Origin: a virus
IMG/VR virus record: IMGVR_UViG_3300037755_001058
Span: 27,854 to 91,853 of that record
Strand: one strand, 5' to 3'
Length of the DNA stretch: 64,000 nucleotides
Shown: in pieces, positions 1 to 64,000 of the stretch
How the letters are laid out: each line of letters opens with the position of its first letter
Numbering within the stretch: position 1 is the stretch's first letter
Translations under genes and position numbers: made by a program
The notes under the pieces: model-generated
The model's database searches: none
What the model saw: only the letters and a program-made list of their open reading frames with translations
Told to the model about the DNA's origin: nothing

Positions 1-607
1 CGCTTGGTCCAGGGCGTCTGACCAGGTGGTCTGGGAGGATGGTGCTCAGGAGCTGTGCACATCGGAGGGATCTAGGCTAGCCTCCAAGTACTCTCACAGG
101 ATTCCACTGGTTGAGCCGTCAGAACAAGATTTGAAGATTGCCAGGACGGCCGTAGCCTCTGCCTGTCGAACATTTTCAGTGGCCAACGACGATTTCAACA
201 CGGTATTTGTGCGATGCTGTCACGTACAGTTCGCCGTGACAACGCTCGAGCGACTGTTCGACGGTGAGCTGCAATATCGAGACTACTCGGAGTTCATGGA
301 TCGTCAGCGCATCGATAGAGGCGAGGTTACCAAGGTAGTCGTAGGACTTCAACCACGCGCTGTACCAGCAACGTGTAGAGCCCTTCTGGGCCTGAGGAAG
401 GTGAACCCCAATTCGATTGGAATGGTGCTAGGTCTGGACGGTGGAGAGGCGCGCCTGTTCATGTCCAAGCTGGCACAGAATGGCGCTGCGATCTTCGACA
501 CCGAGAACGGTCGAAACACTTCGATGGTGTGGACCTCAGACTTCGTAGGGTTGCTGCGAGACATGGAGACGAACCCTCCTGAGGTAGATGGGGAGGACCT
601 CTTCTAA
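1..607 (+). CDS. 5'-truncated ORF, possibly the C-terminus of an MCM-like/AAA+ replicative helicase
   Basis: KIARTAVASAC...V..CHVQFAV resembles the MCM C-terminal lid helices, followed by a possible winged helix. The ATPase motifs would lie upstream of the window. Confidence 0.35.
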   Translation, partial: AWSRASDQVVWEDGAQELCTSEGSRLASKYSHRIPLVEPSEQDLKIARTAVASACRTFSVANDDFNTVFVRCCHVQFAVTTLERLFDGELQYRDYSEFMDRQRIDRGEVTKVVVGLQPRAVPATCRALLGLRKVNPNSIGMVLGLDGGEARLFMSKLAQNGAAIFDTENGRNTSMVWTSDFVGLLRDMETNPPEVDGEDLF

Positions 608-653
608 TCATGAACGGTAGTGATCGATCATCGAGAGTGATTTAGTTATGGAT

Positions 654-681
654 CATGATATGTACTAAGATACATATCATG
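654..681. promoter_or_regulatory. Perfect 11-6-11 inverted repeat in an AT-rich intergenic region
   Basis: CATGATATGTA-ctaaga-TACATATCATG. Confidence 0.6.
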
Positions 682-711
682 CACGTGAAGAAACCACCAC
701 GGAGGATGAGA

Positions 712-1917
712 ATGGCACTCGCGCTCACACTGGCCGCCACACAGGCGGCCCTCGTCTACCTCGGAGAAGAGCCCGACGAGAAGGACCCCGGTGACCAGCT
801 GGCCGGTGTCCTCGCCGACTACAACCTGGACCCCGCCGAGTTCATGACCGAGCAGACCCTGTTCGCCTGCGGCTATCACCGCGGCCTGACGGGTGGCACC
901 TTCAGCAAGGAGCAGCAGGTTCCGAGCAACGGCTCGGGGCCCGACGAGGTGCTCGGCAACGCGCTCGACACCGGCTTCTCGTTCGGACTCGAGGCCCGCG
1001 ACCTGAAGACCCCGCCGCCGCCGAGCCTCGTGTTCGAGGCGGTCAAGTCCGGCGATCTCACCTGGGGTCGCCTCGGCGAGTGGGTCGCCACGGCGAAGCC
1101 CGACCTCGCCACCACCCATCGCCTCGCGTCTGCCATCGAGGTGGGCTCCGGCAAGGCAGCCGTCGTGGTCCCGGCCGGCACCCCGGTGGACGTCATCGCC
1201 GATGACATCGAGAAGGATGGCCAGCCGCACGTCATCGTCCTGTGGGACGGCCTGGCCCTGATGGTTCCGAACCCGTCGGACAGCCCGAGGATCGTCTCTG
1301 GCGACACCGACGTGGTCCCCGAGCGGAAGCGGAGGTCGAGCACCGCCGGTGGGGGTACCAGGAAGGCCTCTGGGCCGACCAAGCCGAAGGGTCCCTCCTT
1401 GAAGGATGCGATCCTGCGCGTCGCCATGGGCGAGGATGGTGGTCCGGGTCCGCTCCAGACCAACGGCGCGTTCGCGTCGCGGGTGATGGGTGAGGCCCGC
1501 CGGATGGGGATCGAGGAAAAGGCGCAGAAGTTCGTCCAGAAGGCCGACAAGCACGTGCCGTACTACCTGAACGCGATCAAGCCGGACAGCAAGACCGGCG
1601 CCCCGGGGCGGATGAGCGTCACCGATCCGCCGGACCACCTGATCGCCGCGATCGAGGCGCGGAAGTTCTACCTGAACGCCGACGGTACCCACGACGAGAA
1701 GATGGCGGCGATTCCCACCGAGCTGGCCGATCGCATCGCCGACAAGACCACCGTCGTGAAGACCGCACCACCGGTCGAGCGGCCGAAGAAGAAGGCCGCC
1801 GACGAGGCCGCCGACGAGGCCGCCGACGAGGCCGCCGACGAGGCTGCCGGGCTCGTCACCGACGAGCCCGCCGAGCCCAAGAAGGGCAAGGGCAAGAAGG
1901 ACAAGGCCGAGGGATAG
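712..1917 (+). CDS. Hypothetical protein with an acidic repeat and Lys-rich tail
   Basis: GGAGG at 701-705 before ATG 712; strong GC3 codon bias; C-terminal (AADE)4 and KKGKGKKDK. Confidence 0.8.
   Translation: MALALTLAATQAALVYLGEEPDEKDPGDQLAGVLADYNLDPAEFMTEQTLFACGYHRGLTGGTFSKEQQVPSNGSGPDEVLGNALDTGFSFGLEARDLKTPPPPSLVFEAVKSGDLTWGRLGEWVATAKPDLATTHRLASAIEVGSGKAAVVVPAGTPVDVIADDIEKDGQPHVIVLWDGLALMVPNPSDSPRIVSGDTDVVPERKRRSSTAGGGTRKASGPTKPKGPSLKDAILRVAMGEDGGPGPLQTNGAFASRVMGEARRMGIEEKAQKFVQKADKHVPYYLNAIKPDSKTGAPGRMSVTDPPDHLIAAIEARKFYLNADGTHDEKMAAIPTELADRIADKTTVVKTAPPVERPKKKAADEAADEAADEAADEAAGLVTDEPAEPKKGKGKKDKAEG
1795..1842 (+). repeat. 4 x 12-bp tandem repeat GCCGCCGACGAG (AADE)
   Basis: Read directly from the sequence. 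Confidence 0.95.
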
Positions 1918-1919
1918 TG

Positions 1920-1951
1920 GCCGACCCTTCCGAGGGGGTGAGGCGTTTTTT
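1920..1951 (+). terminator. Probable intrinsic terminator
   Basis: Imperfect GC hairpin (gccgacccttc-cga-gggggtgaggc) followed by TTTTTT right after the stop at 1917. Confidence 0.55.
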
Positions 1952-2233
1952 CGTGAACGCCGCCCAGCGCATATCGAGGCGACCCGTCGCCAAGGCAGCC
2001 TACGCGGCTACCTTGGTCGTCGGGCCGTTCAGTTTCAGTGTGGCAACCAAAGGTACCGGGTCATCCTCATTGATTCCGAAGATCGGAATGCCAACAGCGA
2101 CCAGATCAGACTCGTGGACGTCAGCCGTACTAGCGCGGCCCGAAGAACAACGACGTACGAGGCTGTCTCGAGAAGAACGTAGGGATAAGAAGAGGCGTAG
2201 AAAGGTTACCCGCGCCGCCAAACGGAGGAACCG

Positions 2234-3013
2234 TTGAACGTTCAGGCCTGCGCCCCAAATGGTATCGATCTCGTCGACCTGCCTTCGGACCCTCAGGCCG
2301 ATATGATCTCTCGCCAGAGGCGCTTCCAGGCTCGGGTATACGGAGAAGCCAAGCTGGCAGAGTTGCGCGATTTCGGCTCATCACGGCGCTGTGACGTACG
2401 GGCCGTGTTGCATCACCTAGACATGGGTGGTCAGGAGTGCTCCGAGGCCTGGGACATGGTCGAGGGTGGATGGAAACACCACAAGACCAATCCGCACGAT
2501 CCTGACAAGCTCGAACTCATGATGGAGCTCGTCGATATCATGTGTTTCGCGCTGAACACGTACATCTACATGGGGGGTCAGCCTGAATCGGAACTCGTGG
2601 CGGCGGCCGTTGCCAGGAGCAAGGAACAGATGCGATACCCGAAGATTGGCCTCGACGAGGCATGGGTCATCGGGGCATCGAGCTGGGAGAGGAACGGCCC
2701 GAAGATGCGAGCCCTGTACGATCATGGCCGCGGTAGCCATGGGCGGGAGTGGACCAAGGAAGCCGCGACGCGCATCAACTTCCTCAGGGCACAGTTCTTC
2801 GACTCAGCAGCAACCATCAGGTACGGTCTGTCGAGGATGACCAAGGCCGAGCGCGAGACGTTTCCGCCGGCGTCCGGTTATGTCTACATCCAACTCGTTC
2901 CGTGGATCTGCGGTGCGGTTCAGGCGATCCCTGGAATGGGACTACAGGACCTGTACTCTGCCTTCGTGAAGAAGGACCAGATCAACAATGAGAGGCAAGA
3001 TGCAGGCTATTAG
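2234..3013 (+). CDS. Dimeric all-alpha dUTPase/dCTPase (dUTPase_2 / T4 gp56-like NTP pyrophosphatase)
   Basis: ECSEAWD...WKHHK, ELVDIMCF and terminal KKDQINNERQDAGY motifs; GGAGG before the TTG start. Confidence 0.8.
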   Translation: MNVQACAPNGIDLVDLPSDPQADMISRQRRFQARVYGEAKLAELRDFGSSRRCDVRAVLHHLDMGGQECSEAWDMVEGGWKHHKTNPHDPDKLELMMELVDIMCFALNTYIYMGGQPESELVAAAVARSKEQMRYPKIGLDEAWVIGASSWERNGPKMRALYDHGRGSHGREWTKEAATRINFLRAQFFDSAATIRYGLSRMTKAERETFPPASGYVYIQLVPWICGAVQAIPGMGLQDLYSAFVKKDQINNERQDAGY

Positions 3014-4211
3014 CCTGGGGTACCAATCGCATCCGTTGGACGACCAGTTCTCTGCGATCACGGTTCGTTTGAACGAGGCGTCCGATGAGCACACAGCTCT
3101 CGGGACATGCATCTTCGCCGGAGGATTTTCCTTCGGAATGGAAGAGGCCGGGTTCACGGTGGCCGGTCATCTCGAACTTCCGGACCTGGCCCTCGGGTCT
3201 CACACCTCCAAGCAGAGGTGGCCGGTTGCCGTAGCCAGTCTCGATCTATGGAAGGAGTACATCGATCAGCTGCGGGATAAGGACATCGTTCCAGATGTAT
3301 TCTACGCCAATCCACCTTGCGTTGCTTACGCCGGTACTGGGAAGCACGATGGAACGATGGATAGTCGTATGTGCTATACCAGGTACTGCGCGTACGATGC
3401 AGCCATGAGACTTCAGCCTGACGTCTGGATGTGGGAGCTGGTCGACGGAGTCATGCGAGACCGAGGATTTCTCGATGCGATGGCGTTCCGAGCGAAGTCC
3501 CTCGGGTACAGGTGCTACGCATTCCTTACATCATCGGCTATCCATGGTGGATACCAGGACAGGCGTAGATTCCACTTCGTTGCTAGCCGGTTCGAGCTAG
3601 ACTTCGAGGATGTGTGGGCCAACGAGCCCGTTCCTCGTAGGACCGTGCACACCCTCTCAGAGGCGTTGGCGTCGGTGCCTGCAGGTTCTACCAACCACGA
3701 GACCGTGTATAGGGGAGCATTCCGATCGATCTTCCCGTTCTGCCCCCCGGGAATGCACCTTCGGGATGTGTCTGATGATGTCATGCGTGAGCACTACCGT
3801 CCACGTGGTACTGCGTGGACAGGCACGGGGAGACCTGGGTTCTCACACACGCGTGCGAGGATGGACCGGCCATCCCCTAATGTCCTCGGAGGCCATACGA
3901 TAATCCACCCCATCGAGAACAGGTACCTCACACCTCGTGAGTGCGCCGCTATCATGGGGTTTCCCCATGACTACGCCTTCAGCCACGGTGCTATGGCGTA
4001 CGCTGAGATAGGCAGGGGGTTGTGCACCCACAACGCCGCGTTCCTGGGGAGGGTAGTCAAGAACGCTCTTGAGAGGCGCGTGCGTACGGTGCCGACCAGG
4101 GTTGACGACTCCTGGATGACAGTGGTAGACTGGCGCCGGAGGGCCAAGCCCCTTCGGCTGAAGATGACCGAAGCCGAAATCGAGGCTTGGTGGAGTGAGC
4201 GAGTTTCGTAA
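3000..4211 (+). CDS. C5-cytosine DNA methyltransferase homolog with atypical cofactor-binding motifs (candidate carboxymethyltransferase)
   Basis: Motif IV PPC (Cys at 3318), motif VI WELV, motif VIII QDRRRF, motif IX RYLTPRECAAIMGFP, motif X YAEIGRGL; start could be 2988 or 3000. Confidence 0.85.
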   Translation: MQAISLGYQSHPLDDQFSAITVRLNEASDEHTALGTCIFAGGFSFGMEEAGFTVAGHLELPDLALGSHTSKQRWPVAVASLDLWKEYIDQLRDKDIVPDVFYANPPCVAYAGTGKHDGTMDSRMCYTRYCAYDAAMRLQPDVWMWELVDGVMRDRGFLDAMAFRAKSLGYRCYAFLTSSAIHGGYQDRRRFHFVASRFELDFEDVWANEPVPRRTVHTLSEALASVPAGSTNHETVYRGAFRSIFPFCPPGMHLRDVSDDVMREHYRPRGTAWTGTGRPGFSHTRARMDRPSPNVLGGHTIIHPIENRYLTPRECAAIMGFPHDYAFSHGAMAYAEIGRGLCTHNAAFLGRVVKNALERRVRTVPTRVDDSWMTVVDWRRRAKPLRLKMTEAEIEAWWSERVS

Positions 4212-5190
4212 CACAATAACGTACTCCACCAGCCGCGATCGCATCCTTAGATCGTGTCCCAGGAAGTACTGGTACCACGTGTACGCATCTTGGCGCGGAT
4301 GGTGGAGGCGTGGCAAGCCTCCGACTGATAGACGCGCAGAGGATACGTACCAGGCCAGGTTCTTCGACAATATCCCTGCCTTAACTGGTAGGATTGTGCA
4401 CGACCAAGCGGCTAGGATGTTGAGAGGTGCTCAAGAGGGACGTCGGTGGGTGGACGCAAATGGCGTTGGACAGACGCTTCTGAGAAACACTCGATCTGAT
4501 GCAGAGCACCGACTAAATGTGGCCAGGGGGCGTCGCTACGTCAACCCTAAGGTCAATACCAGACTCCTGGAGTTCGAGCTGGGGGGCGAGGTAGACGACT
4601 TCGATTTTTTTGATCGGGTACGAACGAAGACTCTGTCCATCGTTTCTCCGGATGAGTGCTGGAACGGAATGGAGGAACGAAGGAATCTGTTCCTCCATGC
4701 CATCACCAATGGGAAGAGCATCGTCCTAGTGGAGGACCTCGTAACATATCACGTCAACGGCGTGCAGGTCTGGTTGCAGGTGGACATGATGATGAGGTCT
4801 GACCACGATCCAGTGCATGACTGTGTGATCGTGGACTGGAAGACTGGTCGCCCAAAGCCTGAAGATGTCCATCAGGCAGAACTGTACGGTCACTGGGCGT
4901 GGATGAAGGGTTGGACCGGAGCTCAGGTGATCATGGCGTACCTAAAGAACGTTGACTCGGTGGAGCTCAGAGCCATCGAGATGAATCGTCACAGAGTGGT
5001 AAGTGCCGAAGCCAGAATCGCCAGGTTCATAGACGATATCCGGTCTCGCATCGTTGATGGCGATATTTTGAGGAACGAGCCGATAGAAGAGAGGTTCGAA
5101 GCCATTGGCAGCCCGGTTGGATGCGCTGTATGCGAGTTCCAGGCGATCTGCGGGGCTGACGGAACGAAGCCGAGCTGGGTGGACCGTTGA
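4195..5190 (+). CDS. PD-(D/E)XK exonuclease, Cas4/AddB-like with a 4-Cys Fe-S staple
   Basis: SCPRKYWY, G..VH, VDMM...IVDWKTG, QAELY, CAVCEFQAIC. Confidence 0.8.
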   Translation: MSEFRNTITYSTSRDRILRSCPRKYWYHVYASWRGWWRRGKPPTDRRAEDTYQARFFDNIPALTGRIVHDQAARMLRGAQEGRRWVDANGVGQTLLRNTRSDAEHRLNVARGRRYVNPKVNTRLLEFELGGEVDDFDFFDRVRTKTLSIVSPDECWNGMEERRNLFLHAITNGKSIVLVEDLVTYHVNGVQVWLQVDMMMRSDHDPVHDCVIVDWKTGRPKPEDVHQAELYGHWAWMKGWTGAQVIMAYLKNVDSVELRAIEMNRHRVVSAEARIARFIDDIRSRIVDGDILRNEPIEERFEAIGSPVGCAVCEFQAICGADGTKPSWVDR

Positions 5191-5222
5191 TGGAAGTCGT
5201 GGTAAGTTAGGCTGTCGGAGGT

Positions 5223-6482
5223 TTGATGTACCCATCCGAGACACTCAAGCGGAACTGGTTCGCCCGGGAAGAGATCCAGGAGGTCCTGCGAGGTCTGGGA
5301 CTTCCAGTGGCGATGGACAGCACACACGTCGTAGTGGCCGGCGTTGGTGATCTCACCAACTGGCTCGCCGCGTGTAGCGACGATCATGTCGCCGGTCTCC
5401 TTGGGATGACGGAGAGGTGGACTACCGCATTCAGGAATGCGTCCGCTCCGTTCTCTGTGCGACACCTCTCCTCTCCGGGTGTGTCGTTCAGGCACGGGGG
5501 ACGGGCCGCGCTTCTCGATGGCGCGTGCATGTCGGTGACGTTCCCGAGCAGCGGTGCGGCATCGGATGGACCCATCGCATACGTCGTCCCGGTGCGGAAG
5601 CAGATGTTGAACACCCGCGCCGAGTGGGTGGAGCACGTGGCTCTGGTGCCGAAGAGTGCGTTCGGCCAGTGGACAGCGCTCTCGGGCGCCGTGGACATCG
5701 TCCAGCGCGAGATGAACGCGAGCTCACTCACGCTGCGCTGCTTCAACGGCCCGGATGAGCGCATCCAGCCCATGAAGCTCGACTCCATCATCATGGAGTC
5801 CGGCCTCAAGGCTTCGGTCGTCGATGATGTGCTTGGGTTTCTCGGCAGGCGAGATGCGTTCGTATCTCGTGGACTTCCGTGGACCAGGAAGTACCTGTTC
5901 AACGGACCCCCGGGTACGGGCAAGACGAGTCTGGCCAGGTGGATGGCGACCGAGCTCGGCCTGCCGGCGTACACGTTCGACTTCACGGATCGGTTGGCCG
6001 ACGGTCGTGATCTGAAGTACTTCATCGGCTGGGTGTCCAGGCAGGCTCCGGCTTTGGTCATCCTCGACGACTTCGAGAAGGTGTTCGGCGGGGACAACGC
6101 TACCGGCATCACCAGGCACGCACTTCTGACGATGATGTCTGGGATGGGTAGCCTGGACGGGCTGGTGTTCTCGGTCACCTGCAACTCCACCACCCCGTTC
6201 GACGGACCGATGAGGCGCAGGTTCGACGCCATCTTCGACGTCCCCCTTCCCGCTACGGAGGAGCGCCGAGTGTACCTCCACAGGATGCTCGATTCCGAGG
6301 GGATCTCGGGAGACTCCGTGGTGCGCCTGGCCGGACAGACCGATGGGTGGTCGTTCGACGACCTGCGAGGATTGGTCGCCACGGCACTCGGCCTGTCGGT
6401 GACGGCAGGTACGATCGCCGAACGAGACCTCTCCAGGGCGATGCGGGTCATGGAGCAGCGCCGGATGCAGCCGCTCGAGTGA
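5223..6482 (+). CDS. AAA+ ATPase (BCS1/CDC48-like ATPase domain)
   Basis: Walker A GPPGTGKT, Walker B LVILDD, TCN and RRRFD second region of homology. Confidence 0.85.
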   Translation: MMYPSETLKRNWFAREEIQEVLRGLGLPVAMDSTHVVVAGVGDLTNWLAACSDDHVAGLLGMTERWTTAFRNASAPFSVRHLSSPGVSFRHGGRAALLDGACMSVTFPSSGAASDGPIAYVVPVRKQMLNTRAEWVEHVALVPKSAFGQWTALSGAVDIVQREMNASSLTLRCFNGPDERIQPMKLDSIIMESGLKASVVDDVLGFLGRRDAFVSRGLPWTRKYLFNGPPGTGKTSLARWMATELGLPAYTFDFTDRLADGRDLKYFIGWVSRQAPALVILDDFEKVFGGDNATGITRHALLTMMSGMGSLDGLVFSVTCNSTTPFDGPMRRRFDAIFDVPLPATEERRVYLHRMLDSEGISGDSVVRLAGQTDGWSFDDLRGLVATALGLSVTAGTIAERDLSRAMRVMEQRRMQPLE

Positions 6483-6490
6483 GGTGAGCA

Positions 6491-8230
6491 GTGGCAGACG
6501 AGTATGCTCGCGAGGATGTTGCCATCATCCTCGAGAAGACGAACCTACAAATCGGGTACATGGAGGGCGAGGTTCCTGGGTCTCCACCCCAGGAGGACCC
6601 GTTCGTCGTCGGAGCTGGTCAGATCGTCGAGCCACCGGTGAATCCTACGCGCGCAATGCGCGCGGTCAAGTCGAACGGCCATCTTGCTGCGGTGTGTGCA
6701 GTAGTGGCGGAGGGGTGTGCCGGAGTCCGGTACGAGATGGTTCCCAGGTTCAGATCGAAGTTCGTTCCAGGGATGGAGAACTTCGACGCGGCCAGGCCGG
6801 ATACGTGGCCCCCTGAGGCTCGAGAGCAACGGCGGAAGCTCCAGGTACTCGTGCAGGCGGGCTTCATTGGAAGAGGCGCGGAGTCCATCCGGTCCGGGTT
6901 CAAGGACCAGGAGCTCGATAGGATCATCCTGGGGTGGGGTGGAGTCCAGGTCCGGCGAGAACCGACGGTGCGCGGTGGTCCATCGGTTCCGCCACCGCGA
7001 GGTCTATCACGGTTCGAGGCCTGCAACGCTCGGTTCACACATCCAGATAGAACTGCCACCATGACACCGGTGCCGGTGGCGTTGGAAGATGGTACGATCT
7101 GGTGGGTAGAGGAACCACGATTCTTCAGGAAGCTGCGAGTGCAGCTGGCCAACGGCCGCTACACCTGGTTCAAGGAATACGGTGATTGGCGGTCGATGTC
7201 GTCTCGTACGGGCAATCGTTCTACGGGAGCAAGGCGCAAGCCTTCCATGGTTCCTGGCCAGCCAGGAACGTACACCCCCGGACAGGTTCCGGACGGACAT
7301 CCGGCTGCGATCGAGGTGATGCACTGGAGGACCTCGTTTCCAGGAGTGTACCCGTACGGATGGTCGGCGTGGCATAGCGAGATGCGAGCGGCCGATGCGG
7401 CCGATGAGCACATCGGCCTCGTTCTTCAGTACCTCAAGTCTGGATTGCACTCGCTGGTGTTGGCTGCTAGCACCAGACCGTTCGACCAGGCTGCAGCACA
7501 GGCTGCCATCCAAAAGGTCGATGAGCTCGGTCGTGGTCGGAAGGGGTTAGGTTCCTTGGTCACTCTGGCCTTGGTGCCATCAGACAGCGACGCCAGGTCG
7601 CCGGCTGCGATGTTCGACAATGGGACTGCCGATACTGGGAAGCTGGTCCTCCATGAGATCAGTACGAAGCTTCCCGATGCGCTCCTCAGCAAGGACGGCC
7701 TTCAGGAATCCACATCAGTACGGTTCAGCAACGCAGAGCGGATCCCTGGGCTGTTGCTGGGACGGTCAGAGACGTACAACTTCGCCACGGCGTCAGCAGC
7801 ATGGGCGGTGGTAAACCGACTGAGGTTTGGCCCTAGTCACGAGGAGCGCGAGTCGTTCCTCGATAGGTTCCTGATCGAGATGGGGATCACCTTCTGGCGC
7901 CTGGACGTAGTCTCACCTGAATGGGATGACAAGGAGCCATTGTCTGGCATTGCCTCCGTGGCCGGTCAGTACGGTGGTATGTCGGCCAACGATGCCATGA
8001 TGATGTTGAGCGATGTCCTCAACACCGAGTTCAAGCCGTCGAAGGACTGGTGGGGCGACGTTCCATTCGCGCTCGTCAACGCCATCATCAACGCAACGGA
8101 CCCTTCGGGGCTGGCCAAGCTGATGGGAGTTGATCTTCCTGAAGACTTCAAGAACGTCGTTCCGCAGGTGGCCACACTGGCTGCCATGGTAGAGGAGCGT
8201 CTTACGGCGCTCGAGGCTCAGGTTCCGTAG
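6491..8230 (+). CDS. Phage portal protein (PBSX/HK97-like)
   Basis: HLAAVCAVVAEGCAG N-terminal helix, D..ILGWGGVQV, and RIPGLLLGRSETYNFATASAA, typical of PBSX-type portals; no other portal candidate in the window. Confidence 0.75.
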   Translation: MADEYAREDVAIILEKTNLQIGYMEGEVPGSPPQEDPFVVGAGQIVEPPVNPTRAMRAVKSNGHLAAVCAVVAEGCAGVRYEMVPRFRSKFVPGMENFDAARPDTWPPEAREQRRKLQVLVQAGFIGRGAESIRSGFKDQELDRIILGWGGVQVRREPTVRGGPSVPPPRGLSRFEACNARFTHPDRTATMTPVPVALEDGTIWWVEEPRFFRKLRVQLANGRYTWFKEYGDWRSMSSRTGNRSTGARRKPSMVPGQPGTYTPGQVPDGHPAAIEVMHWRTSFPGVYPYGWSAWHSEMRAADAADEHIGLVLQYLKSGLHSLVLAASTRPFDQAAAQAAIQKVDELGRGRKGLGSLVTLALVPSDSDARSPAAMFDNGTADTGKLVLHEISTKLPDALLSKDGLQESTSVRFSNAERIPGLLLGRSETYNFATASAAWAVVNRLRFGPSHEERESFLDRFLIEMGITFWRLDVVSPEWDDKEPLSGIASVAGQYGGMSANDAMMMLSDVLNTEFKPSKDWWGDVPFALVNAIINATDPSGLAKLMGVDLPEDFKNVVPQVATLAAMVEERLTALEAQVP

Positions 8231-8304
8231 TCCCGAATTGAGCGGAGCTACGAGACTTGATGCAACCTACCATGAGTGTTATAACTCTTGTGGGAGGAGC
8301 AAGG

Positions 8305-9252
8305 ATGGAAGGATTGATCTGTCTACGAACTGGACAGCTCCGCAGAGGTTCTGACGGACAGTCAGAGCCAGTCGATCCCGATGGAATCGAGCACATGTGG
8401 GTGCCCATCATCGAGGGTGAGCCAATGTTCGTTCAGAACGTGGGCTCTACCTCTAACCCGCACGACCGAACCGACGATGGAAGGTTCGACAGATCGCACC
8501 TCTCCCCAGAGAGGGCATACAGGATCGGTCGCGATTACTTGGCGCACTGTATTCGGTACGGTTTCCCGATGAAGGTGATCAAGGAGCACTTCGGGGCTGG
8601 GGTTCGCATCCTGGAGATGGGGTGCGGGAAGGAGATCCCGTTGTTCAGGACGCTCACCTGCGACCATTCCGCCACGAAGTACTACAAGCCGAGTCAGTAC
8701 TGCGGAGTCGACCTGAATCCCATCAAGTACCATCCTCGAGTGACAGGCATCGAGAGCAAGGTTCTCTCGCGCGTCAACTGCGTGACCGAACCGGAGAAGG
8801 TGCCAGATTGGACGTTCGATCTGGTCTTGTCCTTCGAGGTCGTCGAGCACATGGACAAGCCCGACGGTGACAGGTTCCTCGATGCCATGGTGACCTTCGC
8901 CAAGCGCAAGGTCGATCGTGAGGGCAAGCCAGGAATGATCCTCCTGTCGACACCCGTGAACAACGGAACCATCGCCAAGAACCACATCTACGAGTGGCGG
9001 CGCTCGGAGCTGGAACGAGCCTGGACCAGGCGTGGGTGCAGAGTGCTCGAGCAGTACGGTACGTTCAGCAACCTCAGGGACCTGTTCGCGGCTATGGACG
9101 ACACCGAGATCGAGGTGTGGAATCGCATGGCGGCCTACCACAGTCCGAACACGCTGTCATGCGTGTTCAGCGCCATGCATCCTGAGGCCGCTAGGAACGT
9201 GGCCTGGAAGATCGAGGTTGGTGAGGATTCACACCCTCTGGATGGACGATGA
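8305..9252 (+). CDS. Class I SAM-dependent methyltransferase
   Basis: HCIRYGF, ILEMGCG, GVDL, FDLVLSFEVVEHM, ILLSTP..NHIYE; GGAGG upstream of ATG 8305. Confidence 0.85.
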   Translation: MEGLICLRTGQLRRGSDGQSEPVDPDGIEHMWVPIIEGEPMFVQNVGSTSNPHDRTDDGRFDRSHLSPERAYRIGRDYLAHCIRYGFPMKVIKEHFGAGVRILEMGCGKEIPLFRTLTCDHSATKYYKPSQYCGVDLNPIKYHPRVTGIESKVLSRVNCVTEPEKVPDWTFDLVLSFEVVEHMDKPDGDRFLDAMVTFAKRKVDREGKPGMILLSTPVNNGTIAKNHIYEWRRSELERAWTRRGCRVLEQYGTFSNLRDLFAAMDDTEIEVWNRMAAYHSPNTLSCVFSAMHPEAARNVAWKIEVGEDSHPLDGR

Positions 9253-9464
9253 GCAAAGGTACGACGTGTCTGGCGTGCCGGCACTGTTTCATGGAGCCGG
9301 ACGATGACTTCTGCTGCGGGCATCCAGATGCCGGAGAGGTGGGGACGTACGTCAAACGCGCAGCGGTGGAGGGGGGACACTGCGGCCCAGAGCGGCCGAA
9401 GTTCGAGCAGCACCCGCTCCGCACCGCCGACGGCTACATGAAGCCGATCGAGCGTACCACATGA
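9249..9464 (+). CDS. Small Cys-rich (possible Zn-binding) hypothetical protein
   Basis: CLACRHC...CC...C; ATGA overlaps with both neighbouring genes. Confidence 0.65.
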   Translation: MSKGTTCLACRHCFMEPDDDFCCGHPDAGEVGTYVKRAAVEGGHCGPERPKFEQHPLRTADGYMKPIERTT

Positions 9465-9880
9465 ATTACTACCTCGCAACCAAGCTCGAACGTGCCGAAG
9501 AAGCACGCGCAGTGCACTTCAACCTGGTTTCTCTCGATGTAGGCTTCAAGTGTACCTACGACTGGACAACCCATGGTTCGGTCAAGAACACCTCCAGGAT
9601 CCGTCTGGCAGAGGTTGGACTGAACGAGACCAAGGGTGTCCTCAGTGCTGACGTGGTGATCGTTCTTCTTCCTGGAGGGCGAGGCACCCACGCCGAGCTC
9701 GGAATCGCGATCGGCGCTGGCAAACGAGTGATCCTTCATTCGAAGACCGGCAATGAGTTCGAGGTCAACGACGGGACCTGTGCGTTCTACTGGCAGCCGC
9801 TGTGCGAGAGGGTCGTGGGAGACCTAACCGCGCTCGTCAAGTACCTCGCCGAGCCGGCCGTCGGGATGATCGTCAGGTGA
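9461..9880 (+). CDS. Nucleoside 2-deoxyribosyltransferase-like / (d)NMP N-glycosidase (DNPH1/MilB fold)
   Basis: YYLA, YDWT, GVLSADVVIVLLPGGRGTHAELGIAIGAGKRV (catalytic Glu motif GT.aElG.A). Confidence 0.75.
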   Translation: MNYYLATKLERAEEARAVHFNLVSLDVGFKCTYDWTTHGSVKNTSRIRLAEVGLNETKGVLSADVVIVLLPGGRGTHAELGIAIGAGKRVILHSKTGNEFEVNDGTCAFYWQPLCERVVGDLTALVKYLAEPAVGMIVR

Positions 9881-10758
9881 ACCCAGTCATCATCATCGAG
9901 GGTCCGGACGGGGTGGGCAAGACCACCCTGTGCGATGCCCTCGCACAGAGGTTTTTGGGCTCGTGTACGATTGTTCATTCCGTTCACTATGGCCCACCAC
10001 CCGGTGATGAACCAACCGCCCTGTACTACTGGGACGAGGTGGACAACATCCTGGGCCTGGCGAAGTCCGGTCCAGTGATCGTCGACAGATTCCATGTTGG
10101 TGAGATGGTCTACGGCCCGATCCTCCGGGGTGATGCTGGGATGAGCCTCGACGAGGCTTGTGTCATCGACATGCGACTGCAGGCCATCGGCGCCATGATG
10201 TGTCATTGTAGGCTATCATCCACAGACCTATCGTCCAGATTGCTGTCCAGGGACGGCGGCCTTCCGGATTCTGCTAGCGGCGCCGCGCTGGGCCACAGCG
10301 AAGCCGTTCGGGCAGCGTTCTTTGGGATGACCAACGGAGTGCTTCCGTCGTCTTGGGAGCAGCTCGATATGACCTGGTACCCAGCACAGCTGGTTCCACT
10401 GGTGGCGCTGTCGTCGATCTCCCTGAGCACATTCGGTGCGGAGGTTGGGGTCATCGGCAATGTCAGGTCTCCACAAGTGCTCATCAAGGTGCCGAACTCT
10501 GACATGGATACCCTCTCGAGGGTAGTTCGAGGTTTGAGGTTGGCGGGGATGGTACGGGTCTCTGCCATCGAATATGATGACACCGATCTGAACTACACAA
10601 CCGTATCTCGATCAGTAGCCATGGGGTTGTCACTGCATCGTACCCTCATGGAAAGGGGGTTCAAGCTCCCGTCTGTCGTGTCCACCGACGCGACTCCGGA
10701 AGATATCGCCGAGGCAGTACGAACCGCCGTGGTGGCACAGCCCAGTCCGGAAGGATAG
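9877..10758 (+). CDS. dNMP/thymidylate-kinase-like P-loop kinase with an extra C-terminal domain
   Basis: IIIEGPDGVGKTT and VIVDRFHVGEMVYGPILRG; GTG 9877 overlaps the upstream stop. Confidence 0.8.
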   Translation: MNPVIIIEGPDGVGKTTLCDALAQRFLGSCTIVHSVHYGPPPGDEPTALYYWDEVDNILGLAKSGPVIVDRFHVGEMVYGPILRGDAGMSLDEACVIDMRLQAIGAMMCHCRLSSTDLSSRLLSRDGGLPDSASGAALGHSEAVRAAFFGMTNGVLPSSWEQLDMTWYPAQLVPLVALSSISLSTFGAEVGVIGNVRSPQVLIKVPNSDMDTLSRVVRGLRLAGMVRVSAIEYDDTDLNYTTVSRSVAMGLSLHRTLMERGFKLPSVVSTDATPEDIAEAVRTAVVAQPSPEG

Positions 10759-10778
10759 ACACATGGGTGAGGTGAACG

Positions 10779-11033
10779 ATGAAGTTCAACGAGACGGCCA
10801 TCAAGGCGCTCCCGGAGCGAAACCAGAGAACGATCATGAACCTCCTCAAGGAGTTGGAGGTCTCCCCGGAGCGGGGGACCTTCGTGATCAGTCGGGAGAT
10901 CCTCGACCGGATGACCCCCCGGCAGCTCAGGACGCTCAGGCTGATGCGGCGCGTCCACGACGCGATGGACGTTCCGGTGGTGACACGAGGCCGTTCATCA
11001 ATCAAGCGGAAGGAGTCGACCGCGACGGAGTGA
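10779..11033 (+). CDS. Hypothetical protein
   Basis: GAGGTG SD; host-like codon usage; TGATG coupling to the next gene. Confidence 0.65.
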   Translation: MKFNETAIKALPERNQRTIMNLLKELEVSPERGTFVISREILDRMTPRQLRTLRLMRRVHDAMDVPVVTRGRSSIKRKESTATE

Positions 11034-11989
11034 TGTCATTCGGCTCGATGGATGAGCTCTTCAGGTTCGCCGTCTGGAAGTGCATCGAGCATGGACGGAT
11101 GACCAAGCCGAGGGGCTTTTCGGTTCTGGAGATCGCCACTCCCACCGTGCTCACCTTGCGGGACGTCCACAGGCCGTTCATCCACTCGCCTCTGCGACGG
11201 CCCAACTACCGATTCGGCCTGGTAGAGGCCGCATGGATCGCAGCCGGATCCGATCGTCTGGCCCACCTTTCCGCCGTGAACTCGCGGATGGCACGGTTCA
11301 GCGATGATGACTCCACGATGTGGGGTGGGTATGGGCCGCGCGTGATCGGTCAACTCGACCATGTCATCGAGACACTGCGGCGGGACAACGACAGTCGCCA
11401 GGCGGTCGTGACGACATGGCGACCCATGGTTCCACCGGTGGTGGGCAAGTCTCAAGGCCCGATTCGATCGGCTGGCCTGATGGCCACAGGTTCTGAGACG
11501 GTCAGTCCTACATGGGATGGCTACTCCTGGCGATCAAAGGACGTCCCGTGCACCGTAGCATGGCACTTCCAGTTGCGGAACGGCGGACTGGCTCTGACCG
11601 TATTCATGCGGTCTAACGACGTGTGGCTGGGGTTGCCGTACGACGTGCTGAGCTTCACCACCATCCAGCGTGTGGTTGCTTCTGCACTTGGTGTGAGACT
11701 CGGTGCGTACCACCATGTGGTCAGCAACCTTCATCTGTACCAGAAGAACTACGAGGCTGCTGTCAGTCTCATGGGGGAGACCGTCTCCAACGAGACTGTG
11801 GTGATGCCACCATTCGATGACCTGTTCCTCGGTGGCAGTAGTGATTCGATGTCGACGATCTTCAACACGACTCTCAACGGCTCTCTCATCTTGATGTCCA
11901 AGCCCGGGATGCAGCCGTTCATCTCGGCGGTGATTGGATCCGATGAATGGGACGACTTCCGAAAGCTCATGGCTGCTAACGGAAGGTGA
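11033..11989 (+). CDS. Thymidylate-synthase-fold pyrimidine C5 transferase, predicted dCMP-specific (hydroxymethylase/methylase)
   Basis: FSDD...YGPR, DSRQAV, KDVPC (catalytic Cys), MRSNDVWLGLPYD (Asp at the E. coli ThyA N177 position), NLHLY. Confidence 0.85.
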   Translation: MSFGSMDELFRFAVWKCIEHGRMTKPRGFSVLEIATPTVLTLRDVHRPFIHSPLRRPNYRFGLVEAAWIAAGSDRLAHLSAVNSRMARFSDDDSTMWGGYGPRVIGQLDHVIETLRRDNDSRQAVVTTWRPMVPPVVGKSQGPIRSAGLMATGSETVSPTWDGYSWRSKDVPCTVAWHFQLRNGGLALTVFMRSNDVWLGLPYDVLSFTTIQRVVASALGVRLGAYHHVVSNLHLYQKNYEAAVSLMGETVSNETVVMPPFDDLFLGGSSDSMSTIFNTTLNGSLILMSKPGMQPFISAVIGSDEWDDFRKLMAANGR

Positions 11990-12001
11990 TAGGATCTCAG
12001 T

Positions 12002-14389
12002 ATGCTCGACGCCTCCTACAGGATCTGTTGGTCTATCGACTCTTGGGTATCAACCCTTCGAGAGGCTCAGGATTCGTGGATAGTTGGGTATGACTTCGAA
12101 ACCTGTCCTGACAGGTTCCATGCCGACTACCACCCGAAGAAGGGTCGCGATGGCAAGCCGAGTAAGTGCATCCCCAGCGCTCTTCGTCCTGAGGATGGAG
12201 CAAGAATCGCGGGCATAGCCATTTCATGGCTCGACACCAATGACCGAATCAGGTCCGCGTACGCCCCCATCAGGCACGATCCACGGTTCGCGGGTGGTGA
12301 TCAGCTTGACCCATTGCAGGTCTGTAAGGCATTCAGCGACTTCATCGCCGACAGGCCTGCTGATAGGTATCTGGTTGTTCACAATCTCATGATGGAGCTT
12401 AGTTGTCAGCTGGCCGAGAATATCGTGTGGCCGAAGGAGGGGCAACTTCACGACATTCAGATCGCGGCCAGGGTTCTCAACCGGGGAGTAGGATTCCAGG
12501 AGCTGATCGGCCTCAAGCCACTCCAGGCCGAGGTGTTGAAGCGAGACATGGGGTCCAAGAACGACTTGGATCGTTGGCTGAAGGCCCATAGGTTCAAGCC
12601 TGGTCGTGACATCTGGAGAGCCCCTGCACCATTGGCCGGTTGGTACGCTCAGGATGATGCCCGTGACACTCTCGAGATCTGTCTGAAGTGGTGGAAGCTG
12701 ATTCATCAGCCACCTACCAGATGGTGGTGGCACAGGGCACCAGATAGGTCTCAGCGCCTGGACCTGTACGAACTCGAGATTCGTGCGGCTATTGAAGCCA
12801 CAATCTCATGCATGCGTGGGACACGGTACGATGCACCCTTCTGCCGGCGTCAAGGACGCGCGGCCGAGGTACTGCAGTCCATCGCTCGCGACTGGATCCG
12901 AGGATACCTGGGAATGCCGGCCCTCAATCCAGGAAGCCAAACCCAGCTCAGAGGTGTTCTGTTCGGAACTCGGTTCAACTTCGAAGTCTCGCTCGAGCAC
13001 ACGACGGAGAGCTTCAAGAAGCTACCAGAGCGTGAACAGGCATCGACAATAGCTGGGCATGGCAAGGCACCTCTGGTGAGTTACGCCTCTCTCGATGTTG
13101 ATGCCCTCAAGTACTACGAGTCCAAGTACATAGAACACGCGGACCTGCTGTTCATGCTGGCTGTGTACCGTAAGTGCTCCACAGCCATATCGTGGTTCGA
13201 TGACAGGGTCCTGCAGTTCGGCGTTCGTGGATCTCCAGATCCATGGTGGAATTCAGACGCTGGTTCGTACCTGAACTTGATGTTCCATCGTCTGAGGACG
13301 GTAGGGACCGGCCCGGGCCGGATGAGCAGTTCAGACTACAACGCTCAGCAGGTGCCGAAGCGACTGAAGATGCTGCTGAACGCAGCTCGGCTATTCCGTA
13401 TCCTGGAGGAGGTCATGCACCCGTCCAGGCTAAACGGAATCATGTCGATTCTGATTAGAGTACCGTGTAAGGAGGGCGACGAGGCGAAGGTCCTTGGACT
13501 GCAGCCTGGTGACGAGGTGGTGGACTTCTCCATCAGGAGAATGTTTATCTCCAGGCCGGAGTTCAACCTCAGGACGTTCGACCTCTCACAGGTCGAGATG
13601 CGTGGGTTTGCCCATTACACGGGTAATCGCCTACTGTGTAACGGGTACGGGCCACCGTTGGCTAACGTCGCGGCCTTAGCAGAGTTAGACGCCGTCCAAG
13701 CTCTCATGGAGGAACGTGAGCCTGATTGGTCGAATGTCGATGTTGAACGCCATGTTAGGATGGAGGAGAACGAGTTCGACATTCATGGATTCGTCAGTGA
13801 CGAGCTGAGCATCTCACGCAAGGGTGGAAAGGGGATCAACTTTGGGCTCGTCTACGGAATGGGTGAAAAGAAGCTGGCTCGAGGTCTAGGGTGGTCACCT
13901 GGCGACGGAAAGCTGTACCTAGCCAGATACCATGCCAAGTTTCCAGAGATCAGGCAGATGCAGGGAAAGATCGTCATCGCCCTGAGGAGCAGGGGATACG
14001 TCTTCGATCCATTCGGCAGACGTTACTACCTACCGGTGGCCAGAGCGTACGTAGGCTTGAACCGCCTGATCCAAGGGTGGGCTGCCACTGCGTTCAAGGT
14101 GGGATTCGTCAGGACCTCCGAGGTGTTCAGGTCACCAGGGTTCGGTGGTGGGTCTATCGATTCTGTCACTGGACTCCGTCGTAGTGATGGAGCCAGAATC
14201 CTCACCTGTATCCATGACGAGCAGATGGGTGAGATCCACAGGTCGCTCGATAATGTCAGGACTGACTGGGTGGTCAGGTCGTGCATGACGAACCTGTTCG
14301 GATTGAACGTACCGCTAGCATCGTCATCTGAACGTTCCGACGGCCCGTGGGACAATGCTACCGGTGTCTCGGCTAAACTACCAGTATGA
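12002..14389 (+). CDS. polA: Family A DNA polymerase with 3'-5' exonuclease
   Basis: ExoI YDFET, ExoII HNLMMEL, ExoIII YAQDD, motif A DLSQVEMR, motif B RKGGKGINFGLVYG, motif C IHDE. Confidence 0.93.
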   Translation: MLDASYRICWSIDSWVSTLREAQDSWIVGYDFETCPDRFHADYHPKKGRDGKPSKCIPSALRPEDGARIAGIAISWLDTNDRIRSAYAPIRHDPRFAGGDQLDPLQVCKAFSDFIADRPADRYLVVHNLMMELSCQLAENIVWPKEGQLHDIQIAARVLNRGVGFQELIGLKPLQAEVLKRDMGSKNDLDRWLKAHRFKPGRDIWRAPAPLAGWYAQDDARDTLEICLKWWKLIHQPPTRWWWHRAPDRSQRLDLYELEIRAAIEATISCMRGTRYDAPFCRRQGRAAEVLQSIARDWIRGYLGMPALNPGSQTQLRGVLFGTRFNFEVSLEHTTESFKKLPEREQASTIAGHGKAPLVSYASLDVDALKYYESKYIEHADLLFMLAVYRKCSTAISWFDDRVLQFGVRGSPDPWWNSDAGSYLNLMFHRLRTVGTGPGRMSSSDYNAQQVPKRLKMLLNAARLFRILEEVMHPSRLNGIMSILIRVPCKEGDEAKVLGLQPGDEVVDFSIRRMFISRPEFNLRTFDLSQVEMRGFAHYTGNRLLCNGYGPPLANVAALAELDAVQALMEEREPDWSNVDVERHVRMEENEFDIHGFVSDELSISRKGGKGINFGLVYGMGEKKLARGLGWSPGDGKLYLARYHAKFPEIRQMQGKIVIALRSRGYVFDPFGRRYYLPVARAYVGLNRLIQGWAATAFKVGFVRTSEVFRSPGFGGGSIDSVTGLRRSDGARILTCIHDEQMGEIHRSLDNVRTDWVVRSCMTNLFGLNVPLASSSERSDGPWDNATGVSAKLPV

Positions 14390-14399
14390 GGAGGACGCA

Positions 14400-14795
14400 G
14401 TGGCAGAAGGATCTGAGGATCTGGAGCGGAACAAGGAAGGCAAGAAGTGGAAGAACGACAAGCAGAGCCGCCGCGAGAACCATGTCATCATCGAGGAGAG
14501 GACGCTGCTGACCTTGGTGAAGTCGGGTAACGTCGACATCAGGGTCGAAGTCAAGCGTCACATGACCAAGAAGAATCAGATCCCGCAGAACTTCATCGAC
14601 ATTCGTGAGTGGTGGTACGCTCAAGGCCCGGACGAACCGCCCGTCCCGAAGAGGGCCGGGGTGATGCTACACCGTGAGCACATGGGCCGCATCATCGAGG
14701 CCATCTTGAAAGAGTTGGCCGTAGGTGAGATCAGCGAGGAGCACCTCGAGAGCATCTCGGTCGAGATAGAGAGGATCGGTGCCACCGAACCCTGA
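14400..14795 (+). CDS. PC4-like ssDNA-binding protein
   Basis: FIDIREWWY...PVPKRAGVML matches the PC4 signature; GAGGAGG before GTG 14400. Confidence 0.75.
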   Translation: MAEGSEDLERNKEGKKWKNDKQSRRENHVIIEERTLLTLVKSGNVDIRVEVKRHMTKKNQIPQNFIDIREWWYAQGPDEPPVPKRAGVMLHREHMGRIIEAILKELAVGEISEEHLESISVEIERIGATEP

Positions 14796-15180
14796 AACCA
14801 AGATCACGGTGACCATAAGGAAGCACCTCGAGACTCGAGGTGCACACTTCGTGAAGCTGAGCGACAGTTTCACCCGTGGAGTTCCTGACGCCCTGGTCGT
14901 TACCAACCGACCTGTCATGGTAGAATTCAAGGTCGACAGGCTTGTTGGTACCGATATGATGAGGACGTATCGATCTCTAGGGTTGTCAGGCGCTCAGGAC
15001 CACCACATCAAGGCCCTGCATCGACGGTGTCTGAACTCGGCGGCTGTTGTCACCAACACCGCCCGTGAGAATCGACTTCGGGTGTGGGTCCCACTCAACC
15101 CGCACGACGAGAAAAACGAGACGTACATCTGCATCGCCGAAGGATGGAGGGAGTTCGATCTGTTCATGGGAGTCGCATGA
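14779..15180 (+). CDS. VRR-NUC nuclease / Holliday junction resolvase
   Basis: PETKI...RGVPDALV...MVEFK...LSGAQ. Confidence 0.8.
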   Translation: MPPNPETKITVTIRKHLETRGAHFVKLSDSFTRGVPDALVVTNRPVMVEFKVDRLVGTDMMRTYRSLGLSGAQDHHIKALHRRCLNSAAVVTNTARENRLRVWVPLNPHDEKNETYICIAEGWREFDLFMGVA

Positions 15181-15653
15181 TGGACAGCCCACCAGACCTT
15201 AGGGTGCTGTTGGTGGAGCTCGCCCGGGAGCTCAATCGGATTCGTCCTGAATCCGTTCTGGGTGCGGAGCTGGAGCGAGTATCCACGGCCAAGAACACGT
15301 TGTTAGTGCTCAGTCGTGTTCTAACGGCCATGGCCGTTCGGGCCGGCGTATCGAAGGATGCGGTTGACAGGGCCGTGGCCAAGGCCCGTCGGGCTAACGA
15401 ACCCAAGCAGGGTGACATGTTCGTTCCTGTTGTGGTCAGCCCGGTTGCTGAGACGTTGACGACTACCACGGATTGGTACATCATCGCTGAGGTTGACCTG
15501 GTGCTTCTCAAGCACCGAACGGAACTTCCAGACTGGTTCGTTAACGATTTCTGGCCAGGCTGCATACGGCGCGCGGCTCAGGGCCTGAGGTTGACTGATC
15601 GAGAGCGAGCAATTGCCGAGTACCAAGCCAGTAAGGCCAGGGGGGAACGGTGA
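15177..15653 (+). CDS. Hypothetical protein
   Basis: Fills the gap between neighbours with ATGA/GTGA overlaps. Confidence 0.6.
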   Translation: MMDSPPDLRVLLVELARELNRIRPESVLGAELERVSTAKNTLLVLSRVLTAMAVRAGVSKDAVDRAVAKARRANEPKQGDMFVPVVVSPVAETLTTTTDWYIIAEVDLVLLKHRTELPDWFVNDFWPGCIRRAAQGLRLTDRERAIAEYQASKARGER

Positions 15654-16114
15654 TGAGGCCATCTTGGGACGAGTACTTCATGCACATGGCGGTGATGATC
15701 TCCACCAGATCGACGTGTGACCGTCGCAGGGTGGGGTGCGTACTGGTGTCGCCTCAGTGGAATGTGGTGAGCACCGGGTACAATGGCTCGGCTCCTGGAA
15801 CTGAACACTGTGACGATACGGGTCACATCATGCACGATGGGCACTGCGTTCGTACCATCCATGCCGAACGCAACGCCATCGCCCATGCTGCCAAGCGCGG
15901 AGTGGCTACCGACAGGACTACGGCGTACATCACCACGATGCCGTGTCCCACGTGCATCACCGATCTTGTTGCAGCAGGGATCAAGTCGGTGGTCTTCCTA
16001 GAAGGCTACCACGACGAGGAGGATCAGGTCACTCGTCGCTTGGCCGCGGCGAGCGGTGTCGTGCTGTACGAATACGACGGGAGAAAGACATGGGAAAGTC
16101 CGATCGACCGGTGA
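15650..16114 (+). CDS. dCMP deaminase (ComEB-like)
   Basis: RPSWDEYFM, RSTC.RR.VG, TGYNG, HAERNA, PCPTC. Confidence 0.93.
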   Translation: MMRPSWDEYFMHMAVMISTRSTCDRRRVGCVLVSPQWNVVSTGYNGSAPGTEHCDDTGHIMHDGHCVRTIHAERNAIAHAAKRGVATDRTTAYITTMPCPTCITDLVAAGIKSVVFLEGYHDEEDQVTRRLAAASGVVLYEYDGRKTWESPIDR

Positions 16115-16758
16115 GAATAGCTCTCATCGGAGCATCAGGTACTGGCAAGACCACGCTGGCAACCCACATCTCCACCACGTTCGGGATTCCCATGAACCCA
16201 CACGGTTCCAGGTCCACAGCCGCCGCCATGGGTTTCGGTAGCCCGTACGACGTGGATAGGGCATCGAAGCAGGCGTACAAGGCAGCCCTCATGGAGGGGT
16301 ACGACCCCAAGTCGGCTGCACAAATCTCCATGATAGATTGGGCCACCTACGGCCGTGGTGGTACGGTACGACCGCTGTTCCAGACCGGTCTTCAGAAGAC
16401 GAAGATAGAATGGGAACGTGCCAACCTCCCCTTCGTCACGGATAGAACCACTATCGACGACCTGTGCTACGCCCTGCTACACTGCGTCGAGGTCGTGAAC
16501 TATGAGTTTCTAGAGGCGGCTCGTGCGCACATGGCCATCTACGATCTGGTGGTGTACTGTCCCGCCTACGCATTCATCAACCTGGGTGACGACCCTGCGA
16601 GGCTGTCCAGTCGAGCGTACCATACCACATTCGACATCATGCTGTCTGGGTTCATGCACTCGTGGGACATCATGCGAAATGCGTTGGTGCTGGACACTTC
16701 AGACCTGAACTGGCGGTGTGAGGCTACTGAACTGGCTGTACGTGCCATCGCGTCCTGA
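16111..16758 (+). CDS. P-loop nucleotide kinase-like protein (AAA_28/NadR-type)
   Basis: RIALIGASGTGKTTLA, FVTDRTTIDDLCY. Confidence 0.75.
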   Translation: MRIALIGASGTGKTTLATHISTTFGIPMNPHGSRSTAAAMGFGSPYDVDRASKQAYKAALMEGYDPKSAAQISMIDWATYGRGGTVRPLFQTGLQKTKIEWERANLPFVTDRTTIDDLCYALLHCVEVVNYEFLEAARAHMAIYDLVVYCPAYAFINLGDDPARLSSRAYHTTFDIMLSGFMHSWDIMRNALVLDTSDLNWRCEATELAVRAIAS

Positions 16759-16791
16759 GCGGAATAGCGAAGTAACCCCGCTGATACCATA

Positions 16792-16825
16792 TTGACACCA
16801 TACGACGTGTTGATGTGGTATAGAT
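16792..16825 (+). promoter_or_regulatory. Possible sigma70-type promoter
   Basis: TTGACA at 16792 and TGGTATAGAT downstream; spacing is longer than ideal. Confidence 0.3.
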
Positions 16826-16877
16826 GTGAGAAGCTCACCATACCCCCCCTCTCCACCACAAGACAGAGAAACGAACC

Positions 16878-17627
16878 ATGGCTACCAAAAACGAGATGAG
16901 GGACGAAATCTGTCGGGCGGAGCCCGACAACGTGGTAGCCACCAACAAGAAGGCATCGCACGCGGAGCTCAAGGCAGAGCTCTCAAAAATTCATGACCGA
17001 CTCAACTCCGTGGCAGATCGTCCTGCTCCTGTCGAGCCCGTGTCTGTGGCACTGCACTTCCGGATCGATGGCGAGAACGTCACCTGGAAGTACGCAGATG
17101 CAGACGGCAACATGTCTGTCCTGAAGGTCGGCGAATCGATGCCAGGTATCGGTCACACCGTACTTCTCGATGATGGAAGGCCGGCGACCATCACGAGTCG
17201 GTCCGGTGGCCTGCCCATCACCGCAGGAGACCTCGTCACCATCGAGGTGTTCGACCCACGACGAGTGTACGAGACCCCGAACAGAACCAAGGTGGTCTTC
17301 AAGCGTGCGGATCGAGGCAGAACGGTGCTATGGTCCTACACCGCTCAGGGTGAGATCGCGATCGGAGGCCATGTGGTGCTATCGCGCACAGACAGCACCG
17401 CCAAGCCGACATCCCAGCGAAAGAAGCGGATGAGCCAAAAGGCGTTGGCAGCCTGGCTCATCGCCAACGATCCGACCATCACCGGCAAAGAGCTGACGGC
17501 GGCGATTCGCGATGCGTTCCCGTCCAGTAACGTCAGTGACCGACACGGCCCCCACTACCTCTCGTTGTCGCGACACGGTAGGCTCCCGGAGCCTACCGAC
17601 GATGATCCAAGGACCTGGGAGGAATGA
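16878..17627 (+). CDS. Hypothetical protein with a possible C-terminal DNA-binding helical domain
   Basis: Long ORF after an intergenic gap; basic RKKR followed by a helical segment. Confidence 0.7.
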   Translation: MATKNEMRDEICRAEPDNVVATNKKASHAELKAELSKIHDRLNSVADRPAPVEPVSVALHFRIDGENVTWKYADADGNMSVLKVGESMPGIGHTVLLDDGRPATITSRSGGLPITAGDLVTIEVFDPRRVYETPNRTKVVFKRADRGRTVLWSYTAQGEIAIGGHVVLSRTDSTAKPTSQRKKRMSQKALAAWLIANDPTITGKELTAAIRDAFPSSNVSDRHGPHYLSLSRHGRLPEPTDDDPRTWEE

Positions 17628-17707
17628 CGAAACCCACTTTTAATTGGCACGGGGAGGTTGGCTAAACTACCTGGACTATACCACCACACCAACCAGGAGA
17701 GTGGCGC

Positions 17708-18820
17708 ATGGATAGCAGCATGACGATGGAAGATCTCGCTCGTACCGTGGAGGCCCTCCCTCAGCCTACCGATGTCCCGGTGTCCCTCGATTGGGACTGG
17801 GACATCGACGACGACTTCCGTATCCGCTTCGGCGGGCGAATCGCCCCTGCTCTGGCCATGTACCAGGGCAAGAGCATGTTCGACGCCAAGGTCGATCTCA
17901 CCGGAACGCGGTGCCTTCAGCTCGAGGCCCGTTGGGCCAAGGTCCAGAACGTCGACGCCGCAACACTGGCCAAAGCGGAGCGTGCCGCTGTGGCCCTTCG
18001 CCATCAGGTGGCGAGTCTGAACGCTGCCATGGCCGCCACGGATGACATCGACGCCACCGCCCGAACCTACATCGACGAGTCCGGCAACGAAGTGGTCGGA
18101 GGCCTGGTGAGCCGTCGGTACGCTCCGATCAGCCACCTTCGCCTCGTCGAGCTGATGATGGACAACGTCCAGTTCGACTCGGCAGTCGTTCAGAAGGCTC
18201 GGGTGAGCCCTTCCAGGCTCGACGCTGTCATCATGCTCGATGGGTCGAGCTGGAAGGTCGACGGGGGGATCAAGAGCGGGATGCGGTTCCGCAACGGCCA
18301 GTTCGGCGACTACTCCTACGGGTGGGAGGGCATGCTGTTCTGGTTGCTCTGTACGAACGGGATGATGGACGTCGTGGCCTCCGAGGAGATGCTGCACCGT
18401 CACGTGAAGCGGGAGGGGATCGATCTCGGCGCAGACCTCGCCGCGGCAATGCAGCGTGGCGACGAGATGTTCGACCGTAGCCGATTGGCTACCGAGGTCA
18501 AGATCGACGTTCCCCACCTGATGGTGGAGCTGTTCCGTCGTGGATTCTTGACCAGGGGCTCGCTGCGCGAGACTGCCAAGCAGCTCGAGTCCATGGGCGG
18601 AGTGGCTGGCCACCAGCGCGACTCGACGCTCTGGGGTGCCAGCCAGGTCGTCACCGCCGCAGCCCGGAAGTACAGCTTCGGCCAGTACGACTCCATGGGA
18701 CGCCTCGCTGGGCGTCTCGTGTTCAAGGGTGTCGACCCGGTACTCGCCAGCAAGCCTCTTCCGAACGACGCCCCGAACTCCGATGAGATCTACGAGGAGT
18801 TCTTCGCGGCAGCCGCGTGA
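17708..18820 (+). CDS. DUF932-like protein
   Basis: GLVSRRYAPISH, RN...G, WLLCTNGM resemble DUF932/DUF945; AGGAGA SD. Confidence 0.6.
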   Translation: MDSSMTMEDLARTVEALPQPTDVPVSLDWDWDIDDDFRIRFGGRIAPALAMYQGKSMFDAKVDLTGTRCLQLEARWAKVQNVDAATLAKAERAAVALRHQVASLNAAMAATDDIDATARTYIDESGNEVVGGLVSRRYAPISHLRLVELMMDNVQFDSAVVQKARVSPSRLDAVIMLDGSSWKVDGGIKSGMRFRNGQFGDYSYGWEGMLFWLLCTNGMMDVVASEEMLHRHVKREGIDLGADLAAAMQRGDEMFDRSRLATEVKIDVPHLMVELFRRGFLTRGSLRETAKQLESMGGVAGHQRDSTLWGASQVVTAAARKYSFGQYDSMGRLAGRLVFKGVDPVLASKPLPNDAPNSDEIYEEFFAAAA

Positions 18821-18856
18821 TATCCCCAGCAGGGGGCCATCCACCACACCAACACT

Positions 18857-18899
18857 CACTTCCGCTTACCCCTAGGATGGTCCTAGGGTAGCGGAAGTG
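18857..18899. terminator. Long stem-loop (terminator or regulatory hairpin)
   Basis: CACTTCCGCT-TACCCCTAGGA-tgg-TCCTAGGGT-AGCGGAAGTG. Confidence 0.65.
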
Positions 18900-18958
18900 G
18901 CTATCGAAGAGGGACACATGACCAACTATGCGGAAGACGTCCGAGCCTGGATGCCCCT

Positions 18959-21613
18959 GTGACGGCGGGCCGCGCGTTCCATACCGATAGTCGCACGTGG
19001 AGCAACTTCCAGCCGAACGAACTGGTCAAGCTCTGCGGCGTCCCGATGGGCCGGTGGCCCGTGTACGTCGTCAAGGAGCTCCTCGACAACGCCGTGGCGG
19101 CGCTTGAGGAACACGCTCTTCGGGTGCCGATGATTCGTGTGACGGTGACCAAGGACTACGTTGAGGTCATGGACAACGGTCCTGGCATCTCAGACGTCGT
19201 TCTCGAGAAGGTCCTGGACTTCGAGCGGTTCGGTGGTAGCAACCGTCATCACAAGCTGCCAACCAGGGGGGCCCAAGGCAACGCGATCATGACCATCGTC
19301 GGGATCGCCTCCGCCTGGGCACCGGACCGAAGCATCGAGGTCTCGCGGCCCTCTGGACCCCGAGTCGCACTGGATGTGAAGCTCGACAAGGTCCTGCAAG
19401 AGGTCAAGGTCGAGACCATCACTGTAGGCGAGCCAGGGCCGTCTGCCATCAGGGTGCCGTGGCCGGTCGAGGTCCCGTGGAAGCGGGGTGGCTCTTCGTT
19501 CGAGGATGTTGTCTCCACGATCAGAGACTTCTCCTGGATGAACCCCCACGTACAGTTCATGATGACGGACTCCACTGGGAAGTCCACGGCGACCAGGTCG
19601 GTCCTGATGGAGCCCGGGGCCACAGCCGCAATGCGCGGATCGTTCTCATGTGGTGCCGCATCCTGGTTCACCAGAGACGAGTTCTACGAGAGGATGGCTG
19701 CAGACGTTCGTGCCAGACCCGACATCATGATGTCGGACTGGTGCAAGGAGTTTGCCTTCTCGAAGGTGGGCCCGGCCGTGCTGTCCCTCTCCGGAGAGCC
19801 CGATGGGACGCTGTCCGCCAAGGTAACGGTGGACAGCGGGCACAAGGTGTCGTCATTCCTTCAGGGCCTCGTCCTCGGATGCAGCAACCTGAAGCTGGCG
19901 GAGAATCCACAGTTCGTACCGCTGGGCAAGGATCGGATGGCAGGGTTTCTGACCTCGGAGCGTGGGTCAGATCGTGACTGTGATGCCCAGTACCATTCGC
20001 TCACCGGGTCATTCGGCGACGGCGATACCAAGGTCCCATTCCTGGTGGAGGTCTGCCTTCAGCAGATGCCTGACAGGGTCAGGTACTCGCCAGAGCCAAC
20101 ACTGGCGATGAACCGTACCGTGCTGTACGGCTCTCCGTCGTTCCGGCGGAAGGACGGCTTCCAGTGGCGCGAGAAGGTCCGTGGCAACTGGCATGGCCTG
20201 GATGGGGACTTGGGGGCCCTGGCCAGGGCGTACCAAATCGACCACGGGAAGACGCCGGCGGCTATCCTGGTCCATGTGACCTGTCCATCGCCGGGGTACG
20301 CCGGCTATGGCAAGCAGCAGTTCGACACCTCATGGCTGGCCGGACCACTCAGCCAGTGCTTCGAGCGCGTGACGCTCGAGGTCAGGAGACAGCGGGCTGG
20401 AGAGGCTCGACGTAAGAACGCGAACCGCCCGAAACGGGATACCATCCGTGAGGAGATGTTCCGACTCGTTCCAGGTGTACTGGACGAGGTCACCGATAGC
20501 GGAAAGTACGAGCCGCTCATCAGGCAGTTCTACTACTCCTTCAGGAAGGAGTGGTACACTCAGGACGATCGAGAGCTTCACTACGGAACGTTCTGTGCGT
20601 ACGTCGACGAGTACGAGCGCAGCATCGGAAGGTTGGTCTGTCTGAGAGACCCCCGTGGAACCCTGTACGAGCCACATAGCAACAAGGTGGTCCGCCTCGG
20701 TACGAGCGATGTGCGGGACTACAAGCCGAAGAAGTGGGAGGGCCACACCATCATCTTCGTCGAGAAGGAGAACCTCGCCTCTCAGATGAGGGCGATGAAC
20801 ATCCACAAGCGGTGGGATGCCATCATCGTCGGGTCCAAGGGGTTCGCCGTCGAGGCCATCCGGGAGGTACTCCAAAAGTACCGACGGCTGCTCGGAGATC
20901 TGGTGAAGATCGTCGTCCTGCACGACGCCGACCCGGCAGGGTACATGATCGGATACGATCTGGCCACCAACCTCCCGAGGTTCGGTGATACGGTCGACGT
21001 CCAGGTCATCGACGTCGGTCTCACGATCAGAGATGCTGTCACCATGGGGCTTCAGGACGAACCATTCGACCTGTCCAAGCAGGTCTGGTCGATGATCACG
21101 AAGACCATGATGACCAAGACCCTCAAGGACCCTGACGGAACCACTCGGCCCCTGCTAGAACCGGAGGCGCGTGACTCCTTCGTTCCGAGCATCTGGCAGG
21201 GCGCCGAGTATCCATCCTGGGCTGACAAGCCTCGCGGTCGACGAGTGGAGCTCAACGCGATGCCTCCACGAGAATTCGAGGCTTGGGTCGAAAGGAATCT
21301 GGAGATACATGGCTGCAGGAAGGTCAGGCCACCGGATGAGGTCGTGAGCGAGCAGATGGTGAACGCTCGAACGAACGCCATCACGAACCAGACCGGCGAA
21401 CTGTTCATGCGCCTGATGGGTCAGGAAGTGGTTGATGAGGTGCTGCGCGAGATCGGCGTGCCATCGTACGATCTGGACTCTGTTCTGGAGAGCCGGCCTG
21501 AACAGCACTGGCACTACCTGGTCACCAGAGCTGCCCAGTCCGGACAGGACATCGGCCAGGCAGTGGAACGGGTGATGAAGCGGCGGTTCCCCCAAATGTT
21601 CGGAGGTGGGTGA
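18959..21613 (+). CDS. Fused type IIB DNA topoisomerase (Topo VI B+A in one chain; Topo VIII-like)
   Basis: GHKL boxes KELLDNA, DNGPGIS, RGAQGNA; Spo11/Top6A-type RQFYY (catalytic Tyr), FVEKE, SKGF, HDADPAG, RRVELNAM. Confidence 0.85.
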   Translation: MTAGRAFHTDSRTWSNFQPNELVKLCGVPMGRWPVYVVKELLDNAVAALEEHALRVPMIRVTVTKDYVEVMDNGPGISDVVLEKVLDFERFGGSNRHHKLPTRGAQGNAIMTIVGIASAWAPDRSIEVSRPSGPRVALDVKLDKVLQEVKVETITVGEPGPSAIRVPWPVEVPWKRGGSSFEDVVSTIRDFSWMNPHVQFMMTDSTGKSTATRSVLMEPGATAAMRGSFSCGAASWFTRDEFYERMAADVRARPDIMMSDWCKEFAFSKVGPAVLSLSGEPDGTLSAKVTVDSGHKVSSFLQGLVLGCSNLKLAENPQFVPLGKDRMAGFLTSERGSDRDCDAQYHSLTGSFGDGDTKVPFLVEVCLQQMPDRVRYSPEPTLAMNRTVLYGSPSFRRKDGFQWREKVRGNWHGLDGDLGALARAYQIDHGKTPAAILVHVTCPSPGYAGYGKQQFDTSWLAGPLSQCFERVTLEVRRQRAGEARRKNANRPKRDTIREEMFRLVPGVLDEVTDSGKYEPLIRQFYYSFRKEWYTQDDRELHYGTFCAYVDEYERSIGRLVCLRDPRGTLYEPHSNKVVRLGTSDVRDYKPKKWEGHTIIFVEKENLASQMRAMNIHKRWDAIIVGSKGFAVEAIREVLQKYRRLLGDLVKIVVLHDADPAGYMIGYDLATNLPRFGDTVDVQVIDVGLTIRDAVTMGLQDEPFDLSKQVWSMITKTMMTKTLKDPDGTTRPLLEPEARDSFVPSIWQGAEYPSWADKPRGRRVELNAMPPREFEAWVERNLEIHGCRKVRPPDEVVSEQMVNARTNAITNQTGELFMRLMGQEVVDEVLREIGVPSYDLDSVLESRPEQHWHYLVTRAAQSGQDIGQAVERVMKRRFPQMFGGG

Positions 21614-21984
21614 TGGAACCCTGCGACGGTTGCGGTGCCACCGGCACCTACGACTCTGAGCTCCCAGGATACCGCATCAAGGTCTGCAACTGTGAGACCG
21701 TCAGGAGCGTGGTCCAACACCCGCAGCGTCCCATGCCCCCGAAGAGGTGGGCCAACCGTCGGGGCAAGCTCAACGGGCTCGTGGCGCTGCGCCGCGTCCT
21801 CGACAGCTCCTGGCTCCGCAGGTATGCCAGGGAGGCCCTCACGGACGAGGAGCTGCGTCTGGAGATCGAGCGTCGAACCATGGTCGAGGCCAGGGCAGAG
21901 TCTGTGCGGAAGGTCGATCGACGGAAGGCAATGGCCAGTTTGGTAAGGGCAGTCGGTGAGTTCGTCAGGGGAGGTCACGAATGA
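21610..21984 (+). CDS. Hypothetical protein with an N-terminal CxxC...CxC
   Basis: PCDGCGATG...VCNC; overlapping start and stop with neighbours. Confidence 0.6.
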   Translation: MMEPCDGCGATGTYDSELPGYRIKVCNCETVRSVVQHPQRPMPPKRWANRRGKLNGLVALRRVLDSSWLRRYAREALTDEELRLEIERRTMVEARAESVRKVDRRKAMASLVRAVGEFVRGGHE

Positions 21985-22754
21985 TCATGGATACCCGACT
22001 GATGCTTCAGGTGCGAGAGGTACCTAGCATCGATCTGTACGGGCTCTGGCTGTACATCGAAGCAGCTCTTCCGATGGATGGGTATCGACGTTGGATGATT
22101 CCAACTGGTGGGACCCACGGCTTCGATGGGGCCAAGACTTGGCTATCGATGGTCGATTCATCCACGCGCGACCGAGTGCTCCGACTACTCGCCGACATGA
22201 AGGGATTAGAGCCTGAGTGCGGATCTCCTGGGTGGTGCTACTGGGATTCCGACTGGTGCGTCGGTGGGCCTGTGAAGGGATGGGTGCTAGGCTTCCGGGC
22301 ACAGATGCCTGTGTGGTGGTCAGTCCATCATCTTGACCCCAGAGATGATACCCGTCTCCAGGATGGTTCTCGCCGTGTGGCGGCGCTGGCTCTGGCCGAT
22401 GTCGCACGACGCGAGTGTGCGCCATACCAACAAAACCTAGTTCACTCACACGGGGAGCGGGCGATGAGCAAGAAGCGAGTGATCCTCATCATCACCGAGG
22501 ACCCGGACAGCGTCGAGGTTCGGATGGTCAGGCCTGAAACGTTGCTCCGTGGTCATCGGTACGATGCCGTCATCACCGCCGATACGCTTCCGAGCATCGT
22601 CGTGGACGACCTGGGGCCGCCGCGGGAGGTGAGCTCGGCTGATATCGAGAAGATGAAGCGGTGGTGGGAACGCGACGTGCTACCGGCGCAGCGTCGGTTC
22701 GTTCAGGAGTACCAGCAGGAACCGTTCATTCAGAAGGAGGGCGACGATGGGTGA
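21981..22754 (+). CDS. Hypothetical protein; internal in-frame start at 22464 gives a terminase-like peptide
   Basis: GGAGG SD; second SD GGGGAG plus ATG at 22464. Confidence 0.55.
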   Translation: MIMDTRLMLQVREVPSIDLYGLWLYIEAALPMDGYRRWMIPTGGTHGFDGAKTWLSMVDSSTRDRVLRLLADMKGLEPECGSPGWCYWDSDWCVGGPVKGWVLGFRAQMPVWWSVHHLDPRDDTRLQDGSRRVAALALADVARRECAPYQQNLVHSHGERAMSKKRVILIITEDPDSVEVRMVRPETLLRGHRYDAVITADTLPSIVVDDLGPPREVSSADIEKMKRWWERDVLPAQRRFVQEYQQEPFIQKEGDDG

Positions 22755-23154
22755 CCACTGCTGGGATCTTCCCTGGGCGGAAGAGGCCAAGTTCGGTGAG
22801 CCACCAATGGGCGAATTCAACTGGGCGTTGGACCAGATAGGTCCAGAACTCAAGCCTGGAGATTCGCAGATCCTGGGCATTTGCGAAGGACACGGATCTA
22901 CCGTCTACCTCAAGAGGAAGGACGACGGCACGCTGTGGTTCACCCATGGGCGCGTGTTCGTTCCCAATCTGGGAAGTGTCTGCCCCAGGCCAAGGCTGGT
23001 GCACAGACCCAAGCGGTGGTTCGACGGTCTCGCACTCTTGCGTGGCCTCTGGTGTCAGATGAGACGCCACTTCATCGTCATCGAGACGTTCGACATCGAC
23101 CAGGAGTGCTGGCGGTGCGAGGACTGCGGCATTCATTGGTGGGACCGGAAATGA
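22747..23154 (+). CDS. Hypothetical protein with a C-terminal CxxCxxC
   Basis: AAGGAGG SD; CWRCEDCG. Confidence 0.6.
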   Translation: MGDHCWDLPWAEEAKFGEPPMGEFNWALDQIGPELKPGDSQILGICEGHGSTVYLKRKDDGTLWFTHGRVFVPNLGSVCPRPRLVHRPKRWFDGLALLRGLWCQMRRHFIVIETFDIDQECWRCEDCGIHWWDRK

Positions 23155-24800
23155 GTACAGAGCCTGACTGGCAGTCCTACATTCCGGAAGTCAGCCTCCG
23201 GCCACAACAGTTCGACGCCCTGTCTCAGATCTGGGATGTCCTGTACGTTCAGGACAGAAGGGTTTGCATCCTCGAGGCACCGACCGGTGTTGGCAAGAGC
23301 CTGATCCAGCTTGCACTCTGCAGGCACAACGCCGCGCACGGCAAGAGATCGTACATCGTGACACCTCAGAGGGTTCTCCAAGATCAGATGCGGTCCTGGG
23401 ATGAGGTGGCCGTCATGAAGGGCAAGTCGTCGTATGACTGTAGACTTGTGGCATCATGTAGCGCCGCCACCGCCCCGTGTACCCTAGACTCGGATGTTCG
23501 CAACCAGAATGCTGGCGATTGTTCCGTGGGACGGTGTCCGTACTTCACGGCACTGGACACGGCGCAGAACTCCTCGGTAGTGGTTCACAACTACGCCAGC
23601 CTTCTGTCTCAGGCACACATCGGCCGTCATTTCACCACGCGCGGTCTGCTGTGCTTGGACGAGGGTCATACAGCTGTGGACTGGATTCGCAACTACATGA
23701 CGGTTGAGATGACGCCTGGTGACGTGCGAGAGCTGACGTCGCTATCACCACCAGAGAAGATCGAGCTGTTCATGCCGTGGCTTCGCTGGATCCTCTCGAA
23801 CGTGGACGAGGTACCGAAGGGTCTCAGTGACCAGCTGAAGGTTACACTCATGCGTCTGTTGGCTTGGCGTAAGCCGTTCGGTTTGTTGACCAAGCTGCAG
23901 CTCGAGGCGATGTTCGAAGAAGACCCCAAGTTCGCCTCGTACGAGGCCGACGCCAAGAACCGGTTGTTGGACTCCGGTGACGTACCGTTTGCCACGGTAT
24001 GGAACGAACCGACCAAGTGGCGTGATGAGGGATGGTGGACTACGATACCACTTCGGGTGGCCCCCATGGCTGGGGCGCTGACGGAGTTGGGTGACAAGGT
24101 GCTCGTAGTGACGGCCACAGTACTCAATCGGCCGCTGCTGGCGGCTGAATTGGGACTCAACGCCGAAGAAGCCGGCCTTGTGATGATCGATTCCGCCTTC
24201 GAACCTGGCAACCGCCCAATCGTTCGAAGGTACAGCGGGAAGATGAGCCAGCGACACCAGAGGTCGACGTTTCCCAAGCTCATCGACGAGCTCTGTCGGA
24301 TCGCTGCCCGGCACCACGACGAGCCTGGGATGGTACATACCGTCAGCCATCGGCTTTCAGCAGAGATCTGCTACGAGCTGAGAAACCGTCTGGGAGGACG
24401 AACGGTGGAACAGCTCCCCACCGGTGGCGCTCGAGAGCTGATCATCCATAGGTTCCTGTCTGGAGGCCTCGGACCGAATGCCATCCTGGTGGGTCCATCG
24501 CTCATCGAAGGGGTAGACGGAGAGGGAGACTCCTGCCGGTGGCAGGCCATGTGCAAGGTGCCGTGGCCATTCATGGGTGACCCAGTGGTGAAGTACATCA
24601 GGTCCAGGCCGGGGCAAACGGCGAAGTCTTGGGCCGAGGCATGGTACACCTGGAAGGCAGCTCAGGCAACGGTCCAGGGCATCGGTAGGGTCTGCCGGAC
24701 CCCCCACGACTTCGGCACCACGTATCTGCTGGATTCAGGGTTCGACACGATCCTGAAGTCCAAGTACGTTCCAGACTACGTCAAGGCAGCCATCACCTGA
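23151..24800 (+). CDS. DinG/XPD-family SF2 helicase with Fe-S cysteines
   Basis: Q motif LRPQQ, EAPTGVGKS, Cys cluster, DEGH, TAT, EGVD..GD.CR...KVPWP, QGIGRVCR..HDFG..YLLD. Confidence 0.88.
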   Translation: MSTEPDWQSYIPEVSLRPQQFDALSQIWDVLYVQDRRVCILEAPTGVGKSLIQLALCRHNAAHGKRSYIVTPQRVLQDQMRSWDEVAVMKGKSSYDCRLVASCSAATAPCTLDSDVRNQNAGDCSVGRCPYFTALDTAQNSSVVVHNYASLLSQAHIGRHFTTRGLLCLDEGHTAVDWIRNYMTVEMTPGDVRELTSLSPPEKIELFMPWLRWILSNVDEVPKGLSDQLKVTLMRLLAWRKPFGLLTKLQLEAMFEEDPKFASYEADAKNRLLDSGDVPFATVWNEPTKWRDEGWWTTIPLRVAPMAGALTELGDKVLVVTATVLNRPLLAAELGLNAEEAGLVMIDSAFEPGNRPIVRRYSGKMSQRHQRSTFPKLIDELCRIAARHHDEPGMVHTVSHRLSAEICYELRNRLGGRTVEQLPTGGARELIIHRFLSGGLGPNAILVGPSLIEGVDGEGDSCRWQAMCKVPWPFMGDPVVKYIRSRPGQTAKSWAEAWYTWKAAQATVQGIGRVCRTPHDFGTTYLLDSGFDTILKSKYVPDYVKAAIT

Positions 24801-24812
24801 AGGAGAACGCGC

Positions 24813-25691
24813 ATGTTCTACATCGACAAGGACACACAACGTGTTCGACGGATCGTGACGGTGGAGACCGAAGCTCCAGACTTCATCCACGCTACCGTCG
24901 TGGCTGGGTTCCGTGAGATGCGATCCACCGCCGGACGACGCCCTGGACCGGAGTGGAGGCCGGACCCCAAGTTTCAGGGGGACTCGAGGAAGTGGCTCTC
25001 GTACAAGGCGGTCATCAAGGAGGGGGTGATGATCCGTCGCGAGGATATCACTCCAGAGTACCCGAGGGGCGCCGAGAAGTACCAGTTCGGCCGAGAGACT
25101 TACGACGGGATCGTCAGGCCCATCGTCAAGAGTGCGATCGATGCACGTCCTGCGCGTCGTCGGAAGGTCCCGCTGTCGATCCGTGAGGCGGTCGTGGACA
25201 ACGAGTGCGAGCGCGCCGGGGTACCGAAGCTCGAACCCGAGGAACTCGAGTCGATCGTCGCTTCCATCCAGAAGGAGATCACCGAGCCCAATGCCGAGAA
25301 GCGCGAGAAGGCCCGACGGGCCATCGTGGCGGATGGGAGGACGATCGTACCGGCTCAGAAGGAGCCCCCTGTGGAGGAGCCCCCTGTGGAGGAGCCCCCT
25401 GTGGAGGAGCCCCCTGTGGAGGACAGCGGAAGTGCCGTCGAGAAGCGCGAGAAGGAGAACTCTCGATGGTCGGACAGTCTCTCGATGGTCGTCAACAACA
25501 ACGAGGATGGAGACCTCTTCGAAGAGGCGGTGGCCGTGAGAGGATGGCCGATCCCTCTGGTCGCCGATGCCAAGCGTCGGGTGAAGGGAGCGGCTGGTGT
25601 CACTCTCGCCTTCGCGGCGAAGACCAACTACAACCCGGACAAGCACGGAACCGTGAAGAGCCACGAGATCGAGACTGGTACCAGCGAGTAA
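24813..25691 (+). CDS. Hypothetical protein with EPPVE repeats
   Basis: AAGGAG SD; biased codon usage. Confidence 0.75.
   Translation: MFYIDKDTQRVRRIVTVETEAPDFIHATVVAGFREMRSTAGRRPGPEWRPDPKFQGDSRKWLSYKAVIKEGVMIRREDITPEYPRGAEKYQFGRETYDGIVRPIVKSAIDARPARRRKVPLSIREAVVDNECERAGVPKLEPEELESIVASIQKEITEPNAEKREKARRAIVADGRTIVPAQKEPPVEEPPVEEPPVEEPPVEDSGSAVEKREKENSRWSDSLSMVVNNNEDGDLFEEAVAVRGWPIPLVADAKRRVKGAAGVTLAFAAKTNYNPDKHGTVKSHEIETGTSE
25362..25421 (+). repeat. 4 x 15-bp tandem repeat GAGCCCCCTGTGGAG
   Basis: Read directly from the sequence. Confidence 0.95.
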
Positions 25692-25750
25692 TCGCGAACC
25701 AGCTCTCTGGCACTGATCGATCAACCAGGTTACCCTGAACCTGGGTAGGT

Positions 25751-26578
25751 GTGATGAAATTGTACGAGGCAGTCGTACTTGATGGGGTTCCTGAGCCCGA
25801 CCTGCCTGGCCACGTCAAGGCTCAGATCCCTGAGTTGTACGCCGACGCCGAGTACCCGTACCTCATCCCACCATTGTACCCCGGTCCGTCTCTAGGCGGA
25901 TGGCAGAGTGTCCCCTCGGCTGGTGAGGGGATTGCCGTCATCGACCTCGGAGGTGGATCGTTCAGATGGATCGGCACCCTCGACACGGCGGCCGCGATCG
26001 GTGCCAATCCAGCTGGAAGGGTTGGAGCTCGATCGAAGGACGGTCGGCATAGCATCATCATCGATGATACCTACGGAGTGCAGTTCGCGGTGCAAGATGA
26101 TGCAGCCGACGAGATGCAGTTCGTTCGTATCGATCCTGATGGGACCATCCAAATCAACACGGCCCTCGGTCACACGTTCCTGATGCAGACCGATGACGAA
26201 CTGGTCCATCTGCAGACTCCTGGTGGAAACATCCTCCAAATGAGCACCGATGGCATCATGATGGTCCACTCCGACGGGGTGGCCAGCATGGAGCTGAAGT
26301 CCGGTGACATCGCCACTCTCGGCGGAACGGTGGTACAGATCAGCGGTGGTAGTATCGAACTCGGAGATGGTTCGATTCCACCGACGAACCCATACATACT
26401 GTCACTCAGCTTCATGGCAGACCTCGCTCTCCTGTGTGCTGACGTGATCGCCATCGGTGCTGCCATTCCCACCATGTCACCGTACGTAGCGACGAATGCT
26501 GCGTCAATGTCTGGTAAGATCGGTTCATCACTAGGTGCAGGTGCGCCGTACCTCTCGACGAGGATCTACGGAGACTAG
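25751..26578 (+). CDS. Baseplate central spike (gp5/gpV/VgrG-like OB fold plus beta repeats)
   Basis: PDLPGHVKAQIP...SVPSAGEGIAV, then GHTF/GGNI beta-repeat pattern; first gene of the baseplate block. Confidence 0.7.
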   Translation: MMKLYEAVVLDGVPEPDLPGHVKAQIPELYADAEYPYLIPPLYPGPSLGGWQSVPSAGEGIAVIDLGGGSFRWIGTLDTAAAIGANPAGRVGARSKDGRHSIIIDDTYGVQFAVQDDAADEMQFVRIDPDGTIQINTALGHTFLMQTDDELVHLQTPGGNILQMSTDGIMMVHSDGVASMELKSGDIATLGGTVVQISGGSIELGDGSIPPTNPYILSLSFMADLALLCADVIAIGAAIPTMSPYVATNAASMSGKIGSSLGAGAPYLSTRIYGD

Positions 26579-26580
26579 AT

Positions 26581-26730
26581 ATGGCTACGCGCTGCAAATT
26601 CCCCGCGCTGCCAATCCCTGCCATCCCAAGCTTCACGTTTCCACCACCACTGCCGGCGCTACCGATTCCCAAGATACCATCGTTCAAGTGCATCCTCGAC
26701 GAAGTACTGGGGCCACCCCCGGAGAAGTGA
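26581..26730 (+). CDS. Small Pro-rich protein (49 aa; not in the ORF track)
   Basis: MATRCKFPALPIPAIPSFTFPPPLPALPIPKIPSFKCILDEVLGPPPEK; exactly fills the gap between the spike and gp25-like genes. Confidence 0.6.
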   Translation: MATRCKFPALPIPAIPSFTFPPPLPALPIPKIPSFKCILDEVLGPPPEK

Positions 26731-26733
26731 CGA

Positions 26734-27063
26734 ATGGCCAGAACCATGAAGTGGCCCCCGGTTCCGATCAACGGTCGGATCGGAATGGTAGAGGGGGTCG
26801 ACGCGACCAACATCCTGCTGCTACAGACTCTCGGGGATCTGCGGGCCAACCCTTTCAACGACGACAACATCTCGCTCGGCAACATCACCTACAAGCCAGT
26901 GGGTGTAGCCAAGGGACGAATTCAAGGAGCGCTAGAACGACTCCGAAGGATCGTGTCGGTAGAGTCGGTGGTGGAATCGGGTGATGTCGAGGATCGTACG
27001 TACACCATTCGGTTCACTGATCGCGAGACCAGGGTACGGTCAGAGGTAACGATCGATGGCTGA
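26734..27063 (+). CDS. gp25/GPW-like baseplate wedge subunit
   Basis: Size, position before the J-like gene, and the IQGALER.RRIVSVESV...YTIRF pattern. Confidence 0.6.
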   Translation: MARTMKWPPVPINGRIGMVEGVDATNILLLQTLGDLRANPFNDDNISLGNITYKPVGVAKGRIQGALERLRRIVSVESVVESGDVEDRTYTIRFTDRETRVRSEVTIDG

Positions 27064-29254
27064 CAGGCCCAGCGACGTCAGGTGGCCACCGTCGAACGAC
27101 ATCTCGTTCGATTCCATCTTCGACCGCCTCATCGATCTCAAGGTGCAGCACTTTCCAGAGCACACCGTCCGTGACATTGCCGATCCGTACGTACAAATCA
27201 TGGCTTTGACTGCAGCTCTTGGGCAACACGCGTTCGGGCGAGCGAACCACGCCCTGAAGCAGCTCGCCCCGAAGACTGCCACATCACGCCGTGCACTCGT
27301 CTCGCTACTGGAGATCGTCAACCGACCGCTCGCACCGATACAACCCGCCCGAGGGAAGGTGTACGCTCGGCTGAAGGCAGCCTCCGTGGCTGACACGGTC
27401 ATGATCGAAGAGGGTCAACGCATCGCGCCGACCAACACCGTCGACCCTGTGTTCACGATTGATAGCGATGTGTCCATCGGTTCTGTGGCCGGGATCTCGA
27501 CATGGTCAGTTCTAGCAGGATCGGTCACCCTGGAGTCCGTGTACCCGGCTACGTTGTCCGCCATGGAGGTGGACGACTACATCATCTTTGGGTCTGACGG
27601 CTCATTCTTCGATGAACTGACGATCGACGTTGGAACTACCGCGCTTCCAGCGATCACAGCATCGTGGGAGTACTACAACGACGAGACCGGTGAGGTGACA
27701 TCTGCATCGATCGTGGGATCTAACCTCGAGTTCGACATCAGCGACTACCTGAACGGATCGGTCCCTGAGGGGTTGGAGGTGACTATCACCCACACCCCTA
27801 CGAACGTATCGGAGACCGTTGACACGGCCTCGGGTGTCGCGACCACATCGTTCCTCGGCCAATCATCTCCAAGCGAATCGGCAACGGACTACTCGGTCTT
27901 CGCCGAATGGAGACCCGTTCCTGGAGTCACCGATGGCACGGTTGGGATGACCCAGGACGGAGTGGTATCTTGGGACGTGACCGGAGTCAAGGATTCCGAT
28001 AACGACTGGGTGCCCCATGACACGTACGGGTTTGCAGTCAGGATGCGCATTGCTGACGACCCGTCCGTACTCCTGCCCTCGGACCTTGATCTCGACTCGG
28101 CTCCAGACAATCCCGATGGGGATTGGTTCGTCGAGGGGTACATCACCCAAGGTGTGCGAAGGACGATTTCGCTCGGACAGACGGATGGGTCTGCATTTCA
28201 AGCCCTTCCGATCAGTTCGGTGTTGATCGACGAGCCGGTGGCCGATCCAATGTGGGAAATCTCGATCGGTACAGAGACCGATTGGGCCGTGGTGGCAGAC
28301 TTCAGCAACTCCGGCCCTGCATCGAAGCACGCAGTCCTCAAGGAGGACCCTGACGACGGCTGGACGGTCGTACTCGGCAACGGTACGGTCGGCGTGCTGC
28401 CAACCTCGGGGCTCGGAGTGTCCGTCACGATCCGAACCGACTCACAGAGTCCAGGGGATCTCGATCCCAACGCCGGGATCAGAGCTCTCAGTGGTTTGGG
28501 TCTGGTGACAGGTTTCGTTCTGTTCCGCGGAACCACAGGATTTGCCGAGGCCGAGGCGTCTGATGCGAATGCCGTGATGGAATTTCGAAACAGCATCCTG
28601 CCTCAGCTTGCCCTCAGGGCAGAGAGTGCCATCACAGCACCAGAGATCGTCACAGCCCTCACTGGTGGAGCACCAAACAGAGCCACGTTCACTACCGCAG
28701 ATGGAAGGACGCCATTCAGTCGAGCCCTCTTCTCCCTGGAAGGCGCTGGTGATCGTCAGTACCGAGTGATGGTCGTGGGCGCTGAGTCTGACCCGTACGG
28801 TACGGTTGACTCGAACGATCTGGATGAGGCGGAGACCTGGTTGAACGGAACCCCCGTGGGGGTAGAGATCGTCGGCGGGCACGGGCCGAACAATACCGAG
28901 GCGATCGTTGGTTCATTCGTCTCCAGGCCCATGCGTCCAACCATCGTCCTCACGGTGAAATCGGCCCAGGGTGTACTGGCTCAAGCTGACCAAATTGTGC
29001 GGCAGTTCTTCAAGCCGCATAGCAAGGATGAAGATCTCGTCTACCGTTGGTCGTTCGGAGGGAAGGTGCCCGTGCCCATCCTATTCGGCCTCTTATGGGA
29101 AGGAGTTCCCAACAGGACATTTCTGACGCTCACCGTCAGTGATGGGGTCCTCGCCTACACGGCTGGCGACAGCATTCAGCTCGAGTCGTTCGAACTGCCC
29201 ACACTTGATCCGGCCTACAGCGCAGCGGCAGACATCTCCATCGTGGTGGGATGA
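27056..29254 (+). CDS. Baseplate wedge protein (gpJ/T4 gp6-like)
   Basis: DSIF..L...FPE.T..DIADP, LAPKTATSRRAL..L, VLGNGTVGVLP, GFAEAE. Confidence 0.75.
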   Translation: MADRPSDVRWPPSNDISFDSIFDRLIDLKVQHFPEHTVRDIADPYVQIMALTAALGQHAFGRANHALKQLAPKTATSRRALVSLLEIVNRPLAPIQPARGKVYARLKAASVADTVMIEEGQRIAPTNTVDPVFTIDSDVSIGSVAGISTWSVLAGSVTLESVYPATLSAMEVDDYIIFGSDGSFFDELTIDVGTTALPAITASWEYYNDETGEVTSASIVGSNLEFDISDYLNGSVPEGLEVTITHTPTNVSETVDTASGVATTSFLGQSSPSESATDYSVFAEWRPVPGVTDGTVGMTQDGVVSWDVTGVKDSDNDWVPHDTYGFAVRMRIADDPSVLLPSDLDLDSAPDNPDGDWFVEGYITQGVRRTISLGQTDGSAFQALPISSVLIDEPVADPMWEISIGTETDWAVVADFSNSGPASKHAVLKEDPDDGWTVVLGNGTVGVLPTSGLGVSVTIRTDSQSPGDLDPNAGIRALSGLGLVTGFVLFRGTTGFAEAEASDANAVMEFRNSILPQLALRAESAITAPEIVTALTGGAPNRATFTTADGRTPFSRALFSLEGAGDRQYRVMVVGAESDPYGTVDSNDLDEAETWLNGTPVGVEIVGGHGPNNTEAIVGSFVSRPMRPTIVLTVKSAQGVLAQADQIVRQFFKPHSKDEDLVYRWSFGGKVPVPILFGLLWEGVPNRTFLTLTVSDGVLAYTAGDSIQLESFELPTLDPAYSAAADISIVVG

Positions 29255-31215
29255 TGGGATCGTCATTCGGAGACTCTGACAAGTTTGGCCTGTCGACGCT
29301 AGCGCGGCGTTGGACTCCGTCGTCCATGGTTCAAGACCCCAGCGCTCAGCAGATGATGGACGCCATCGCTGACCAGCTGGCCGACGCACTGAATATTCTG
29401 CTGGAGCTCGAAAACTACATCCCGATCATCTGGTCTCCGACACGGTGTTTGAACGCGGATCTGATCAGGCTCCTGCAACTCAACGGCATCGACGGATCTT
29501 TGGGGACTGTAACGGTAGAAAAGGCCAGGAGGCTCGCTGCCATCACCACCACCGATCTGAGAGCATGGCGGGGTGCGTTTCGAGCGCATCGGGCCGTGGC
29601 TGGCGCCCTCACTGGTGGTCAGGTCATTATCCAATCCTGGCTTGTAGATAGGTTCGTGGTAGACGAGTCCACCATGAACTTCGTCCTCTTGGAGGATGAT
29701 CGAGAGAGCCTGTCGTTCGTGTACGTCATGGGTCAAGGTCCTTCCGGCACCGAGTACGATGCAGGCGAGCTTGCCACGCGCCTGGACGATCTTGCAAAGC
29801 CGGTTCTCGATGAGTTGGATTTCATATCGTGCTTTGCGCTGACGGCCTGGCGTGACGGTCTGGCCGGCTGGGGACTGGACGGTGCCAGCGTAATCCTCAC
29901 TGATGTTCCTGGCGAGTACGAGGCCGTGGAGATGGGCCCTGATGTGGCACTCGATGCCGTACAGGGAGTGCGGTCGGCGTCCGATAAGGATGATCTGGTA
30001 GGTGACGAGGTCATGCTCGTCACGGCTTGGTTCAAGACTGATGGGGCGGCCTCGGGAGACTACTGGGAGGTGATGGCATACGCCACAGAGGACGCCCACC
30101 TGGCGGCATCTCCCGGAGATGACGCATTCGTCGCCAGAGTGAACGTTGGAAACGGCATCGCGGATATCGGTCGCATGACTGACGGGGTGTACACATCGAT
30201 CGGAACGGATGCATTCTACATCCCAGATGGCACCGACGGACAATACCACCGTGTCGACTTCTTCATCGATCGTCGGTTGTTCAAATCTCGAGTGAAGCTG
30301 GCAGTCGATGGTAACGAAGGATACTGGCACGAGGAGGCGTTTTACGGGCCTGATGCGCCGTCCGGAGTCAAGGCCGCCGTGGTGTGTAGAACGTCGGCAT
30401 TCACCCAAGGCCGAATCCAGGTCGCTGCCATCGTGGCACGGATGCTGCGCACGTCCATCGCTGAGTGGGACCTATCTGGCCCGCTAAGCGTACCAGACCT
30501 CAGGTCTTGGTGGAACGCGCTGGATTCGGATAACCTGTCGCTAGACGGTGGGAACAACGTACTGTCCTTGACTGATGTTGGCCCGATGGGTGTTGACGTT
30601 GTTCCCATTGCCACCCCCTTGGCTACCACACTGCTAACGGTTGGTACTAGTGCGGCCAGACTTCCAGGACCGTTCCTCGGAGCCAACAACAACAGGCTGA
30701 GCGGATCTTGGACCGCCGTTGACACGACAGGTGGGTGGTCCGTGATGGCGATCATTCCGTTGACCGTAGAGTCTGTATACACACGCACATTCGCCACGCT
30801 TCGTGGTGGCAACAGCGTTCTCATACGCCGAGCTAGCGCGGCAGGGCAGCTCGAAGTACTCGTCGCTGCAGCAGCTGGTACAGCATTCGACGCTGGATTG
30901 GGGGCTGCCAACGGGGCCGGTGCATTCGCCGTGGTGTTCGTCCGGCGTGACATCACCGGCGGCGTCATCAAGGTGGACTGCTGGTACGATCAGAAGCTCG
31001 GAGGAGGACTGCAGAGCAACTCAACATCGTACGCCGACGCCGCAGGACCTACGTCTACCCTGTCCTCGGTGTACATTGGCGGTCGAAATTTGGTTGGTCT
31101 CGAATGGGAAACAGGCCACGCAGCATCTGTGGCGTGGTGGGATCGCTCACTGTCGGATGACGAAATCACGCAATTGGCACAATGGGCCGGCTCAGTGCTA
31201 GGGTACCCCATCTAA
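29251..31215 (+). CDS. Baseplate protein (gpI-like N-terminus) with a C-terminal LamG/ConA-like domain
   Basis: Follows gpJ; DLRSWWNALD...VYIGGR...WDRSLSDDEI LamG-type terminal motif. Confidence 0.6.
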   Translation: MMGSSFGDSDKFGLSTLARRWTPSSMVQDPSAQQMMDAIADQLADALNILLELENYIPIIWSPTRCLNADLIRLLQLNGIDGSLGTVTVEKARRLAAITTTDLRAWRGAFRAHRAVAGALTGGQVIIQSWLVDRFVVDESTMNFVLLEDDRESLSFVYVMGQGPSGTEYDAGELATRLDDLAKPVLDELDFISCFALTAWRDGLAGWGLDGASVILTDVPGEYEAVEMGPDVALDAVQGVRSASDKDDLVGDEVMLVTAWFKTDGAASGDYWEVMAYATEDAHLAASPGDDAFVARVNVGNGIADIGRMTDGVYTSIGTDAFYIPDGTDGQYHRVDFFIDRRLFKSRVKLAVDGNEGYWHEEAFYGPDAPSGVKAAVVCRTSAFTQGRIQVAAIVARMLRTSIAEWDLSGPLSVPDLRSWWNALDSDNLSLDGGNNVLSLTDVGPMGVDVVPIATPLATTLLTVGTSAARLPGPFLGANNNRLSGSWTAVDTTGGWSVMAIIPLTVESVYTRTFATLRGGNSVLIRRASAAGQLEVLVAAAAGTAFDAGLGAANGAGAFAVVFVRRDITGGVIKVDCWYDQKLGGGLQSNSTSYADAAGPTSTLSSVYIGGRNLVGLEWETGHAASVAWWDRSLSDDEITQLAQWAGSVLGYPI

Positions 31216-31225
31216 CGGAGCCTCG

Positions 31226-34200
31226 ATGAGCACCGGAGTCATTCACGCCGGATTCTTCCCGAACCAGATCATGGGTTCGACCAGACTCCGTGAAGACATG
31301 TTCGAGGCGGCCAGGCAGTACGCCAAGGACCTCGGCGGGCGAGTCATTGGGGAATGCGTCATCGACGCCACGCTCGCTGGCCTCGTCGTCACCGATGACG
31401 CGGCAGCCATCAACGAGCGCAAGCTGACCGTTGCTGGGGCATTGGCGGCTCTAGCAGAGTCCGGCGACATGTTCAACGACATGGGTGACACGTCAACCCT
31501 GCTCCAGCAGGTGGAGGGATCGCGCACCATCACTCTTCATGATCCAGACTGGTTCGTCGACATTCCGTACGAGAATGCGAACGGATCATCGTACTCGGTG
31601 TACCTGCACCTCACCGAGTACCCCATCGATGTGGGCGTCGGCAAGCCTGGCGGACGCGGATACTCCAGGTGGGTGGAGGTTCCGGGGATCACCATCAATC
31701 CCGACTCGGTGTCGGACGCGAGTGACCACTTAGAGTTGGTCGTCCTGACAGGCCTGACCGTTCTCGGGGTCCAGCCATGGCTGACCTCGAATGAAGAAGA
31801 TGCTGACTGGTCCATGGACTGCGTCGTCTACCTCGACACGGATGTTACCGGGGTGGAGATCGCCATCGATGATCCTGACGTGGCAATCGCCTTCACGGCG
31901 AAACTCACGAAACGGGTGGGAAACCCAGACTGGATCGTCGACCTCACAGGGATCGGAGACGGATACCTCGGACAGGAGACCCCCAGTACTACTGCGGCAG
32001 AGTACAAGATCGTCGTGTTGGGTCCGGTCGTCACGACTACCGACTTCGACTCTGACCCAGACTACGTTCACATCGCGCAGGTCGACTCGGCTACCGGATC
32101 TGAGACCATCAGCCATTCCGGTCAGGTGATCGTCGATTCCCTTGCCAGCGGAATCATCAGCATGCCAGACGGGCTGCTCGATGGTGGCTGTCTGACAGTT
32201 CCAGGTGTCACGAACGGTACTACCACGGCTGACATCGACGGAACTGGAGTGATCCATACCCGAGGCCAGCTCTGGCAACCCGGGGCCGAGAGCGTCGGTG
32301 GCATTCCAACGTCCGATGAGTTCTTCGTCTCGTTCGATCCCGACACTATGTCGTACGACCTGTACACCACCATGGCGGATGCTCTACTCGACGATCGAGT
32401 GCCAGTGGCGTACGGAATCACCGATGGGACTCCAAACATCACGTTCCTGATCGGAATCGGGAAGAGTGTTAGGCACGTCTCGCGCGTGGTCGAGCTGACT
32501 CTGAGCTCAGATGCCGAGGCGCGCACAGCTTTCACGAACCTGAAGGAGGCTCTGGGCTACTGCGCGGCTCTGAGTAACCTCGCTGATGTACGAGGGTTCC
32601 GCATCAACGTTCAGGGCACCGTTAACGTTGGAACGGATGTGGTGAACGAAACGGAACTGCTGTCCGTTCCCGGAGTGCACTTCGTCGGTGCACGGATGCT
32701 CAACTCTAGCGCCGCTGCTGGAGTGTCCAGTGGATTCGAGTGGACTGGGGTGTCGAACTCCCTATTCTCGATTCCATCAGGTACCACCCTGGAGTCATGG
32801 ACCTTCGAGAACATCAGGTTCAGCTACGTCACAACGGTGGCTACTGACATGACCGTGGCGGCATTCAGCAACGCTCACATCACTAGCAACCTGACGTTCA
32901 TCGGGTGCCTGTTCGACGCCCCCAGCACCCAGATCTTCACGGCGTACTACAGTACCGGCAACAGCGTCAACCTGAAGTTCGTCGACTGTATCAATGCCAA
33001 TAACGGTGTGTGGATCTACAACACAGGTTCCAACTCACTCGGTCCTCTCACGATGCGGAACTGTCGTCAAGACGGTTCCGCATCGGCAAGCGTCGGTCCA
33101 GCGTACGGAGTAGTGTGGGATGCCTCAACTTCCCCAGGAGCTTCCTGGAGGATTCAGGACTGCGACTTCACGAATCTGGATGGTCCAGCGCTCTACTCAG
33201 CGTCTGGTCTGGTCAACGGTTGGATCAAGGACAACCGGATTCACTTCCAATCTGGAGCTCAGTCCGGAGCCGGGATCGATCTGGGGAATGGTACGGCTAC
33301 GGCGGACTGTGAGAATCTCTTCATCCACGACAATCACGTAGACCTGACGGCGTACTCTTCCGCTACAGATGGGATCAGAGTGTACTCCGATCGTGGAGTT
33401 CCGCCAAACATGTGTGGAATCTTCATCCATGACAACTACGTGGAGATGGCGTCCTATCCATCGGGCAGCGTGGGAATCGAGGTAGGCGGGAACGCCAACG
33501 ATGGGGTAATCGTCCATTCCAACGTCGTTGGTGGATCGGAATTCGGTATCTTCATGACGGGTACCGGTACCCAAAACGTGGTTTCCAGCAACTGTGTGTT
33601 CAGCGAGCAACAGGCGTTGAACATCGGTGCCGATCAGTACGCACTCGTTGCTAGCAGCAATTCGCTGCTGATCGGGACTGGATCAGTTCCGTGTGTCCTG
33701 TGGAGTGGTGACCACGGAGTGCTGACGGGTAACTACGTTGATGGCTCTGGAGGAGCGGGGGCTATCGGTCTCATCACCGGTTCCTCCGCGACCAACCTCG
33801 TGGTCACCGGTAACTTCATCGAGGGGTTGGACTATTCCATCGACATTGATGCGTCCACGGTGGTGGTGTCCGGTAACAGGTTGTCGGGCGATCTGAGAAG
33901 CCAGGACAACACCCATCTCATCATCGGCAACGTGATGACTGGCGACCTCGACAACGTCACCTCCACCCAGGTGACTGTGATCGGGAACCATTGGACCGGT
34001 AACATGGACCTCAACTCCGGTACTGGTTGTATTGTCGGTGCTAACAGGGTAACCGGGTACGTCAACGAGATCGGCAATGGCTCGATGCTGGTCTGCAACA
34101 GGGTTGATGGTGCCACCGGAACTGCAACGTCCGTCGGGATGGTGGTCACCGGAAATCTGTTCGAGGACACCACCGCGCCTACCACCACGTTCGATGAGAT

Positions 34201-34471
34201 TGGGGACCTCGTGATTACTGGGAACATCTTCCGTCACGACCCGAACATCGATACAAACACGAACAATGACATCGTCATGACCGGCAACGCATTTCTCGAT
34301 TCGTCTGCATGGACCATCGAGGCCGTCGATGGCGCTGTTACTGGAAACTACGTGGAAGGGGCCTTGACTCTTGGAGCGGGAAGCGCCAACCTCGCCGTGG
34401 TAGGCAACAGGTTCAACGCCGGGGCTCCCACCGATAGCGGCTCTGGCAACGCTGTGGCCAGCAATACCTGA
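31226..34471 (+). CDS. Tail fibre/tailspike with a right-handed beta-helix (putative depolymerase)
   Basis: Many [VI]xGN/IHDN repeats over the C-terminal half; located after the baseplate genes. Confidence 0.75.
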   Translation: MSTGVIHAGFFPNQIMGSTRLREDMFEAARQYAKDLGGRVIGECVIDATLAGLVVTDDAAAINERKLTVAGALAALAESGDMFNDMGDTSTLLQQVEGSRTITLHDPDWFVDIPYENANGSSYSVYLHLTEYPIDVGVGKPGGRGYSRWVEVPGITINPDSVSDASDHLELVVLTGLTVLGVQPWLTSNEEDADWSMDCVVYLDTDVTGVEIAIDDPDVAIAFTAKLTKRVGNPDWIVDLTGIGDGYLGQETPSTTAAEYKIVVLGPVVTTTDFDSDPDYVHIAQVDSATGSETISHSGQVIVDSLASGIISMPDGLLDGGCLTVPGVTNGTTTADIDGTGVIHTRGQLWQPGAESVGGIPTSDEFFVSFDPDTMSYDLYTTMADALLDDRVPVAYGITDGTPNITFLIGIGKSVRHVSRVVELTLSSDAEARTAFTNLKEALGYCAALSNLADVRGFRINVQGTVNVGTDVVNETELLSVPGVHFVGARMLNSSAAAGVSSGFEWTGVSNSLFSIPSGTTLESWTFENIRFSYVTTVATDMTVAAFSNAHITSNLTFIGCLFDAPSTQIFTAYYSTGNSVNLKFVDCINANNGVWIYNTGSNSLGPLTMRNCRQDGSASASVGPAYGVVWDASTSPGASWRIQDCDFTNLDGPALYSASGLVNGWIKDNRIHFQSGAQSGAGIDLGNGTATADCENLFIHDNHVDLTAYSSATDGIRVYSDRGVPPNMCGIFIHDNYVEMASYPSGSVGIEVGGNANDGVIVHSNVVGGSEFGIFMTGTGTQNVVSSNCVFSEQQALNIGADQYALVASSNSLLIGTGSVPCVLWSGDHGVLTGNYVDGSGGAGAIGLITGSSATNLVVTGNFIEGLDYSIDIDASTVVVSGNRLSGDLRSQDNTHLIIGNVMTGDLDNVTSTQVTVIGNHWTGNMDLNSGTGCIVGANRVTGYVNEIGNGSMLVCNRVDGATGTATSVGMVVTGNLFEDTTAPTTTFDEIGDLVITGNIFRHDPNIDTNTNNDIVMTGNAFLDSSAWTIEAVDGAVTGNYVEGALTLGAGSANLAVVGNRFNAGAPTDSGSGNAVASNT

Positions 34472-36498
34472 TGCCTGGAATGGACGGTGTCAGCGGGATC
34501 CGCCGACGGGTAATGGCTGACATCGCAGAGCGAATCGGGGCCAACGACGTGGATGACGTCGGAGAGCTCCTCCTTGAGATGGTCAACCGCGGACGGCGTA
34601 GGAACCTGACAGACGAGGAGGTCATGGAGCTCGATCAATTGATCGACATGCTCCAAAGGCTTGAGGCCCTAGACAGCGCGTGGGTGTTCGGACACCGGTA
34701 TATGGGTCACAAGTTCGTGTCCACAGACCCAGTATGCCCCAAGTGCAATAACGAGGTCCCACATCGTACGATTTTAGTGTGCCCATCGTGTGGGGAGATG
34801 GGCCCATGGGTACAGCTCGAACGTCATATCCAGAGCTCGTATTTGCACTACTACTTGGTGGAGCAAGCTACCAGGCTCGTCAACAACTCACTCCTCATGC
34901 CTGATGGGGCGTACAGAGCCGACGGCACAGTAACGGCCGTGCCTCGAGGTGGTGCGAAGAGCACATGGTTGTGTGAGATCATGGGTACGTGGCTGGTGCT
35001 CACGGACAGAAGTCGGTGTCTTCTGCTCCTCTCCAATACCATCGAGCAGGTGACGGAAAGGTGTAACGAGATCAAGACGGAGCTGGAGGAGAACGAGTCT
35101 ATTATTCGTGATTTCGGCCAGCTGTCCGCATCGCGAATGGAGAACAGAACGTGGACGAAGTCAGACTTCGTCCTGCCGAATGGAAACAGAGTGGTATCCA
35201 GGGGCGCCATGCAGTCCATGCGTGGCGTCAAGAACCGTGAGAATCGACCCGACGTGGTCATCGCCGACGACTCGGACGATGAGAAGTTCCTCACTACTCC
35301 AGAGCAGGCGAGGAAGGTACACGAATGGTGGGACTCTCGTGTAGTTCCAGCCTGCCATCCAAACGCGTTGTTCATGTTCCATGGAACCGTCATCTCAGAG
35401 ATGGGTCTCCTATGGCAGATGTTGTCAGGACACCGTGGGCGCACGTTCAGACAGCACGTTTTCAGGGCCGTTGAAGACAGGGCTGGATGCGCCAGCTGTG
35501 GAATGCCCGCACCTACCGTGGGTAGGTTCGACTGTCCAGTGTGCGCTAAGAAGACGAGGGCGGTCAGACCGAGCTCGTACTGGGGAGCTCGATTCACGGC
35601 CGAAGCCTTGGAAGTGACTAAGGCACGCGTAGGCCACTGGGCCTGGCAGACCGAGTTCCAACAGGAACCGCACGATGATTCCGCATCGTGGTTTCAACGT
35701 GAGTGGCTGGATCGGGCTCGTCGCGATGATCTTGCGCCGTTGCCACGGTCGTCACGACGTATCATTCCATGGTCGGCCATCGCGTGTACACTTACGGGAT
35801 CAGAGGCGGTAGAATTGGCCACCATGGCCGACTCGAAGTACGCGAAGGTTCCTGGCGATCTAGGTCCGTACCAGGTGATCGTTCAGAGTTGGGACCCGGC
35901 ATGGGCCAGGGCAAAGAAGAAGGGTCAGGAGAGGGACCACGCCACCGCGTACATGGCCGGTGTGGGCATTGGGCTCACGTGGGATGACACGTTCGACGTA
36001 TTCTGGCTCGATCGTGGGCGTAACCTGCCGGGAAATTCGGCGTACCGCGAGTGGATGTACGAAGAATGGGTTCGGTCGATCCTCCCGTCAGGATCCATCG
36101 AGCGCCCTGGCCAACTCGGGATGATCGTAGAAAGAAACAGTGCCGGTGTGCTGTTCCAGTACGGTGTCGAGGAGCATTGGGGAAGCATACCAATGATCGA
36201 TCACCAGACCGGGGCCGAAAAGCATGATCTCACCGACGGAATTCCCGGGATGGCGTCTACTCTGAAAGAGGGCCGGATGATCATCAGGGCCGGTGGCTCA
36301 GACGAGCAACGGGAACTGGCCGACGAGCTGATCTACGAGATTAGGCACTCAGGACGGAGCCGGTACAAGGACATGCTGATGGCCCTATGGTTCGGATGGG
36401 CATATATCCAGCGATGGGTTAGAGACGTTCGGGACCCAGCTAGGTACGAGGAGCTCGTACGCCGTCGTAGCCCACTCCAGCGACGTACGACGCATTGA
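34471..36498 (+). CDS. terL: Terminase large subunit with two double-Zn-ribbon inserts
   Basis: Walker A PRGGAKST, Walker B RPDVVIADD, coupling motif HGT, EFQQEP, nuclease SWDPA, IVERN, KDMLMALW. Confidence 0.88.
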   Translation: MPGMDGVSGIRRRVMADIAERIGANDVDDVGELLLEMVNRGRRRNLTDEEVMELDQLIDMLQRLEALDSAWVFGHRYMGHKFVSTDPVCPKCNNEVPHRTILVCPSCGEMGPWVQLERHIQSSYLHYYLVEQATRLVNNSLLMPDGAYRADGTVTAVPRGGAKSTWLCEIMGTWLVLTDRSRCLLLLSNTIEQVTERCNEIKTELEENESIIRDFGQLSASRMENRTWTKSDFVLPNGNRVVSRGAMQSMRGVKNRENRPDVVIADDSDDEKFLTTPEQARKVHEWWDSRVVPACHPNALFMFHGTVISEMGLLWQMLSGHRGRTFRQHVFRAVEDRAGCASCGMPAPTVGRFDCPVCAKKTRAVRPSSYWGARFTAEALEVTKARVGHWAWQTEFQQEPHDDSASWFQREWLDRARRDDLAPLPRSSRRIIPWSAIACTLTGSEAVELATMADSKYAKVPGDLGPYQVIVQSWDPAWARAKKKGQERDHATAYMAGVGIGLTWDDTFDVFWLDRGRNLPGNSAYREWMYEEWVRSILPSGSIERPGQLGMIVERNSAGVLFQYGVEEHWGSIPMIDHQTGAEKHDLTDGIPGMASTLKEGRMIIRAGGSDEQRELADELIYEIRHSGRSRYKDMLMALWFGWAYIQRWVRDVRDPARYEELVRRRSPLQRRTTH

Positions 36499-36545
36499 CG
36501 AAGCACCTGTCGTAGCCCCTAGAGGGTATACTACTAAAGACGTCA

Positions 36546-36618
36546 GTGGCCGTAACTCAGACGGACAGAGTGCCGACCTCCTAAGTCGGAAACGTAGGTT
36601 CAAGTCCTGCCGGCCACA
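36546..36618 (+). tRNA. tRNA-Arg (anticodon CCT), CCA not encoded
   Basis: Acceptor GTGGCCG/CGGCCAC, D arm CTC..GAG, anticodon arm CCGAC-ctCCTaa-GTCGG, T arm GTAGG-TTCAAGT-CCTGC. Confidence 0.93.
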
Positions 36619-36633
36619 TACCTTGGAGATCTG

Positions 36634-38547
36634 GTGAACATCAAAGAGCGTCTGACGAAAGCTCGTCAGGACTATGCCGAAACTGGTGAATCAGGCCTAA
36701 CGGACGATGAATGGGACGCCATGAGGAACTGGGCCGAGTCCACCGGAGTCAGTGTCTCCAGTCTGCCCGAACTACCATCATCAACGCATTGGCCTGTGGT
36801 GAGACACCTCCACCAGATGTACTCCATCCCTGAGTGCAAGAGCCTCGAAGAGTTGGAACAGTTCGGAAAGAATGACTTGGGATTCCTCAGTCTGAAGTAC
36901 GATGGATTGAGCATCGAACTACAGTACGATCACGGGACCCTCAATCGTTGCGTCCTCAGGGGAGATGGGTACCAGGGAGAGGACGTCACGCCGAATGCGC
37001 GTAGAGCCATGTGCGTTCCGGCGAACCTTCCGACATCCATGCTCACCGGGTCGGTCTTCGGCGAATTGGTCATCAGCTTCAACAACCTCGATGAGTTGAA
37101 CAAGATCCGTACGGACGCCGGGTTGAATCCGTACAAGAGCCCGCGCAACGCAGTGGCCGTCATACGAGCCAAGACCGTGACAACCCAGGTGATGGCTCTG
37201 TTCCGGGTTAGGGCATTCGACACCACTTTCGGAGACTCACGCCTCGGACAGGATGATCGGCTCAAGCTGCTCAGAGATTTGAACGCCATGATGAGAGGCC
37301 CCACGACCATCAAGTTCGATCCAGTAGTAGTCAAGCGGGTAACACCGGCCGATGCCTGGCTCAAGGTTCAGGACGTGGCCATCGCTCGTGACGACTACCA
37401 ATATCAGATGGATGGGATGGTATTCCGGTACAAGGACGGAACCTCGGTCAAGCTGAAGTTTCCTCCCCAGTCTGCCGTGACCACCGTTCGAGACGTTGTG
37501 GAGCAACTTGGGCGAACTGGTGTGGTAGCGCCGAGGGTGGTGTTCGACCCGGTCGAGTTGGTATCAGCCACGGTAAGATGTGCCAGTGTTCACAACTCCG
37601 ATCTAGTGGCAACTAAGCTGTCAGGGCTTGGCATCGGTGCGGTGGTGCTCATTAGCCGACGAGGCGATGTCATACCTCACGTAGAGAGTGTGATCAAACC
37701 TGCCGAGGTTCCATGGACTCCCCGTCAGGATTGTCCCTCGTGCGGGGCTGAGGTCGTACAGGATGGGTCCATCCGCAGATGTTCGGCTGACCCTGGTGCA
37801 TGCCCCGGATCGGTGGTGGGTCTGATAGTAGAATTCTGTCGACGGATGGGAATCGACGGATTTGGACCGGGGGTATCGGGGGCTTTGGTCTCGGAAGGCG
37901 TGGTCTCCACACCGGCAGACCTGTACATGATGGACCCGGAGATTGTGGCCGCCGTCAGGACCCCGGGTGGAGCCGTAATCGGCGATACTATCGCCAATCG
38001 TCTGGCGGCAAAGGTCGATTCCAGATCCGAGGTGGGATGGGGGGAACTTCTGGGGTCATTGTGCATCCCAGGTTGCGCTAAGTCTGTGATGGAGGCCGTC
38101 GCAGGTAGGTTTCATGACCCTGAATCGTTACGAGCGGCGAACCGTGACGAGCTAGTGTCTGTAGACGGGGTAGGTCCTGAACGAGCGGCCTCCATCACAG
38201 CTTTCGTAGAATCTCGGTGGGATGACATCATGGCCCTGGCGGGAGTGGTCAAGATCCGTCAACCCGGAGGCCGCATGGCTGGGAAGGTGATATGCATCAC
38301 CCTCGGCCTTCGGACATGTGGACGTCCCGAGATGGAGGCGCGAATCCATCAGGCTGGTGGCGATGTCAAGGGATCCGTGTCGAAGCGGGTCACCCATGTG
38401 GTGTGCAACTATCCAGACGATTCCACCACCAAGTTGAAGCGTGCTAGGGAGCTTGGCATTCCAATCGTCGGTGAGGATGAGCTCCTGGGCTGGTTGGGCC
38501 AATCTCAAGAGACCGAGGAGGACTTTGATGAGCAGGCGGACTTCTGA
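36634..38547 (+). CDS. ligA: NAD-dependent DNA ligase
   Basis: SLKYDGLS, RGDGYQGEDVT, DGMVF, GRTG, SRRGDVIP, CPSC Zn finger, HhH repeats, BRCT GSVSKRVTHVV. Confidence 0.95.
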   Translation: MNIKERLTKARQDYAETGESGLTDDEWDAMRNWAESTGVSVSSLPELPSSTHWPVVRHLHQMYSIPECKSLEELEQFGKNDLGFLSLKYDGLSIELQYDHGTLNRCVLRGDGYQGEDVTPNARRAMCVPANLPTSMLTGSVFGELVISFNNLDELNKIRTDAGLNPYKSPRNAVAVIRAKTVTTQVMALFRVRAFDTTFGDSRLGQDDRLKLLRDLNAMMRGPTTIKFDPVVVKRVTPADAWLKVQDVAIARDDYQYQMDGMVFRYKDGTSVKLKFPPQSAVTTVRDVVEQLGRTGVVAPRVVFDPVELVSATVRCASVHNSDLVATKLSGLGIGAVVLISRRGDVIPHVESVIKPAEVPWTPRQDCPSCGAEVVQDGSIRRCSADPGACPGSVVGLIVEFCRRMGIDGFGPGVSGALVSEGVVSTPADLYMMDPEIVAAVRTPGGAVIGDTIANRLAAKVDSRSEVGWGELLGSLCIPGCAKSVMEAVAGRFHDPESLRAANRDELVSVDGVGPERAASITAFVESRWDDIMALAGVVKIRQPGGRMAGKVICITLGLRTCGRPEMEARIHQAGGDVKGSVSKRVTHVVCNYPDDSTTKLKRARELGIPIVGEDELLGWLGQSQETEEDFDEQADF

Positions 38548-38773
38548 GCCATTCGTGGCGCTGGACGGCTGCCGACATAAGGACACGTACGTTCGGGCCA
38601 TGCTGGTGTCGCTACCAATGCTCGATGGAGAGGTAGTCGATCGGCCCGTTCCTCTGGCCCTATTGAAGGCTGATGTACCCATCGACTATGGTGGTGGTGA
38701 ATTCACCCTTGTCGTTCTTGCGCGATTCGCCCAGAAGTTCCCAGACCACGAGTGGAGACCGTACGATGGATGA
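38528..38773 (+). CDS. Hypothetical protein
   Basis: GAGGAGG upstream; bridges the ligase and exonuclease genes. Confidence 0.5.
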   Translation: MSRRTSEPFVALDGCRHKDTYVRAMLVSLPMLDGEVVDRPVPLALLKADVPIDYGGGEFTLVVLARFAQKFPDHEWRPYDG

Positions 38774-39950
38774 GATTCACCCCCTGTTCGAAGTAGACCC
38801 GTCCCTGCCGAAGGCTGGGGGGCCCGTGAAGCCGTACAGGTGGCTGCTGATCGATGGTGGAGGCCTGGCTACCACGGCCTGGGCAACGCATCGAGATCTG
38901 GAGCGGGTGGAGAACAGGATTCGAACGGCAGTGTACGTCATGATCACATGTCTCGCCAGTCTCAGTCGACTGGTTCACGAGTCGGCGAAGATCGTCGTAG
39001 CCTGGGATGGGTATGACAACAGGGCATGGCGGCGGGGACATCACCCGTGGTACAAGCACGGGCGTGGCACGATGATCGACCGCCGCGAGGTGGCCGTGGT
39101 GGTGGATCAGGTGGGACAGCTGCTCACCGCCATGGGGGTGGCCATGCTGCAGATTCCCGGGAGGGAGGCGGACGACCTCGTCGCCACGCTGGCTCGTCGG
39201 GTGGAAGCCAACGGTGAGACGTGTCTGATCTTTTCGGACGACAAGGACTACATCCAGCTGGTGGGCGACAACATCCATCTGGCGCGCAGGTCCATGGACG
39301 GGATCGTGATGACCCCCGACCAGTGCAAGCTGATGGGCTTGCCGTTCGGCGAGCACGCACTTCACATCAAGGCTGTCGCAGGTGACTCCGGTGACAACAT
39401 CAGAGGCCTTCGAGGCATCGGCGACAAGAAGGCCTTCCAGCTACTCGAAGCGCATCCAGATTTCTTCGAGATGGCGTGTGAGGACCCGAGCTTGGTCGAC
39501 TGGGATGACCTGCCGAGGTCCGTTCGCATGGCGTTCGTCCGAGCAGGTCGGAAGATCACCCACCCAGTCCCGATCCAGGACAAGGAGTTCGTCCTGGCAT
39601 TCTGCAGTCGAGGAGACCAGAAGCACCTGCAGCGGATCGTCGACGTGGACATGGCGTGCTCCGAGGAGGCAGCTCTACGTGAGGCTGCCATCGAGTCGGT
39701 CAGATGCCTCCGACTCGTGGAGATGGATACGGAGGTGCCGTTGCCAGATCCGATCGAGTTCCCGAACATCAACGTGGAGCGCATCCCTGTGCTGTTGAAG
39801 GCTCTCGACATGGCCGATGAACACGATCTGATCTCGAGCCTGTACGCACTGGCCAGGATGCGAAATCCCTCGCTCCTGCCGCCACGAAGGGCAGCTGTCA
39901 GGGCAGGCCAAGTGATCGACATGAGTCCAACGCCTGACGACATGTTCTGA
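38766..39950 (+). CDS. 5'-3' exonuclease / flap endonuclease (Pol I N-terminal type)
   Basis: LLIDG, AWDG, YKHGR, EADD, SDDKDYIQL, GDSGDNIRGLRGIGDKKA. Confidence 0.92.
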   Translation: MDEIHPLFEVDPSLPKAGGPVKPYRWLLIDGGGLATTAWATHRDLERVENRIRTAVYVMITCLASLSRLVHESAKIVVAWDGYDNRAWRRGHHPWYKHGRGTMIDRREVAVVVDQVGQLLTAMGVAMLQIPGREADDLVATLARRVEANGETCLIFSDDKDYIQLVGDNIHLARRSMDGIVMTPDQCKLMGLPFGEHALHIKAVAGDSGDNIRGLRGIGDKKAFQLLEAHPDFFEMACEDPSLVDWDDLPRSVRMAFVRAGRKITHPVPIQDKEFVLAFCSRGDQKHLQRIVDVDMACSEEAALREAAIESVRCLRLVEMDTEVPLPDPIEFPNINVERIPVLLKALDMADEHDLISSLYALARMRNPSLLPPRRAAVRAGQVIDMSPTPDDMF

Positions 39951-39981
39951 ACTCCACCACCATCGAGAAGAGAGGGACATA

Positions 39982-41418
39982 ATGCCTACCGCAGACGACT
40001 ACCTGACCACGGTTGGACAGGCCACCGTGGTCCAAGGCCTTCCTGAGGAGGCCGTGGCGATGCTGTTCGGGATGTTCTCCCGAAATCCCAGAAATCTGCG
40101 GGACACCCTGCAGACGATGATCGATGATGGCGACATCGATCCTCCTCCGTTCGACTCCAAGGACATGACGGACCGTGTGCGTTCGTTCCACGAGAGGATC
40201 ACCATCGGGTATGGCCACAAGAGCGTGGCAGACCACGCGATGGTCCACTTCTGTTTGGAAGGCGTCTCGGCACTGGCCGAGCGCGACTTCTTGTCCGCCC
40301 GACTCCTGGCCGCTTCTTCGAAGTCCACGAGGTTCGTAGACTTCAGCAACGTAGGTTGGGTGACTCCAGAAGAGATCAACGACCAAGACCTGAGATTCGA
40401 GTACGATGATCACTGCCTCGACATGATGAGGGCGTACGAGTATCTCGTCCCTCGTGCTGTCGACGCCGTACGCGAAGTCTGTCCGTACGTTTCAGAGGAA
40501 TGGAACGGCAAGGAGAAGCTCTGGGAGGGGGCTACCCACAAGCGAGCCTTGGACTCGGTACGAGACGTACTTCCGATGTCTGCGCGCACGAACTTCGCCG
40601 TGACCATGAGTGCCACTGGCCTGAGAGAGATGCTGGACAAGCGCCAGTCCGATCTCACCACGGCGTACGAGATCAGAGAGGCCGCGGACAGCATCAGACT
40701 GGCGTCCAAGGCCGCTGTACCTACACTTCTCCCCGATGAGACCAGGATTATCCGTCGACAGCCCATGATCGCGGCAAGCTGGACTAGGGCGCGCATCCAC
40801 GCACCGATGACCGTACGGATGGTTACGCGTCCAGACTGGAGTTCCGTGGAGACCATCCTGGGTGAGTCGATCCAGCGCGCCATCCATCGGTGGACCAACG
40901 ATCGCACCCAGTACATGGTTCCCGACCGTACGGCTGAGGCAGCGACGTACGCTTTCATCATCAACATGCCGATCGCCATCCATAGAGACCTTGGACGACA
41001 CCGTCCGCTGACCCAACTGCAGACGCTGCTCGGACCTGGGCTCGGATACGGCGTGGACCCCCTCCTCATCGATCAACAGGCGATTCAGTCGAGCCCGAAG
41101 CTCGTCGAACTCTCCCTGGAGCATGCAAAGATTCTCCAGGAGATCGATGAACGCCTCATGGGATTCATGTCACGGATGAATCCAACTGCACTGCAGTACG
41201 CCTGCCCGCTTGCAACCATGGTCCGCGTCGCATGGGTGGTCAACCTGAGGGAGTTGGTGCACATCCTTGGACTGCGCACCGTGAAGCAGGGACACGCCGG
41301 ATACCGTCTTCTCGTGCAGATGGTCGCCAAGGCGGTGAAGGCTCACGATCCCATGATCGCTCCGCTGGTTGACTCCGTCACCAACTTCGACCAGATCATC
41401 GTGGGTCGACCGGGTTAG
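39982..41418 (+). CDS. thyX: FAD-dependent thymidylate synthase, tandem two-domain type
   Basis: GYGHKSVADHA, SKSTRFVDF, RDLGRHR, NLREL.H.LGLRT..QGH.GYR. Confidence 0.85.
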   Translation: MPTADDYLTTVGQATVVQGLPEEAVAMLFGMFSRNPRNLRDTLQTMIDDGDIDPPPFDSKDMTDRVRSFHERITIGYGHKSVADHAMVHFCLEGVSALAERDFLSARLLAASSKSTRFVDFSNVGWVTPEEINDQDLRFEYDDHCLDMMRAYEYLVPRAVDAVREVCPYVSEEWNGKEKLWEGATHKRALDSVRDVLPMSARTNFAVTMSATGLREMLDKRQSDLTTAYEIREAADSIRLASKAAVPTLLPDETRIIRRQPMIAASWTRARIHAPMTVRMVTRPDWSSVETILGESIQRAIHRWTNDRTQYMVPDRTAEAATYAFIINMPIAIHRDLGRHRPLTQLQTLLGPGLGYGVDPLLIDQQAIQSSPKLVELSLEHAKILQEIDERLMGFMSRMNPTALQYACPLATMVRVAWVVNLRELVHILGLRTVKQGHAGYRLLVQMVAKAVKAHDPMIAPLVDSVTNFDQIIVGRPG

Positions 41419-41464
41419 AACTCACCCGAACTGTCAACGTTGGAGTCATAGGAGGTAGCGACGG

Positions 41465-41470
41465 TATAAT
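41465..41470 (+). promoter_or_regulatory. Possible -10 box upstream of the RNR gene
   Basis: Perfect TATAAT in the intergenic gap; no good -35. Confidence 0.35.
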
Positions 41471-41513
41471 GTACTGTTGTGCTGTCGCAGTTACCTTCTT
41501 CAGGAGATAGATC

Positions 41514-44500
41514 GTGAACTCCTACTTCGTCACCCCCTACGAGGAGAACCTGTTCACGACGAGGTACCAAGACCCAGGCAATCGAGACGGCGAACAGACG
41601 TGGGAAGACGCGTTTGGGCGGGTGGTGGAGGCTGTTGTTCCAGATCCGATCCTGAAGATGACTCTCCTGGGAATGATGTCGCGCGGCGAGGTGCTGCCGT
41701 CGAGTCCCCAGCTGTGGAACTTCGGAGCGATCGGTCGACGGTACCCCATGAACGGAGGGTCGTGCTTCACCGGCTTCATGGGGGATACCCTCGAAGACTT
41801 CAGGGCGGCTGATCAGCACGCCGAATCTGTCTACGTGGCCAGCGGTGGGTTCGGGCTCCTTCTCGACACCGTTCGACCCAGGGGGTGCATGATCAAGCAC
41901 TGCAGCGAAGGGGCCATGGGCAGCATGTGCTCTGGTGGGCCTGCGAAACGCGTGGAGGGCACCACCGGGTATATCACTGGATCAGGGCGGGCCAGGGGTG
42001 CTCTGATGTTCCAGCAGAGCATCTGGCATCCCGACATCCTGGAGTTCATGCTCGCGAAGCGCCCCAGCTCCCTTGGGTTCATGGACGACTGGGAGGCGAA
42101 CGCCAGGAGTGTCCTGCTGGCCAAGAGGATGGACAACCTCGATACCCTGATCGCGAAGTACCACAGGTACGCGATGCAGAAGGATTGGCCGGACTCGTTC
42201 ACTGTGATTGTCGATACCGGTCCAATCGCCGTCAAGGAGGCCATGGCGGCTGGAATCATCAGGCTCAACGAACTGGGCCAGCTCATCCCTGTAGTGACGG
42301 ACTGGTCCGCCGCAATCCCGCGCGAGGCCAATCGGGACTGGGACCTCCCGATGCAGAACTGCAACATGTCTGTCCGCGTGCCTGACGAGTTCTACGACGC
42401 CATCGACGCCGACGCGAACTGGGTGCTACACTGGTTCAGTCCAGATCCTCCCAAGGACGATGAGAACCCGTGGACCAAGACCGACTGCCTCGGGGATGGT
42501 CTGAGGGAGATCGCTGACGGAACCGTCATCATCGTGTCGGACGACATGACGAGGGCAGACCCGGTGTACGTCTCGGACAACTCCGAGATTGACTACAAGT
42601 ACGGAGTGGTGATCACCACGTGGGAGGGGCTCGTTCAGAACCTCTCTCCCAATCGGAACCAGTGGAGGGACACCGAGTACTCGAGGTTCTACCGGACCAA
42701 GATCCTGCCAACCCTTCAGAACCTGAAGGGTCCGATCAAGGCCCGTCAACTGTGGGACATCTTGATCGACAACGCCTGGAACCATGCCGACCCTGGCATC
42801 ATCAACTGTGGTACGTACGAGCGCTACCAGCCGGTCGACAGCACGGTGTACGGGCCGAGGCTGTCCAATCCATGCTGTCTCGTCGGAGAGACCCTCGTCG
42901 ATACGGACGAGGGGCGAATTCGAATCGATGAGCTGGTCCGGCGCGCCGACCGCGGAGAGGCGCTCCCCAACGCCTTCTGCTATGACCTCCTCGACCGACG
43001 GCCGTCGGTGAGGCCCATCACGCACGCCTGGCTGTCCGGACACGACGAGGAGGTGTTCGAGGTGGTCACCGACAAGGGGATCGCGTTCCGTGGTACGGCG
43101 CACCACCCCGTTCTGCTGAAGAACGGCTCGTACGTCAAGATCTGTGATCTGGCTCCAGGGATGGCACTCAGGAAGATCCATCGGTGCGTGCATCCGTCCG
43201 GGTACGTGTACATCACCGGAAGGAAGGACTTCATCGAGCACAGGCTCGTGTACTCGGAGATCTCTGAGACCCCCCAGGACCAGATGGAGGGTCTGGACGT
43301 CCATCACGACGATGAAGACAACCAGAACAACGCGTTCTGGAACCTCAAGCTCGTCGATTCGACCGAGCACCGATCCCAACACTCATCCGGGTCCGGGAAC
43401 CCGAGGTTCAAGCACGTCGGTACCAAGGTGCTGGCCGAGTTCTACACCGAGGTGGTCAACTCCAAGTCGGCGAGGGGGCGCCCTCGGAAGCGGCCCGTCA
43501 CGCCCCAGTCGTGGAACCTCCACGTCATCCGCACCGGAAGGACTGACATCCCGAAGTCTTCCAGCTATGGCATCCAGGGCATGGGTTGGAACGACTTCTG
43601 TTCCATGATCGAGAGCCACCTCACCGACCTCGTGGATGGTGAGAACCACAAGGTGGTGTCGATCAGGTACGTCGGCCTGAGCGACGTCTACAACATCACC
43701 GTGAAGGACCACCACAATTTCGGCATCAGCAGCTTCACCGATCGAACCTCGGATTCGATCATCGTGAAGAATTCTGAGTACGTAAATTCTCCAGGAGGTT
43801 CCTGCAACCTGATCAGCGTGAACCTCAGGGCGGCGGCGGAGGCTGGTGGGGACTTTCTTCACGTGGTCAGCGAGTTCGCCAAGGTGGCGTCGCGATACAT
43901 CATCGGGGCGATGGACTACAGTCGTGCGCCCGTCGGGTTCATCGATGAGATGACCCGCAAGCACTTCCGTACTGTCGGCGTTGGATTCATGGGACTGGCG
44001 GAGGCCCTGATCCACTCTGGGCTTCGGTACGGCTCCGAAGAGGCCCAGCAGTTCACGGCGGCGGCAATGTCAGAGATCGCTCTGACGGCGTGGGAGACCT
44101 CGTTCGAGATGGCAAATGAGGGCCTTCCGAAGCCTCTGGGGTGGAACCCCAAGCGCATGATCTCCATCTTCGGTGATCGGTACCTGAACGCCATCGGGTA
44201 CGATCTCCCTCAAAGCCACCTGCTGCGATGGCGACGCCTCGCCATCAGAACTGCCGCTGGGGAGTGGGCTACCAACACCGTGATGACTAGCGTCGCGCCT
44301 ACCGGTACCATCGCACAGATCGCAGGCTTCATGATGTCTCGTGCCGCCGGGTGTTCGATCTCGGTGACCAGCGGCGTAGAACCGGTGTTCGCCCCCATCA
44401 CCGGTCGTCAGGACAACTCCGGCTCGACGACTACCTCCCACGACCTTTGGTCCACGGAGGTCGGAACAGACATTCTCATCACCGCGGCATCCGCATCGGC

Positions 44501-44795
44501 GGAGGATCACGTTCGGATGCAGGCAGCTGCCTGCGCGTTCTGCTGCATGTCGGTCAGTAAGACGATCAACGTACCGGTGACAGCATCGCGCGAAGAGATC
44601 GCAAACGCCTACCGACTGGCGTACGAACTGGGTGTACCCGGTACATCGGTGTACAGAGACCAGAGCAAGCCACACCAGGTCCTCTCAGCTCTGGAATGTC
44701 CGAGCGGAGAGTGCAAGGTCGGTCTCGACGACGATGTCAGCACGATGGATCGCCCTGCTGCCTTTCAGGAAGCCCTGGGACTCATCGGCAAGTAA
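41514..44795 (+). CDS. nrdJ: Class II (adenosylcobalamin) ribonucleotide reductase containing an intein
   Basis: PSSPQLWN, SCF, GGFG, NMSVRV.DEF, AW.HADPG, NPC[intein]SE, SCNL.SVNL, VAPTGT, SVSKTIN, C-terminal CPSGEC; no beta subunit nearby. Confidence 0.88.
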   Translation: MNSYFVTPYEENLFTTRYQDPGNRDGEQTWEDAFGRVVEAVVPDPILKMTLLGMMSRGEVLPSSPQLWNFGAIGRRYPMNGGSCFTGFMGDTLEDFRAADQHAESVYVASGGFGLLLDTVRPRGCMIKHCSEGAMGSMCSGGPAKRVEGTTGYITGSGRARGALMFQQSIWHPDILEFMLAKRPSSLGFMDDWEANARSVLLAKRMDNLDTLIAKYHRYAMQKDWPDSFTVIVDTGPIAVKEAMAAGIIRLNELGQLIPVVTDWSAAIPREANRDWDLPMQNCNMSVRVPDEFYDAIDADANWVLHWFSPDPPKDDENPWTKTDCLGDGLREIADGTVIIVSDDMTRADPVYVSDNSEIDYKYGVVITTWEGLVQNLSPNRNQWRDTEYSRFYRTKILPTLQNLKGPIKARQLWDILIDNAWNHADPGIINCGTYERYQPVDSTVYGPRLSNPCCLVGETLVDTDEGRIRIDELVRRADRGEALPNAFCYDLLDRRPSVRPITHAWLSGHDEEVFEVVTDKGIAFRGTAHHPVLLKNGSYVKICDLAPGMALRKIHRCVHPSGYVYITGRKDFIEHRLVYSEISETPQDQMEGLDVHHDDEDNQNNAFWNLKLVDSTEHRSQHSSGSGNPRFKHVGTKVLAEFYTEVVNSKSARGRPRKRPVTPQSWNLHVIRTGRTDIPKSSSYGIQGMGWNDFCSMIESHLTDLVDGENHKVVSIRYVGLSDVYNITVKDHHNFGISSFTDRTSDSIIVKNSEYVNSPGGSCNLISVNLRAAAEAGGDFLHVVSEFAKVASRYIIGAMDYSRAPVGFIDEMTRKHFRTVGVGFMGLAEALIHSGLRYGSEEAQQFTAAAMSEIALTAWETSFEMANEGLPKPLGWNPKRMISIFGDRYLNAIGYDLPQSHLLRWRRLAIRTAAGEWATNTVMTSVAPTGTIAQIAGFMMSRAAGCSISVTSGVEPVFAPITGRQDNSGSTTTSHDLWSTEVGTDILITAASASAEDHVRMQAAACAFCCMSVSKTINVPVTASREEIANAYRLAYELGVPGTSVYRDQSKPHQVLSALECPSGECKVGLDDDVSTMDRPAAFQEALGLIGK
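42876..43772 (+). mobile_element. Intein (299 aa) with an HNH homing endonuclease
   Basis: Block A CLVGETLV, block B GTAHHP, HNH EHRLVY...VHHDDEDNQNN..WNL, block F VYNITV...HNF, end IVKN followed by Ser. Confidence 0.88.
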
Positions 44796-44811
44796 CAACA
44801 AGGGAGCAACG

Positions 44812-45126
44812 ATGAAGAAGACTCATGTGTGGTTGGTGGGACTCATCCTGATGGGTGCGTCCCTCCCCTTCACGATGGGGATCGGGTGTCCGGGCTCTTA
44901 CGTCGAGAAGGACGTGGGCGTCTCGGACGCTGTGGACGAGGACGGAGAGGACTGCAAGGACTGCAACCGGCTGTGCAGTGTCTCGCTCTTGTTCTGCGTC
45001 GGCGGGAACCGGTGCCCTCTGATTCCGCCGTTGTGCCACCCCAACAACCAGTGCCCCCAGAGCTGCAAGCAGGCCTGCGGGAACTGGTCGAACCCCGGAG
45101 GTGGCAACAACCAGTGCGTGCCCTAG
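44812..45126 (+). CDS. Cys-rich exported protein, possible lipoprotein
   Basis: MKK plus hydrophobic stretch plus GIGC, then 10 more Cys; AAGGGAG SD. Confidence 0.7.
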   Translation: MKKTHVWLVGLILMGASLPFTMGIGCPGSYVEKDVGVSDAVDEDGEDCKDCNRLCSVSLLFCVGGNRCPLIPPLCHPNNQCPQSCKQACGNWSNPGGGNNQCVP

Positions 45127-45179
45127 GTGATCCCACCTCTTCGCCACATTCGACTCGACCCATTCGACAGGAGACAACG

Positions 45180-45992
45180 ATGCTCAACCGCATGATGATG
45201 CTCATGATGCTCGTCTGCGCCATGGTGGCCGTGGCGCTGTCGGCCACGGCCGACGCATCCTCGATCACCGTGGTCACGCAGCCATGGCCGATCAAGAACG
45301 ATGATCCGCCCGAGCTGGGCTTCCTCGACATGGAGAAGTTCACCCAGTACAAGGTGTTCTTCACCTGCACCGACCCGGACAACTGTGGCGGACCGTACTC
45401 CAGGGAGTCGGGGCACGAGGGCACCACCCTCGTGGCGTACAACAGCTCCAGCTCGGTCGTCGACTTCCTGCGCAACGACGATGAGCCGTTCATGGAGTGC
45501 TGGCAGCTCTACGACTCTACCAACGACGAGATGCGGTGGGCGGTGGTTCTCCCCCTCGTCAAGGACGACATCAACGGCGGGTACCACTGGCCGGGAGTCA
45601 ACAGTGCCGACGGCTGGCCCTACAAGGTGTCCTGTCAGGCCAGTGAGAGCGGGAACTCGGTGGTGACCCAGACCGTGCTCGCGGCCGACACCTCGACGCG
45701 GATCACCGGGACCACGATCACCCTGGCGACCGGATACGCCGCGACCCTCGACGACAGCAGTCTGATCGTCAAGCACAAGTTGCCCAGCGGGACGTACGCG
45801 TCCGGCTACGTGAACGGGAAGCTCGATGTCACCACCACGTGGTCTCACGTGAAGGCATACGTCGAGGAGGGAGGCTCGCAGGACTACATCACCTACATGG
45901 TCGGGCCGGAGGCGGAAGCCAACGAGGGCTTCTTCCCCCTCGTCAAGGATGGATCTGGCTCGCCCACCCCCTTCGAGTTCACCCGCCCGTAG
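45180..45992 (+). CDS. Secreted hypothetical protein
   Basis: Signal peptide ending ATADA; AGGAGA SD; strong GC3 bias. Confidence 0.75.
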   Translation: MLNRMMMLMMLVCAMVAVALSATADASSITVVTQPWPIKNDDPPELGFLDMEKFTQYKVFFTCTDPDNCGGPYSRESGHEGTTLVAYNSSSSVVDFLRNDDEPFMECWQLYDSTNDEMRWAVVLPLVKDDINGGYHWPGVNSADGWPYKVSCQASESGNSVVTQTVLAADTSTRITGTTITLATGYAATLDDSSLIVKHKLPSGTYASGYVNGKLDVTTTWSHVKAYVEEGGSQDYITYMVGPEAEANEGFFPLVKDGSGSPTPFEFTRP

Positions 45993-46379
45993 TTACATGG
46001 CGGCGGCCGTGACCACCCCAGCAACGCAACCCAGCACCACGGCTCCACCGATGAGGGCCACTGAGTTACGTTGCCGTCGAACCGTGTTGAGCCGAGCCTC
46101 GGACTCGGCCAACCTGATGTTGAGCTCCGTCGACGAGCTGACGATTTCGGCGTTCATGTCGGCCAGGTTGCGTAGCCGTTCGGCCGTCTCGGACAGGATC
46201 ACAGAGGCCCTGACCAACTCTGTTGACAGTTGGTCTGCCGACTGCGCCTTCGCGAGAAGAATGTCCATTCGAGACTCTGGCACGATGAACGTCGGGCCCA
46301 CGGCCTCTGCCACCTCACCTGGTGGGACGTAGACGGCAGGGTTGGTGGCAAAAGCCAAGGTGCTGATCACGGCGATCAT
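45993..46379 (-). CDS. Membrane-anchored coiled-coil protein (spanin-like candidate)
   Basis: Hydrophobic N-terminus, heptad region, RRQR plus C-terminal transmembrane helix. Confidence 0.5.
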   Translation of the reverse strand: MIAVISTLAFATNPAVYVPPGEVAEAVGPTFIVPESRMDILLAKAQSADQLSTELVRASVILSETAERLRNLADMNAEIVSSSTELNIRLAESEARLNTVRRQRNSVALIGGAVVLGCVAGVVTAAAM

Positions 46380-46699
46380 TCTGTGATCCTGTTCACGACA
46401 TCGGCCTTCGACTTGCCATCGAGTCTGCGGATATCATCGAGTAGCTGGTTCTCTGCATCTCTGGCCAAGTCCCTAGCGACGGAAGCTTCGTTCTCAGCGC
46501 TCACAGCGAGATCTATGGCTCTTCGGCGAGAATCAGCCGCTGCTGCAACAGCTGCGCGTTGAAGAGCCATCGCACCGGCGGCACCAGCCGCCGCCGCTGC
46601 CGCCTCCTGACCATGCCAAAACAGGTAGATGCCGACGACGGCCGTTGCCACTACACACACAATGGCTACAGCGATGTACGCGTTGCGCCGAGTCATCAC
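46376..46699 (-). CDS. N-terminal TM plus helical protein (i-spanin-like candidate)
   Basis: RR plus TM helix, then an Ala-rich coiled coil. Confidence 0.5.
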   Translation of the reverse strand: MMTRRNAYIAVAIVCVVATAVVGIYLFWHGQEAAAAAAGAAGAMALQRAAVAAAADSRRRAIDLAVSAENEASVARDLARDAENQLLDDIRRLDGKSKADVVNRITE

Positions 46700-47004
46700 T
46701 TGGTGGCGCTACCGGCCGCTTGCTTCACGGCCGGAGCCAACATGTCGTAGACCTTGCTGCTCATCATGCCAGCCACGATGCCCACCGCCCATGGCGGAGC
46801 CGAAGCCTCGGTGGTGATGATCAGCTGCCCAAGGACCGCCCCCAAAAGGAGCGGAGTCACCGCCATGGCCGTCTTGAACCAAGCCGTCTGACCGTCCAGA
46901 CCGGCTTGGATCGCCGCCCGCTTGACTCCCTCGACGATTCCGGCCACGACAGCTGCCGTGACCATGACATCCACGCTCAGGAGTGAACTGAAGATGGCGT
47001 CCAT
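46696..47004 (-). CDS. Holin-like membrane protein
   Basis: 102 aa with 2-3 hydrophobic helices; AGGAGG SD. Confidence 0.55.
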   Translation of the reverse strand: MDAIFSSLLSVDVMVTAAVVAGIVEGVKRAAIQAGLDGQTAWFKTAMAVTPLLLGAVLGQLIITTEASAPPWAVGIVAGMMSSKVYDMLAPAVKQAAGSATK

Positions 47005-47137
47005 CTGAACCTCCTAGAGGAGGATAGCACAACCAGGACGATTGGACAACAGGATAGTTTCGCTTGCCTAGAAGACCCCTAGAGCTGTCGAACACTTAGG
47101 GATCAAGGATGGCAAAACAACCCCTGTGTCGACAGCC

Positions 47138-48394
47138 CTAGGGGCCAATCTTGTAAGCCGGTTCAATGGATTTGAGAGGAGGGGGCTCCTCCACCACCCG
47201 GATCACCCGACACTGCGTGTTCCACCCGTGCGCGTCTACCACATGTTCAACCCACACCGGCAACCACACTCCACGGTCAACGTTTGCGAGCGCCCCCTCT
47301 AACGTAACAGATTCGTACGGAAGTAGGTCCGAGTTCCCATCGACCTCGACGGTAGCCCATCTACCGAGCTTTTCCCGTGTCTCAAAGTACCTAGACGCGA
47401 ACTCCTCCATGCTGAGGTCGGTCTTGTACTTGCCTGAGGCGATCACGTCGATGCGCTCCTCCTTTCCATGCTTACGATGTTCGACCACGGAGACCGCTAG
47501 AGTCATGTTTTTAACGTCATCCTGACTAAGCTCGAGAGGCTTCTCAGCCTTACGCCCCTCGTACGCGATAGCTGGGTCGCCGTTGAACTTGTCGGCCTCA
47601 AACTCCTTGATGACGAACCGCTCTCCAGCCGGAGCTGTGGGGTCGTATCCCACCAGACGTAGTCTGGTCGACTCTCCACCGTCTCGATTCATGGAGAGCT
47701 TATGGAGACTCCTTGCGTTCTCTGATTCCGGCAGCCCTCTGGCGTACACCAGGTCGCCTACGGTCGCCTTAGGCATTTGAAGGACCTTGTCCTTGTCCAA
47801 CCGTGGTCCGCCTAGTCTCAGAAACTGAGCGATATTCTTGAACCAGTTGAGATCGGACTCCCCAGACTTCTTGCTCGCCAGGCTATACCCGGCCTTCGTG
47901 TTGTTTGCCAGCGCAACGCCTGCGATCGGCTGATTCTCCAGCTCCCCGTTCGGGTCGAGACCGAGAGACCAACCGTACTCGTTGCACACACTCAACATTG
48001 CGCTAAAGAACGTGTCTCCACTCCCGAAGGTACGTGGCTTCTTATTCCTAGCCGCCCTGACCAGATCAGATACGGCCCTGACCGTCATCTTCTCGCCGCC
48101 TTCATCTTCAGAGTACGCGACAGTTGTGGAGACGATCTCGAACACCTGCACGAACTTCAGATCGTTGTTCCACCCGACGCTGAAATAGATCGTGCCACCA
48201 ACCTGCCACTGAGGAAGATCGGCAAGCCACGTACCATCGATATCCTGCGCCGGCATGATGATCGTGAACTCATCAGCCGCACTGAGCTGAAGACGACACT
48301 TGATCGACTCGAAGCCGTCGACGATAAGATTCTTCAGCCCCTCAGTCGCTAGATCGATTCGAGGTGCAAGCTCGTCATCGGGATTGATTGGCAT
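47138..48394 (-). CDS. Baseplate hub (P2 gpD/Mu gp44-like)
   Basis: ADEFTI, GESDLNWFKNIA, VDGNSDL...V.L.G...GVW....VEH; position after the tube initiator. Confidence 0.7.
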   Translation of the reverse strand: MPINPDDELAPRIDLATEGLKNLIVDGFESIKCRLQLSAADEFTIIMPAQDIDGTWLADLPQWQVGGTIYFSVGWNNDLKFVQVFEIVSTTVAYSEDEGGEKMTVRAVSDLVRAARNKKPRTFGSGDTFFSAMLSVCNEYGWSLGLDPNGELENQPIAGVALANNTKAGYSLASKKSGESDLNWFKNIAQFLRLGGPRLDKDKVLQMPKATVGDLVYARGLPESENARSLHKLSMNRDGGESTRLRLVGYDPTAPAGERFVIKEFEADKFNGDPAIAYEGRKAEKPLELSQDDVKNMTLAVSVVEHRKHGKEERIDVIASGKYKTDLSMEEFASRYFETREKLGRWATVEVDGNSDLLPYESVTLEGALANVDRGVWLPVWVEHVVDAHGWNTQCRVIRVVEEPPPLKSIEPAYKIGP

Positions 48395-49089
48395 CAGAGC
48401 CCCTCGATCGAATCCTCGAAGTACGCCGCCACGAAGACGTCCCGCGTTACCAGACCCAACGATTTACGCGGCATCTCGATAGTCTCGTTGAGGCCGACAC
48501 CTTGGTTGTACTCCGTCAACCCCTGGCCGTACCTGGCGTCTCCGTACTGGGTCTTTGCAAGATCCTCGAAGAGAGTACCCTCGGTCTTAGGGATGTAGCT
48601 GGTACCGAGGCTCAGTAGTGGCTCTGCGTCCGGGGCTAGAGTGATCGTAACCCTGCCAGGACCGATGGCACGTACGATTCTCGAGTTGAGCAGCCCCCCT
48701 GACCAATACTCGATAGGCATCTCGGGTACATCTGTGATGTAACCCTGGTACGCTCTCAACCCATGCATGAACATGATGCGAGGAGGCCGGCCCAAGGCCT
48801 CATCGGAGGAGGCCAACTCCTGCAGCCGCATCCATGCGAACTCGGGATAGATGTCTGTGACCGTCAGCCCAACGACGTAGAACTCGAACGATACCTGGCC
48901 TACGTCGTTACCGACGTACTTCACCCACGGCTTTGCCCCAGCGAGACCCGGCCTCCGTTGCCAGATGGGACGAGTCTTGCCGACGACCAACTTCGGATCG
49001 AACTGGCCGGGAAGTGGCACGGACAGGTAGTTGTCCATGTTCACAATGCCCCAGGTTGGACCTGGGGGGATGTTGACGAGGAATCCCAT
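48394..49089 (-). CDS. Tail tube initiator (gpU-like) with a LysM/gpX-like C-terminus
   Basis: RPPRIMFMHG...GYIT; LFEDLAKTQYGDAR; follows the tape measure gene. Confidence 0.65.
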   Translation of the reverse strand: MGFLVNIPPGPTWGIVNMDNYLSVPLPGQFDPKLVVGKTRPIWQRRPGLAGAKPWVKYVGNDVGQVSFEFYVVGLTVTDIYPEFAWMRLQELASSDEALGRPPRIMFMHGLRAYQGYITDVPEMPIEYWSGGLLNSRIVRAIGPGRVTITLAPDAEPLLSLGTSYIPKTEGTLFEDLAKTQYGDARYGQGLTEYNQGVGLNETIEMPRKSLGLVTRDVFVAAYFEDSIEGL

Positions 49090-51663
49090 CTACTCGATGA
49101 ACTCCAACGAGTCTAGGCCGACGGAGCGGATGTTGGTACCCTCAGAATTGATGATGAATCCGAGCTCCTGCGGGTGCATCGGATCCCCGCCACGTCCAGA
49201 GTGACGAGCCCGGAAGTTCACCTGTCGTTGGTTCTCGGCCACCTTCTCCCCGTCCATCTCAACCTTCTGGTTGAGATTCAAGTTCAACTCGATCGGGGGC
49301 GTGTCGAACTGAGTGGGAACGAACCCCTCCAAGATCTTGTCCTGGGCTCCTGACAGGGCCGATATCTGCAGGCCGATGTGCTTGGCGAGGGTCTTATTGT
49401 ACGGCTTCACAGCGGCTTCGATCTTCACCAGGACATCCTCGTACCACCCCAACATCCTAGCAAGAGCCATCCTGAAGGGCGACGTCAAGATGTCGACGAA
49501 CGCCAACGTGAGCGTCTTGAAGTTCTTCATGGTATCACCGGTACCGGTGATGATACGCACGAAGGCCTTTCCAAGCTGTAGCACGTCACTGGCTGTCTGC
49601 CGAAAGATGGGAATCATGCCCTGGGACATCATCGTCATGAGCCTGGTGAACGCAACGATGGCTTTCGTCACCCATCGCACGATCGTACCAACTACGTTGG
49701 CTGCTCGGAATCCCAACGAGACGAAGTCATGCATCGTGATGATGCCCTGCCCCTTGAAGTACGAGAAGAAGATGGATGTGGTATCATGAAGTCCGACGAA
49801 TGAGTGTTCCAACTCGTTCCACTGTGCCCGCAGCTGCGGCAACAGCGTCTTCCAGAACGTGGTGAACGTGGCCTTGAGCGGCTCCCATACCCCAAAGAAC
49901 GCCGCACGCCCGATGTCGTATACACGAGACAGCGTATCCAGCAGGGGCTCGTTCTCCCTCCGGAACGCCATGAACGCGAACGCCAACAGCCCGAATGCGA
50001 CCGCACCCTCGGCCGCCACCACCACCACCGGTCCGAATCCGGCTACGATGGCTACGAGAGCGCCTCCGAGGAACTGTAGTATCGGCCCCAACGTTGCAAG
50101 GATGGTTCCGAACACGGCCCCCAATGCACCAACAGCTATGGCAAGAGTGGTCGTGATTGGCACGGCCACCGAGAAGATCGTTGCCAGACTCGACACGGCC
50201 ACGATGGTAGCAAGGATGGTGCGACGAGTCCCAGAGTCCTGAGCTCTGTACCACTCCAACGCCATCGTGACGTACCCACGCAGCGTGACCATAGCATCAC
50301 GGAGCACGTTGATCGTATCCCTGATAGCCAAGGCCGTATCCTTGACCTCCAACCGCATGGTCTTGAACTTCTCGGCGAGTTCCGGGTCCTGGGGATTCAT
50401 GAGGTACTTGAAGGATTCGTTGACATCGTCGACGAACTGTGTGAAGTCCTTCAGGAGGTCCTTCAAGCCGATGCCCTGGACCAGGGCATCCCCAATCCTC
50501 CTGCCAAGGATCTGCGCGACATCTACGAGATTTGATGAGCGCCCGAATAGGGTGTCAGACAGCCGTGCAAGCAACTCGTCACCACGGCCCCCAGTTCGCT
50601 CCTGGAACTGAGCCGCAATCTCTCCGAGCACCGCCTTGGAGTACGCCTTACCTCCCTTCTCACCGGCGTTCTTGAACATGTCCTGTCGAAGAACAACGTT
50701 GAACGACTTCATGTTCTCGAATTCACCGCTAATGGCAGCGGACGTAACCGCCCAAGCGGCCTCGGCCACATTTCGCTTCCCGCCGGTTAGCGCAGCCAGG
50801 TTCGCCGACAGTCCAACGAGCTGCTCATTCATGTCCAAGTTGTCCCTGGACAACATCATCAACCTCTTGCTCCCTTGGATGATGTCCGTGAGGTTGAAGG
50901 GGGTTTTGGCCGCGAAGGTCTCGAGCCTTCCCATGAGGTCTTCAGTCTTCGTCGAACTACCGAGGAGCGTGTCGAACGTCACCCTGTTCGATTCCATCTC
51001 GCCCGACAGACGAATGGTCTCCCGCAGCATGCTGTTCAGACCACCGAACCCTTGAATACCGAGAAGGGCCCCGATCGCCCCTCCGATGCCAGCCATCGCC
51101 GCCGTCACGCTGAACGAGGCCATCCACGTGTCACGTTGAAGGACCCTGACCGACGATGTCACCCTGCCGATCGACCTCCTGGCTACGCCGCCCTGGACAC
51201 CGAAAGCTCTGGTCACACCACCGATGACTATGCGCATCTCGCGCATCAGACGAATTGCAGTACCAATCTGCCTTACCAGTACCATCCGTTCGGAGCGCTC
51301 AGCCTGCATCTCCTGCAGGCTGATCTGCCTTTGGCGAAGTTCCAACTTGGCCACATTGATCGCGACACGCTTCTGTGAGACCTCGGCTCGAATCGCAGCC
51401 TGTTGCAGCCTCGAGATCTTCAGTGCCACATCGGTCGTCACGTTGTACTTCTTCGAGATAGCATCGACGGAGTGTGCCGCCGTCTCGAAGCTCTTGTACG
51501 CGTCGATGCGACCCCTGTACGACGCCATCTCATCATCGATGGTCTGCTTCATGTGGCCCATGACCTGGGCGGTCACGGACGCCGCCCGCTGGACCCGCAT
51601 CAGCCCGGCGACGGCACCAGCAGCCGACACGACGAGCCTAAGTCCAGCAGTGGCAAGCGCCAT
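49090..51663 (-). CDS. Tape measure protein
   Basis: FDTLLGS...LETFAAKTPFNL tape-measure motif; helical Ala/Gly-rich with hydrophobic segments; follows the chaperone genes. Confidence 0.9.
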   Translation of the reverse strand: MALATAGLRLVVSAAGAVAGLMRVQRAASVTAQVMGHMKQTIDDEMASYRGRIDAYKSFETAAHSVDAISKKYNVTTDVALKISRLQQAAIRAEVSQKRVAINVAKLELRQRQISLQEMQAERSERMVLVRQIGTAIRLMREMRIVIGGVTRAFGVQGGVARRSIGRVTSSVRVLQRDTWMASFSVTAAMAGIGGAIGALLGIQGFGGLNSMLRETIRLSGEMESNRVTFDTLLGSSTKTEDLMGRLETFAAKTPFNLTDIIQGSKRLMMLSRDNLDMNEQLVGLSANLAALTGGKRNVAEAAWAVTSAAISGEFENMKSFNVVLRQDMFKNAGEKGGKAYSKAVLGEIAAQFQERTGGRGDELLARLSDTLFGRSSNLVDVAQILGRRIGDALVQGIGLKDLLKDFTQFVDDVNESFKYLMNPQDPELAEKFKTMRLEVKDTALAIRDTINVLRDAMVTLRGYVTMALEWYRAQDSGTRRTILATIVAVSSLATIFSVAVPITTTLAIAVGALGAVFGTILATLGPILQFLGGALVAIVAGFGPVVVVAAEGAVAFGLLAFAFMAFRRENEPLLDTLSRVYDIGRAAFFGVWEPLKATFTTFWKTLLPQLRAQWNELEHSFVGLHDTTSIFFSYFKGQGIITMHDFVSLGFRAANVVGTIVRWVTKAIVAFTRLMTMMSQGMIPIFRQTASDVLQLGKAFVRIITGTGDTMKNFKTLTLAFVDILTSPFRMALARMLGWYEDVLVKIEAAVKPYNKTLAKHIGLQISALSGAQDKILEGFVPTQFDTPPIELNLNLNQKVEMDGEKVAENQRQVNFRARHSGRGGDPMHPQELGFIINSEGTNIRSVGLDSLEFIE

Positions 51664-51894
51664 TCACCCCTTCTTGGCAGCGTCAGCCACCGCCTTCCGA
51701 TCCTTGTTGAGACGAGCTATCCAGTACTTCACGTACGTCCACCGCTGCTTCCGCAGTTCGGATGGAGACATCATCTGGAATCCCGAGGACCCCCAACCGC
51801 CGACACCGGTCATGAACTCGTACGTCAGATCGGCGAACTCCTTCAGGTCGATCTTCCACGTATCGACGTGTGTCAGAGGCCCTGAGAAAAAGGG
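51664..51894 (-). CDS. Tail assembly chaperone T segment (reached by -1 frameshift)
   Basis: Open -1 frame from the slippery site to the stop at 51664, directly before the tape measure gene. Confidence 0.75.
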   Translation of the reverse strand, partial: PFFSGPLTHVDTWKIDLKEFADLTYEFMTGVGGWGSSGFQMMSPSELRKQRWTYVKYWIARLNKDRKAVADAAKKG

Positions 51895-52658
51895 ATGACC
51901 GCCACCTCCCGGCAGTGCGGACAGACCATGTCGAGGTGCATCCTGAAGTTCGGAATGCACGAGTCCATGGTCTTGATGATCTTCGGCACGGCAGAGGCCT
52001 TGATGAGCCTGGCTTCTCCCTTGATCGAAGGAACTCGCGGAGCCCCACCACCGGTAGAGCTGGCCCTGATGCTGGAGAGAGCACGGTACAGGTTGACGGC
52101 CGCCTCCTTGTCCCACGAGCTCTCAGGCATCGAAGACTTGGAACCCATCCAGGTTGGATGCGAGACGTACATCGTACATCCCTTGAGGCTGGAAGGGAGC
52201 TCGGAGTCCTCGATGCCCTTCACCTCGTACGTAGCCTGAGGGCCCACGAGTGGTGCCGGCAAGGCCCGGCACTTGAGGTCTCCGAAGTCGACCTGCTTGA
52301 ACGGGCGAGCACACGACGGGCACGGAACGGACTCACCATCGAGATCCAAGGTAGACCCGTTCAGCTGGGCGGCCCACGCGAGGCTCAGGAACGTGACGTC
52401 AGTGTCCAACATCCCATGGATGAACTCCGGACCGACCTCATGGACCTCGTGCACACCAACACGCTTGGTGATCGTGAACGCCTCGAGAGCCTTACGCTTC
52501 CAGGTCTTGGCATCGTTGACCTCGGCCACTCGGATGGCCGTGTCGACGGTATCTTCCATCAGCTCGAAGGTGTTGCCCGACGGGAGAATTCCCTCATCGA
52601 ACATCTCCTTGAACGTACGTTCGGTCAGGATGGCATCGCCACCCGCCCCCTCGGCCAT
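51873..52658 (-). CDS. Tail assembly chaperone G
   Basis: Lies between tube and tape measure; CPSC and CPHC Zn motifs as in T4-like/CIS chaperones. Confidence 0.7.
   Translation of the reverse strand: MAEGAGGDAILTERTFKEMFDEGILPSGNTFELMEDTVDTAIRVAEVNDAKTWKRKALEAFTITKRVGVHEVHEVGPEFIHGMLDTDVTFLSLAWAAQLNGSTLDLDGESVPCPSCARPFKQVDFGDLKCRALPAPLVGPQATYEVKGIEDSELPSSLKGCTMYVSHPTWMGSKSSMPESSWDKEAAVNLYRALSSIRASSTGGGAPRVPSIKGEARLIKASAVPKIIKTMDSCIPNFRMHLDMVCPHCREVAVIPFSQGL
51888..51894 (-). promoter_or_regulatory. Programmed -1 frameshift heptamer C CCT TTT
   Basis: ATC CCT TTT TCT just before the G stop; X XXY YYZ pattern. Confidence 0.75.
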
Positions 52659-52683
52659 TCATCACCATCCTTGTTCTCGATCA

Positions 52684-53124
52684 TCACGGCCCGATCCGCT
52701 TCGCCCGGAAGTACGATACCATGAAGGTCGTCTGGCCAACCTCGGCACCATCCAGGCTCATGTCGTTCGGGGCCTCGCTCTTGCACATGGCGTGCTCGAC
52801 CTCGTAGATCGCCACGGGATTGTCCGCGGCATCCATACGCGTGACCGTGCCGGTGCAGAAGTGATTCGCCGCTCCGTTCTCGGTCGCCTCCTTCCAGGCG
52901 ATCATCTGGGAGATCTGCGGGTCGTGGTCGGGAACCACGATCGTCAGGTCGCGCCGGGTCACCTTGCCGGTGGCGTAGCCACGGCCATCCGGGCCATCGA
53001 CGACCTCCACCTCGTCGCTGAGACCGGACACGGACGTACAGTTCAGCTCGACCACCCATGGACCGAAGCTGATGGAGAAGTGGTTGGTGACGGCCGCGCC
53101 GTCGGGAATGGTTCGAGCGCCCAC
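52684..53124 (-). CDS. Tail tube protein (T4 gp19-like)
   Basis: NHFSI...CTSVSGLSDEVEVV...GKVT..DLTI; follows the sheath. Confidence 0.8.
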   Translation of the reverse strand: MGARTIPDGAAVTNHFSISFGPWVVELNCTSVSGLSDEVEVVDGPDGRGYATGKVTRRDLTIVVPDHDPQISQMIAWKEATENGAANHFCTGTVTRMDAADNPVAIYEVEHAMCKSEAPNDMSLDGAEVGQTTFMVSYFRAKRIGP

Positions 53125-53128
53125 GGTA

Positions 53129-55873
53129 TCACCCCTCGGAGACGAGCTGCGTCGGCGACAGCACGATGGTCAGGTTCTCGAGCGCGGGTCGCGGCCGGAA
53201 CTGGATCGTTGCCGTCACGTTGCCCTCGAGCAGCTCCTCAGGCGGGTTCTGGTCCGGAGGGACGAGAACCGTAACCTGCTGCTCGAAGCCCGGACCGGCA
53301 TGGTCACTGAACCAGCCGTCTCGGTAGTAGACCTTGAGCTTCTCCCGGAGGGAGGCTTGGATGTCGCCCAGTCGCCTGGCCGAGATGCTCTTGAAGATCC
53401 ACGGCCTGGTGGTCACGAACAGGTCTCTGGCGACGTGGTAGAACACGTCGCGTTCCGTGATCGTGTACCGCTTGCCCTTGGGGGTCCGCCCGAGGCTGTA
53501 CCGCCTATTCCCCCACAGGTAGACCGCCGCACCCTCCCAGAGCAGCATGACGATGCCATTGTCGTTCAGCAGCTTCTTGGGAGGGGTCCAGCGACCGATA
53601 TCGTCGCTGAGGCCGAGCACGCGCGGGCTCAAGCGGCCCTGTTCGTTGTTGTTGGCCGCGGCGATGTGGAACCCGCGCTCTCCATCGACCCCCTCATTCG
53701 CCAGGCGCGACTTGATGCCCAGGAACATCCCGGCCACGGACCGGGTGACGGCCTTGGTTCGGGCCACGTTGAGGAACTTGGCCCTCGACGGGAACAGATG
53801 GTCGACATAGTCCGACTCGACCTCAGACCCGGCCATGTCGGCAACCGCTGCCTGTCCAGGAAGGGCCTGGGCCTCGAGGCCGGCGGCGAACTCGGCGACG
53901 TATACCCACCCGTTCTTGCGGACGAACGGTTCGATCGCGGCCTTCACGGAGGTGGCCGTGATTCCAGGGGTGATGATCCGAACCAGGCCAAGGTTCGTGC
54001 AGAGCCAACGCTGGAAGATAGCATCTTCCAGGTCCGATGCGATGATGTACCTGGCAGCCGCGGGGGCAACCCCATCGTACCCACCCCACATCGGCCATCG
54101 ACCCTCGACCCGGAACGGAACGGCATCGGTACCGTACACCACCCCAGAGGTGGCGATGCCGAGTCCGGCGTGGCCAGTACCGCTCCCGAGGGTGAGGCTG
54201 GACTTCGATCCGTACGACCCCTGGAGACCGATGGTCATGGTACCGTCGGTGTTGGCCGTGAACGTGAACATGTCCGTGGTGTCGAGGGTGGTCAACTCGG
54301 CGGCGATGGCCGTCGCCCCGGGACCAGAACCGGCCGAAACGAGCGTGATGGCGGCCCCTCCATCCGGGGAGAGAATGACGGTCTCACCCACTCCGAGAGA
54401 GACTGCGTCCAGATCCACAGTGTCTACCGTGGCGGACACACCGACAGCAGACCCATAGCTGCTGAGGAGCAGGTCGGATCTGACGGAGATGGTGTTGTAG
54501 GTGCTGGCCGCCACTCGGAGGCGCTGGTTGGTGTCTCCATCATCGGACCGGGCCACGGGGTAGAGGTACGCCTCGCGGTTGGACAGGTCCAGGGGCAGAG
54601 GATCGATGCGGATGCGCGCCGTATCACTGAGAACGGCAGCGTCGTCCCCAGCGATGATGTTGAACGACGCCAGTTGCGGATGTACCGGCACGAACGGAGT
54701 GGCCACGGTGCCAGCACCTAGATCGAGCACGGTTCCATCGGCGAAGGTGACGGACACGGTGAACGTGGTCGCGGCCGTGAACGTGATGTTGTAGACGTGA
54801 GGCTCGATCTGGGACGCATCCACCGGGGCGACGTCGACGATGTACGGATCGCCGGTGTTGGTGGCACCGAGGCTCTGCCTCCACCACTGCATGGTGATGG
54901 TGGCCCCATCCACTGATGTTGGCACCTCGCAGAGGTTCGCGGGAAGCTTGGCCTCGACCGTGGCTCCAGCGTAGGTGGTCTCGATCTCGATCTGGTACCG
55001 AGTCTGCTCGCCGTCGGGAATGACCCGCAACCAGGGGCGGTCATCGTCATCGCTGAGGCCGAGATCACCGTACGACGTGACCGACTCCCACTCGGTGTCG
55101 GCCTTGAACTTCCGGACCCCCTCGACGCTGAACAGGGTGGCGGTGACGCTGTCCTGCCCGATCACGACTGCCAGCTCCTGGCCACCCGAGAGCAGAAGGT
55201 TCCAGGACCCGTCGATGACACCCATACCATCGGCGTCCTGGACGGCCTGGGAGAACTCCCCCTTGATGGTGGCGACTCCGGTATCGTCGTTCGACACGAC
55301 CTCGTACGGACCCCCGGAGTCGCCTTCGAAGGAAATCTGCGCCCCGACGAGCTCGTCGGTGTAGAACGTCACGCCGGCCAGCTCCAGCGACGTTGACAGG
55401 TCCACGGTGCTCGCGGTGAGATCGGCGGCGATGTCGTCGAGAAGGCCGAGCAGCACCCTACGCCGACCACCCCACTTTCCGCCGTTGTTCGCCAGAGCCG
55501 TCGCCAACGGGGCCCTGTCCGTGGCAACGAGTCCAGGCTGGCTCTTGCTGAACGAGCGATCCGGGTTCCGATCCCACAAGGGGACGGTGGACTGCCGATC
55601 GTTCCCATCGGTGACCCTCCCGATGAGGACCGGAGGGGAATCCTCTGAGTAGATGTCGTCGAGGGACAGACTTCCCTCGAAGACATCGTCTGGCTCACCG
55701 GACACCAGCCGCGCCTCGGCCTTCCCGAGGACCATCGCGGCATGCGTCACAGGACCCGAAGCGAACTGACCCATGACCGCCGACGAACCGCGAGGAGCGG
55801 TGGGCAACCCCTGGGCCCCATCGCGAACGATGACCGTGGTTCCGGGACCGTCGGGAACGAGTACGAGAGACAT
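53129..55873 (-). CDS. Contractile tail sheath protein
   Basis: PGTTV, GQFASGP, G.WG, LWGNR.., RPWIFK, PRPALENLTI. Confidence 0.88.
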   Translation of the reverse strand: MSLVLVPDGPGTTVIVRDGAQGLPTAPRGSSAVMGQFASGPVTHAAMVLGKAEARLVSGEPDDVFEGSLSLDDIYSEDSPPVLIGRVTDGNDRQSTVPLWDRNPDRSFSKSQPGLVATDRAPLATALANNGGKWGGRRRVLLGLLDDIAADLTASTVDLSTSLELAGVTFYTDELVGAQISFEGDSGGPYEVVSNDDTGVATIKGEFSQAVQDADGMGVIDGSWNLLLSGGQELAVVIGQDSVTATLFSVEGVRKFKADTEWESVTSYGDLGLSDDDDRPWLRVIPDGEQTRYQIEIETTYAGATVEAKLPANLCEVPTSVDGATITMQWWRQSLGATNTGDPYIVDVAPVDASQIEPHVYNITFTAATTFTVSVTFADGTVLDLGAGTVATPFVPVHPQLASFNIIAGDDAAVLSDTARIRIDPLPLDLSNREAYLYPVARSDDGDTNQRLRVAASTYNTISVRSDLLLSSYGSAVGVSATVDTVDLDAVSLGVGETVILSPDGGAAITLVSAGSGPGATAIAAELTTLDTTDMFTFTANTDGTMTIGLQGSYGSKSSLTLGSGTGHAGLGIATSGVVYGTDAVPFRVEGRWPMWGGYDGVAPAAARYIIASDLEDAIFQRWLCTNLGLVRIITPGITATSVKAAIEPFVRKNGWVYVAEFAAGLEAQALPGQAAVADMAGSEVESDYVDHLFPSRAKFLNVARTKAVTRSVAGMFLGIKSRLANEGVDGERGFHIAAANNNEQGRLSPRVLGLSDDIGRWTPPKKLLNDNGIVMLLWEGAAVYLWGNRRYSLGRTPKGKRYTITERDVFYHVARDLFVTTRPWIFKSISARRLGDIQASLREKLKVYYRDGWFSDHAGPGFEQQVTVLVPPDQNPPEELLEGNVTATIQFRPRPALENLTIVLSPTQLVSEG

Positions 55874-55890
55874 GGCGAGACCTCAGCGAA

Positions 55891-57075
55891 TCAGCAGTTG
55901 AACTCGTCCCGACTCACGGGCCTGACAAGACCCGGGAACTCGAGGGACAACGACGTGGTGACAGGACCATTCTCGTCTCTGGAGACGCGCACGACCTTGG
56001 AGCTGACGTACTCTTTGATGGTGATCCGGACCTTTCCGGTGCACTGAGGCATCCCGGCAGGACCCGTCTCGATGACCTCGACGAATCCGAGCAGGTTGGC
56101 CGCTAGACACCGGCCAATCGGCAACAGGATCACCAAGCCATCGGAGAACGCCGCCTGAAGGCCAAGCCTCATGGCCAGCGCGTCGGCCTGGCGCGAGGCA
56201 ATCCCATTGATGGTGACGGTGATGTCCTGCTCACGGACCCTGACCTCCGTTCCACCCACCAAGAAACTCGAATGGACGCCGGTCATACCGGCCTCCTCAA
56301 CGATGCTGGCCATCCACCATTCCGGTGCGATATGAACCGTGCGGCTCCCCTCATCACGCCGTACAGTGACGGACGGCTGTACCAGAACCGCAATCTCGAT
56401 GGCGGACCCGGACTGAGCTGGGGTGCTCTTCAGGGTGACGACGCCATCAGAGAAATCGGCACTCTTGTGAACCCCATCAACCGTCACCTGGACAAGCCCA
56501 ACGACGTTGTACCCGAACTCGGTGTAGTCACCACCAATCTTCCACTCAGACCTGGCGGCGGCCAAGGTCTCACGGTGCACGAGAACGAACGAGACGTCTC
56601 CGAGAAACGTGGCGACGCGCCTGATGCAGTGTGAGATCGCCCCCTCCCACGTGGGGAAATCTGCCAGTACCCTGATCTCACCAACCTGGGGGTCTGGATC
56701 GGTGATAGTAGCCACCAGGTGCACCACAAGTCCGAGCTCGGACCTGGTCCAAAGATCCAGATTCCCCAGCAGCCACGGGGCCATGAACTCCGTATCCCAT
56801 GTAGACTCGTCGGTCACGGCCTTGAAGACCATGTCGTTCTCATCGAGCCAGAACTGGGATTCTCCATCCGACACCCTGACCCTGACCCCATCTCCGGCAG
56901 GGTTCTGAAGGCCCATGAGCTCTGCTGATACCCACCTGCAGAATCTATCAGGACGAATCACTGGGTACGTCACCGTCCCAGACTCGCCGGTGAGCCTTGC
57001 GCGATGAAGCCTGACGACCACGTCCCCCTCTCGGGATCCGTACGTAGGCCTCAGAGTGGCGACGTCGATCGCCAT
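55891..57075 (-). CDS. Neck/tail terminator-region structural protein
   Basis: Position just upstream of the sheath; SRQADALAM-type C-terminal domain. Confidence 0.5.
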   Translation of the reverse strand: MAIDVATLRPTYGSREGDVVVRLHRARLTGESGTVTYPVIRPDRFCRWVSAELMGLQNPAGDGVRVRVSDGESQFWLDENDMVFKAVTDESTWDTEFMAPWLLGNLDLWTRSELGLVVHLVATITDPDPQVGEIRVLADFPTWEGAISHCIRRVATFLGDVSFVLVHRETLAAARSEWKIGGDYTEFGYNVVGLVQVTVDGVHKSADFSDGVVTLKSTPAQSGSAIEIAVLVQPSVTVRRDEGSRTVHIAPEWWMASIVEEAGMTGVHSSFLVGGTEVRVREQDITVTINGIASRQADALAMRLGLQAAFSDGLVILLPIGRCLAANLLGFVEVIETGPAGMPQCTGKVRITIKEYVSSKVVRVSRDENGPVTTSLSLEFPGLVRPVSRDEFNC

Positions 57076-57890
57076 CAGAACTCGTCCCTGAACTGCCCGA
57101 GACGGCCACCCCGGCGGTGCCCCCAGGCACCATCGCTGCCGCTGATCCCGAACTCATGGACGTCGTAGTCAGCCTCCGCATTCTCAATGTGATGCGCTCC
57201 CCCGGCCAGCATCACGCGCCGACCCTGGACCGATGCCCGAATCTCCTCCGGATCGCTCATCTTGTCCTGACGAGCGATCCGGAGCATCTGGTCAACCCAA
57301 GACGGAAGCCGAGTTCCGAATGCCACGTTCTTGGCGATCGCGGCAAGCGCCTGGTCCATCCTGCGGCTCTCGAGGAAATGGATGTGGGGGCGCGGAGGGA
57401 CGACCACGATTCCACCGCTTTCGAGACCGCTCTCCACGAATAGCTCGCTGGCCTTCGACAGGCCGATGTTCTCGGCTGCCTTGGCAACCAGAGCACCGAA
57501 CGCCCGAGCGTCCATCTTGACGGCGTACCCGGAGTCCAACATCTGAGCAATTCGGACCCAGTTCTTCTGGTTTCCATCCGAGTTCATCGGATCTGGCCCG
57601 AACGTGATGACCGCCGACTTCGATCCCTTCTTGACGATCACATGGTTCGCCAACGTAGAGAGTGGCCGGTGGTACCCTGTCAGGTAGATGGTCAGCTCCG
57701 CGAGCTTGGGGGCCACACCGGCCCTGAGCCTACCCCTGTACACGGCAGCGAGGATGACCGCCGCCCTGTACGGGACGCTGTTCTCGGCTTCTGCCAATCG
57801 CTGCGAGGTACGGCCCAACACGCCGATGAAGGCGTTGAGCTTCTGCCTCGTATTCGACCAGCCGAGGACCTCTACCAAATCGTGCTCCAC
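57075..57890 (-). CDS. Neck/tail completion protein
   Basis: PKLAELT, RIAQMLDSG, VPPRPH motifs typical of virion morphogenesis proteins. Confidence 0.55.
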   Translation of the reverse strand: MEHDLVEVLGWSNTRQKLNAFIGVLGRTSQRLAEAENSVPYRAAVILAAVYRGRLRAGVAPKLAELTIYLTGYHRPLSTLANHVIVKKGSKSAVITFGPDPMNSDGNQKNWVRIAQMLDSGYAVKMDARAFGALVAKAAENIGLSKASELFVESGLESGGIVVVPPRPHIHFLESRRMDQALAAIAKNVAFGTRLPSWVDQMLRIARQDKMSDPEEIRASVQGRRVMLAGGAHHIENAEADYDVHEFGISGSDGAWGHRRGGRLGQFRDEF

Positions 57891-57931
57891 TGGACGAGAT
57901 TACCACACATCTCGACCAACGTCCATGCCGG

Positions 57932-58354
57932 TCAGTCGTACCTCGTCGCACCGCTCAAGGCGGGGCTCCGATCTGTCAAGGTCACCGACCATCCGTCGAA
58001 GCCACCATCCGGACTTCCCACGGATCTGTTCCTAGGGAATGCCGGTTCGGCACTCATGACGAACAACTTCTCTCCACTTGCCAACTCCACCAGATCGTTG
58101 GTCTGTGGCACCCACAATGCCGTCGGAGGGCGATCCCTTTTCAGGATATGCAGAAGCGATCTCTTGGCCTCATCGCGCCCAGGATAGCCCGCCTCAGCCT
58201 GATTGCGAAGGGTGTTGTACACCTTGGCCTTCATCTTGAACGATGTCGACCTAGTGTCCGCGGCAATCACCGAAGTGTCGCCGAGCTCATCGGGCGTCTG
58301 ATCCACCATGGGACGAATGGTGACCATCTGAGATCTGACGAGTCGAACCCTCAT
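57932..58354 (-). CDS. Head closure/stopper-like protein
   Basis: Beta-rich, about 140 aa; follows the adaptor with an ATGA overlap. Confidence 0.5.
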   Translation of the reverse strand: MRVRLVRSQMVTIRPMVDQTPDELGDTSVIAADTRSTSFKMKAKVYNTLRNQAEAGYPGRDEAKRSLLHILKRDRPPTALWVPQTNDLVELASGEKLFVMSAEPAFPRNRSVGSPDGGFDGWSVTLTDRSPALSGATRYD

Positions 58355-59676
58355 ACCACCCGTCCATCGCCACACCTGAGCGACCAAGGGCCAGGCATGA
58401 TACGATACTCGGCAAGGATTCGGTCGACAGTTACATCTCCAGTGACGCCCATACCGATGGCACTCTGGTGGTACGTTACCCTGGCATCTCTTGTTGCCTC
58501 GGTCTCCACCCGATTACTGGTCCCTTGAGCCCGCGCGTCGTCTGCGTCAGCCCCGAGGGATAGAGACTGCCATCTGATCAAGCCCACGATGGCCTGCTTC
58601 ACCCGAATCGGTAACGTCTTTCCGATGCCTGTGAGGCCCCAAGTTGCGGTGATCTTCACATCGAGGGCCGGGTCCCACACGCCACCGATGCGTTCGAGAT
58701 ACGGCTGCCTAGCGTCACGGCCCCTCACCCTGAAGGCAACGTCACGGTTGAGGATCGCGTCGACGACGGTCTTATCGCCCCACGGCTCGGTCAGCTCGAT
58801 GTCGGGGTCCGTGCCACCATCCTGTGGGAGCAGGATGGGAACCGGAAGGTACAGACGGCTACCTTGGCCACGCAGCGAATGGAACGTCCCCGTCCATGCG
58901 GGAATCCAACACCCGGTGTTCTCGATGAACAGCTCGACGGCGGCCCGCCGCAACTCACGTAGGTCTTCGTCGTTGATGTGACCAGTCGTCCACCCGGTCC
59001 ACCGCCTGATGTAGTACAGGCTGGCCCACGCCGCCGGATCGAGGCCGGTACTCGGTTCCCAACCATCGAAGTGGGCGAGCACCGCTGACGAATCGGCTGC
59101 CTTGACAACAATGACATCTGACAGACCAGGACCCGATGGGGGGTCCACCTTCACCTGTACTCGTCCACCCTCCGTGAATACTACCGTCTCGTAGTACCAT
59201 GAGTCGGTCTGTCCAGGGACCTGTACCATGGGCTGAGGCCACGAGATTGCCACCCCATTTTCGTCCCTTCCTACCTGAGCCGCTTCTGTATCGAACAGAC
59301 CCAACTCGGCAGAGACAGGCGAGGTCGGAATGACGCAAGCCACGGTGTACGTGGTCTCGGGTACCGTATCCTCGACAGGATCATCAGACGCTCTTGACCT
59401 GATGATCACGGCCGGCTGATCAGCCCCGCCGATGGAGAATCGAGCCCAGAACGGACCCTCCGACAGCAGGGCCAATTCAACAGAGTACACCCCCTCAGCA
59501 CCCTCGACCATGGACACCGGAAGTACTAGGGCATCACCTGCCGAATCCACCCCAACATCGATCCCGTCGAGCCCGTATAGAGCTACCAACTCGACACTGG
59601 CTCCGGCCGTCCTTGGATTGGTGGCCAATGTCAGATCGAATGTCTCGCCAGCCACGCAGCGGACAGTGTCGCCCAT
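58351..59676 (-). CDS. Head-tail adaptor with N-terminal Ig-like domains
   Basis: AVELFIENTG, VKITATWG..LPIRVKQAI, VDRILAEYR adaptor pattern. Confidence 0.65.
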   Translation of the reverse strand: MGDTVRCVAGETFDLTLATNPRTAGASVELVALYGLDGIDVGVDSAGDALVLPVSMVEGAEGVYSVELALLSEGPFWARFSIGGADQPAVIIRSRASDDPVEDTVPETTYTVACVIPTSPVSAELGLFDTEAAQVGRDENGVAISWPQPMVQVPGQTDSWYYETVVFTEGGRVQVKVDPPSGPGLSDVIVVKAADSSAVLAHFDGWEPSTGLDPAAWASLYYIRRWTGWTTGHINDEDLRELRRAAVELFIENTGCWIPAWTGTFHSLRGQGSRLYLPVPILLPQDGGTDPDIELTEPWGDKTVVDAILNRDVAFRVRGRDARQPYLERIGGVWDPALDVKITATWGLTGIGKTLPIRVKQAIVGLIRWQSLSLGADADDARAQGTSNRVETEATRDARVTYHQSAIGMGVTGDVTVDRILAEYRIMPGPWSLRCGDGRVV

Positions 59677-59679
59677 GGC

Positions 59680-60330
59680 TCACCCCACCCTGAACGCGCG
59701 TCCCGCCAGGTCAAGCGAGAAGGAAACCACCCACGTCAAGGCTACCGCCGCCGAGAAGATGGGATCATCACCGGTGTCGACCGTAGTCATCACCAGCCTC
59801 AACGATCCAAGAGGCTGCCCGGCAGAGAAGTACGTGTCCACCGGTAGAAGCAGCTCACCACAGTACACACCCGTAGGAGTGACCTGCTCGACCGTGTCTC
59901 CATCTTCGATGTCGAAGTTCCCAGTACCGGCGTGGATCGTGATCGTGGTTCCATCCGGAACGGTCAGGACCTCGTAGACGTGAGATGCTCCCTTGTCCTT
60001 CGCTCTCAGGTAGTCCCCAGAGCTGAAGGGACTCGAGTCGTCCACCGTGAGTGTGTGGATGTTCTCACCACCACCCCCACTACCGGCCCCATACACTGGG
60101 AAAGCAGTGAGAGCAGCCTCCTCACCACCCACCGGGTACGCCACCTCTGACATCTTCGGAGCCACCCAGCTCTCTGCCACCTCGAGATCGGTGACGGTGG
60201 AGCCAACCGTGAGCATCGCCTCCTGGAGGAGGAAGGCCTCTGGCTTCCCACTCTCCGCCGGAGAGGTCTCCATCAGCAGGGAGAGGCGGTGCGTTGTACC
60301 CGCCTGGACGGGTTCTGCCCTGACGGTCAT
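59680..60330 (-). CDS. Virion structural protein
   Basis: In the head operon; TLTVDDSSPFSSGD beta-barrel motif; GAGG SD before ATG 60330. Confidence 0.55.
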   Translation of the reverse strand: MTVRAEPVQAGTTHRLSLLMETSPAESGKPEAFLLQEAMLTVGSTVTDLEVAESWVAPKMSEVAYPVGGEEAALTAFPVYGAGSGGGGENIHTLTVDDSSPFSSGDYLRAKDKGASHVYEVLTVPDGTTITIHAGTGNFDIEDGDTVEQVTPTGVYCGELLLPVDTYFSAGQPLGSLRLVMTTVDTGDDPIFSAAVALTWVVSFSLDLAGRAFRVG

Positions 60331-60366
60331 CGAAACCTCAGGCCCCACTGGGCGTCACTCGAAGGA

Positions 60367-61317
60367 TCAGTAGGGGCGGTACTCCTTGAGGAAGACGCGC
60401 AGGATGCCCGCGCCGGCCGTGAACGCCGTGGGGGCAGCCTCGACCTCGATGTCGAGGTTGTCGCCGGGGGCGAACTGCGACCCGGTCGGCGAGGCGCCGG
60501 TCGGGGCCGAGCCGAGGGCCGTGGCGGCCAGGAGGATCTGCAGGTCGCTGGTCGTGTCCGCCGTGCCGCTGATGCCGGTGCGGAGCGTGATGTCCCCGCC
60601 AGCGCCGGCCCCATCCTCGCCGGGGATGTACTCGTAGTACGAGACCTCACCACCCCAGGGGAACTCGGGGAGCTTCGCCCCATCGACGGCCAGGGCCCCT
60701 GCACCGAGGCCGTAGAAGTCAGTCAGGTCGACGTGGAAGTCCATGTGGCCACCCGGGTAGGCGACGAGCGTGGACGGATCGGTGGTGTCGGCCATCTCGC
60801 CGGTCTTCTTGGCCGTGTCGGTGTAGTACGGCCTGCCAATCGACTTGGTCGCCACGTCGATGACGGTGTCCGCCGACCTGTGGAACCGGATGGACCCGAC
60901 GATCGCGAACGTCGAGTTCTTCTCGTCGAGTCCGAGGTACGTCGCGATCTCGGCGAAGGTGGGCTCGACGGCAGACGCCACGGCAGCCACGGTGCCGGGG
61001 ACCCACAGCTTCGAGAAGGCACCGGCGTTCTTGTGCCGCATCAGAACCAGAGCGAACCAGACCGCCTGCCCTGTGGTGAGGTAGTTCGCCTCGTCGACGA
61101 GGGTGACCTCTTCGGCCGGGAGCTCCTTGACGTAGCCGAAGACCCTGGCTACGCCTCCCGTGCTGCGTGCCACGAGGACGGTGTCACCGGCTCCCGTGAC
61201 CTGCGAGCTGAGGGTGTCGATCGATGGCGTGACATCGATGCCCACGAGCTCGATCGGCTTGAGTGGCACGACCTCTCCGCCGGCAACGTGTGCGGCGTTC
61301 TGAACGTCGAAGCTCAT
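60367..61317 (-). CDS. Capsid decoration/cement-like protein
   Basis: Downstream of the MCP; very high GC3 bias like the MCP; beta-rich. Confidence 0.5.
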   Translation of the reverse strand: MSFDVQNAAHVAGGEVVPLKPIELVGIDVTPSIDTLSSQVTGAGDTVLVARSTGGVARVFGYVKELPAEEVTLVDEANYLTTGQAVWFALVLMRHKNAGAFSKLWVPGTVAAVASAVEPTFAEIATYLGLDEKNSTFAIVGSIRFHRSADTVIDVATKSIGRPYYTDTAKKTGEMADTTDPSTLVAYPGGHMDFHVDLTDFYGLGAGALAVDGAKLPEFPWGGEVSYYEYIPGEDGAGAGGDITLRTGISGTADTTSDLQILLAATALGSAPTGASPTGSQFAPGDNLDIEVEAAPTAFTAGAGILRVFLKEYRPY

Positions 61318-61619
61318 GGCTCTGTCTCCGGACTGCTGATGGGGATGGCCTTGATCCTCTCGATGGCCTCAACCTGGTGAGGAAGCAACCCATTCGTCTC
61401 TTTCGGCGTCTCTTCCGTCTTCTTCCACCTGCGCGGTGTAGACTTCGGAGCATCCTCGCCCTTCCGAACCCACCCGGGGGTTCTATCGAGCTTGGCTGCC
61501 ATGATGGCATGAGACTCGAACCGTTCCGGGTCCAAGATGATGGTGTACCCGTAGGGTACGAACCTTCCTGGAGTCCTTGGGTTCGGGGCACGCCTTCGAG
61601 CGACGACGAACTTGACTAC
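61314..61619 (-). CDS. Small head-associated hypothetical protein (start uncertain)
   Basis: AGGAGG at 61631-61626 with in-frame GTA at 61619; the first canonical start is TTG 61535. Confidence 0.45.
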   Translation of the reverse strand, partial: VVKFVVARRRAPNPRTPGRFVPYGYTIILDPERFESHAIMAAKLDRTPGWVRKGEDAPKSTPRRWKKTEETPKETNGLLPHQVEAIERIKAIPISSPETEP

Positions 61620-61643
61620 TGGGCACCTCCTACTGGGTCAGGA

Positions 61644-63065
61644 TCACGGAAGGACGTCGAACCTCGGGCTGATGATGTCGTCCACGAGGGCCATGCCATC
61701 GTAGTCGGCCACCATGAAGTCGAGATCCATGTGAACGATGATCTCGATGACCTCGTCGTTCGGGTAGAACACCGTGTAGATGCGCACCCCGTTCCGGATG
61801 ACGGTCAGAAGGTACCGCCAGATCCCGAGGAACAGCGGCTGCAGGTCAGCCCACCTGACCGCGTAGCTGCTGGCGGTCGTCGACACGATGGTCTGTCCGA
61901 GCGTCGAGGTGGTCGTCACCGTGTTGTTCGGGGTCGAGAAGTCGACGGCGAGGGTCTCCTCGACTCCCGTGTCGACGCACACGATGGTCACGTAGCGCTG
62001 CCCATCGTCGCCAGTGGCGGAGCGATCGACCCCAGAGGTCGCCAGGGTATTGATCGTGATCGTGATCGTACCATCGCCGTTGTCCACGACCGAGTCGGGG
62101 TCGAGACCGTCGTAGCCCTCGCCGGAGCTGAACCCGTCGTCCGGAAACTGCGGGACGACCACACCGGTGCGTCCCAACGGGTTGGCCTGGGCGCCGACCG
62201 CGTTCAGGAGGCCCATGCCGAGCTCGTTCACGATGCTGGGGTGGGAGTTGCTCGGGTTCGCCCCCAGGGCCGAGAGCTCGGTGAGCCACCGGCTGACCAG
62301 GGTGTCCGTCAGCCCCCACGCGAGCGCCGAATCCTTCCGGTACGGCTTCTCGATCTGGTGGAGCATGCCCGCCCAGATGCCGTTGTGGTAGCTGAACCCG
62401 TCGGCCTGGCTGACATAGTTCGAGCTGTTGGCGCGGATCTTCGTGAACCACCCGTCGGCCGTCGATCGCTGGATGTTCAGGTCCGAGTCGGTCGGAAGGG
62501 ACATGTCGCCGTTGACGCCGAGGTCGGCCAGAACGTTCCCGATGCCCACGGCGACGCCGGTCTGGATCAAGTTGTTGACGTTCTGACCCGCCCGAGCCGC
62601 CGCTCGGATGGCATCCAACCTGATGCCGAATGCACCGGACATCGTCTTGGTCTCGAACGTCTTGTGGTCGGTCGTGGGCTTGTGCAGCGGGATGTTCTTC
62701 CGTGGCCCGTCGGTCGCGACGGGGGCCATCCGGAAGTTCCGGTCATCCCACATGTCGAGGTACCCCGTCCGCTCGTCCACGCCCCGAAACGAGGTGAACC
62801 GAAGCCAGTCCGACTCCTGACGGACCCTGGAGAACAGGCCGATCTGGGCGATCCGGTTGAGGGACGAGCCCGCGGGCTCGTCCTCCACGCTGAAGTAGCC
62901 AGACCCGCCGCTCTTGGTGCTGACGGAGAGACCACCCCCGGCGACCACGCGACCACCGCTGCTCGCCGGTGAGGCGTTGCGCTCGGTGACAACCGGGACC
63001 TTCTGTCCGCCGGCGAAGAGGCCCTGCACGGCCCTCAGGGACTCCTGAACGATGACGTCGGCCAT
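61644..63065 (-). CDS. Major capsid protein (HK97 fold, P2-family-like) with an inserted beta domain
   Basis: LADLGVNGD...DGWFTKI, IEKPYR, IIVHMDLDF; follows the scaffold; strongest codon bias. Confidence 0.8.
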   Translation of the reverse strand: MADVIVQESLRAVQGLFAGGQKVPVVTERNASPASSGGRVVAGGGLSVSTKSGGSGYFSVEDEPAGSSLNRIAQIGLFSRVRQESDWLRFTSFRGVDERTGYLDMWDDRNFRMAPVATDGPRKNIPLHKPTTDHKTFETKTMSGAFGIRLDAIRAAARAGQNVNNLIQTGVAVGIGNVLADLGVNGDMSLPTDSDLNIQRSTADGWFTKIRANSSNYVSQADGFSYHNGIWAGMLHQIEKPYRKDSALAWGLTDTLVSRWLTELSALGANPSNSHPSIVNELGMGLLNAVGAQANPLGRTGVVVPQFPDDGFSSGEGYDGLDPDSVVDNGDGTITITINTLATSGVDRSATGDDGQRYVTIVCVDTGVEETLAVDFSTPNNTVTTTSTLGQTIVSTTASSYAVRWADLQPLFLGIWRYLLTVIRNGVRIYTVFYPNDEVIEIIVHMDLDFMVADYDGMALVDDIISPRFDVLP

Positions 63066-63101
63066 TGCCTGGCTCCTCTTCTGCGAAAGTCGAGTTGTGG
63101 A

Positions 63102-64000
63102 TCAGCCGCCGAGGTTGCCGAGCACCCTGCTGGGCACTTCGACCTGGTACGGATCTTCGTCGTTGGCCGAGAATGATCCCAGCCCGTAGGGGAGCGAGTC
63201 GTCGCCACCACCGTCGCCACCCCCATCACCGGAGGCAGGAGCGTCACCACCGTTTTCGTACGCCCGGAGGCACGCCACGATGGCCTCGGAGACCGATGGG
63301 GCGACCAGCGACCGAACGGTCTGGGCGAGCTCGCCATCGGGCGAGCTCTTCAGCTCGGAGGTGATGAACTTCGAGAGCGCCGAGCGCATCGAAGCCGCGA
63401 CCTGAAGGTTCTCCGGGGCGGCCGAGTCGATGTTGATGCCGCCGACCGCGCCGGCGATCAGGCTGGCAAGTGCCGACCCATCGGCGCCGCCGAGGAGGGA
63501 GAGCACGGTGGCGGTGTCCCACTGGGTCACACCGTTGTCGCCCCACGAGAACTTCTTCGCCTGCTCGGGCGCCTTCTCACGGGCCTGGTCGAGGGCGGAC
63601 TTCACGACGTTCATGAACCCGACGGGATCCTCGTTGGCGATCCGCTGCAGGTCCGAGAGGTTGAGGTTCATCGACTTCTCCGTGTCATCCGTGTTCTCGA
63701 GGGCACCGAGCTCTCTGAGCAGCCTCAGGGCCTCGTCGAGCTTGGACTGATCTTGCTTGCTGTGCCGGGCACCAGCCAGGAGGGACTGGACGAGCCGGAC
63801 GGCCTCAGCCTTGGTGGCCTCGGTTGGCGCAACACCCACGACTCCAGACGGCATGGACCATGCCCATGAGGCGAATGCTGCCGACAGCTCGGCGAACTGG
63901 GCGAGAACGGCTTCGGAGGTGGACGGAAACTCTCCGCTGTCTCGCATGATGCTGAGGACGGCGTCCTCCATCATGGGCAGCGCGATGGAAACGCCCTGGA
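63102..64000 (-). CDS. Scaffold/protease C-terminal part (start probably beyond the window)
   Basis: Helical, acidic protein immediately upstream of the MCP. Confidence 0.55.
   Translation of the reverse strand, partial: QGVSIALPMMEDAVLSIMRDSGEFPSTSEAVLAQFAELSAAFASWAWSMPSGVVGVAPTEATKAEAVRLVQSLLAGARHSKQDQSKLDEALRLLRELGALENTDDTEKSMNLNLSDLQRIANEDPVGFMNVVKSALDQAREKAPEQAKKFSWGDNGVTQWDTATVLSLLGGADGSALASLIAGAVGGINIDSAAPENLQVAASMRSALSKFITSELKSSPDGELAQTVRSLVAPSVSEAIVACLRAYENGGDAPASGDGGGDGGGDDSLPYGLGSFSANDEDPYQVEVPSRVLGNLGG

Follow-up and report, generated by a model that had tools for sequence, protein, structure and literature searches.

A candidate cytosine-replacement gene set with two SAM-fold accessory enzymes in an uncultured sediment phage

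Closest described systems and gene content of the locus

It is known that the 5-hydroxymethylcytosine (5hmC) pathway of phage T4 uses the gp56 dCTPase, the gp42 dCMP hydroxymethylase, the gp1 dNMP kinase, the cd deaminase, and α- and β-glucosyltransferases. In the 5-methylcytosine (5mC) phages Xp12 and PaMx74, the module comprises a pyrophosphatase, an Asp-type ThyA, a dCMP-family deaminase (mSCD deaminases), and PolA (bioRxiv 2024.12.05.627091). The CmoX/CmoA/CmoY system of Synechococcus phage S-B43 forms 5-carboxymethylcytosine (PMC12783734; PDB 8YF3). In the MetaGPA 5hmC carbamoyltransferase clusters (PMC8670742), an Asp-type ThyA module is combined with a non-glycosyl second-step enzyme that acts on the 5hmC hydroxyl.

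The DNA analysed here (the window) is a stretch of 64,000 nucleotides from a 91.8-kb contig of an uncultured sediment phage (~92 kb), which is about 85% complete. The original prediction placed an undescribed cytosine hypermodification system around the DNA polymerase gene, and all nine of its genes were present on the + strand within positions 2234-16758. As in T4, the genes beside the DNA polymerase include those for a dNMP kinase, a dCMP deaminase, and an NTP pyrophosphatase, together with a ThyA-fold enzyme in which position N177 is Asp and position L143 is acidic. In contrast to T4, this phage has no glucosyltransferase of any searched family, its pyrophosphatase has the dimeric dUTPase fold, its dTMP would come from ThyX, and two SAM-fold enzymes are in the operon; the ThyA homolog is about 24% identical to gp42.

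The first gene (2234..3013) encodes an all-α NTP pyrophosphatase of the dimeric dUTPase fold (PF08761, E = 1.4e-8; phrog_173 NTP pyrophosphohydrolase, 2.8e-12) with a weak match to the Leishmania and Campylobacter dimeric dUTPases. It is predicted to be a dCTPase/dUTPase and would thus deplete canonical dCTP. The 3′ end of its gene overlaps the start of the gene for a C5-cytosine methyltransferase (MTase)-fold enzyme (2988..4211; PF00145, E = 3.8e-19). Genes for a PD-(D/E)XK nuclease (4195-5190), an AAA ATPase (5223-6482), and a portal-like protein (6491-8230), which were absent from the predicted list, lie between this gene and that of a Hen1-like class I SAM MTase (8257..9252; Methyltransf_23, E = 3.6e-8), for which the database gene call begins at about 8395. 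The ORF list then gives a small ORF of 71 aa (9249..9464, + strand), which had no Pfam or PHROG match and no tblastn match in the relative L003.

The predicted NDT/DNPH1-like hydrolase gene is present (9461..9880), whereas its assignment to an NDT/DNPH1/MilB-like N-glycosidase fold is weakly supported: the PF05014 score of 23.4 bits falls under the Pfam cut-off of 28.8, phrog_12607 matched at 2.5e-7, and the only PDB matches were to MilB, a CMP/hmCMP hydrolase (E of about 0.6, over a GTHxE(L/I)G stretch). This enzyme might serve to remove an undesired nucleotide, for example 5hm-dUMP. Its gene is two genes upstream of that of the ThyA homolog, a likeness to the MilA/MilB pair of mildiomycin biosynthesis.

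A Tmk-like P-loop dNMP kinase (9802..10758; phrog_761, 2.4e-13; P-loop GPDGVGKT), whose true start is probably near 9877, would phosphorylate the modified dCMP. Homologous kinase domains are naturally fused to the ThyA homolog in the relatives P0011 and P0018. The ThyA-fold enzyme (10763..11989, core 11033-11989; PF00303, 7.8e-18) has a low-complexity extension (residues 1-90), which may or may not be translated. It is followed by the family A DNA polymerase Pol A (12002..14389; PF00476, 7.3e-27), which would incorporate the modified dCTP. The dCMP-deaminase-family enzyme (15650..16114; PF00383, 1.2e-25; phrog_174, 9e-47) might supply dUMP for ThyX or deaminate a modified dC nucleotide. The second P-loop kinase, AAA_28 (15943..16758; PF13521, 3.2e-9; phrog_2107, 1.2e-13), showed no similarity to the PaMx11 hypermodification cluster proteins. 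Further downstream, as was also predicted, are the genes for ThyX (39982..41418; TIGR02170, 1.3e-21; PF02511, 2.5e-36) and for an RNR large subunit with an intein (41514..44795; PF02867, 2.8e-54; Intein_splicing, 1.2e-5), both on the + strand. ThyX is a separate flavin-dependent dTMP synthase, so that dTMP synthesis does not require the ThyA homolog.

Thymidylat_synt, dCMP_cyt_deam_1, PRA-PH, and dUTPase_2, and likewise AAA_28, Nuc_deoxyri_tr2, and Thymidylate_kin, are all enriched among the metavirome contigs whose cytosine modification was shown by experiment (MetaGPA, PMC8670742 supplement). The phage shares this enriched Pfam set and the Asp-type ThyA module with the MetaGPA clusters, whereas its candidate for the second step is a methyltransferase and no carbamoyltransferase was found in the contig.

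The ThyA-fold enzyme and the proposed pathway

The best PDB match of the ThyA homolog was the MilA CMP hydroxymethylase (4e-24). The homolog was aligned with E. coli ThyA, T4 gp42, SPO1 gp29, and PaMx74, and was read by the residue rules of PMC13326640 and PMC5175136. The catalytic C146 is retained, and the predicted Asp indeed aligns with E. coli N177, a change associated with dCMP specificity. The residue at L143, which is Leu in E. coli ThyA and Asn in PaMx74, is Asp, as in T4 gp42, SPO1 gp29, and MilA. The residue at H147 is Thr, matching T4, whereas it is Pro in PaMx74. D169, S167, and R126 are all retained. The same signature was found in 179-186 of 187 resolved homologs. It should be mentioned that the rules for L143 and H147 are based on correlations among a few characterised enzymes.

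Two other identities were rejected. The D169N signature of a 5-hydroxy-dCMP synthase is absent, since D169 is retained. The ribose-preferring Ala176 and Lys133 of MilA are Ser and Arg here (S167 and R126), which indicates the deoxyribo form as the substrate and not CMP. The Xp12/PaMx74 methylase signature is also absent. The homolog carries the T4/MilA hydroxymethylase signature, without that of the methylase or the synthase, and is a candidate dCMP C5-hydroxymethylase. This makes pre-replicative 5hm-dC synthesis, which is of a known kind, the best-supported core.

Full replacement of cytosine with 5mC, as in Xp12 and PaMx74, would make the ThyA homolog a dCMP methyltransferase and would have the deaminase turn part of the 5m-dCTP to dTTP. 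The module of NTP pyrophosphatase, Asp-ThyA, deaminase, and PolA is that described for 5mC phages, and the restriction pattern of phage AXL3, given below, is compatible with it. Several deaminase-adjacent Asp-type ThyA homologs make 5m-dCMP, and five of the seven deaminase-linked homologs tested did so (bioRxiv 2024.12.05.627091). However, Asp at L143 and Thr at H147 agree with T4 and not with PaMx74. PaMx74 encodes a DHFR adjoining its thyA, whereas searches of the 91.8-kb contig gave no DHFR, and the separate ThyX makes a deamination route to dTTP unnecessary. In database searches, PaMx74 was more distant from the ThyA clade than were the hydroxymethylases of the MilA, SPO1, and ViI type. 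We regard full 5mC replacement as distinctly unlikely.

A C5-modified dCTP is very probably made before replication, as was predicted; this is supported by the ThyA residue signature, by the natural fusions of kinase and ThyA seen in relatives, and by the conservation of the operon. From the residue signatures and gene linkage observed here, the following chemistry is inferred. The dimeric-dUTPase-fold pyrophosphatase would convert dCTP (and dUTP) to the monophosphate. The ThyA-fold enzyme would take a one-carbon unit from methylene-tetrahydrofolate, attach it to dCMP at C5, and release 5-hydroxymethyl-dCMP, which would be converted to the modified triphosphate by the Tmk-like kinase and a host NDP kinase. 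Phage Pol A would incorporate this modified dCTP, replacing dC, and the deaminase and ThyX would make dTMP separately. The Hen1-like O-methyltransferase would most likely methylate the sole new hydroxyl created by the pathway, giving 5-methoxymethylcytosine on the nucleotide or on DNA; O-methylated 5hmC is our leading guess for the final base. The C5-MTase-like enzyme, with an Arg in its cofactor pocket, would most likely transfer a group other than plain methyl, or act on 5hmC-DNA. The whole pathway, including the accessory methyltransferase steps, has about an even chance of being right, jointly with the view that the region serves nucleotide metabolism and replication in a ~92-kb phage that builds a modified cytosine before replication in the manner of T4.

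Two SAM-fold accessory enzymes

The system had been called undescribed. This holds for the two SAM-fold accessory enzymes, which are new to the cytosine-replacement pathway, but not for the core, of which T4 and the MetaGPA modules are known examples. Even for the C5-MTase homolog, CmoX is a published precedent (PMC12783734, Dec 2025), although two of the features that define CmoX are absent here.

The C5-MTase homolog is atypical, as predicted: motif IV reads PCV and not PCQ, motif VI ELV and not ENV, and motif X GR and not GN. The catalytic Cys111 and Glu150 are retained. The C5-MTase fold, the catalytic Cys, the loss of the following Gln, and the replacement of the M.HhaI N304 cofactor-pocket Asn with Arg are all shared with CmoX; Arg343 aligns with M.HhaI N304 and SpCmoX R350. 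The family has an NPPC[A/V] motif and the CmoX carboxymethyltransferase signature of Arg/Lys at the N304 position (motif X: R 57, K 5, N 0). The predicted model matched 3g7u (Z 28.7), 8yf3 (CmoX; Z 27.7), and HaeIII (Z 27.3).

By analogy with the conversion of cmo5U to mcmo5U in tRNA, the C5-MTase homolog might use host carboxy-SAM to form 5-carboxymethylcytosine in DNA, which the class I MTase would methyl-esterify. The Arg at the position of R350, a carboxymethyl-binding residue, and the tie of 8yf3 for the best structural match agree with such a route, as do the two best VIA matches of the SAM MTase model, the carboxyl methyl-esterifying enzymes CmoM (Z 19.1) and ChlM (Z 18.8). However, CmoA, which is carried by 76% of CmoX contigs (PMC12783734), was not found in the 91.8-kb contig or in ~240 related loci, and neither an amide ligase nor ParB was found near the C5-MTase-like gene. 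The motif is NPPC and not SPPC, and the family profile scored HaeIII and HhaI above 8yf3, so that by this score the family is not nearer to SpCmoX than to these two enzymes. Unlike CmoX, the family is linked to the Asp-type ThyA operon (38 of 40 full-flank loci, 95%), and the linked ThyA homologs had Asp at N177 in 60/60 resolved cases. Moreover, the SAM MTase retains the Hen1 metal ligands and cannot depend on the C5-MTase-like gene, because it is often found without it (38/63 loci, and the AXL3 locus shown). Full 5hmC replacement would also leave no free C5. This carboxymethyl route seems highly doubtful.

Once all C residues carry a 5-substituent, a DNA C5-MTase lacks a free C5 as its target. 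ThyA-type replacement and a DNA C5-MTase do not fit a single simple pathway.

Hen1 enzymes methylate the 2′-OH of RNA 3′ ends via the cis-diol, which deoxynucleotides lack. For this reason, hmC as a substrate of the Hen1-like MTase is an extrapolation. The PDB matches of the SAM MTase family profile were HENMT1 (5e-12), UbiG (2e-10), and bacterial Hen1 (1e-9), and the top Foldseek match of the predicted model (pLDDT 85.8) was human HEN1. The class I fold and the invariant E-x-x-E-H and H-x-x-E motifs are shared with the human, bacterial, and plant Hen1 enzymes, and all four metal ligands are conserved. In contrast to these, the phage enzyme is a stand-alone protein of 285-330 aa with a conserved N-terminal R-D-Y-x-A-H motif, has no Pnkp partner, and sits inside a deoxynucleotide-modification operon. 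It is predicted to be a Hen1-like metal-dependent class I O-methyltransferase and is a candidate second-step enzyme. The choice of both SAM-fold enzymes as second-step candidates is right, because both are genomically tied to the pathway.

The absence of a glycosyltransferase, noted for the window, now extends to the whole contig: no glycosyltransferase, TAGT, TET/JBP, carbamoyltransferase, or CmoA was detected in the 91.8 kb, including by six-frame searches. An unrecognised transferase could exist on the phage genome, because the contig is only ~85% complete and many of its ORFs are unannotated.

Gene linkage in other viral genomes

The order of MTase or C5-MTase-like gene, NTP pyrophosphatase, kinase, Asp-ThyA, deaminase, and PolA was found again in dozens of IMG/VR contigs that are distantly related to one another. 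The grouping is therefore not due to chance. Among 80 ThyA-selected loci, the operon order was conserved at 30-48% identity, Pol A was syntenic with the module in 39, and the deaminase was present in 60-61. Phage modules retain gene order through descent, and synteny alone therefore overstates functional linkage.

It might be that cytosine is replaced with plain 5hmC without further modification, the Hen1-like MTase serving RNA, for example by protecting repaired tRNA/RNA 3′ ends, and the C5-MTase-like enzyme acting separately, for example by patching residual unmodified C or host DNA. The hydroxymethylase signature and the known Hen1 substrates are consistent with this. About one quarter of the MTase loci have no ThyA nearby, and a terminase gene adjoins the MTase in five of these. 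However, ThyA-D was found in 54 of 72 independently MTase-selected viral loci (75%), at a median of 1.2 kb downstream, with the MTase directly inside the nucleotide operon, and in two of four checked loci without a nearby ThyA, ThyA was elsewhere on the contig. Of the ThyA-selected loci, 79% carried one or both of the SAM-fold enzymes. The SAM MTase is also more conserved among relatives than ThyA (54-76% versus 45-55% identity), and scans of the contig showed no member of a Pnkp or RNA ligase family. Plain 5hmC replacement is considered rather unlikely.

Non-glucosylated 5hmC or 5mC suffices to block many restriction enzymes, so that the resistance of the cultured Stenotrophomonas phage AXL3 does not demand a second step and agrees also with plain 5hmC. 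AXL3 has the same operon of MTase, NTP-PPase, kinase, ThyA, and deaminase, together with ThyX. When 37 restriction enzymes were tested on its DNA, only the two A/T-only ones cut, and 35/35 G/C-site enzymes were resisted (PMC7504290).

Returning to the sediment phage, the T4-type enzyme set, the lack of sugar-adding enzymes, and the two unusual pathway-linked methyltransferase-type enzymes suggest that its DNA probably holds a modified cytosine. Both of these unusual enzymes accompany the cytosine-replacement pathway in hundreds of viral genomes.

Gene content of the cluster and its genomic setting

All the genes that the original prediction placed around the DNA polymerase were found on the + strand, between positions 2234 and 16758, by ORF calling together with Pfam and PHROG searches. 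These are a dimeric dUTPase-fold pyrophosphatase (2234-3013), a homolog of C5-cytosine methyltransferases (2988-4211; PF00145), a class I SAM-dependent methyltransferase (MTase; 8257-9252), an NDT-like protein (9461-9880), a Tmk-like kinase (9802-10758), a ThyA-fold enzyme (10763/11033-11989; PF00303, 7.8e-18), Pol A (12002-14389), a dCMP deaminase (15650-16114), and an AAA_28 kinase (15943-16758). ThyX (39982-41418) and an intein-bearing RNR (41514-44795) are located downstream of the cluster, as had been proposed. The gene taken for an NDT/DNPH1-like hydrolase is present, but its profile support is weak: PF05014 matches with 23.4 bits, below the cut-off of 28.8, and phrog_12607 with 2.5e-7. 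Alignment of this protein with MilB was obtained at an E-value of only about 0.6, spanning the GTHAELG segment.

The two methyltransferase genes are separated by those of a PD-(D/E)XK nuclease, an AAA ATPase, and a portal-like protein. This means that the cluster is interrupted by genes without an obvious role in nucleotide metabolism. The portal-like protein is a 579-residue ORF (6491-8230) having no Pfam or PHROG match. It was considered as a hidden transferase and discarded, because in a protein language model it neighbours portal proteins (score, 0.97); the replication arm thus seems to contain a portal gene, between the methyltransferase genes. The AAA_28 and Tmk-like kinases were likewise considered as DNA kinases of the 5-HMUDK type, and by a weak test showed no similarity to the proteins of the PaMx11 thymidine-hypermodification cluster.

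The window is the final 64 kb of a single virus record of 91,853 bp, which has linear ends, a GC content of about 60%, and an estimated completeness of about 85% (CheckV). The phage DNA was found in sediment metagenomes, one run, which may be the one it came from, containing the whole stretch; no RNA data set is listed among the sequencing runs containing it. When the region was compared with 50,697 deposited phage genomes by Megablast, no match was obtained; a single-protein scan of viral contigs for close relatives was equally negative, and Pol A is just about 25% identical to any in the same deposited genomes. Only one close relative, locus L003, was found in IMG/VR. An 884-residue protein (18959-21613), 65% identical to its L003 counterpart, contains a GHKL ATPase domain (HATPase_c) and a Top6A/Spo11-type Toprim domain, and resembles a fused topoisomerase of type IIB (Topo VIII-like). 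The upstream part of the record (1-27853) encodes a sigma-70-type factor, an SNF2-type helicase, a Toprim/MCM-like primase-helicase, and a Pam3 gp34-like protein. Pam3 gp33/gp34-like genes turn up again in distant loci that carry a ThyA homolog with Asp at the position of E. coli Asn177.

The ThyA-fold enzyme and its conserved operon

The best relative of known structure for the ThyA-fold enzyme is the CMP hydroxymethylase MilA (4e-24). The window enzyme was aligned with E. coli ThyA, T4 gp42 (which forms 5hm-dCMP), SPO1 gp29 (5hm-dUMP), and the ThyA of phage PaMx74, in which 5mC is reported to replace cytosine fully (bioRxiv 2024.12.05.627091). The catalytic cysteine, Cys146 in E. coli, is kept in a VPC motif. 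The Asp residue originally noticed at the position of E. coli Asn177 is seen in this alignment (LGLPYD vs LGLPFN) and points to cytosine, rather than uracil, as the base recognized. At the position of Leu143 the window enzyme has Asp, as do T4, SPO1, and MilA, whereas PaMx74 has Asn and E. coli Leu. An acidic residue here admits water, which leads to a hydroxymethyl product (PMC13326640). The position of His147 is occupied by Thr, as in T4, and by Pro in PaMx74. Furthermore, Asp169 and Ser167 are kept (RSND), and so is Arg126 (DSRQ).

These residues bear on three other activities of the fold. The 5-hydroxy-dCMP synthases of the RB69 gp48 type are marked by replacement of Asp169 with Asn (PMC13326640); Asp169 is kept in the window enzyme, so that this type was rejected. 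Ser167 and Arg126 are of the deoxyribose type, whereas MilA has Ala and Lys for binding of CMP (PMC5175136), and an action on CMP like that of MilA is thereby ruled out. The dCMP methyltransferase of PaMx74 reads N-V-P-C-P around the catalytic cysteine, whereas the window enzyme reads D-V-P-C-T. In PaMx74, frd (DHFR) adjoins thyA; DHFR (PF00186) was not found in the contig by a six-frame search, although its presence is supportive of, and not strictly defining for, a methyltransferase of the Xp12/PaMx74 type. The presence of ThyX and the absence of DHFR fit a hydroxymethylase, which leaves the folate unoxidized. As expected of such an enzyme, the protein combines the ThyA fold and the catalytic Cys with Asp at the Asn177 position, an acidic residue at the Leu143 position, and the Ser167/Arg126 pair.

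The same signature is seen among the 202 homologs in the fetched viral loci, of which 187 could be resolved: Asp occupies the Asn177 position in 186 of 187, the Leu143 position in 179 of 187, and the Asp169 position in 186 of 187. In two relatives (proteins P0011 and P0018) the kinase and the ThyA homolog are fused into one protein, which links the kinase with the product of ThyA. It should be mentioned that the ThyA frame stays open across the 274 bases between the stop codon of the window kinase and the ThyA core (10759-11032), which code for a Pro-rich and acidic stretch of low complexity. Long N-terminal extensions of a similar kind occur in several relatives, besides the two full fusions.

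The original prediction had suggested a check for co-occurrence of the gene set in relatives. An alignment-based scan of IMG/VR gave 80 loci with Asp-type ThyA homologs (those with Asp at the Asn177 position), and clustering of their ORFs revealed a recurrent order: the class I MTase or the C5-MTase-like enzyme, a PRA-PH-type NTP pyrophosphatase, the Tmk-like kinase, the Asp-type ThyA, dCMP deaminase, and Pol A. Among the 63 loci with at least 5 kb of upstream sequence, 38 have only the MTase, 8 only the C5-MTase-like enzyme, 4 both, and 13 neither. In five loci (L014:7885-8820, with corresponding positions in L007, L009, L010, and L016), a protein of about 310 residues with a weak match to PLP-dependent enzymes (PALP) takes the place of the MTase immediately before the pyrophosphatase gene, and possibly represents a third option for the accessory enzyme. 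The same Pfam set is enriched by MetaGPA in contigs whose cytosine modification was experimentally determined, namely Thymidylat_synt, dCMP_cyt_deam_1, PRA-PH, dUTPase_2, AAA_28, Nuc_deoxyri_tr2, and Thymidylate_kin (PMC8670742). The best-supported core of the pathway is a putative pre-replicative synthesis of 5hm-dC, this product being predicted from the sequences.

Two candidate tailoring enzymes

The lack of a visible glycosyltransferase, noted originally for the window, extends over the whole contig. Pfam scans of all called ORFs and six-frame family searches, extending beyond the window as had been proposed, found no GT1, GT2, TAGT, TET/JBP, carbamoyltransferase, or CmoA (TIGR00740) in the 91.8-kb contig. 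Since this contig is about 85% complete and many of its ORFs are unannotated, the empty searches are no proof of absence. A homolog of SpCmoA was also absent from about 240 related loci.

The class I MTase resembles Hen1. In an alignment of 32 sequences, the E-x-x-E-H, S-T-P, and H-x-x-E motifs are invariant. Glu150, Glu153, His154, and His199 within them align to IELIEH and DHKFEW of HENMT1; from the HEN1 structures, we take these four residues to be the metal ligands. The family profile matches HENMT1 (5e-12), UbiG (2e-10), bacterial Hen1 (1e-9), and plant HEN1 (2.6e-7) in the PDB, so that the protein has a class I fold, resembles Hen1 most at the profile level, and keeps all four ligands. 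The AlphaFold model (pLDDT of 85.8) has human HEN1 (5wy0) as its top Foldseek match, whereas by VIA CmoM (Z of 19.1) and ChlM (18.8) rank above HEN1 (16.3). These two lead the crowd of class I MTases by about 2 Z units, and therefore the fold singles out no one substrate. The possibility that the MTase is a CmoA was rejected: BLASTP against SpCmoA gave an E-value of 36, and TIGR00740 did not match.

Relatives of the MTase are encoded on at least 365 viral contigs. When loci were chosen by the MTase alone, the Asp-type ThyA was found downstream, at a median distance of 1.2 kb, in 54 of the 72 with sufficient flank. Four exceptions were checked: in two, ThyA is elsewhere on the contig, and the remaining two contigs are only 38% complete. 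Further exceptions adjoin terminase, or a pair of dUTPase_2 and C5-MTase. Within the clade to which the phage belongs, the MTase shows stronger conservation (54-76% identity) than ThyA (45-55%). The known substrate of Hen1 is the cis-diol of RNA; neither Pnkp nor RNA ligase families are among the Pfam matches for the contig. The closest characterized relatives all methylate a hydroxyl group, and a single new group of this kind arises in the pathway. By this analogy, O-methylation of 5hmC is the leading inference for the MTase, which would act on the hydroxymethyl group.

The C5-MTase homolog is truly atypical, as originally described. The enzyme retains motif I, which binds SAM, together with the Pro-Cys pair of catalysis and the Glu of motif VI; it departs from orthodox members in having PCV, not PCQ, in motif IV, ELV, not ENV, in motif VI, and GR, not GN, in motif X. 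An orthodox DNA C5-cytosine methyltransferase was rejected, since the canonical forms of these three motifs are all missing. In the profile alignment, Arg343 occupies the position of M.HhaI Asn304; in a direct alignment it matches Arg350 of SpCmoX, the carboxymethyltransferase of Synechococcus phage S-B43 (PDB 8yf3). In SpCmoX, a phage DNA C5-carboxymethyltransferase, Arg350 is the residue that holds carboxy-SAM by its carboxymethyl group (PMC12783734). The window protein shares with CmoX the C5-MTase fold, the catalytic Cys, and this Arg, whereas the motif that defines the CmoX family is SPPC and that of the window protein and 80 pattern-selected relatives is NPPC. The structural model is tied between 3g7u (Z of 28.7), 8yf3 (27.7; rmsd of 2.9 over 291 residues), and HaeIII (27.3). 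With the family profile, HaeIII and HhaI obtain higher scores than 8yf3, which argues that the enzyme is not a close relative of CmoX.

A reverse test was made with 80 loci picked by the NPPC motif. Of the 40 loci with full flanks, 38 have a ThyA homolog, in most cases some 2 kb downstream, and all 60 resolved ThyA homologs have Asp at the Asn177 position. The residue after the catalytic Cys is Ala or Val in 80 of 80 members, and the motif X residue is Arg in 57, Lys in 5, and Asn in none (Arg or Lys in 62 of 67 resolved). Members of the NPPC/Arg family thus hardly ever occur apart from operons of dCMP hydroxymethylase. This linkage is puzzling, because full substitution at the 5-position leaves no C5 free.

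Some clusters that contain the C5-MTase-like enzyme also have enzymes of sugar-nucleotide metabolism or a TAGT-like segment. In a large subgroup (for example, at L197:8555-9601, L187:8406-9446, and L199:5722-6801), an unannotated protein of about 348 residues lies between the pyrophosphatase and the kinase, and UDP-glucose dehydrogenase or an NAD-epimerase is encoded nearby. These neighbours suggest that such clusters are glycosylated hmC versions of the operon. One C5-MTase-like ORF (L036:412-2739) starts with a partial match to the TET-associated glycosyltransferase (TAGT); this may be a true fusion, or the ORF calling may have joined two neighbouring ORFs. The window's genome has a single C5-MTase-like copy, and the sole close IMG/VR relative carries at locus L177 (IMGVR_UViG_3300006928_000001, 71738-86988) a second copy, 46% identical and distant from the first.

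Implications for phage cytosine modification

The gene cluster was confirmed as observed, and its interpretation as an undescribed cytosine hypermodification system was partly supported. The core is of a known kind; novelty stands for the Hen1-like MTase and the ThyA-linked NPPC/Arg family, both absent from the literature searched. This search found nothing relevant on 5-methoxymethylcytosine in phages, on Hen1 with hydroxymethylcytosine, or on an MTase beside dCMP hydroxymethylase, and no report of 5-methoxymethylcytosine as a natural DNA base. A tentative and rather doubtful reading is that the two enzymes represent two undescribed families tailoring 5hmC, either or both being used in a given phage. 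The Hen1-like MTase would form 5-methoxymethylcytosine by O-methylating the hydroxymethyl group; the NPPC/Arg enzyme might act on already 5-substituted DNA, via covalent catalysis between Cys and C6 or with a charged SAM analogue.

Matches to the MTase among deposited phages are five only, including Stenotrophomonas phage AXL3 and Pseudoxanthomonas phage PW916. The operon of AXL3, a cultured phage, consists of the MTase, NTP-PPase, kinase, ThyA, and deaminase, and ThyX is present as well. The annotation of this operon region shows no gene for a C5-MTase-like enzyme. AXL3 DNA is uncut by 35 of 37 restriction enzymes and is cut by two with A/T-only sites (PMC7504290).

The analysis identifies as candidates two families of enzymes that are closely associated with dCMP hydroxymethylase operons and whose active sites have clear signatures; one of them is present in AXL3, a cultured, published phage with restriction-resistant DNA. 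Modified phage bases have more than once provided tools for epigenetic sequencing, such as glucosylation and carbamoylation of 5hmC, 5mC-selective deaminases, and CmoX. O-methylation of 5hmC by the MTase, if it occurs, would add a base to those known from nature and provide a new enzymatic means of labelling or protecting 5hmC. Should the Arg-type C5-MTase-like enzyme work on 5hmC or next to it, the chemistry of C5-MTases would be extended past methyl and carboxymethyl transfer. The restriction and CRISPR systems that a phage can evade depend on the modified bases in its DNA. If the proposed functions are true, AXL3-like phages and the phage studied here would hold new non-glycosyl hypermodifications of cytosine, across several hundred viral contigs.

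Follow-up and report, generated by a model that had tools for sequence, protein, structure and literature searches.

A viral C5-cytosine-methyltransferase-fold family with altered methyl-transfer motifs is linked to a dCMP hydroxymethylase module

The 64,000-nucleotide stretch of viral DNA analysed here (the window) carries a gene with the fold of a C5-cytosine methyltransferase, raising the question of what reaction such an enzyme catalyzes when its catalytic residues are intact and its methyl-transfer pocket is altered. A preliminary description of the gene suggested that it encodes a natural carboxy-SAM-dependent carboxymethyltransferase, with action on 5hmC as an alternative role. The ATG at which that description started the gene is an alternative start; the ORF itself opens slightly upstream (Table 1). 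The product belongs to the PF00145 superfamily both by profile (E 3.8e-19; 69.7 bits against a Pfam cut-off of 22) and by fold: an AlphaFold2 model with a pLDDT of 91.9 adopts the C5-methyltransferase fold, and Foldseek matches it to M.HaeIII, 3G7U, and 8YF3 at about 1e-16, with a probability of 1.00 for these and for M.HhaI. There are 58 close homologs and, in a wider search, 1960 relatives. No restriction partner is found among the annotated genes around the ORF. The window DNA is present in sediment metagenomes, and no RNA data set is listed for it.

Table 1 Positions of the C5-methylase-fold gene, its motifs, and the neighboring module genes in the window.
Feature	Coordinates	Strand	Details
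All-alpha dUTPase/dCTPase-like pyrophosphatase	2234..3013	+	PF08761 (dUTPase_2) E 1.4e-8, above cut-off
C5-cytosine-methyltransferase-fold gene	2988..4211	+	ORF, 407 aa; alternative ATG at 3000
Motif I GTCIFAGGF, residues 39-47	3102..3128	+	Phe43 retained; glycine loop shorter than canonical FxGxGG
Glu63, motif II acidic residue	3174..3176	+	E in 189/196 relatives; aligns with M.HaeIII motif II Glu
Motif IV NPPC-V: catalytic Cys111, Val112 at HhaI Gln82 position	3309..3323	+	Alignment to known methylases and relatives
Motif VI ELV, residues 150-152: Glu150 kept, Leu151 for Asn of ENV	3435..3443	+	
Motif VIII QDRRR: Arg192 and Arg194, counterparts of HhaI Arg163 and Arg165	3561..3569	+	
Arg343, AGG codon, motif X YAEIGRGL	4014..4016	+	HhaI Asn304 / SpCmoX Arg350 position
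Class I SAM methyltransferase (Methyltransf_23)	8257..9252	+	PF13489 E 3.6e-8; start probably near 8395
P-loop (d)NMP-kinase-like protein	9802..10758	+	Thymidylate_kin E 2.3e-5, below Pfam cut-off
ThyA-fold enzyme, dCMP hydroxymethylase signature	10763..11989	+	PF00303 E 7.8e-18
Family A DNA polymerase	12002..14389	+	PF00476 E 7e-27; closes module

Aligned to M.HhaI and M.HaeIII, the protein retains the catalytic Pro-Cys, the motif VI Glu, and the motif VIII Arg-x-Arg, in agreement with the preliminary description, which had called these elements intact. This catalytic set is conserved although the relatives are only about 28% identical: the catalytic Cys is present in 195 of 196 relatives, the motif VI Glu in 200/200, Arg192 in 200/200, and Arg194 in 199/200. 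The adenosine side of the cofactor site is conserved as well; the motif I column of Phe43 is F or Y in 193 of 196 relatives, and G45, G46, and F47 are kept. Glu40 of M.HhaI, the counterpart of Glu63, contacts the cofactor ribose. Judging from these alignments, we propose that the protein is catalytically competent.

In contrast, the residues expected of a methyl-transfer pocket (the Gln after Pro-Cys, the Asn of ENV, and the motif X Asn) are replaced by Val112, Leu151, and Arg343, and they occur in none of 200 relatives. There the catalytic Cys is followed by A, V, or S and never by Q, the HhaI Asn120 column is S, L, or C, and the Arg343 column is R in 92, K in 72, Q in 34, and C in 2, but never N. 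Given that the same columns are altered across the 200 relatives, these changes are not due to chance or to sequencing error. The placement of Arg343 comes from sequence and profile alignments: phmmer matches it to the Asn of motif X in M.HaeIII and in M.HhaI (Asn304), and hhalign matches it to Arg350 of SpCmoX, with GRGL set against GRMV. The alignment to M.HhaI and CmoX proposed earlier thus puts the Arg, as far as aligned sequences can tell, where it had been expected, and the earlier readings of motifs I, VI, and X and of the Arg codon hold as well.

Gln82 and Asn304 are conserved residues of M.HhaI that line the pocket for the transferable group (PMC3526304), and replacement at both positions makes plain methyl transfer unlikely. 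Engineered enzymes, M.HhaI Q82A/Y254S/N304A (PMC3526304) and M.MpeI N374K (cited in PMC12783734), carry changes at this same pair of positions, which are documented to disfavour methyl transfer and favour larger or carboxylated groups; here we find a natural family. The protein shares with M.HhaI and M.HaeIII the PF00145 match, the fold, the catalytic Cys, the Glu, and the Arg-x-Arg, and it differs from them in belonging to a clade where Gln82, Asn120, and Asn304 are all replaced, motif I is shortened, and the gene lies within a module for nucleotide modification.

This clade can be recognized by the signature F/Y-A-G-G-F, NPPC[AVS], E[SL]V, and [RKQ][GA][VL], all of which the ORF carries; NPPC itself is found in the ORF and in 185 of the 200 relatives. 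The clade is large, viral, and, as known from viral records, confined to metagenomes. We found no cultured representative: when 50,697 phage records were searched by tblastn with the window protein and with an L020-type relative, no match exceeded 34% identity. The two matched phages that we examined fall outside the clade, Nostoc phage N1 for its canonical SPCQ/ENV/GNAV motifs and lack of a ThyA-fold gene, and Flavobacterium phage Fpv5 for SPPC/ENV and a Met at motif X. Our literature search turned up no paper describing the NPPC-type clade, nor one on a C5-methylase gene inside dCMP hydroxymethylase modules.

The genes around the ORF probably form a hydroxymethylcytosine module. The pyrophosphatase gene runs into the beginning of the methylase gene, and in a related locus (L006) the methylase homolog is immediately preceded by a 48% identical homolog of the pyrophosphatase; in many related loci, likewise, a homolog of the kinase-like gene comes just before the ThyA-fold gene. 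The ThyA-fold gene of the window has Asp at the position of ThyA N177 (codon 11642-11644), Asp at that of L143, and the retained D169, which is the signature of a dCMP hydroxymethylase (N177D, L143D/E, D169 kept; PMC13326640). Its best solved relative is the CMP hydroxymethylase MilA (4e-24), with thymidylate synthases at 5e-14 or weaker. Every related ThyA-fold gene that we read has the same three residues, the signature for 5hm-dCMP and not for 5ho-dCMP.

We asked how general this linkage is. Of 66 related viral loci, 49 have a homolog of the window's ThyA-fold gene at most 10 kb from the methylase homolog, and the remainder are mostly incomplete. PF00303 matches occur in all 36 related viral records (the window's own record and 35 others), including all 12 near-complete ones, which are at least 90% complete. 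Such a ThyA-fold gene is absent from the controls with ordinary SPPC/SPCQ-ENV-GN methylases (L069 and Nostoc phage N1) and from all 80 CmoX-type loci. Because the related loci range from 27 to 68% GC and show at least a dozen gene orders, the linkage is not the effect of a single lineage; the wide GC range suggests many host lineages. Fusions tie the same functions together: the NPPC domain is joined to a T4 beta-glucosyltransferase-like protein in L044 and L045, to Methyltransf_23 in P0086, P0098, P0198, and L042, and to PolA in P0068. The linkage and the fusions show that these proteins work in a common pathway and do not fix the substrate. Given that the family was found only beside genes that make hydroxymethylcytosine, the enzyme probably takes part in cytosine hypermodification, and the phage of the window presumably replaces its dC completely.

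The T4 module consists of the dCTPase gp56, the dCMP hydroxymethylase gp42, the dNMP kinase gp1, and a beta-glucosyltransferase. Likewise, a pyrophosphatase, a kinase-like gene, and an N177D/L143D ThyA-fold gene adjoin the polymerase here. Many relatives have a glucosyltransferase-like gene too, whereas the window has a class I methyltransferase in its place. To our knowledge the T4 module has no C5-methylase-fold gene, which here is a constant member.

The product of this class I methyltransferase gene is 33-34% identical to the C-terminal domains of P0098 and P0198 (E 2e-38 and 2e-33), fusion proteins with N-terminal domains of the NPPC type, and many of its 46 homologs, judging by matching lengths of the longest contigs, apparently lie on the same contigs as methylase homologs. 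It is probably the partner of the C5-fold enzyme and carries out the following step on the base. Its structural neighbours are CmoM (Z 18.7) and ChlM (Z 18.1), with the others at or below 16.8, HEN1 among them at 16.5; it also has a conserved Hen1-like E-x-x-E-H...H motif and weak Hen1 matches (E 0.04-0.05). We rejected the idea that it is a CmoM ortholog, since the profile comparison is non-significant (probability 0.25%) and the structural likeness is modest. Nor is it a hidden CmoA: BLASTP against SpCmoA gives E 0.99, and the record has no TIGR00740 match. CmoA is not among its listed structural neighbours, although the two may be distantly related in fold.

Our leading reading, held tentatively at a little under an even chance, is that the enzyme belongs to a viral C5-fold branch forming a fixed part of a 5hmC replacement module, and that it modifies the 5hmC DNA of the phage itself once this has been replicated. 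The dCTPase-like pyrophosphatase, the dNMP kinase, the ThyA-fold dCMP hydroxymethylase, and PolA would replace dC by 5-hydroxymethyl-dC. After replication, the enzyme would flip a base out of the hydroxymethylcytosine-containing DNA; Cys111 would add to C6, with the cytosine ring held in place by Glu150, Arg192, and Arg194. The pocket beside C5, rebuilt at Val112/Gln82, Leu151/Asn120, Arg343/Asn304, and the shortened glycine loop, would adjoin a cofactor site that still has its adenosine-binding residues, and would take a polar or anionic C5 substituent with no plain methyl passed onto an unsubstituted C5. The enzyme would then exchange or elaborate the hydroxymethyl group, and the class I methyltransferase would modify the same base. 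What the data show directly are the motif states, the family, the gene linkage, and the fusions; that 5hmC DNA is the substrate and that the steps follow in this order we infer.

The finding that 5hmC can be attacked covalently by ordinary C5-methylases, with release of the hydroxymethyl group (PMC11347137), supports this reading. On the other hand, conservation of the adenosine-binding residues points to a SAM-like cofactor, whose transferable group would clash with a C5 substituent, and the Arg or Lys at motif X matches the carboxy-SAM precedent exactly. A further point against it is that we know of no natural C5-methylase-fold enzyme that acts on 5hmC.

A more specific version strikes us as possible, though doubtful: that this natural family rewrites phage 5hmC through covalency between the Cys and C6, swapping or extending the hydroxymethyl with a polar group (e.g., carboxymethyl or a SAM-derived aminocarboxypropyl-type group), which the Hen1/CmoM-like methyltransferase caps, yielding an undescribed hypermodification. 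Phages are known to hypermodify cytosine at the nucleotide level with a ThyA-fold enzyme (5hmC, 5hoC), by DNA methylation followed by TET oxidation, or with CmoX and CmoA. The constant pairing of a dCMP hydroxymethylase module with a C5-methylase-fold enzyme whose cofactor pocket has been rebuilt is a fourth arrangement. The reaction of this enzyme, once worked out, would be a new activity for the methyltransferase fold and would probably also yield a new DNA base; sequence-directed tools for derivatising 5hmC might follow, and the resistance of abundant uncultured phages to restriction would be partly explained.

The alternative closest to the preliminary description is a CmoX-type enzyme that takes carboxymethyl from carboxy-SAM made by the host CmoA and transfers it to unsubstituted cytosine, such as residues that escape replacement or those of host DNA, after which the Methyltransf_23 protein methyl-esterifies the carboxylate, much like CmoM acting on tRNA. 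The reference enzyme, CmoX of Synechococcus phage S-B43 (PDB 8YF3), is a carboxy-SAM-dependent DNA cytosine C5-carboxymethyltransferase (PMC12783734). Our protein has in common with it the fold, the PPC, the motif VI Glu, and the motif VIII Arg. Both have a small residue at the Gln82 position and an Arg at that of HhaI Asn304, Arg343 being aligned with SpCmoX Arg350, which touches the carboxymethyl group of carboxy-SAM (PMC12783734). The Lys found at this column in 72 relatives recalls the engineered N-to-K enzymes, and the structures nearest to the partner methyltransferase, CmoM and ChlM, methyl-esterify carboxyl groups. The CmoA of E. coli is able to provide for CmoX in trans (PMC12783734). 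If carboxy-SAM is indeed used, the family would represent a second, independent origin of DNA carboxymethylation, dependent on the host for its cofactor.

We nevertheless consider a carboxy-SAM role unlikely, and the protein is probably not a CmoX-like enzyme. Of the earlier case for carboxy-SAM, the Arg at the Arg350/Asn-to-Lys site and the small residue at Gln82 stand; the remaining hallmarks of CmoX are missing. The clade has NPPC, E[SL]V, and a shorter glycine loop, where CmoX has ENV and SPPC, the latter being the motif filter that defines CmoX (PMC12783734), and 34 relatives have Gln at the Arg343 column. Neither profile nor fold comparison ranks CmoX first among the solved relatives: its profile match stands at 1.3e-12, with others at 2.6e-21 and 2e-19, and M.HaeIII and M.HhaI are at least as close to the protein as CmoX is. 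No CmoA had been recognised in the window, and this extends to the whole 91.8-kb record: TIGR00740 matches nothing in the 36 related records, 12 of them near-complete, whereas it scores the S-B43 CmoA used as positive control at 2.5e-34, and CmoA is present in 64 of 80 CmoX-type loci. Phage-encoded CmoY or ParB, which often accompany CmoA, were not found either: tblastn with SpCmoA and SpCmoY gave no match in 66 related loci, and profiles for CmoY/Asn-synthase (PF00733) and ParB (PF02195) had none in the 5 records searched. Reliance on the host is difficult to reconcile with the 27-68% GC span of the relatives, as only 1 of 14 control genomes has a true CmoA. Finally, the module is built to take unsubstituted dC out of DNA. 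Because the family is bound to the dCMP hydroxymethylase module, the alternative role on 5hmC that the preliminary description had mentioned is favoured over carboxymethylation of plain cytosine.

It is less likely still that the protein is an ordinary SAM-dependent 5mC methyltransferase with an odd motif X, giving backup protection by methylating leftover or host cytosine. All the catalytic motifs and the fold are there, the adenosine-binding Phe and Glu are conserved, and M.HhaI variants lacking Gln82 or Asn304 still methylate, at a reduced level (PMC3526304). That very reduction argues against it, however, as does the absence of the motif X Asn and the post-Pro-Cys Gln from all 200 relatives; moreover, SpCmoX, with an Arg at the motif X site, refuses SAM (PMC12783734), and simple methylation leaves the strict hydroxymethylase linkage and the glucosyltransferase-like fusions unexplained.

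Least probable, with only a slim chance in our estimation, is that the protein does not modify DNA cytosine at all and serves as a base-flipping or DNA-binding scaffold for its partners, or acts on RNA or free nucleotides; the diverse fusion partners, a paralog in a relative (P0045) that reads NPPY, with Tyr replacing the catalytic Cys, and the Hen1-like features of the partner methyltransferase would fit such a role, but the four residues of the catalytic set (Cys, motif VI Glu, two motif VIII Arg) are near-invariant in very divergent sequences, indicating catalysis on a flipped cytosine, and the top Foldseek matches are all DNA cytosine methyltransferases.

The IMG/VR viral record is 91,853 bp long, with an estimated completeness of 85%; the window is its final 64 kb, and the ORF of the methylase-fold gene there matches PF00145 (Pfam, E 3.8e-19). 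The altered cofactor-side motifs and the motif X Arg claimed in the preliminary description are indeed present in this ORF; when phmmer aligns the protein with M.HaeIII and M.HhaI, Arg343 falls at the motif X Asn (HhaI Asn304), Val112 at Gln82, and Leu151 at Asn120. In a profile alignment to SpCmoX, the cytosine carboxymethyltransferase of Synechococcus phage S-B43 (GenBank MN018232.1), GRGL pairs with GRMV, making Arg343 the counterpart of SpCmoX Arg350. AlphaFold2 models the protein with high confidence (pLDDT 91.9), and Foldseek scores M.HaeIII, the CP-933R methylase 3G7U, and CmoX 8YF3 nearly equally against this model.

Features of the methylase-fold gene and its surrounding module
Feature	Position	Strand	Remark
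C5-methylase-fold gene	2988-4211	+	407-aa ORF; alternative ATG at 3000; upstream gene runs on into its 5' part
Motif I, GTCIFAGGF	residues 39-47		
Motif IV, NPPC			catalytic Cys111
Motif VI, ELV	residues 150-152		
Motif VIII, QDRRR	residues 190-194		
Motif X, YAEIGRGL	4014-4016 (Arg343 codon)	+	Arg343 is AGG
dUTPase_2-type pyrophosphatase	2234-3013		near methylase gene
PD-(D/E)XK protein			near methylase gene
AAA ATPase			near methylase gene
579-aa protein			near methylase gene; no family match
Methyltransf_23 protein	8257-9252	+	
Kinase-like P-loop protein	9802-10758		
ThyA-fold protein	10763-11989		
PolA	12002-14389		

A word-indexed search returned 58 homologs with 39-62% identity; all of these come from metagenomes, and many lie on contigs of 75-108 kb. 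An exhaustive HMMER search returned 1,960 representatives at E <= 0.001 and 468 at <= 1e-10. The catalytic residues hardly vary among the 200 best relatives (Cys in 195/196, Glu150 in 200/200, Arg192 in 200/200, Arg194 in 199/200), and the adenosine-binding residues of known enzymes are retained (Phe/Tyr43 in 193/196, Glu63 in 189/196). The columns of Gln82 (A/V/S) and Asn120 (S/L/C) are always altered, and that of Asn304 holds R in 92, K in 72, Q in 34, and C in 2. These features argue that the enzyme attacks a flipped-out cytosine covalently beside an adenosine-containing cofactor, with a C5 group other than plain methyl. The motifs of SpCmoX are SPPC and ENV and its glycine loop is full-length, whereas this group has NPPC, E[SL]V, and a shortened motif I, F-A-G-G-F. 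With its family profile matching 3G7U at 2.6e-21, HaeIII at 2e-19, HhaI at ~1e-15, and CmoX at 1.3e-12, this NPPC-type clade is distinct from CmoX and no nearer to it than to ordinary methylases.

The gene appears to be single-copy in the window; close relatives carry two paralogs (L008, which shares its 107.8-kb phage with L006; P0045 and P0023, for both of which the longest contig listed measures 100,715 bp). The second paralog is ~600 aa with a C-terminal extension of ~180 aa, and in P0045 the catalytic Cys is Tyr, giving NPPY. The metagenomic relative P0198 contains an intein with a LAGLIDADG endonuclease (residues ~76-436; junctions ...GNPP / CFSPETKIL...VAHN / CASWS...); because it sits directly before the catalytic Cys of NPPC, that Cys is also the +1 splice residue.

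The best solved relative of the window's ThyA-fold protein is the CMP hydroxymethylase MilA (4e-24; thymidylate synthases reach 5e-14 or weaker). The window protein carries Asp at both ThyA N177 and L143 and retains D169, a 5-hydroxymethyl-dCMP rather than 5-hydroxy-dCMP signature by published criteria (PMC13326640). This gene travels with the methylase. In an IMG/VR scan with the family alignment, 49 of 66 related loci have a ThyA-fold homolog within 10 kb, usually in the same orientation and ~2 kb downstream, and all 49 have Asp at N177; most of the other 17 loci end short of the expected position. When 36 related records were searched over their full length, PF00303 occurred in all of them, including the 12 that are at least 90% complete. 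Given that the loci range from 27% to 68% GC with many gene orders, the linkage is not an accident of one lineage. As a reverse control, 80 loci of CmoX type, every one closely related to S-B43, contained SpCmoA in 64 and the ligase SpCmoY in 23, and the ThyA-fold and Methyltransf_23 genes in none. Two ordinary methylases, L069 and that of Nostoc phage N1, also lack a ThyA-fold gene.

The commonest locus type (e.g., L020) reads UvrD helicase, NPPC methylase, MazG/PRA-PH pyrophosphatase, 348-aa protein, dNMP kinase, ThyA-fold (Asp), dCMP deaminase, PolA. The 348-aa protein (phrog_14998) has homologs in T4-like Aeromonas phages and is most similar to T4 beta-glucosyltransferase clusters in a language-model search; in L044 and L045 this glucosyltransferase-like protein is fused to the NPPC domain. 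The 965-aa metagenomic fusion protein P0068 combines the NPPC-type domain, a 3'-5' exonuclease, and a family A DNA polymerase. Enzymes strictly bound to the hydroxymethylase pathway, among them glucosyltransferases and a carbamoyltransferase (PMC8670742), act on its product 5hmC. Ordinary C5-methylases are able to attack 5hmC covalently and to release its hydroxymethyl group (PMC11347137). We tentatively favor a post-replicative role on 5hmC-containing DNA, at somewhat under even odds.

The preliminary description had proposed carboxy-SAM as a possible cofactor. SpCmoX uses carboxy-SAM from a phage CmoA and, as wild type, does not take SAM; its Arg350, in place of HhaI Asn304, contacts the carboxymethyl group (PMC12783734). 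In M.HhaI, Gln82 and Asn304 adjoin the transferable group, and replacing them lowers methylation and favors bigger groups (PMC3526304). On these two grounds the proposal is chemically sound. A basic residue at this position has no known precedent apart from carboxy-SAM use. The system-level evidence, however, points away from CmoX. The 5,615 candidate CmoX sequences defined by SPPC and Arg350 share contigs with 4,257 CmoA, 2,251 ligase, and 1,660 ParB sequences (PMC12783734). CmoA (TIGR00740) is found in none of the 36 related records, extending the earlier remark that none is recognizable here; the S-B43 gene, as positive control, was found at 2.5e-34. Asn-synthase and ParB domains were absent from the five records tested. 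The hosts probably span many lineages, yet a true CmoA turned up in only 1 of 14 control genomes; one-sixth of the relatives have Gln at the motif X site; and the clade is unfailingly linked with a pathway for clearing unsubstituted dC from the DNA. A true carboxy-SAM carboxymethyltransferase is unlikely; exchange of the hydroxymethyl for a carboxymethyl-type group would unite it with the 5hmC-DNA reading. A plain methylase, with the pocket always altered around an intact catalytic set, is a shade less probable still, and a non-DNA or non-catalytic role we consider improbable.

The Methyltransf_23 domain is itself fused to the NPPC domain in P0086, P0098, P0198, and L042, and the window's separate protein is 33-34% identical to such fused domains (E 2e-38 and 2e-33). 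Many of its 46 close homologs have listed longest contigs of the same size as those of methylase homologs. In the public gene call the start is residue 47 of the longest ORF (about 8395), so the first 46 residues may be untranslated. The protein is not similar to SpCmoA, and profile comparison with CmoM was not significant. For its model (pLDDT 84.6), VIA-align places CmoM (Z 18.7 and 18.5) and ChlM (18.1) closest, with HEN1 at 16.5 and the rest at 16.8 or below; CmoM and ChlM methyl-esterify carboxyl groups. A conserved E-x-x-E-H...H pattern and weak profile matches to bacterial Hen1 (E 0.04-0.05) are reminiscent of the Hen1 metal site.

CmoX is already published; the NPPC-type clade and its hydroxymethylase tie are absent from the literature that could be searched, and no cultured phage carrying an NPPC-type gene was found among 50,697 phage records. 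Cultured Flavobacterium phage Fpv5 (NC_031921.1; L156, 6929-7996) has a C5-methylase whose SPPC and ENV match SpCmoX but whose motif X has Met in place of Asn (IGMSVPP); the annotation of the surrounding 15 kb lists neither thymidylate synthase nor CmoA.

A 139-aa ORF (9461-9880, +), placed between the class I methyltransferase and kinase genes and overlapping each of them, contains a PGGRGTHAE motif of the type found in LOG/nucleoside-deoxyribosyltransferase-like proteins. Downstream of PolA, ORFs 14355-14795 and 15084-15653 (+) have no Pfam match at E <= 0.01, and the former has no PHROG match; the dCMP deaminase that related phages carry there was not confirmed in the window with Pfam or PHROG. 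In locus L002, a 954-aa protein (7596-10460; bases 25596-28460 of the record, extending into window 1-607) has Toprim-like primase and MCM P-loop helicase domains; immediately upstream are genes for a sigma-70-like factor and a Pam3 gp34-like protein. The window also has one tRNA-Arg gene (36546-36618, +; anticodon CCT) and an 884-aa protein (18959-21613, +) with an N-terminal GHKL ATPase domain and, around residue 600, a Top6A/Spo11 Toprim domain; this protein looks like a fused type IIB topoisomerase.

Follow-up and report, generated by a model that had tools for sequence, protein, structure and literature searches.

A predicted deoxycytidylate 5-hydroxymethyltransferase of the thymidylate synthase family, linked to methyltransferase-like genes in a phage contig

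Replacement of cytosine in phage DNA by enzymes that hydroxymethylate dCMP is already known, and thymidylate synthase (TS) homologs carrying Asp at position 177 are an established marker of phages whose cytosine is modified. The meaning of the diagnostic active-site positions, given here in E. coli ThyA numbering (143/146/147/165/169/177), was drawn from PMC13326640, PMC6400193 and PMC8670742. In T4 dCMP hydroxymethylase (dCH), the conservative substitution D145N, at the position equivalent to 143, abolishes 5hm-dCMP production (PMC6400193), which points to this Asp as the determinant of hydroxymethylation. Replacement of Leu143 by Asp or Glu correlates with hydroxymethyl products (PMC13326640), a rule that is correlative only. 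In PaMx74, a phage with a natural dCMP methylase, the residue at this position is Asn and not a bulky hydrophobic one. T4-type enzymes also conserve a Ser or Thr, Ser94 in T4, which holds the catalytic water and is essential (PMC6400193). In the CMP 5-hydroxymethylase MilA, the double mutation A176S/K133R leads to loss of CMP activity. Finally, the MetaGPA study (eLife 2021, PMC8670742) reports that positions 177 and 147 separate modified from unmodified contigs.

The window analyzed here is a stretch of 64,000 nucleotides (positions 27,854 to 91,853 of the IMG/VR record IMGVR_UViG_3300037755_001058), and its relevant features are listed in Table 1. The candidate enzyme, P0001, is encoded by the sole ThyA-fold gene of the 91.9-kb contig. 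Translation of its reading frame gives a protein that includes MRSNDVWLGLPYD; this translation, together with the DNA at the Asp204 codon, confirmed the ORF, the motif and the Asp codon that had been described in an earlier reading of the letters alone (hereafter, the sequence-only reading). The true gene could also have been a longer in-frame ORF of 408 aa that begins at 10763, but this candidate was rejected, its extra N-terminal stretch being of low complexity. Because this extension is not conserved, and because the overlapping 84-aa ORF is conserved upstream of the homolog in the closest relative, L011 (tblastn E 2e-5), the start at 11033 is, as judged from these comparisons, the correct one.

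Table 1. Features of the window that are discussed in the text (coordinates are positions in the window)
Feature	Coordinates	Strand	Evidence or remark
Dimeric dUTPase/dCTPase family protein, gp56-like	2234..3013	+	PF08761 E 1.4e-8
Divergent C5-MTase-like protein, conserved cassette member	2988..4211	+	PF00145 E 3.8e-19
Class I SAM-MTase, phage family linked to Asp177-type hydroxymethylases	8257..9252	+	PF13489 E 3.6e-8
Nucleoside 2-deoxyribosyltransferase (NDT)/DNPH1/MilB-like small protein	9461..9880	+	PF05014 E 7e-5, under family cut-off
P-loop dNMP kinase-like protein	9802..10758 (ORF limits; true start probably near 9877)	+	Thymidylate_kin, PHROG 761
84-aa ORF, other frame than P0001	10779..11033	+	Stop overlaps the hydroxymethylase ATG (TGATG)
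ThyA-fold deoxycytidylate 5-hydroxymethyltransferase candidate (P0001, 318 aa)	11033..11989	+	PF00303, MilA matches, T4 gp42-like signature
Lineage-specific insert of ~35 aa, residues ~133-167	11429..11533	+	Between DSRQAVVTTWRP strand and catalytic loop
Asp170-Val-Pro-Cys173-Thr174, catalytic nucleophile and acidic residue 3 before it	11540..11554	+	Alignment
Asp204 codon GAC, base-specificity residue aligned with E. coli ThyA Asn177	11642..11644	+	MAFFT alignment, DNA read
Family A DNA polymerase, directly downstream of P0001	12002..14389	+	PF00476 E 7e-27
dCMP deaminase family protein	15650..16114	+	HAE...PCxxC motif read in sequence
Tandem two-domain ThyX, 478 aa, presumed dTMP source	39982..41418	+	PF02511 E 2.5e-36

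P0001 matched PF00303 with an E value of 3.6e-18 and 66 bits (cut-off 24), which places it in the ThyA superfamily. Its best sequence match in the PDB was MilA (E 1.8e-24). When the AF2 model of P0001 (pLDDT 96.6) was searched with Foldseek, the top seven matches were all MilA, with TM scores of 0.68-0.75, and every match was either MilA or a TS. The nearest characterized enzymes share 22-27% identity with P0001, and our search of the literature found no assayed member of its own clade. The ~35-aa insert occurs only in the closest relatives, where its length varies, and was modeled with pLDDT values of 84-95.

Next, P0001 was aligned with E. coli ThyA (from NC_000913) using MAFFT. Asn177 was matched by Asp204, Cys146 by the nucleophile Cys173, and Asp169 by Asp196, and zero gaps fell between the Cys146 and Asn177 positions; the gap-free alignment claimed in the sequence-only reading thus holds. 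Asp170 occupies the position of E. coli Leu143 and T4 Asp145. The remainder of the ThyA catalytic set was also found, as Glu65 (E. coli Glu58), Tyr100 (Tyr94), Arg193 (Arg166), His234 (His207) and Tyr236 (Tyr209). At the six diagnostic positions, P0001 reads D-C-T-M-D-D, identical to T4 gp42, a 5hm-dCMP synthase. E. coli ThyA and RB69 td read L-C-H-Q-D-N, the 5m-dCMP synthase of PaMx74 reads N-C-P-L-D-D, the 5ho-dCMP synthase RB69 gp48 reads E-C-T-M-N-D, and the dUMP hydroxymethylases SPO1 gp29 and CBA120 read D-C-N-N-D-N. The combination D-C-T-D-D at 143/146/147/169/177 was common to all 250 homologs collected. Since each of these carries Asp at the Asn177 position, Asp204 is not a chance substitution, and a sequencing or lineage accident was ruled out.

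Two other sites bear on the sugar of the substrate and on the catalytic water. The residues that give MilA its preference for ribonucleotides, Lys133' and Ala176, correspond in P0001 to Arg122 (E. coli R126) and Ser194 (S167), the state found in every deoxy-specific enzyme. At the position of T4 Ser94, two residues before the catalytic-base Tyr, P0001 has Gly98, and Gly is also the family consensus; SPO1 and CBA120 have Ala, and MilA has Thr, as read from the PDB-search alignment. Gly98 and the correlative nature of the position-143 rule were both counted against the main reading. As judged from the alignment, Gly98 counts against membership in the T4 type, not against hydroxymethylase chemistry.

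In the phylogenetic tree, P0001 was placed inside a clade of 13 members with 99% support. This clade is nested in a large group, to which the SPO1 and CBA120 hydroxymethylases belong as well. Canonical TS and the PaMx74 enzyme lie apart from the clade, and T4 gp42 and RB69 gp48 fall outside it on very long branches. The dCMP hydroxymethylase signature may have multiple origins.

We consider it likely that P0001 is a 5hm-dCMP synthase, or deoxycytidylate 5-hydroxymethyltransferase, and that it belongs to the MilA/SPO1-like branch of the TS family. The fold, the residue signature, the neighborhood and the conservation are as observed above and below, and from them we infer the substrate, the product and the extent of cytosine replacement. 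The Asp at position 177, the identity with T4 gp42 at six sites and the deoxy-type Arg and Ser all support dCMP as the substrate, as had been proposed before. Because of the same residues, the product can likely be narrowed to 5hm-dCMP, rather than 5-methyl- or 5-hydroxy-dCMP. By analogy with T4 gp42 and MilA, Cys173 would attack C6 of dCMP, Asp204 would recognize and protonate the N3/N4 face of cytosine, and methylene-tetrahydrofolate would supply the one-carbon unit. Asp170 replaces the water-excluding Leu143, so that water, and not hydride, would quench the exocyclic methylene. The outcome would be 5-hydroxymethyl-dCMP, with tetrahydrofolate left unoxidized. Given that the active site matches that of the T4 5hm-dCMP enzyme, the phage probably substitutes cytosine in its own DNA.

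The neighboring genes could make up the rest of such a pathway. The gp56-like protein matched T4 gp56 dCTPase/dUTPase (BLASTP E 3e-6); a further matching segment (E 2e-4) covers the C-terminal NxERQDxGY end. The P-loop kinase is homologous to the kinases that phages DSL-LC01 and G encode beside their hydroxymethylase homologs; a dNMP kinase adjoins the hydroxymethylase in many loci, and the two are fused in P0121 and P0122. Homologs of the dCMP deaminase, whose gene lies ~3.7 kb downstream of P0001, are found near the hydroxymethylase in most related loci, mostly just downstream of it. The order kinase - hydroxymethylase - (deaminase) - PolA is conserved in DSL-LC01, MW202510 and dozens of IMG/VR contigs. 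In the proposed pathway, the gp56-like dCTPase/dUTPase would convert dCTP to dCMP, and P0001 would then convert dCMP to 5hm-dCMP. The adjacent kinase and the host NDP kinase would raise this product to the triphosphate, and the phage PolA would incorporate 5hm-dCTP in place of dC. dTMP would be made separately, by the dCMP deaminase and the tandem ThyX. The linked class I MTase, the C5-MTase-like protein, or both, would probably tailor 5hmC further, although this last step is speculative. In the contig, we found no DHFR, family 1 glycosyltransferase, TET gene or canonical ThyA, and no glycosyltransferase, arabinose gene or other sugar-nucleotide gene. A Pfam scan of 20 upstream ORFs outside the window revealed no enzymes of sugar, carbamoyl or amino-acid transfer. 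Since the contig is ~85% complete, the absence of DHFR and of glycosyltransferases is soft.

The sequence-only reading had held that the ThyA-fold enzyme is not redundant with a complete ThyX encoded at 39982. The signature and the neighborhood both support non-redundancy. The ThyX gene is indeed present, but the word "complete" needs qualifying, as the protein consists of two Thy1 domains in tandem, scoring 84 and 39 bits, with the motif split between them. The RHR triad is missing from the N-terminal half, which keeps the downstream Ser..Arg positions (SAR...S.R), while the C-terminal half has the RHR and lacks the Ser of RHRxxxxxxxS. Judged by this arrangement, activity as a pseudo-dimer is plausible.

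That P0001 is an ordinary TS, redundant with ThyX, is how databases and automatic annotation would have it, labeling all members "thymidylate synthase"; with the canonical Asn177, Leu143, His147 and Gln165 replaced by Asp, Asp, Thr and Met, and with scores far under the cut-offs of every curated NCBIfam TS equivalog model, this is almost certainly not the case. It is improbable that P0001 is a dCMP methyltransferase of the Xp12/PaMx74 type, which would form 5m-dCMP by reductive methylation and thereby 5mC in DNA, the linked deaminase possibly turning part of the 5m-dCTP pool into dTTP. Papers cited in PMC8670742 found that Asp at position 177 alone makes TS a dCMP methylase. In a preprint (10.1101/2024.12.05.627091), 5m-dCMP was the product of five of seven Asp177-type enzymes that have a deaminase linked in cis; a gene of the deaminase family is linked here too. 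However, where the PaMx74 enzyme has N at 143, P at 147 and L at 165, P0001 has D, T and M, in agreement with T4 gp42 at all three, and PaMx74 branches apart from the clade of P0001. Loss of 5hm-dCMP production in T4 dCH D145N also argues against a methylase. Moreover, DHFR adjoins the PaMx74 enzyme and was not found in this contig, and a separate ThyX makes the route from 5mC to T unnecessary.

Other rivals assign a different substrate or a different adduct. Both sequence and fold point to MilA as the closest solved structure, and the sole PDB match of the small NDT-like ORF is MilB, at a level that is not significant (E 0.6). P0001 could then be a MilA-like CMP hydroxymethylase that, with a MilB-like N-glycosidase, yields free 5-hydroxymethylcytosine or a nucleoside metabolite and no DNA precursor. 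This is very unlikely, given the Arg122/Ser194 pair at the ribo-preference sites and the lack of CMP activity in A176S/K133R MilA. In addition, the gene sits among replication genes, relatives have a dNMP kinase fusion, and no homolog of the NDT-like ORF was found in L011 or any other locus compared. Asp177 and an acidic residue at 143 are likewise common to P0001 and the flavin-dependent 5-hydroxy-dCMP synthases of the RB69 gp48/DLP3 gp80 type, but P0001 and 250 of 250 homologs keep the Asp equivalent to Asp169 (Asp196), a mark of the folate-dependent type, where the RB69 gp48 control shows Asn. As the D169N change is absent and the contig yielded neither glycosyltransferases nor genes for arabinose or other sugar nucleotides, an enzyme of this type is extremely unlikely. 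An undescribed C5 adduct of dCMP, formed with a nucleophile other than water or through transfer of the product to the linked MTases at the nucleotide level, would accommodate the private insert beside the catalytic loop, the lack of a T4 Ser94 equivalent and the tight linkage of two MTase-like families to P0001-type enzymes. Yet the active-site signature nowhere departs from that of known hydroxymethylases, and the insert is missing in close relatives that retain the same cassette, which leaves such an adduct distinctly improbable.

The sequence-only reading had pointed to a puzzle, namely that the predicted dCMP-modifying enzyme and the C5-MTase homolog target the same carbon. The puzzle proved real, but it is a conserved pattern and not unique to this phage. 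In IMG/VR loci gathered by an alignment-seeded scan, the C5-MTase-like clade adjoins an Asp177-type enzyme in 46/46 of those that extend far enough. The protein keeps the PPC motif with the catalytic Cys and the Glu of motif VI. On the cofactor side, PCQ is changed to PCV, ENV to ELV and the motif X GN to GR; in the clade, the Asn of motif X is replaced by Arg or Lys. Members of this group are sometimes fused to a glycosyltransferase; Pfam did not recognize the C-terminal parts of the fusions, and their look-alikes in the ESM Atlas were AGT-like and GT-B proteins, which are leads and not proof. A C5-MTase-like gene is odd if all cytosines are already substituted at C5.

The class I MTase matched the MTase of the MW202510 cassette (E 8e-26). 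A PDB sequence search with it returned nothing significant, and the structural matches of its AF2 model were all generic class I MTases that act on small molecules or RNA. An Asp177 ThyA-fold gene was found in 59 of the 80 IMG/VR loci of this MTase family. Among the loci compared, which come from related phages and were ascertained in three different ways, the family was never found together with the cassette glycosyltransferase.

The C5-MTase-like clade is almost always linked to Asp177-type enzymes, which speaks for sequential chemistry, or for a second mark within the same pathway, rather than for coincidence. We tentatively raise the possibility that 5hmC is the first step of an undescribed hypermodification. 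The class I MTase, holding the place of the GT-B glycosyltransferase of sister cassettes, would cap the 5-hydroxymethyl group, for example as 5-methoxymethylcytosine. The C5-MTase-like protein would act too, its target being 5hmC or the remaining C in DNA, by covalent C6 chemistry and with a cofactor other than plain SAM. A full-text literature search for 5-methoxymethylcytosine found no phage paper.

The predicted dCMP hydroxymethylase is itself a new member of a known enzyme type. Its recognition is useful for annotation, because every database entry of this large family is labeled "thymidylate synthase". The association extends further, as two MTase-like families accompany the predicted pre-replicative synthesis of 5hmC in phages that are very divergent. 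One of the two is the C5-MTase clade, with its remodeled cofactor pocket, and one occurs in alternation with a DNA glycosyltransferase. Should these proteins act on 5hmC, they would define natural DNA bases and a base-flipping chemistry that are both new, with a bearing on phage restriction escape and on enzymatic tools for epigenetic sequencing.

Among the known systems, the Asp177 "thymidylate synthases" of MetaGPA resemble P0001 in that it has their "modified" state at both 177 and 147. The linked tailoring enzyme characterized in that study is a 5hmC carbamoyltransferase, in contrast to the genes found here, and term searches of the paper returned no DNA cytosine methyltransferase. The Xp12/PaMx74 system shares with this contig Asp177, a linked dCMP-deaminase-family gene and an NTP pyrophosphohydrolase; it differs in the three residues given above and in lineage. 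PaMx74 carries DHFR and no ThyX, whereas ThyX and no DHFR were found in this contig. It served as the stand-in for the characterized lineage of dCMP methylases, and the published qPCR primer for phage Xp12 had no match in IMG/VR.

SPO1 gp29 and the Kuttervirus (CBA120/ViI-type) dUMP hydroxymethyltransferases belong to the same large group of the tree as P0001 and share with it Asp143 and the RQ pair at 126/127. In contrast to P0001, they keep Asn177 and have Asn at 147 and 165, and therefore use dUMP. MilA (Streptomyces rimofaciens; PDB 5b6d, 5jnh) is the closest solved structure, with a TM score of up to 0.75 that includes the C-terminal region, and has Asp at 143 and 177, as does P0001. It differs in its preference for ribo-CMP, set by Lys133' and Ala176, and in its role in antibiotic biosynthesis, whereas P0001 lies in a phage replication module. 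T4 gp42 has the same six diagnostic residues and the same ThyA fold, but its identity to P0001 is only ~22% over a partial alignment and it belongs to another clade. P0001 lacks the Ser94 equivalent and has a C-terminal helical extension and the 35-aa insert. The kinase here is of another family than T4 gp1, dTMP would come from ThyX and not from a ThyA-type td, and no glucosyltransferase was found, the genes present instead being those for the class I MTase and the C5-MTase-like protein. Nevertheless, the proposed pathway resembles that of T4 (gp56, gp1, cd, td), in which a gp56 homolog, a dedicated dNMP kinase and a dCMP deaminase are likewise joined by a separate thymidylate synthase.

The source contig is an IMG/VR virus sequence of 91,853 bp with an estimated completeness of 85%; the window is its final 64 kb and has a G+C content of about 60%. 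The candidate deoxycytidylate 5-hydroxymethyltransferase, P0001, is a ThyA-fold protein whose scores against the curated NCBIfam thymidylate synthase models fell far under the cut-off for every model. P0001 contains the motif MRSNDVWLGLPYD, and the sequence-only reading had aligned it without gaps to E. coli ThyA, with an Asp codon at the position of Asn177. This alignment was borne out: the codon reads GAC in the DNA, and alignments with E. coli ThyA (from NC_000913) and T4 gp42 (from NC_000866) left the Cys-to-Asp stretch ungapped. On E. coli numbering, Asp204, Cys173 and Asp196 of P0001 correspond to Asn177, Cys146 and Asp169. Since the upstream in-frame stretch is not conserved and an 84-aa ORF is conserved in another frame, 11033 is the correct start of the gene, whose ATG overlaps the TGA of that ORF. 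The in-frame extension to a start at 10763 was rejected; it is of low complexity and has no conserved counterpart. The insert of P0001 is confined to its closest relatives, varies in length, is missing in three close relatives, and ends in a conserved P-x-W-D-G-x-S-W-R-S-K-D.

Features discussed in the text (window positions, or positions within a comparison locus where an L-number is given)
Feature	Position	Strand	Remark
Dimeric dUTPase-family protein	2234-3013	+	PF08761
C5-MTase homolog	2988-4211	+	
Class I MTase	8257-9252	+	
NDT/DNPH1-like small ORF	9461-9880	+	
P-loop dNMP kinase	9802-10758	+	
84-aa ORF, other frame	10779-11033	+	counterpart conserved upstream of homolog in closest relative
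ThyA-fold protein P0001	11033-11989	+	318 aa; Pfam Thymidylat_synt, E 3.6e-18
Insert in P0001	11429-11533	+	~35 aa, residues ~133-167; precedes catalytic loop
GAC codon, Asp204	11642-11644	+	E. coli ThyA Asn177 position
PolA	starts 12002	+	downstream of P0001 gene
dCMP deaminase	15650-16114	+	
ThyX	39982-41418	+	478 aa, tandem of two Thy1 domains
206-aa ORF	L006:5162-5782	+	genome 19162-19782, upstream of window
PaMx74 thyA	L043:40496-41392	-	
C5-MTase-like fusion	L021:5876-8857	+	
C5-MTase-like fusion	L022:5838-8447	+	

Position 177 of these enzymes determines the base, Asn selecting dUMP and Asp selecting dCMP, and positions 177 and 147 best separate modified-cytosine from unmodified contigs in metaviromes (PMC8670742). 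Hydroxymethyl rather than methyl products go with an acidic residue at the position (Asp145 in T4, Leu143 in E. coli) that lies three residues ahead of the catalytic Cys (PMC6400193; PMC13326640). The T4 D145N variant makes no 5hm-dCMP (PMC6400193), and Asn169 is the mark of the flavin-dependent 5-hydroxy-dCMP synthases, which were described only recently (PMC13326640). The residue key was checked on enzymes of known product, with sequences taken from their genome records.

Residues at E. coli ThyA positions 143/146/147/165/169/177
Enzyme	Product	Residues
E. coli ThyA, RB69 td	dTMP	L-C-H-Q-D-N
T4 gp42	5hm-dCMP	D-C-T-M-D-D
RB69 gp48	5ho-dCMP	E-C-T-M-N-D
SPO1 gp29, CBA120 orf073	5hm-dUMP	D-C-N-N-D-N
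PaMx74 ThyA (Xp12-type)	5m-dCMP	N-C-P-L-D-D
P0001	predicted only	D-C-T-M-D-D

At all six signature positions P0001 was identical to T4 gp42, which supports the earlier proposal that the enzyme acts on dCMP. The residues of MilA that confer its ribo-CMP preference, Lys133' and Ala176, correspond to Arg122 and Ser194 in P0001, the deoxy state. One T4-type feature is missing: the T4 Ser94 position, Ser or Thr in the T4 type, is Gly98. Since the SPO1 and CBA120 hydroxymethylases likewise have no Ser/Thr there, Gly98 may be read as a clade difference rather than a loss of function. P0001 is most likely a dCMP 5-hydroxymethyltransferase; the searchable literature yielded no characterised enzyme from its own clade. 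Two database searches, the second of which matched 8,719 proteins at E ≤ 0.001, provided a set of 250 homologs. Placed in a single alignment with the E. coli and T4 reference proteins, 250/250 of them had D-C-T-D-D at positions 143/146/147/169/177. Thus, Asp177 is no accident but a fixed trait of the family, which is very large and mostly viral.

In the natural dCMP methylase lineage, represented by thyA of Pseudomonas phage PaMx74, the residue aligned with E. coli L143 is Asn instead of a bulky hydrophobic one. The rule in the literature that a hydrophobic residue at 143 means a methyl product is therefore not exact, and Pro147 looks like a better marker of this lineage. The ThyA-fold ORFs of two comparison loci, L096 and L101, combine the dUMP-hydroxymethylase-like Asn147 with Asp177, a mixed signature seen in no characterised enzyme.

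The AlphaFold2 model of P0001, built with 107 homologs, was confident (pLDDT 96.6, pTM 0.94). Its top seven PDB fold matches were all MilA (TM 0.68-0.75, the longer alignments near full length), followed by ordinary thymidylate synthases, and MilA was also the best PDB sequence match (E 1.8e-24). In a maximum-likelihood tree of 56 sequences, P0001 fell within a 13-member clade with 99% support, and the large group enclosing this clade also held the SPO1 and CBA120 dUMP hydroxymethylases. PaMx74 branched near the canonical enzymes; T4 gp42 and RB69 gp48 lay outside on very long branches, so that their placement is unsafe. From the fold matches and the tree, P0001 belongs to the MilA/SPO1-like hydroxymethylase branch; it would work like gp42, but orthology with gp42 is not demonstrable.

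The sequence-only reading had found it puzzling that a C5-MTase homolog accompanies an enzyme directed at the same carbon of dCMP. The pairing is real. The homolog still has the nucleophile of PPC, the Glu of motif VI, QxRxR of motif VIII, and motif IX. The Gln of PCQ is replaced by Val, the Asn of ENV by Leu and that of motif X by Arg, and the glycine loop is shortened; the same oddities occur in homologs adjoining hydroxymethylase genes at seven other loci. An IMG/VR search from this clade yielded 58 loci (L053-L110). A ThyA-fold ORF was present in 46, which is every locus extending far enough (46/46), as the other 12 all stop less than 1.5 kb beyond the C5-MTase-like gene. Asp177 was found in 45 of the 46 ORFs; the remaining one ends before that position. 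Across 61 distinct clade members, Cys and Glu were invariant (61/61), while the ENV Asn position held Ser (57/61) or Leu (3/61), the PCQ Gln position Ala (53/61), and the motif X Asn position Arg (48/61), Lys (6/61) or Gln (4/61). These loci and the shared oddities show that pairing a C5-MTase-like gene with a dCMP hydroxymethylase is a conserved feature of very divergent phages and no chance arrangement here. No account of the role of the remodelled clade was found in the searchable literature.

Most C5-MTase-like loci have, between the C5-MTase-like gene and the kinase, a gene for a ~340-aa protein of GT-B-like predicted fold, homologous to the 'glycosyltransferase' of phage DSL-LC01. Two contig pairs encode the C5-MTase-like domain and a glycosyltransferase in one ORF. 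As leads from ESM Atlas look-alikes, the C-terminus of the L021 fusion resembles T4 DNA alpha-glucosyltransferase and that of L022 a GT-B (GT4-like) fold; Pfam recognises neither C-terminal part.

The class I MTase of the window shares 27% identity (E 8e-26) with the MTase clustered with the hydroxymethylase gene of phage MW202510, and its family has at least 403 IMG/VR relatives. A ThyA-fold gene was present in 59 of the best 80 loci (L115-L194), in all 59 with Asp177. The link with the hydroxymethylase is strong but not obligate, because a subgroup has no ThyA-fold gene within 10 kb. Upstream genes were tallied at 92 different hydroxymethylase loci, all of them with 5 kb or more of sequence upstream: 46/92 had the class I MTase only, 26/92 a C5-MTase-like gene with a glycosyltransferase, 8/92, including the window and its closest relative, the class I MTase with a C5-MTase-like gene, 7/92 a C5-MTase-like gene only, 5/92 none of the three, and 0/92 the class I MTase with a glycosyltransferase, counts that serve as a lead and not a statistic, as the loci were ascertained three ways and the phages are related. 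The pattern of mutual exclusion points to the class I MTase and the glycosyltransferase as alternative caps for the same group. Inspection of the window MTase sequence revealed no DPPY-type DNA amino-MTase motif, and the only structures similar to its model are generic class I MTases that act on small molecules or RNA. The searchable literature gave no account of the role of the class I MTase accompanying Asp177 enzymes. Conserved motifs of the family are HRDYxAHxxRW, GCG, FEVxEHM, STP, NHIxE, GTF and RNxxW.

The neighbours of P0001 reproduce the logic of T4. The dUTPase-family protein is homologous to T4 gp56 dCTPase/dUTPase (E 3e-6), and a second aligned segment covers the NxERQDxGY stretch at the C-terminus. 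Homologs of the kinase are the 'thymidylate kinases' adjoining P0001 homologs in phages DSL-LC01 and G, and two database proteins, P0121 (643 aa) and P0122 (616 aa), join kinase and hydroxymethylase in a single chain, which supports a functional link between their counterparts in the window. DSL-LC01 and many IMG/VR contigs show the same gene order of kinase, enzyme, deaminase and PolA, as does MW202510, where the P0001 homolog carries the annotation 'pyrimidine hmase'. P0001 would feed 5hm-dCTP to the phage polymerase. The only PDB matches of the NDT/DNPH1-like ORF were to MilB, a CMP/hm-CMP hydrolase, with non-significant E-values; the closest relative has no counterpart of the ORF, and the pairing of MilA-like and MilB-like genes is curious. 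Upstream of the window, the 206-aa ORF has a weak match to HhH-GPD base-excision glycosylases (E 0.0036), and a G:T/U glycosylase-like gene also occurs in the MW202510 cluster.

The dTMP supply would be independent of P0001, through the deaminase and ThyX. The ThyX gene described earlier as complete is present, but its motif is divided between two Thy1 domains. The N-terminal half has SAR in place of the RHR triad and retains the downstream S.R, and the C-terminal half has RHR without the Ser; ThyX resembles a pseudo-dimer joined in one chain, whose halves carry complementary parts of the motif. In the contig, which is incomplete (~85%), there is no second ThyA-fold gene, DHFR, family-1 glycosyltransferase or TET/JBP gene. 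The absence of DHFR fits a hydroxymethylase together with ThyX, since neither yields dihydrofolate; PaMx74, in contrast, has a DHFR gene beside its methylase.
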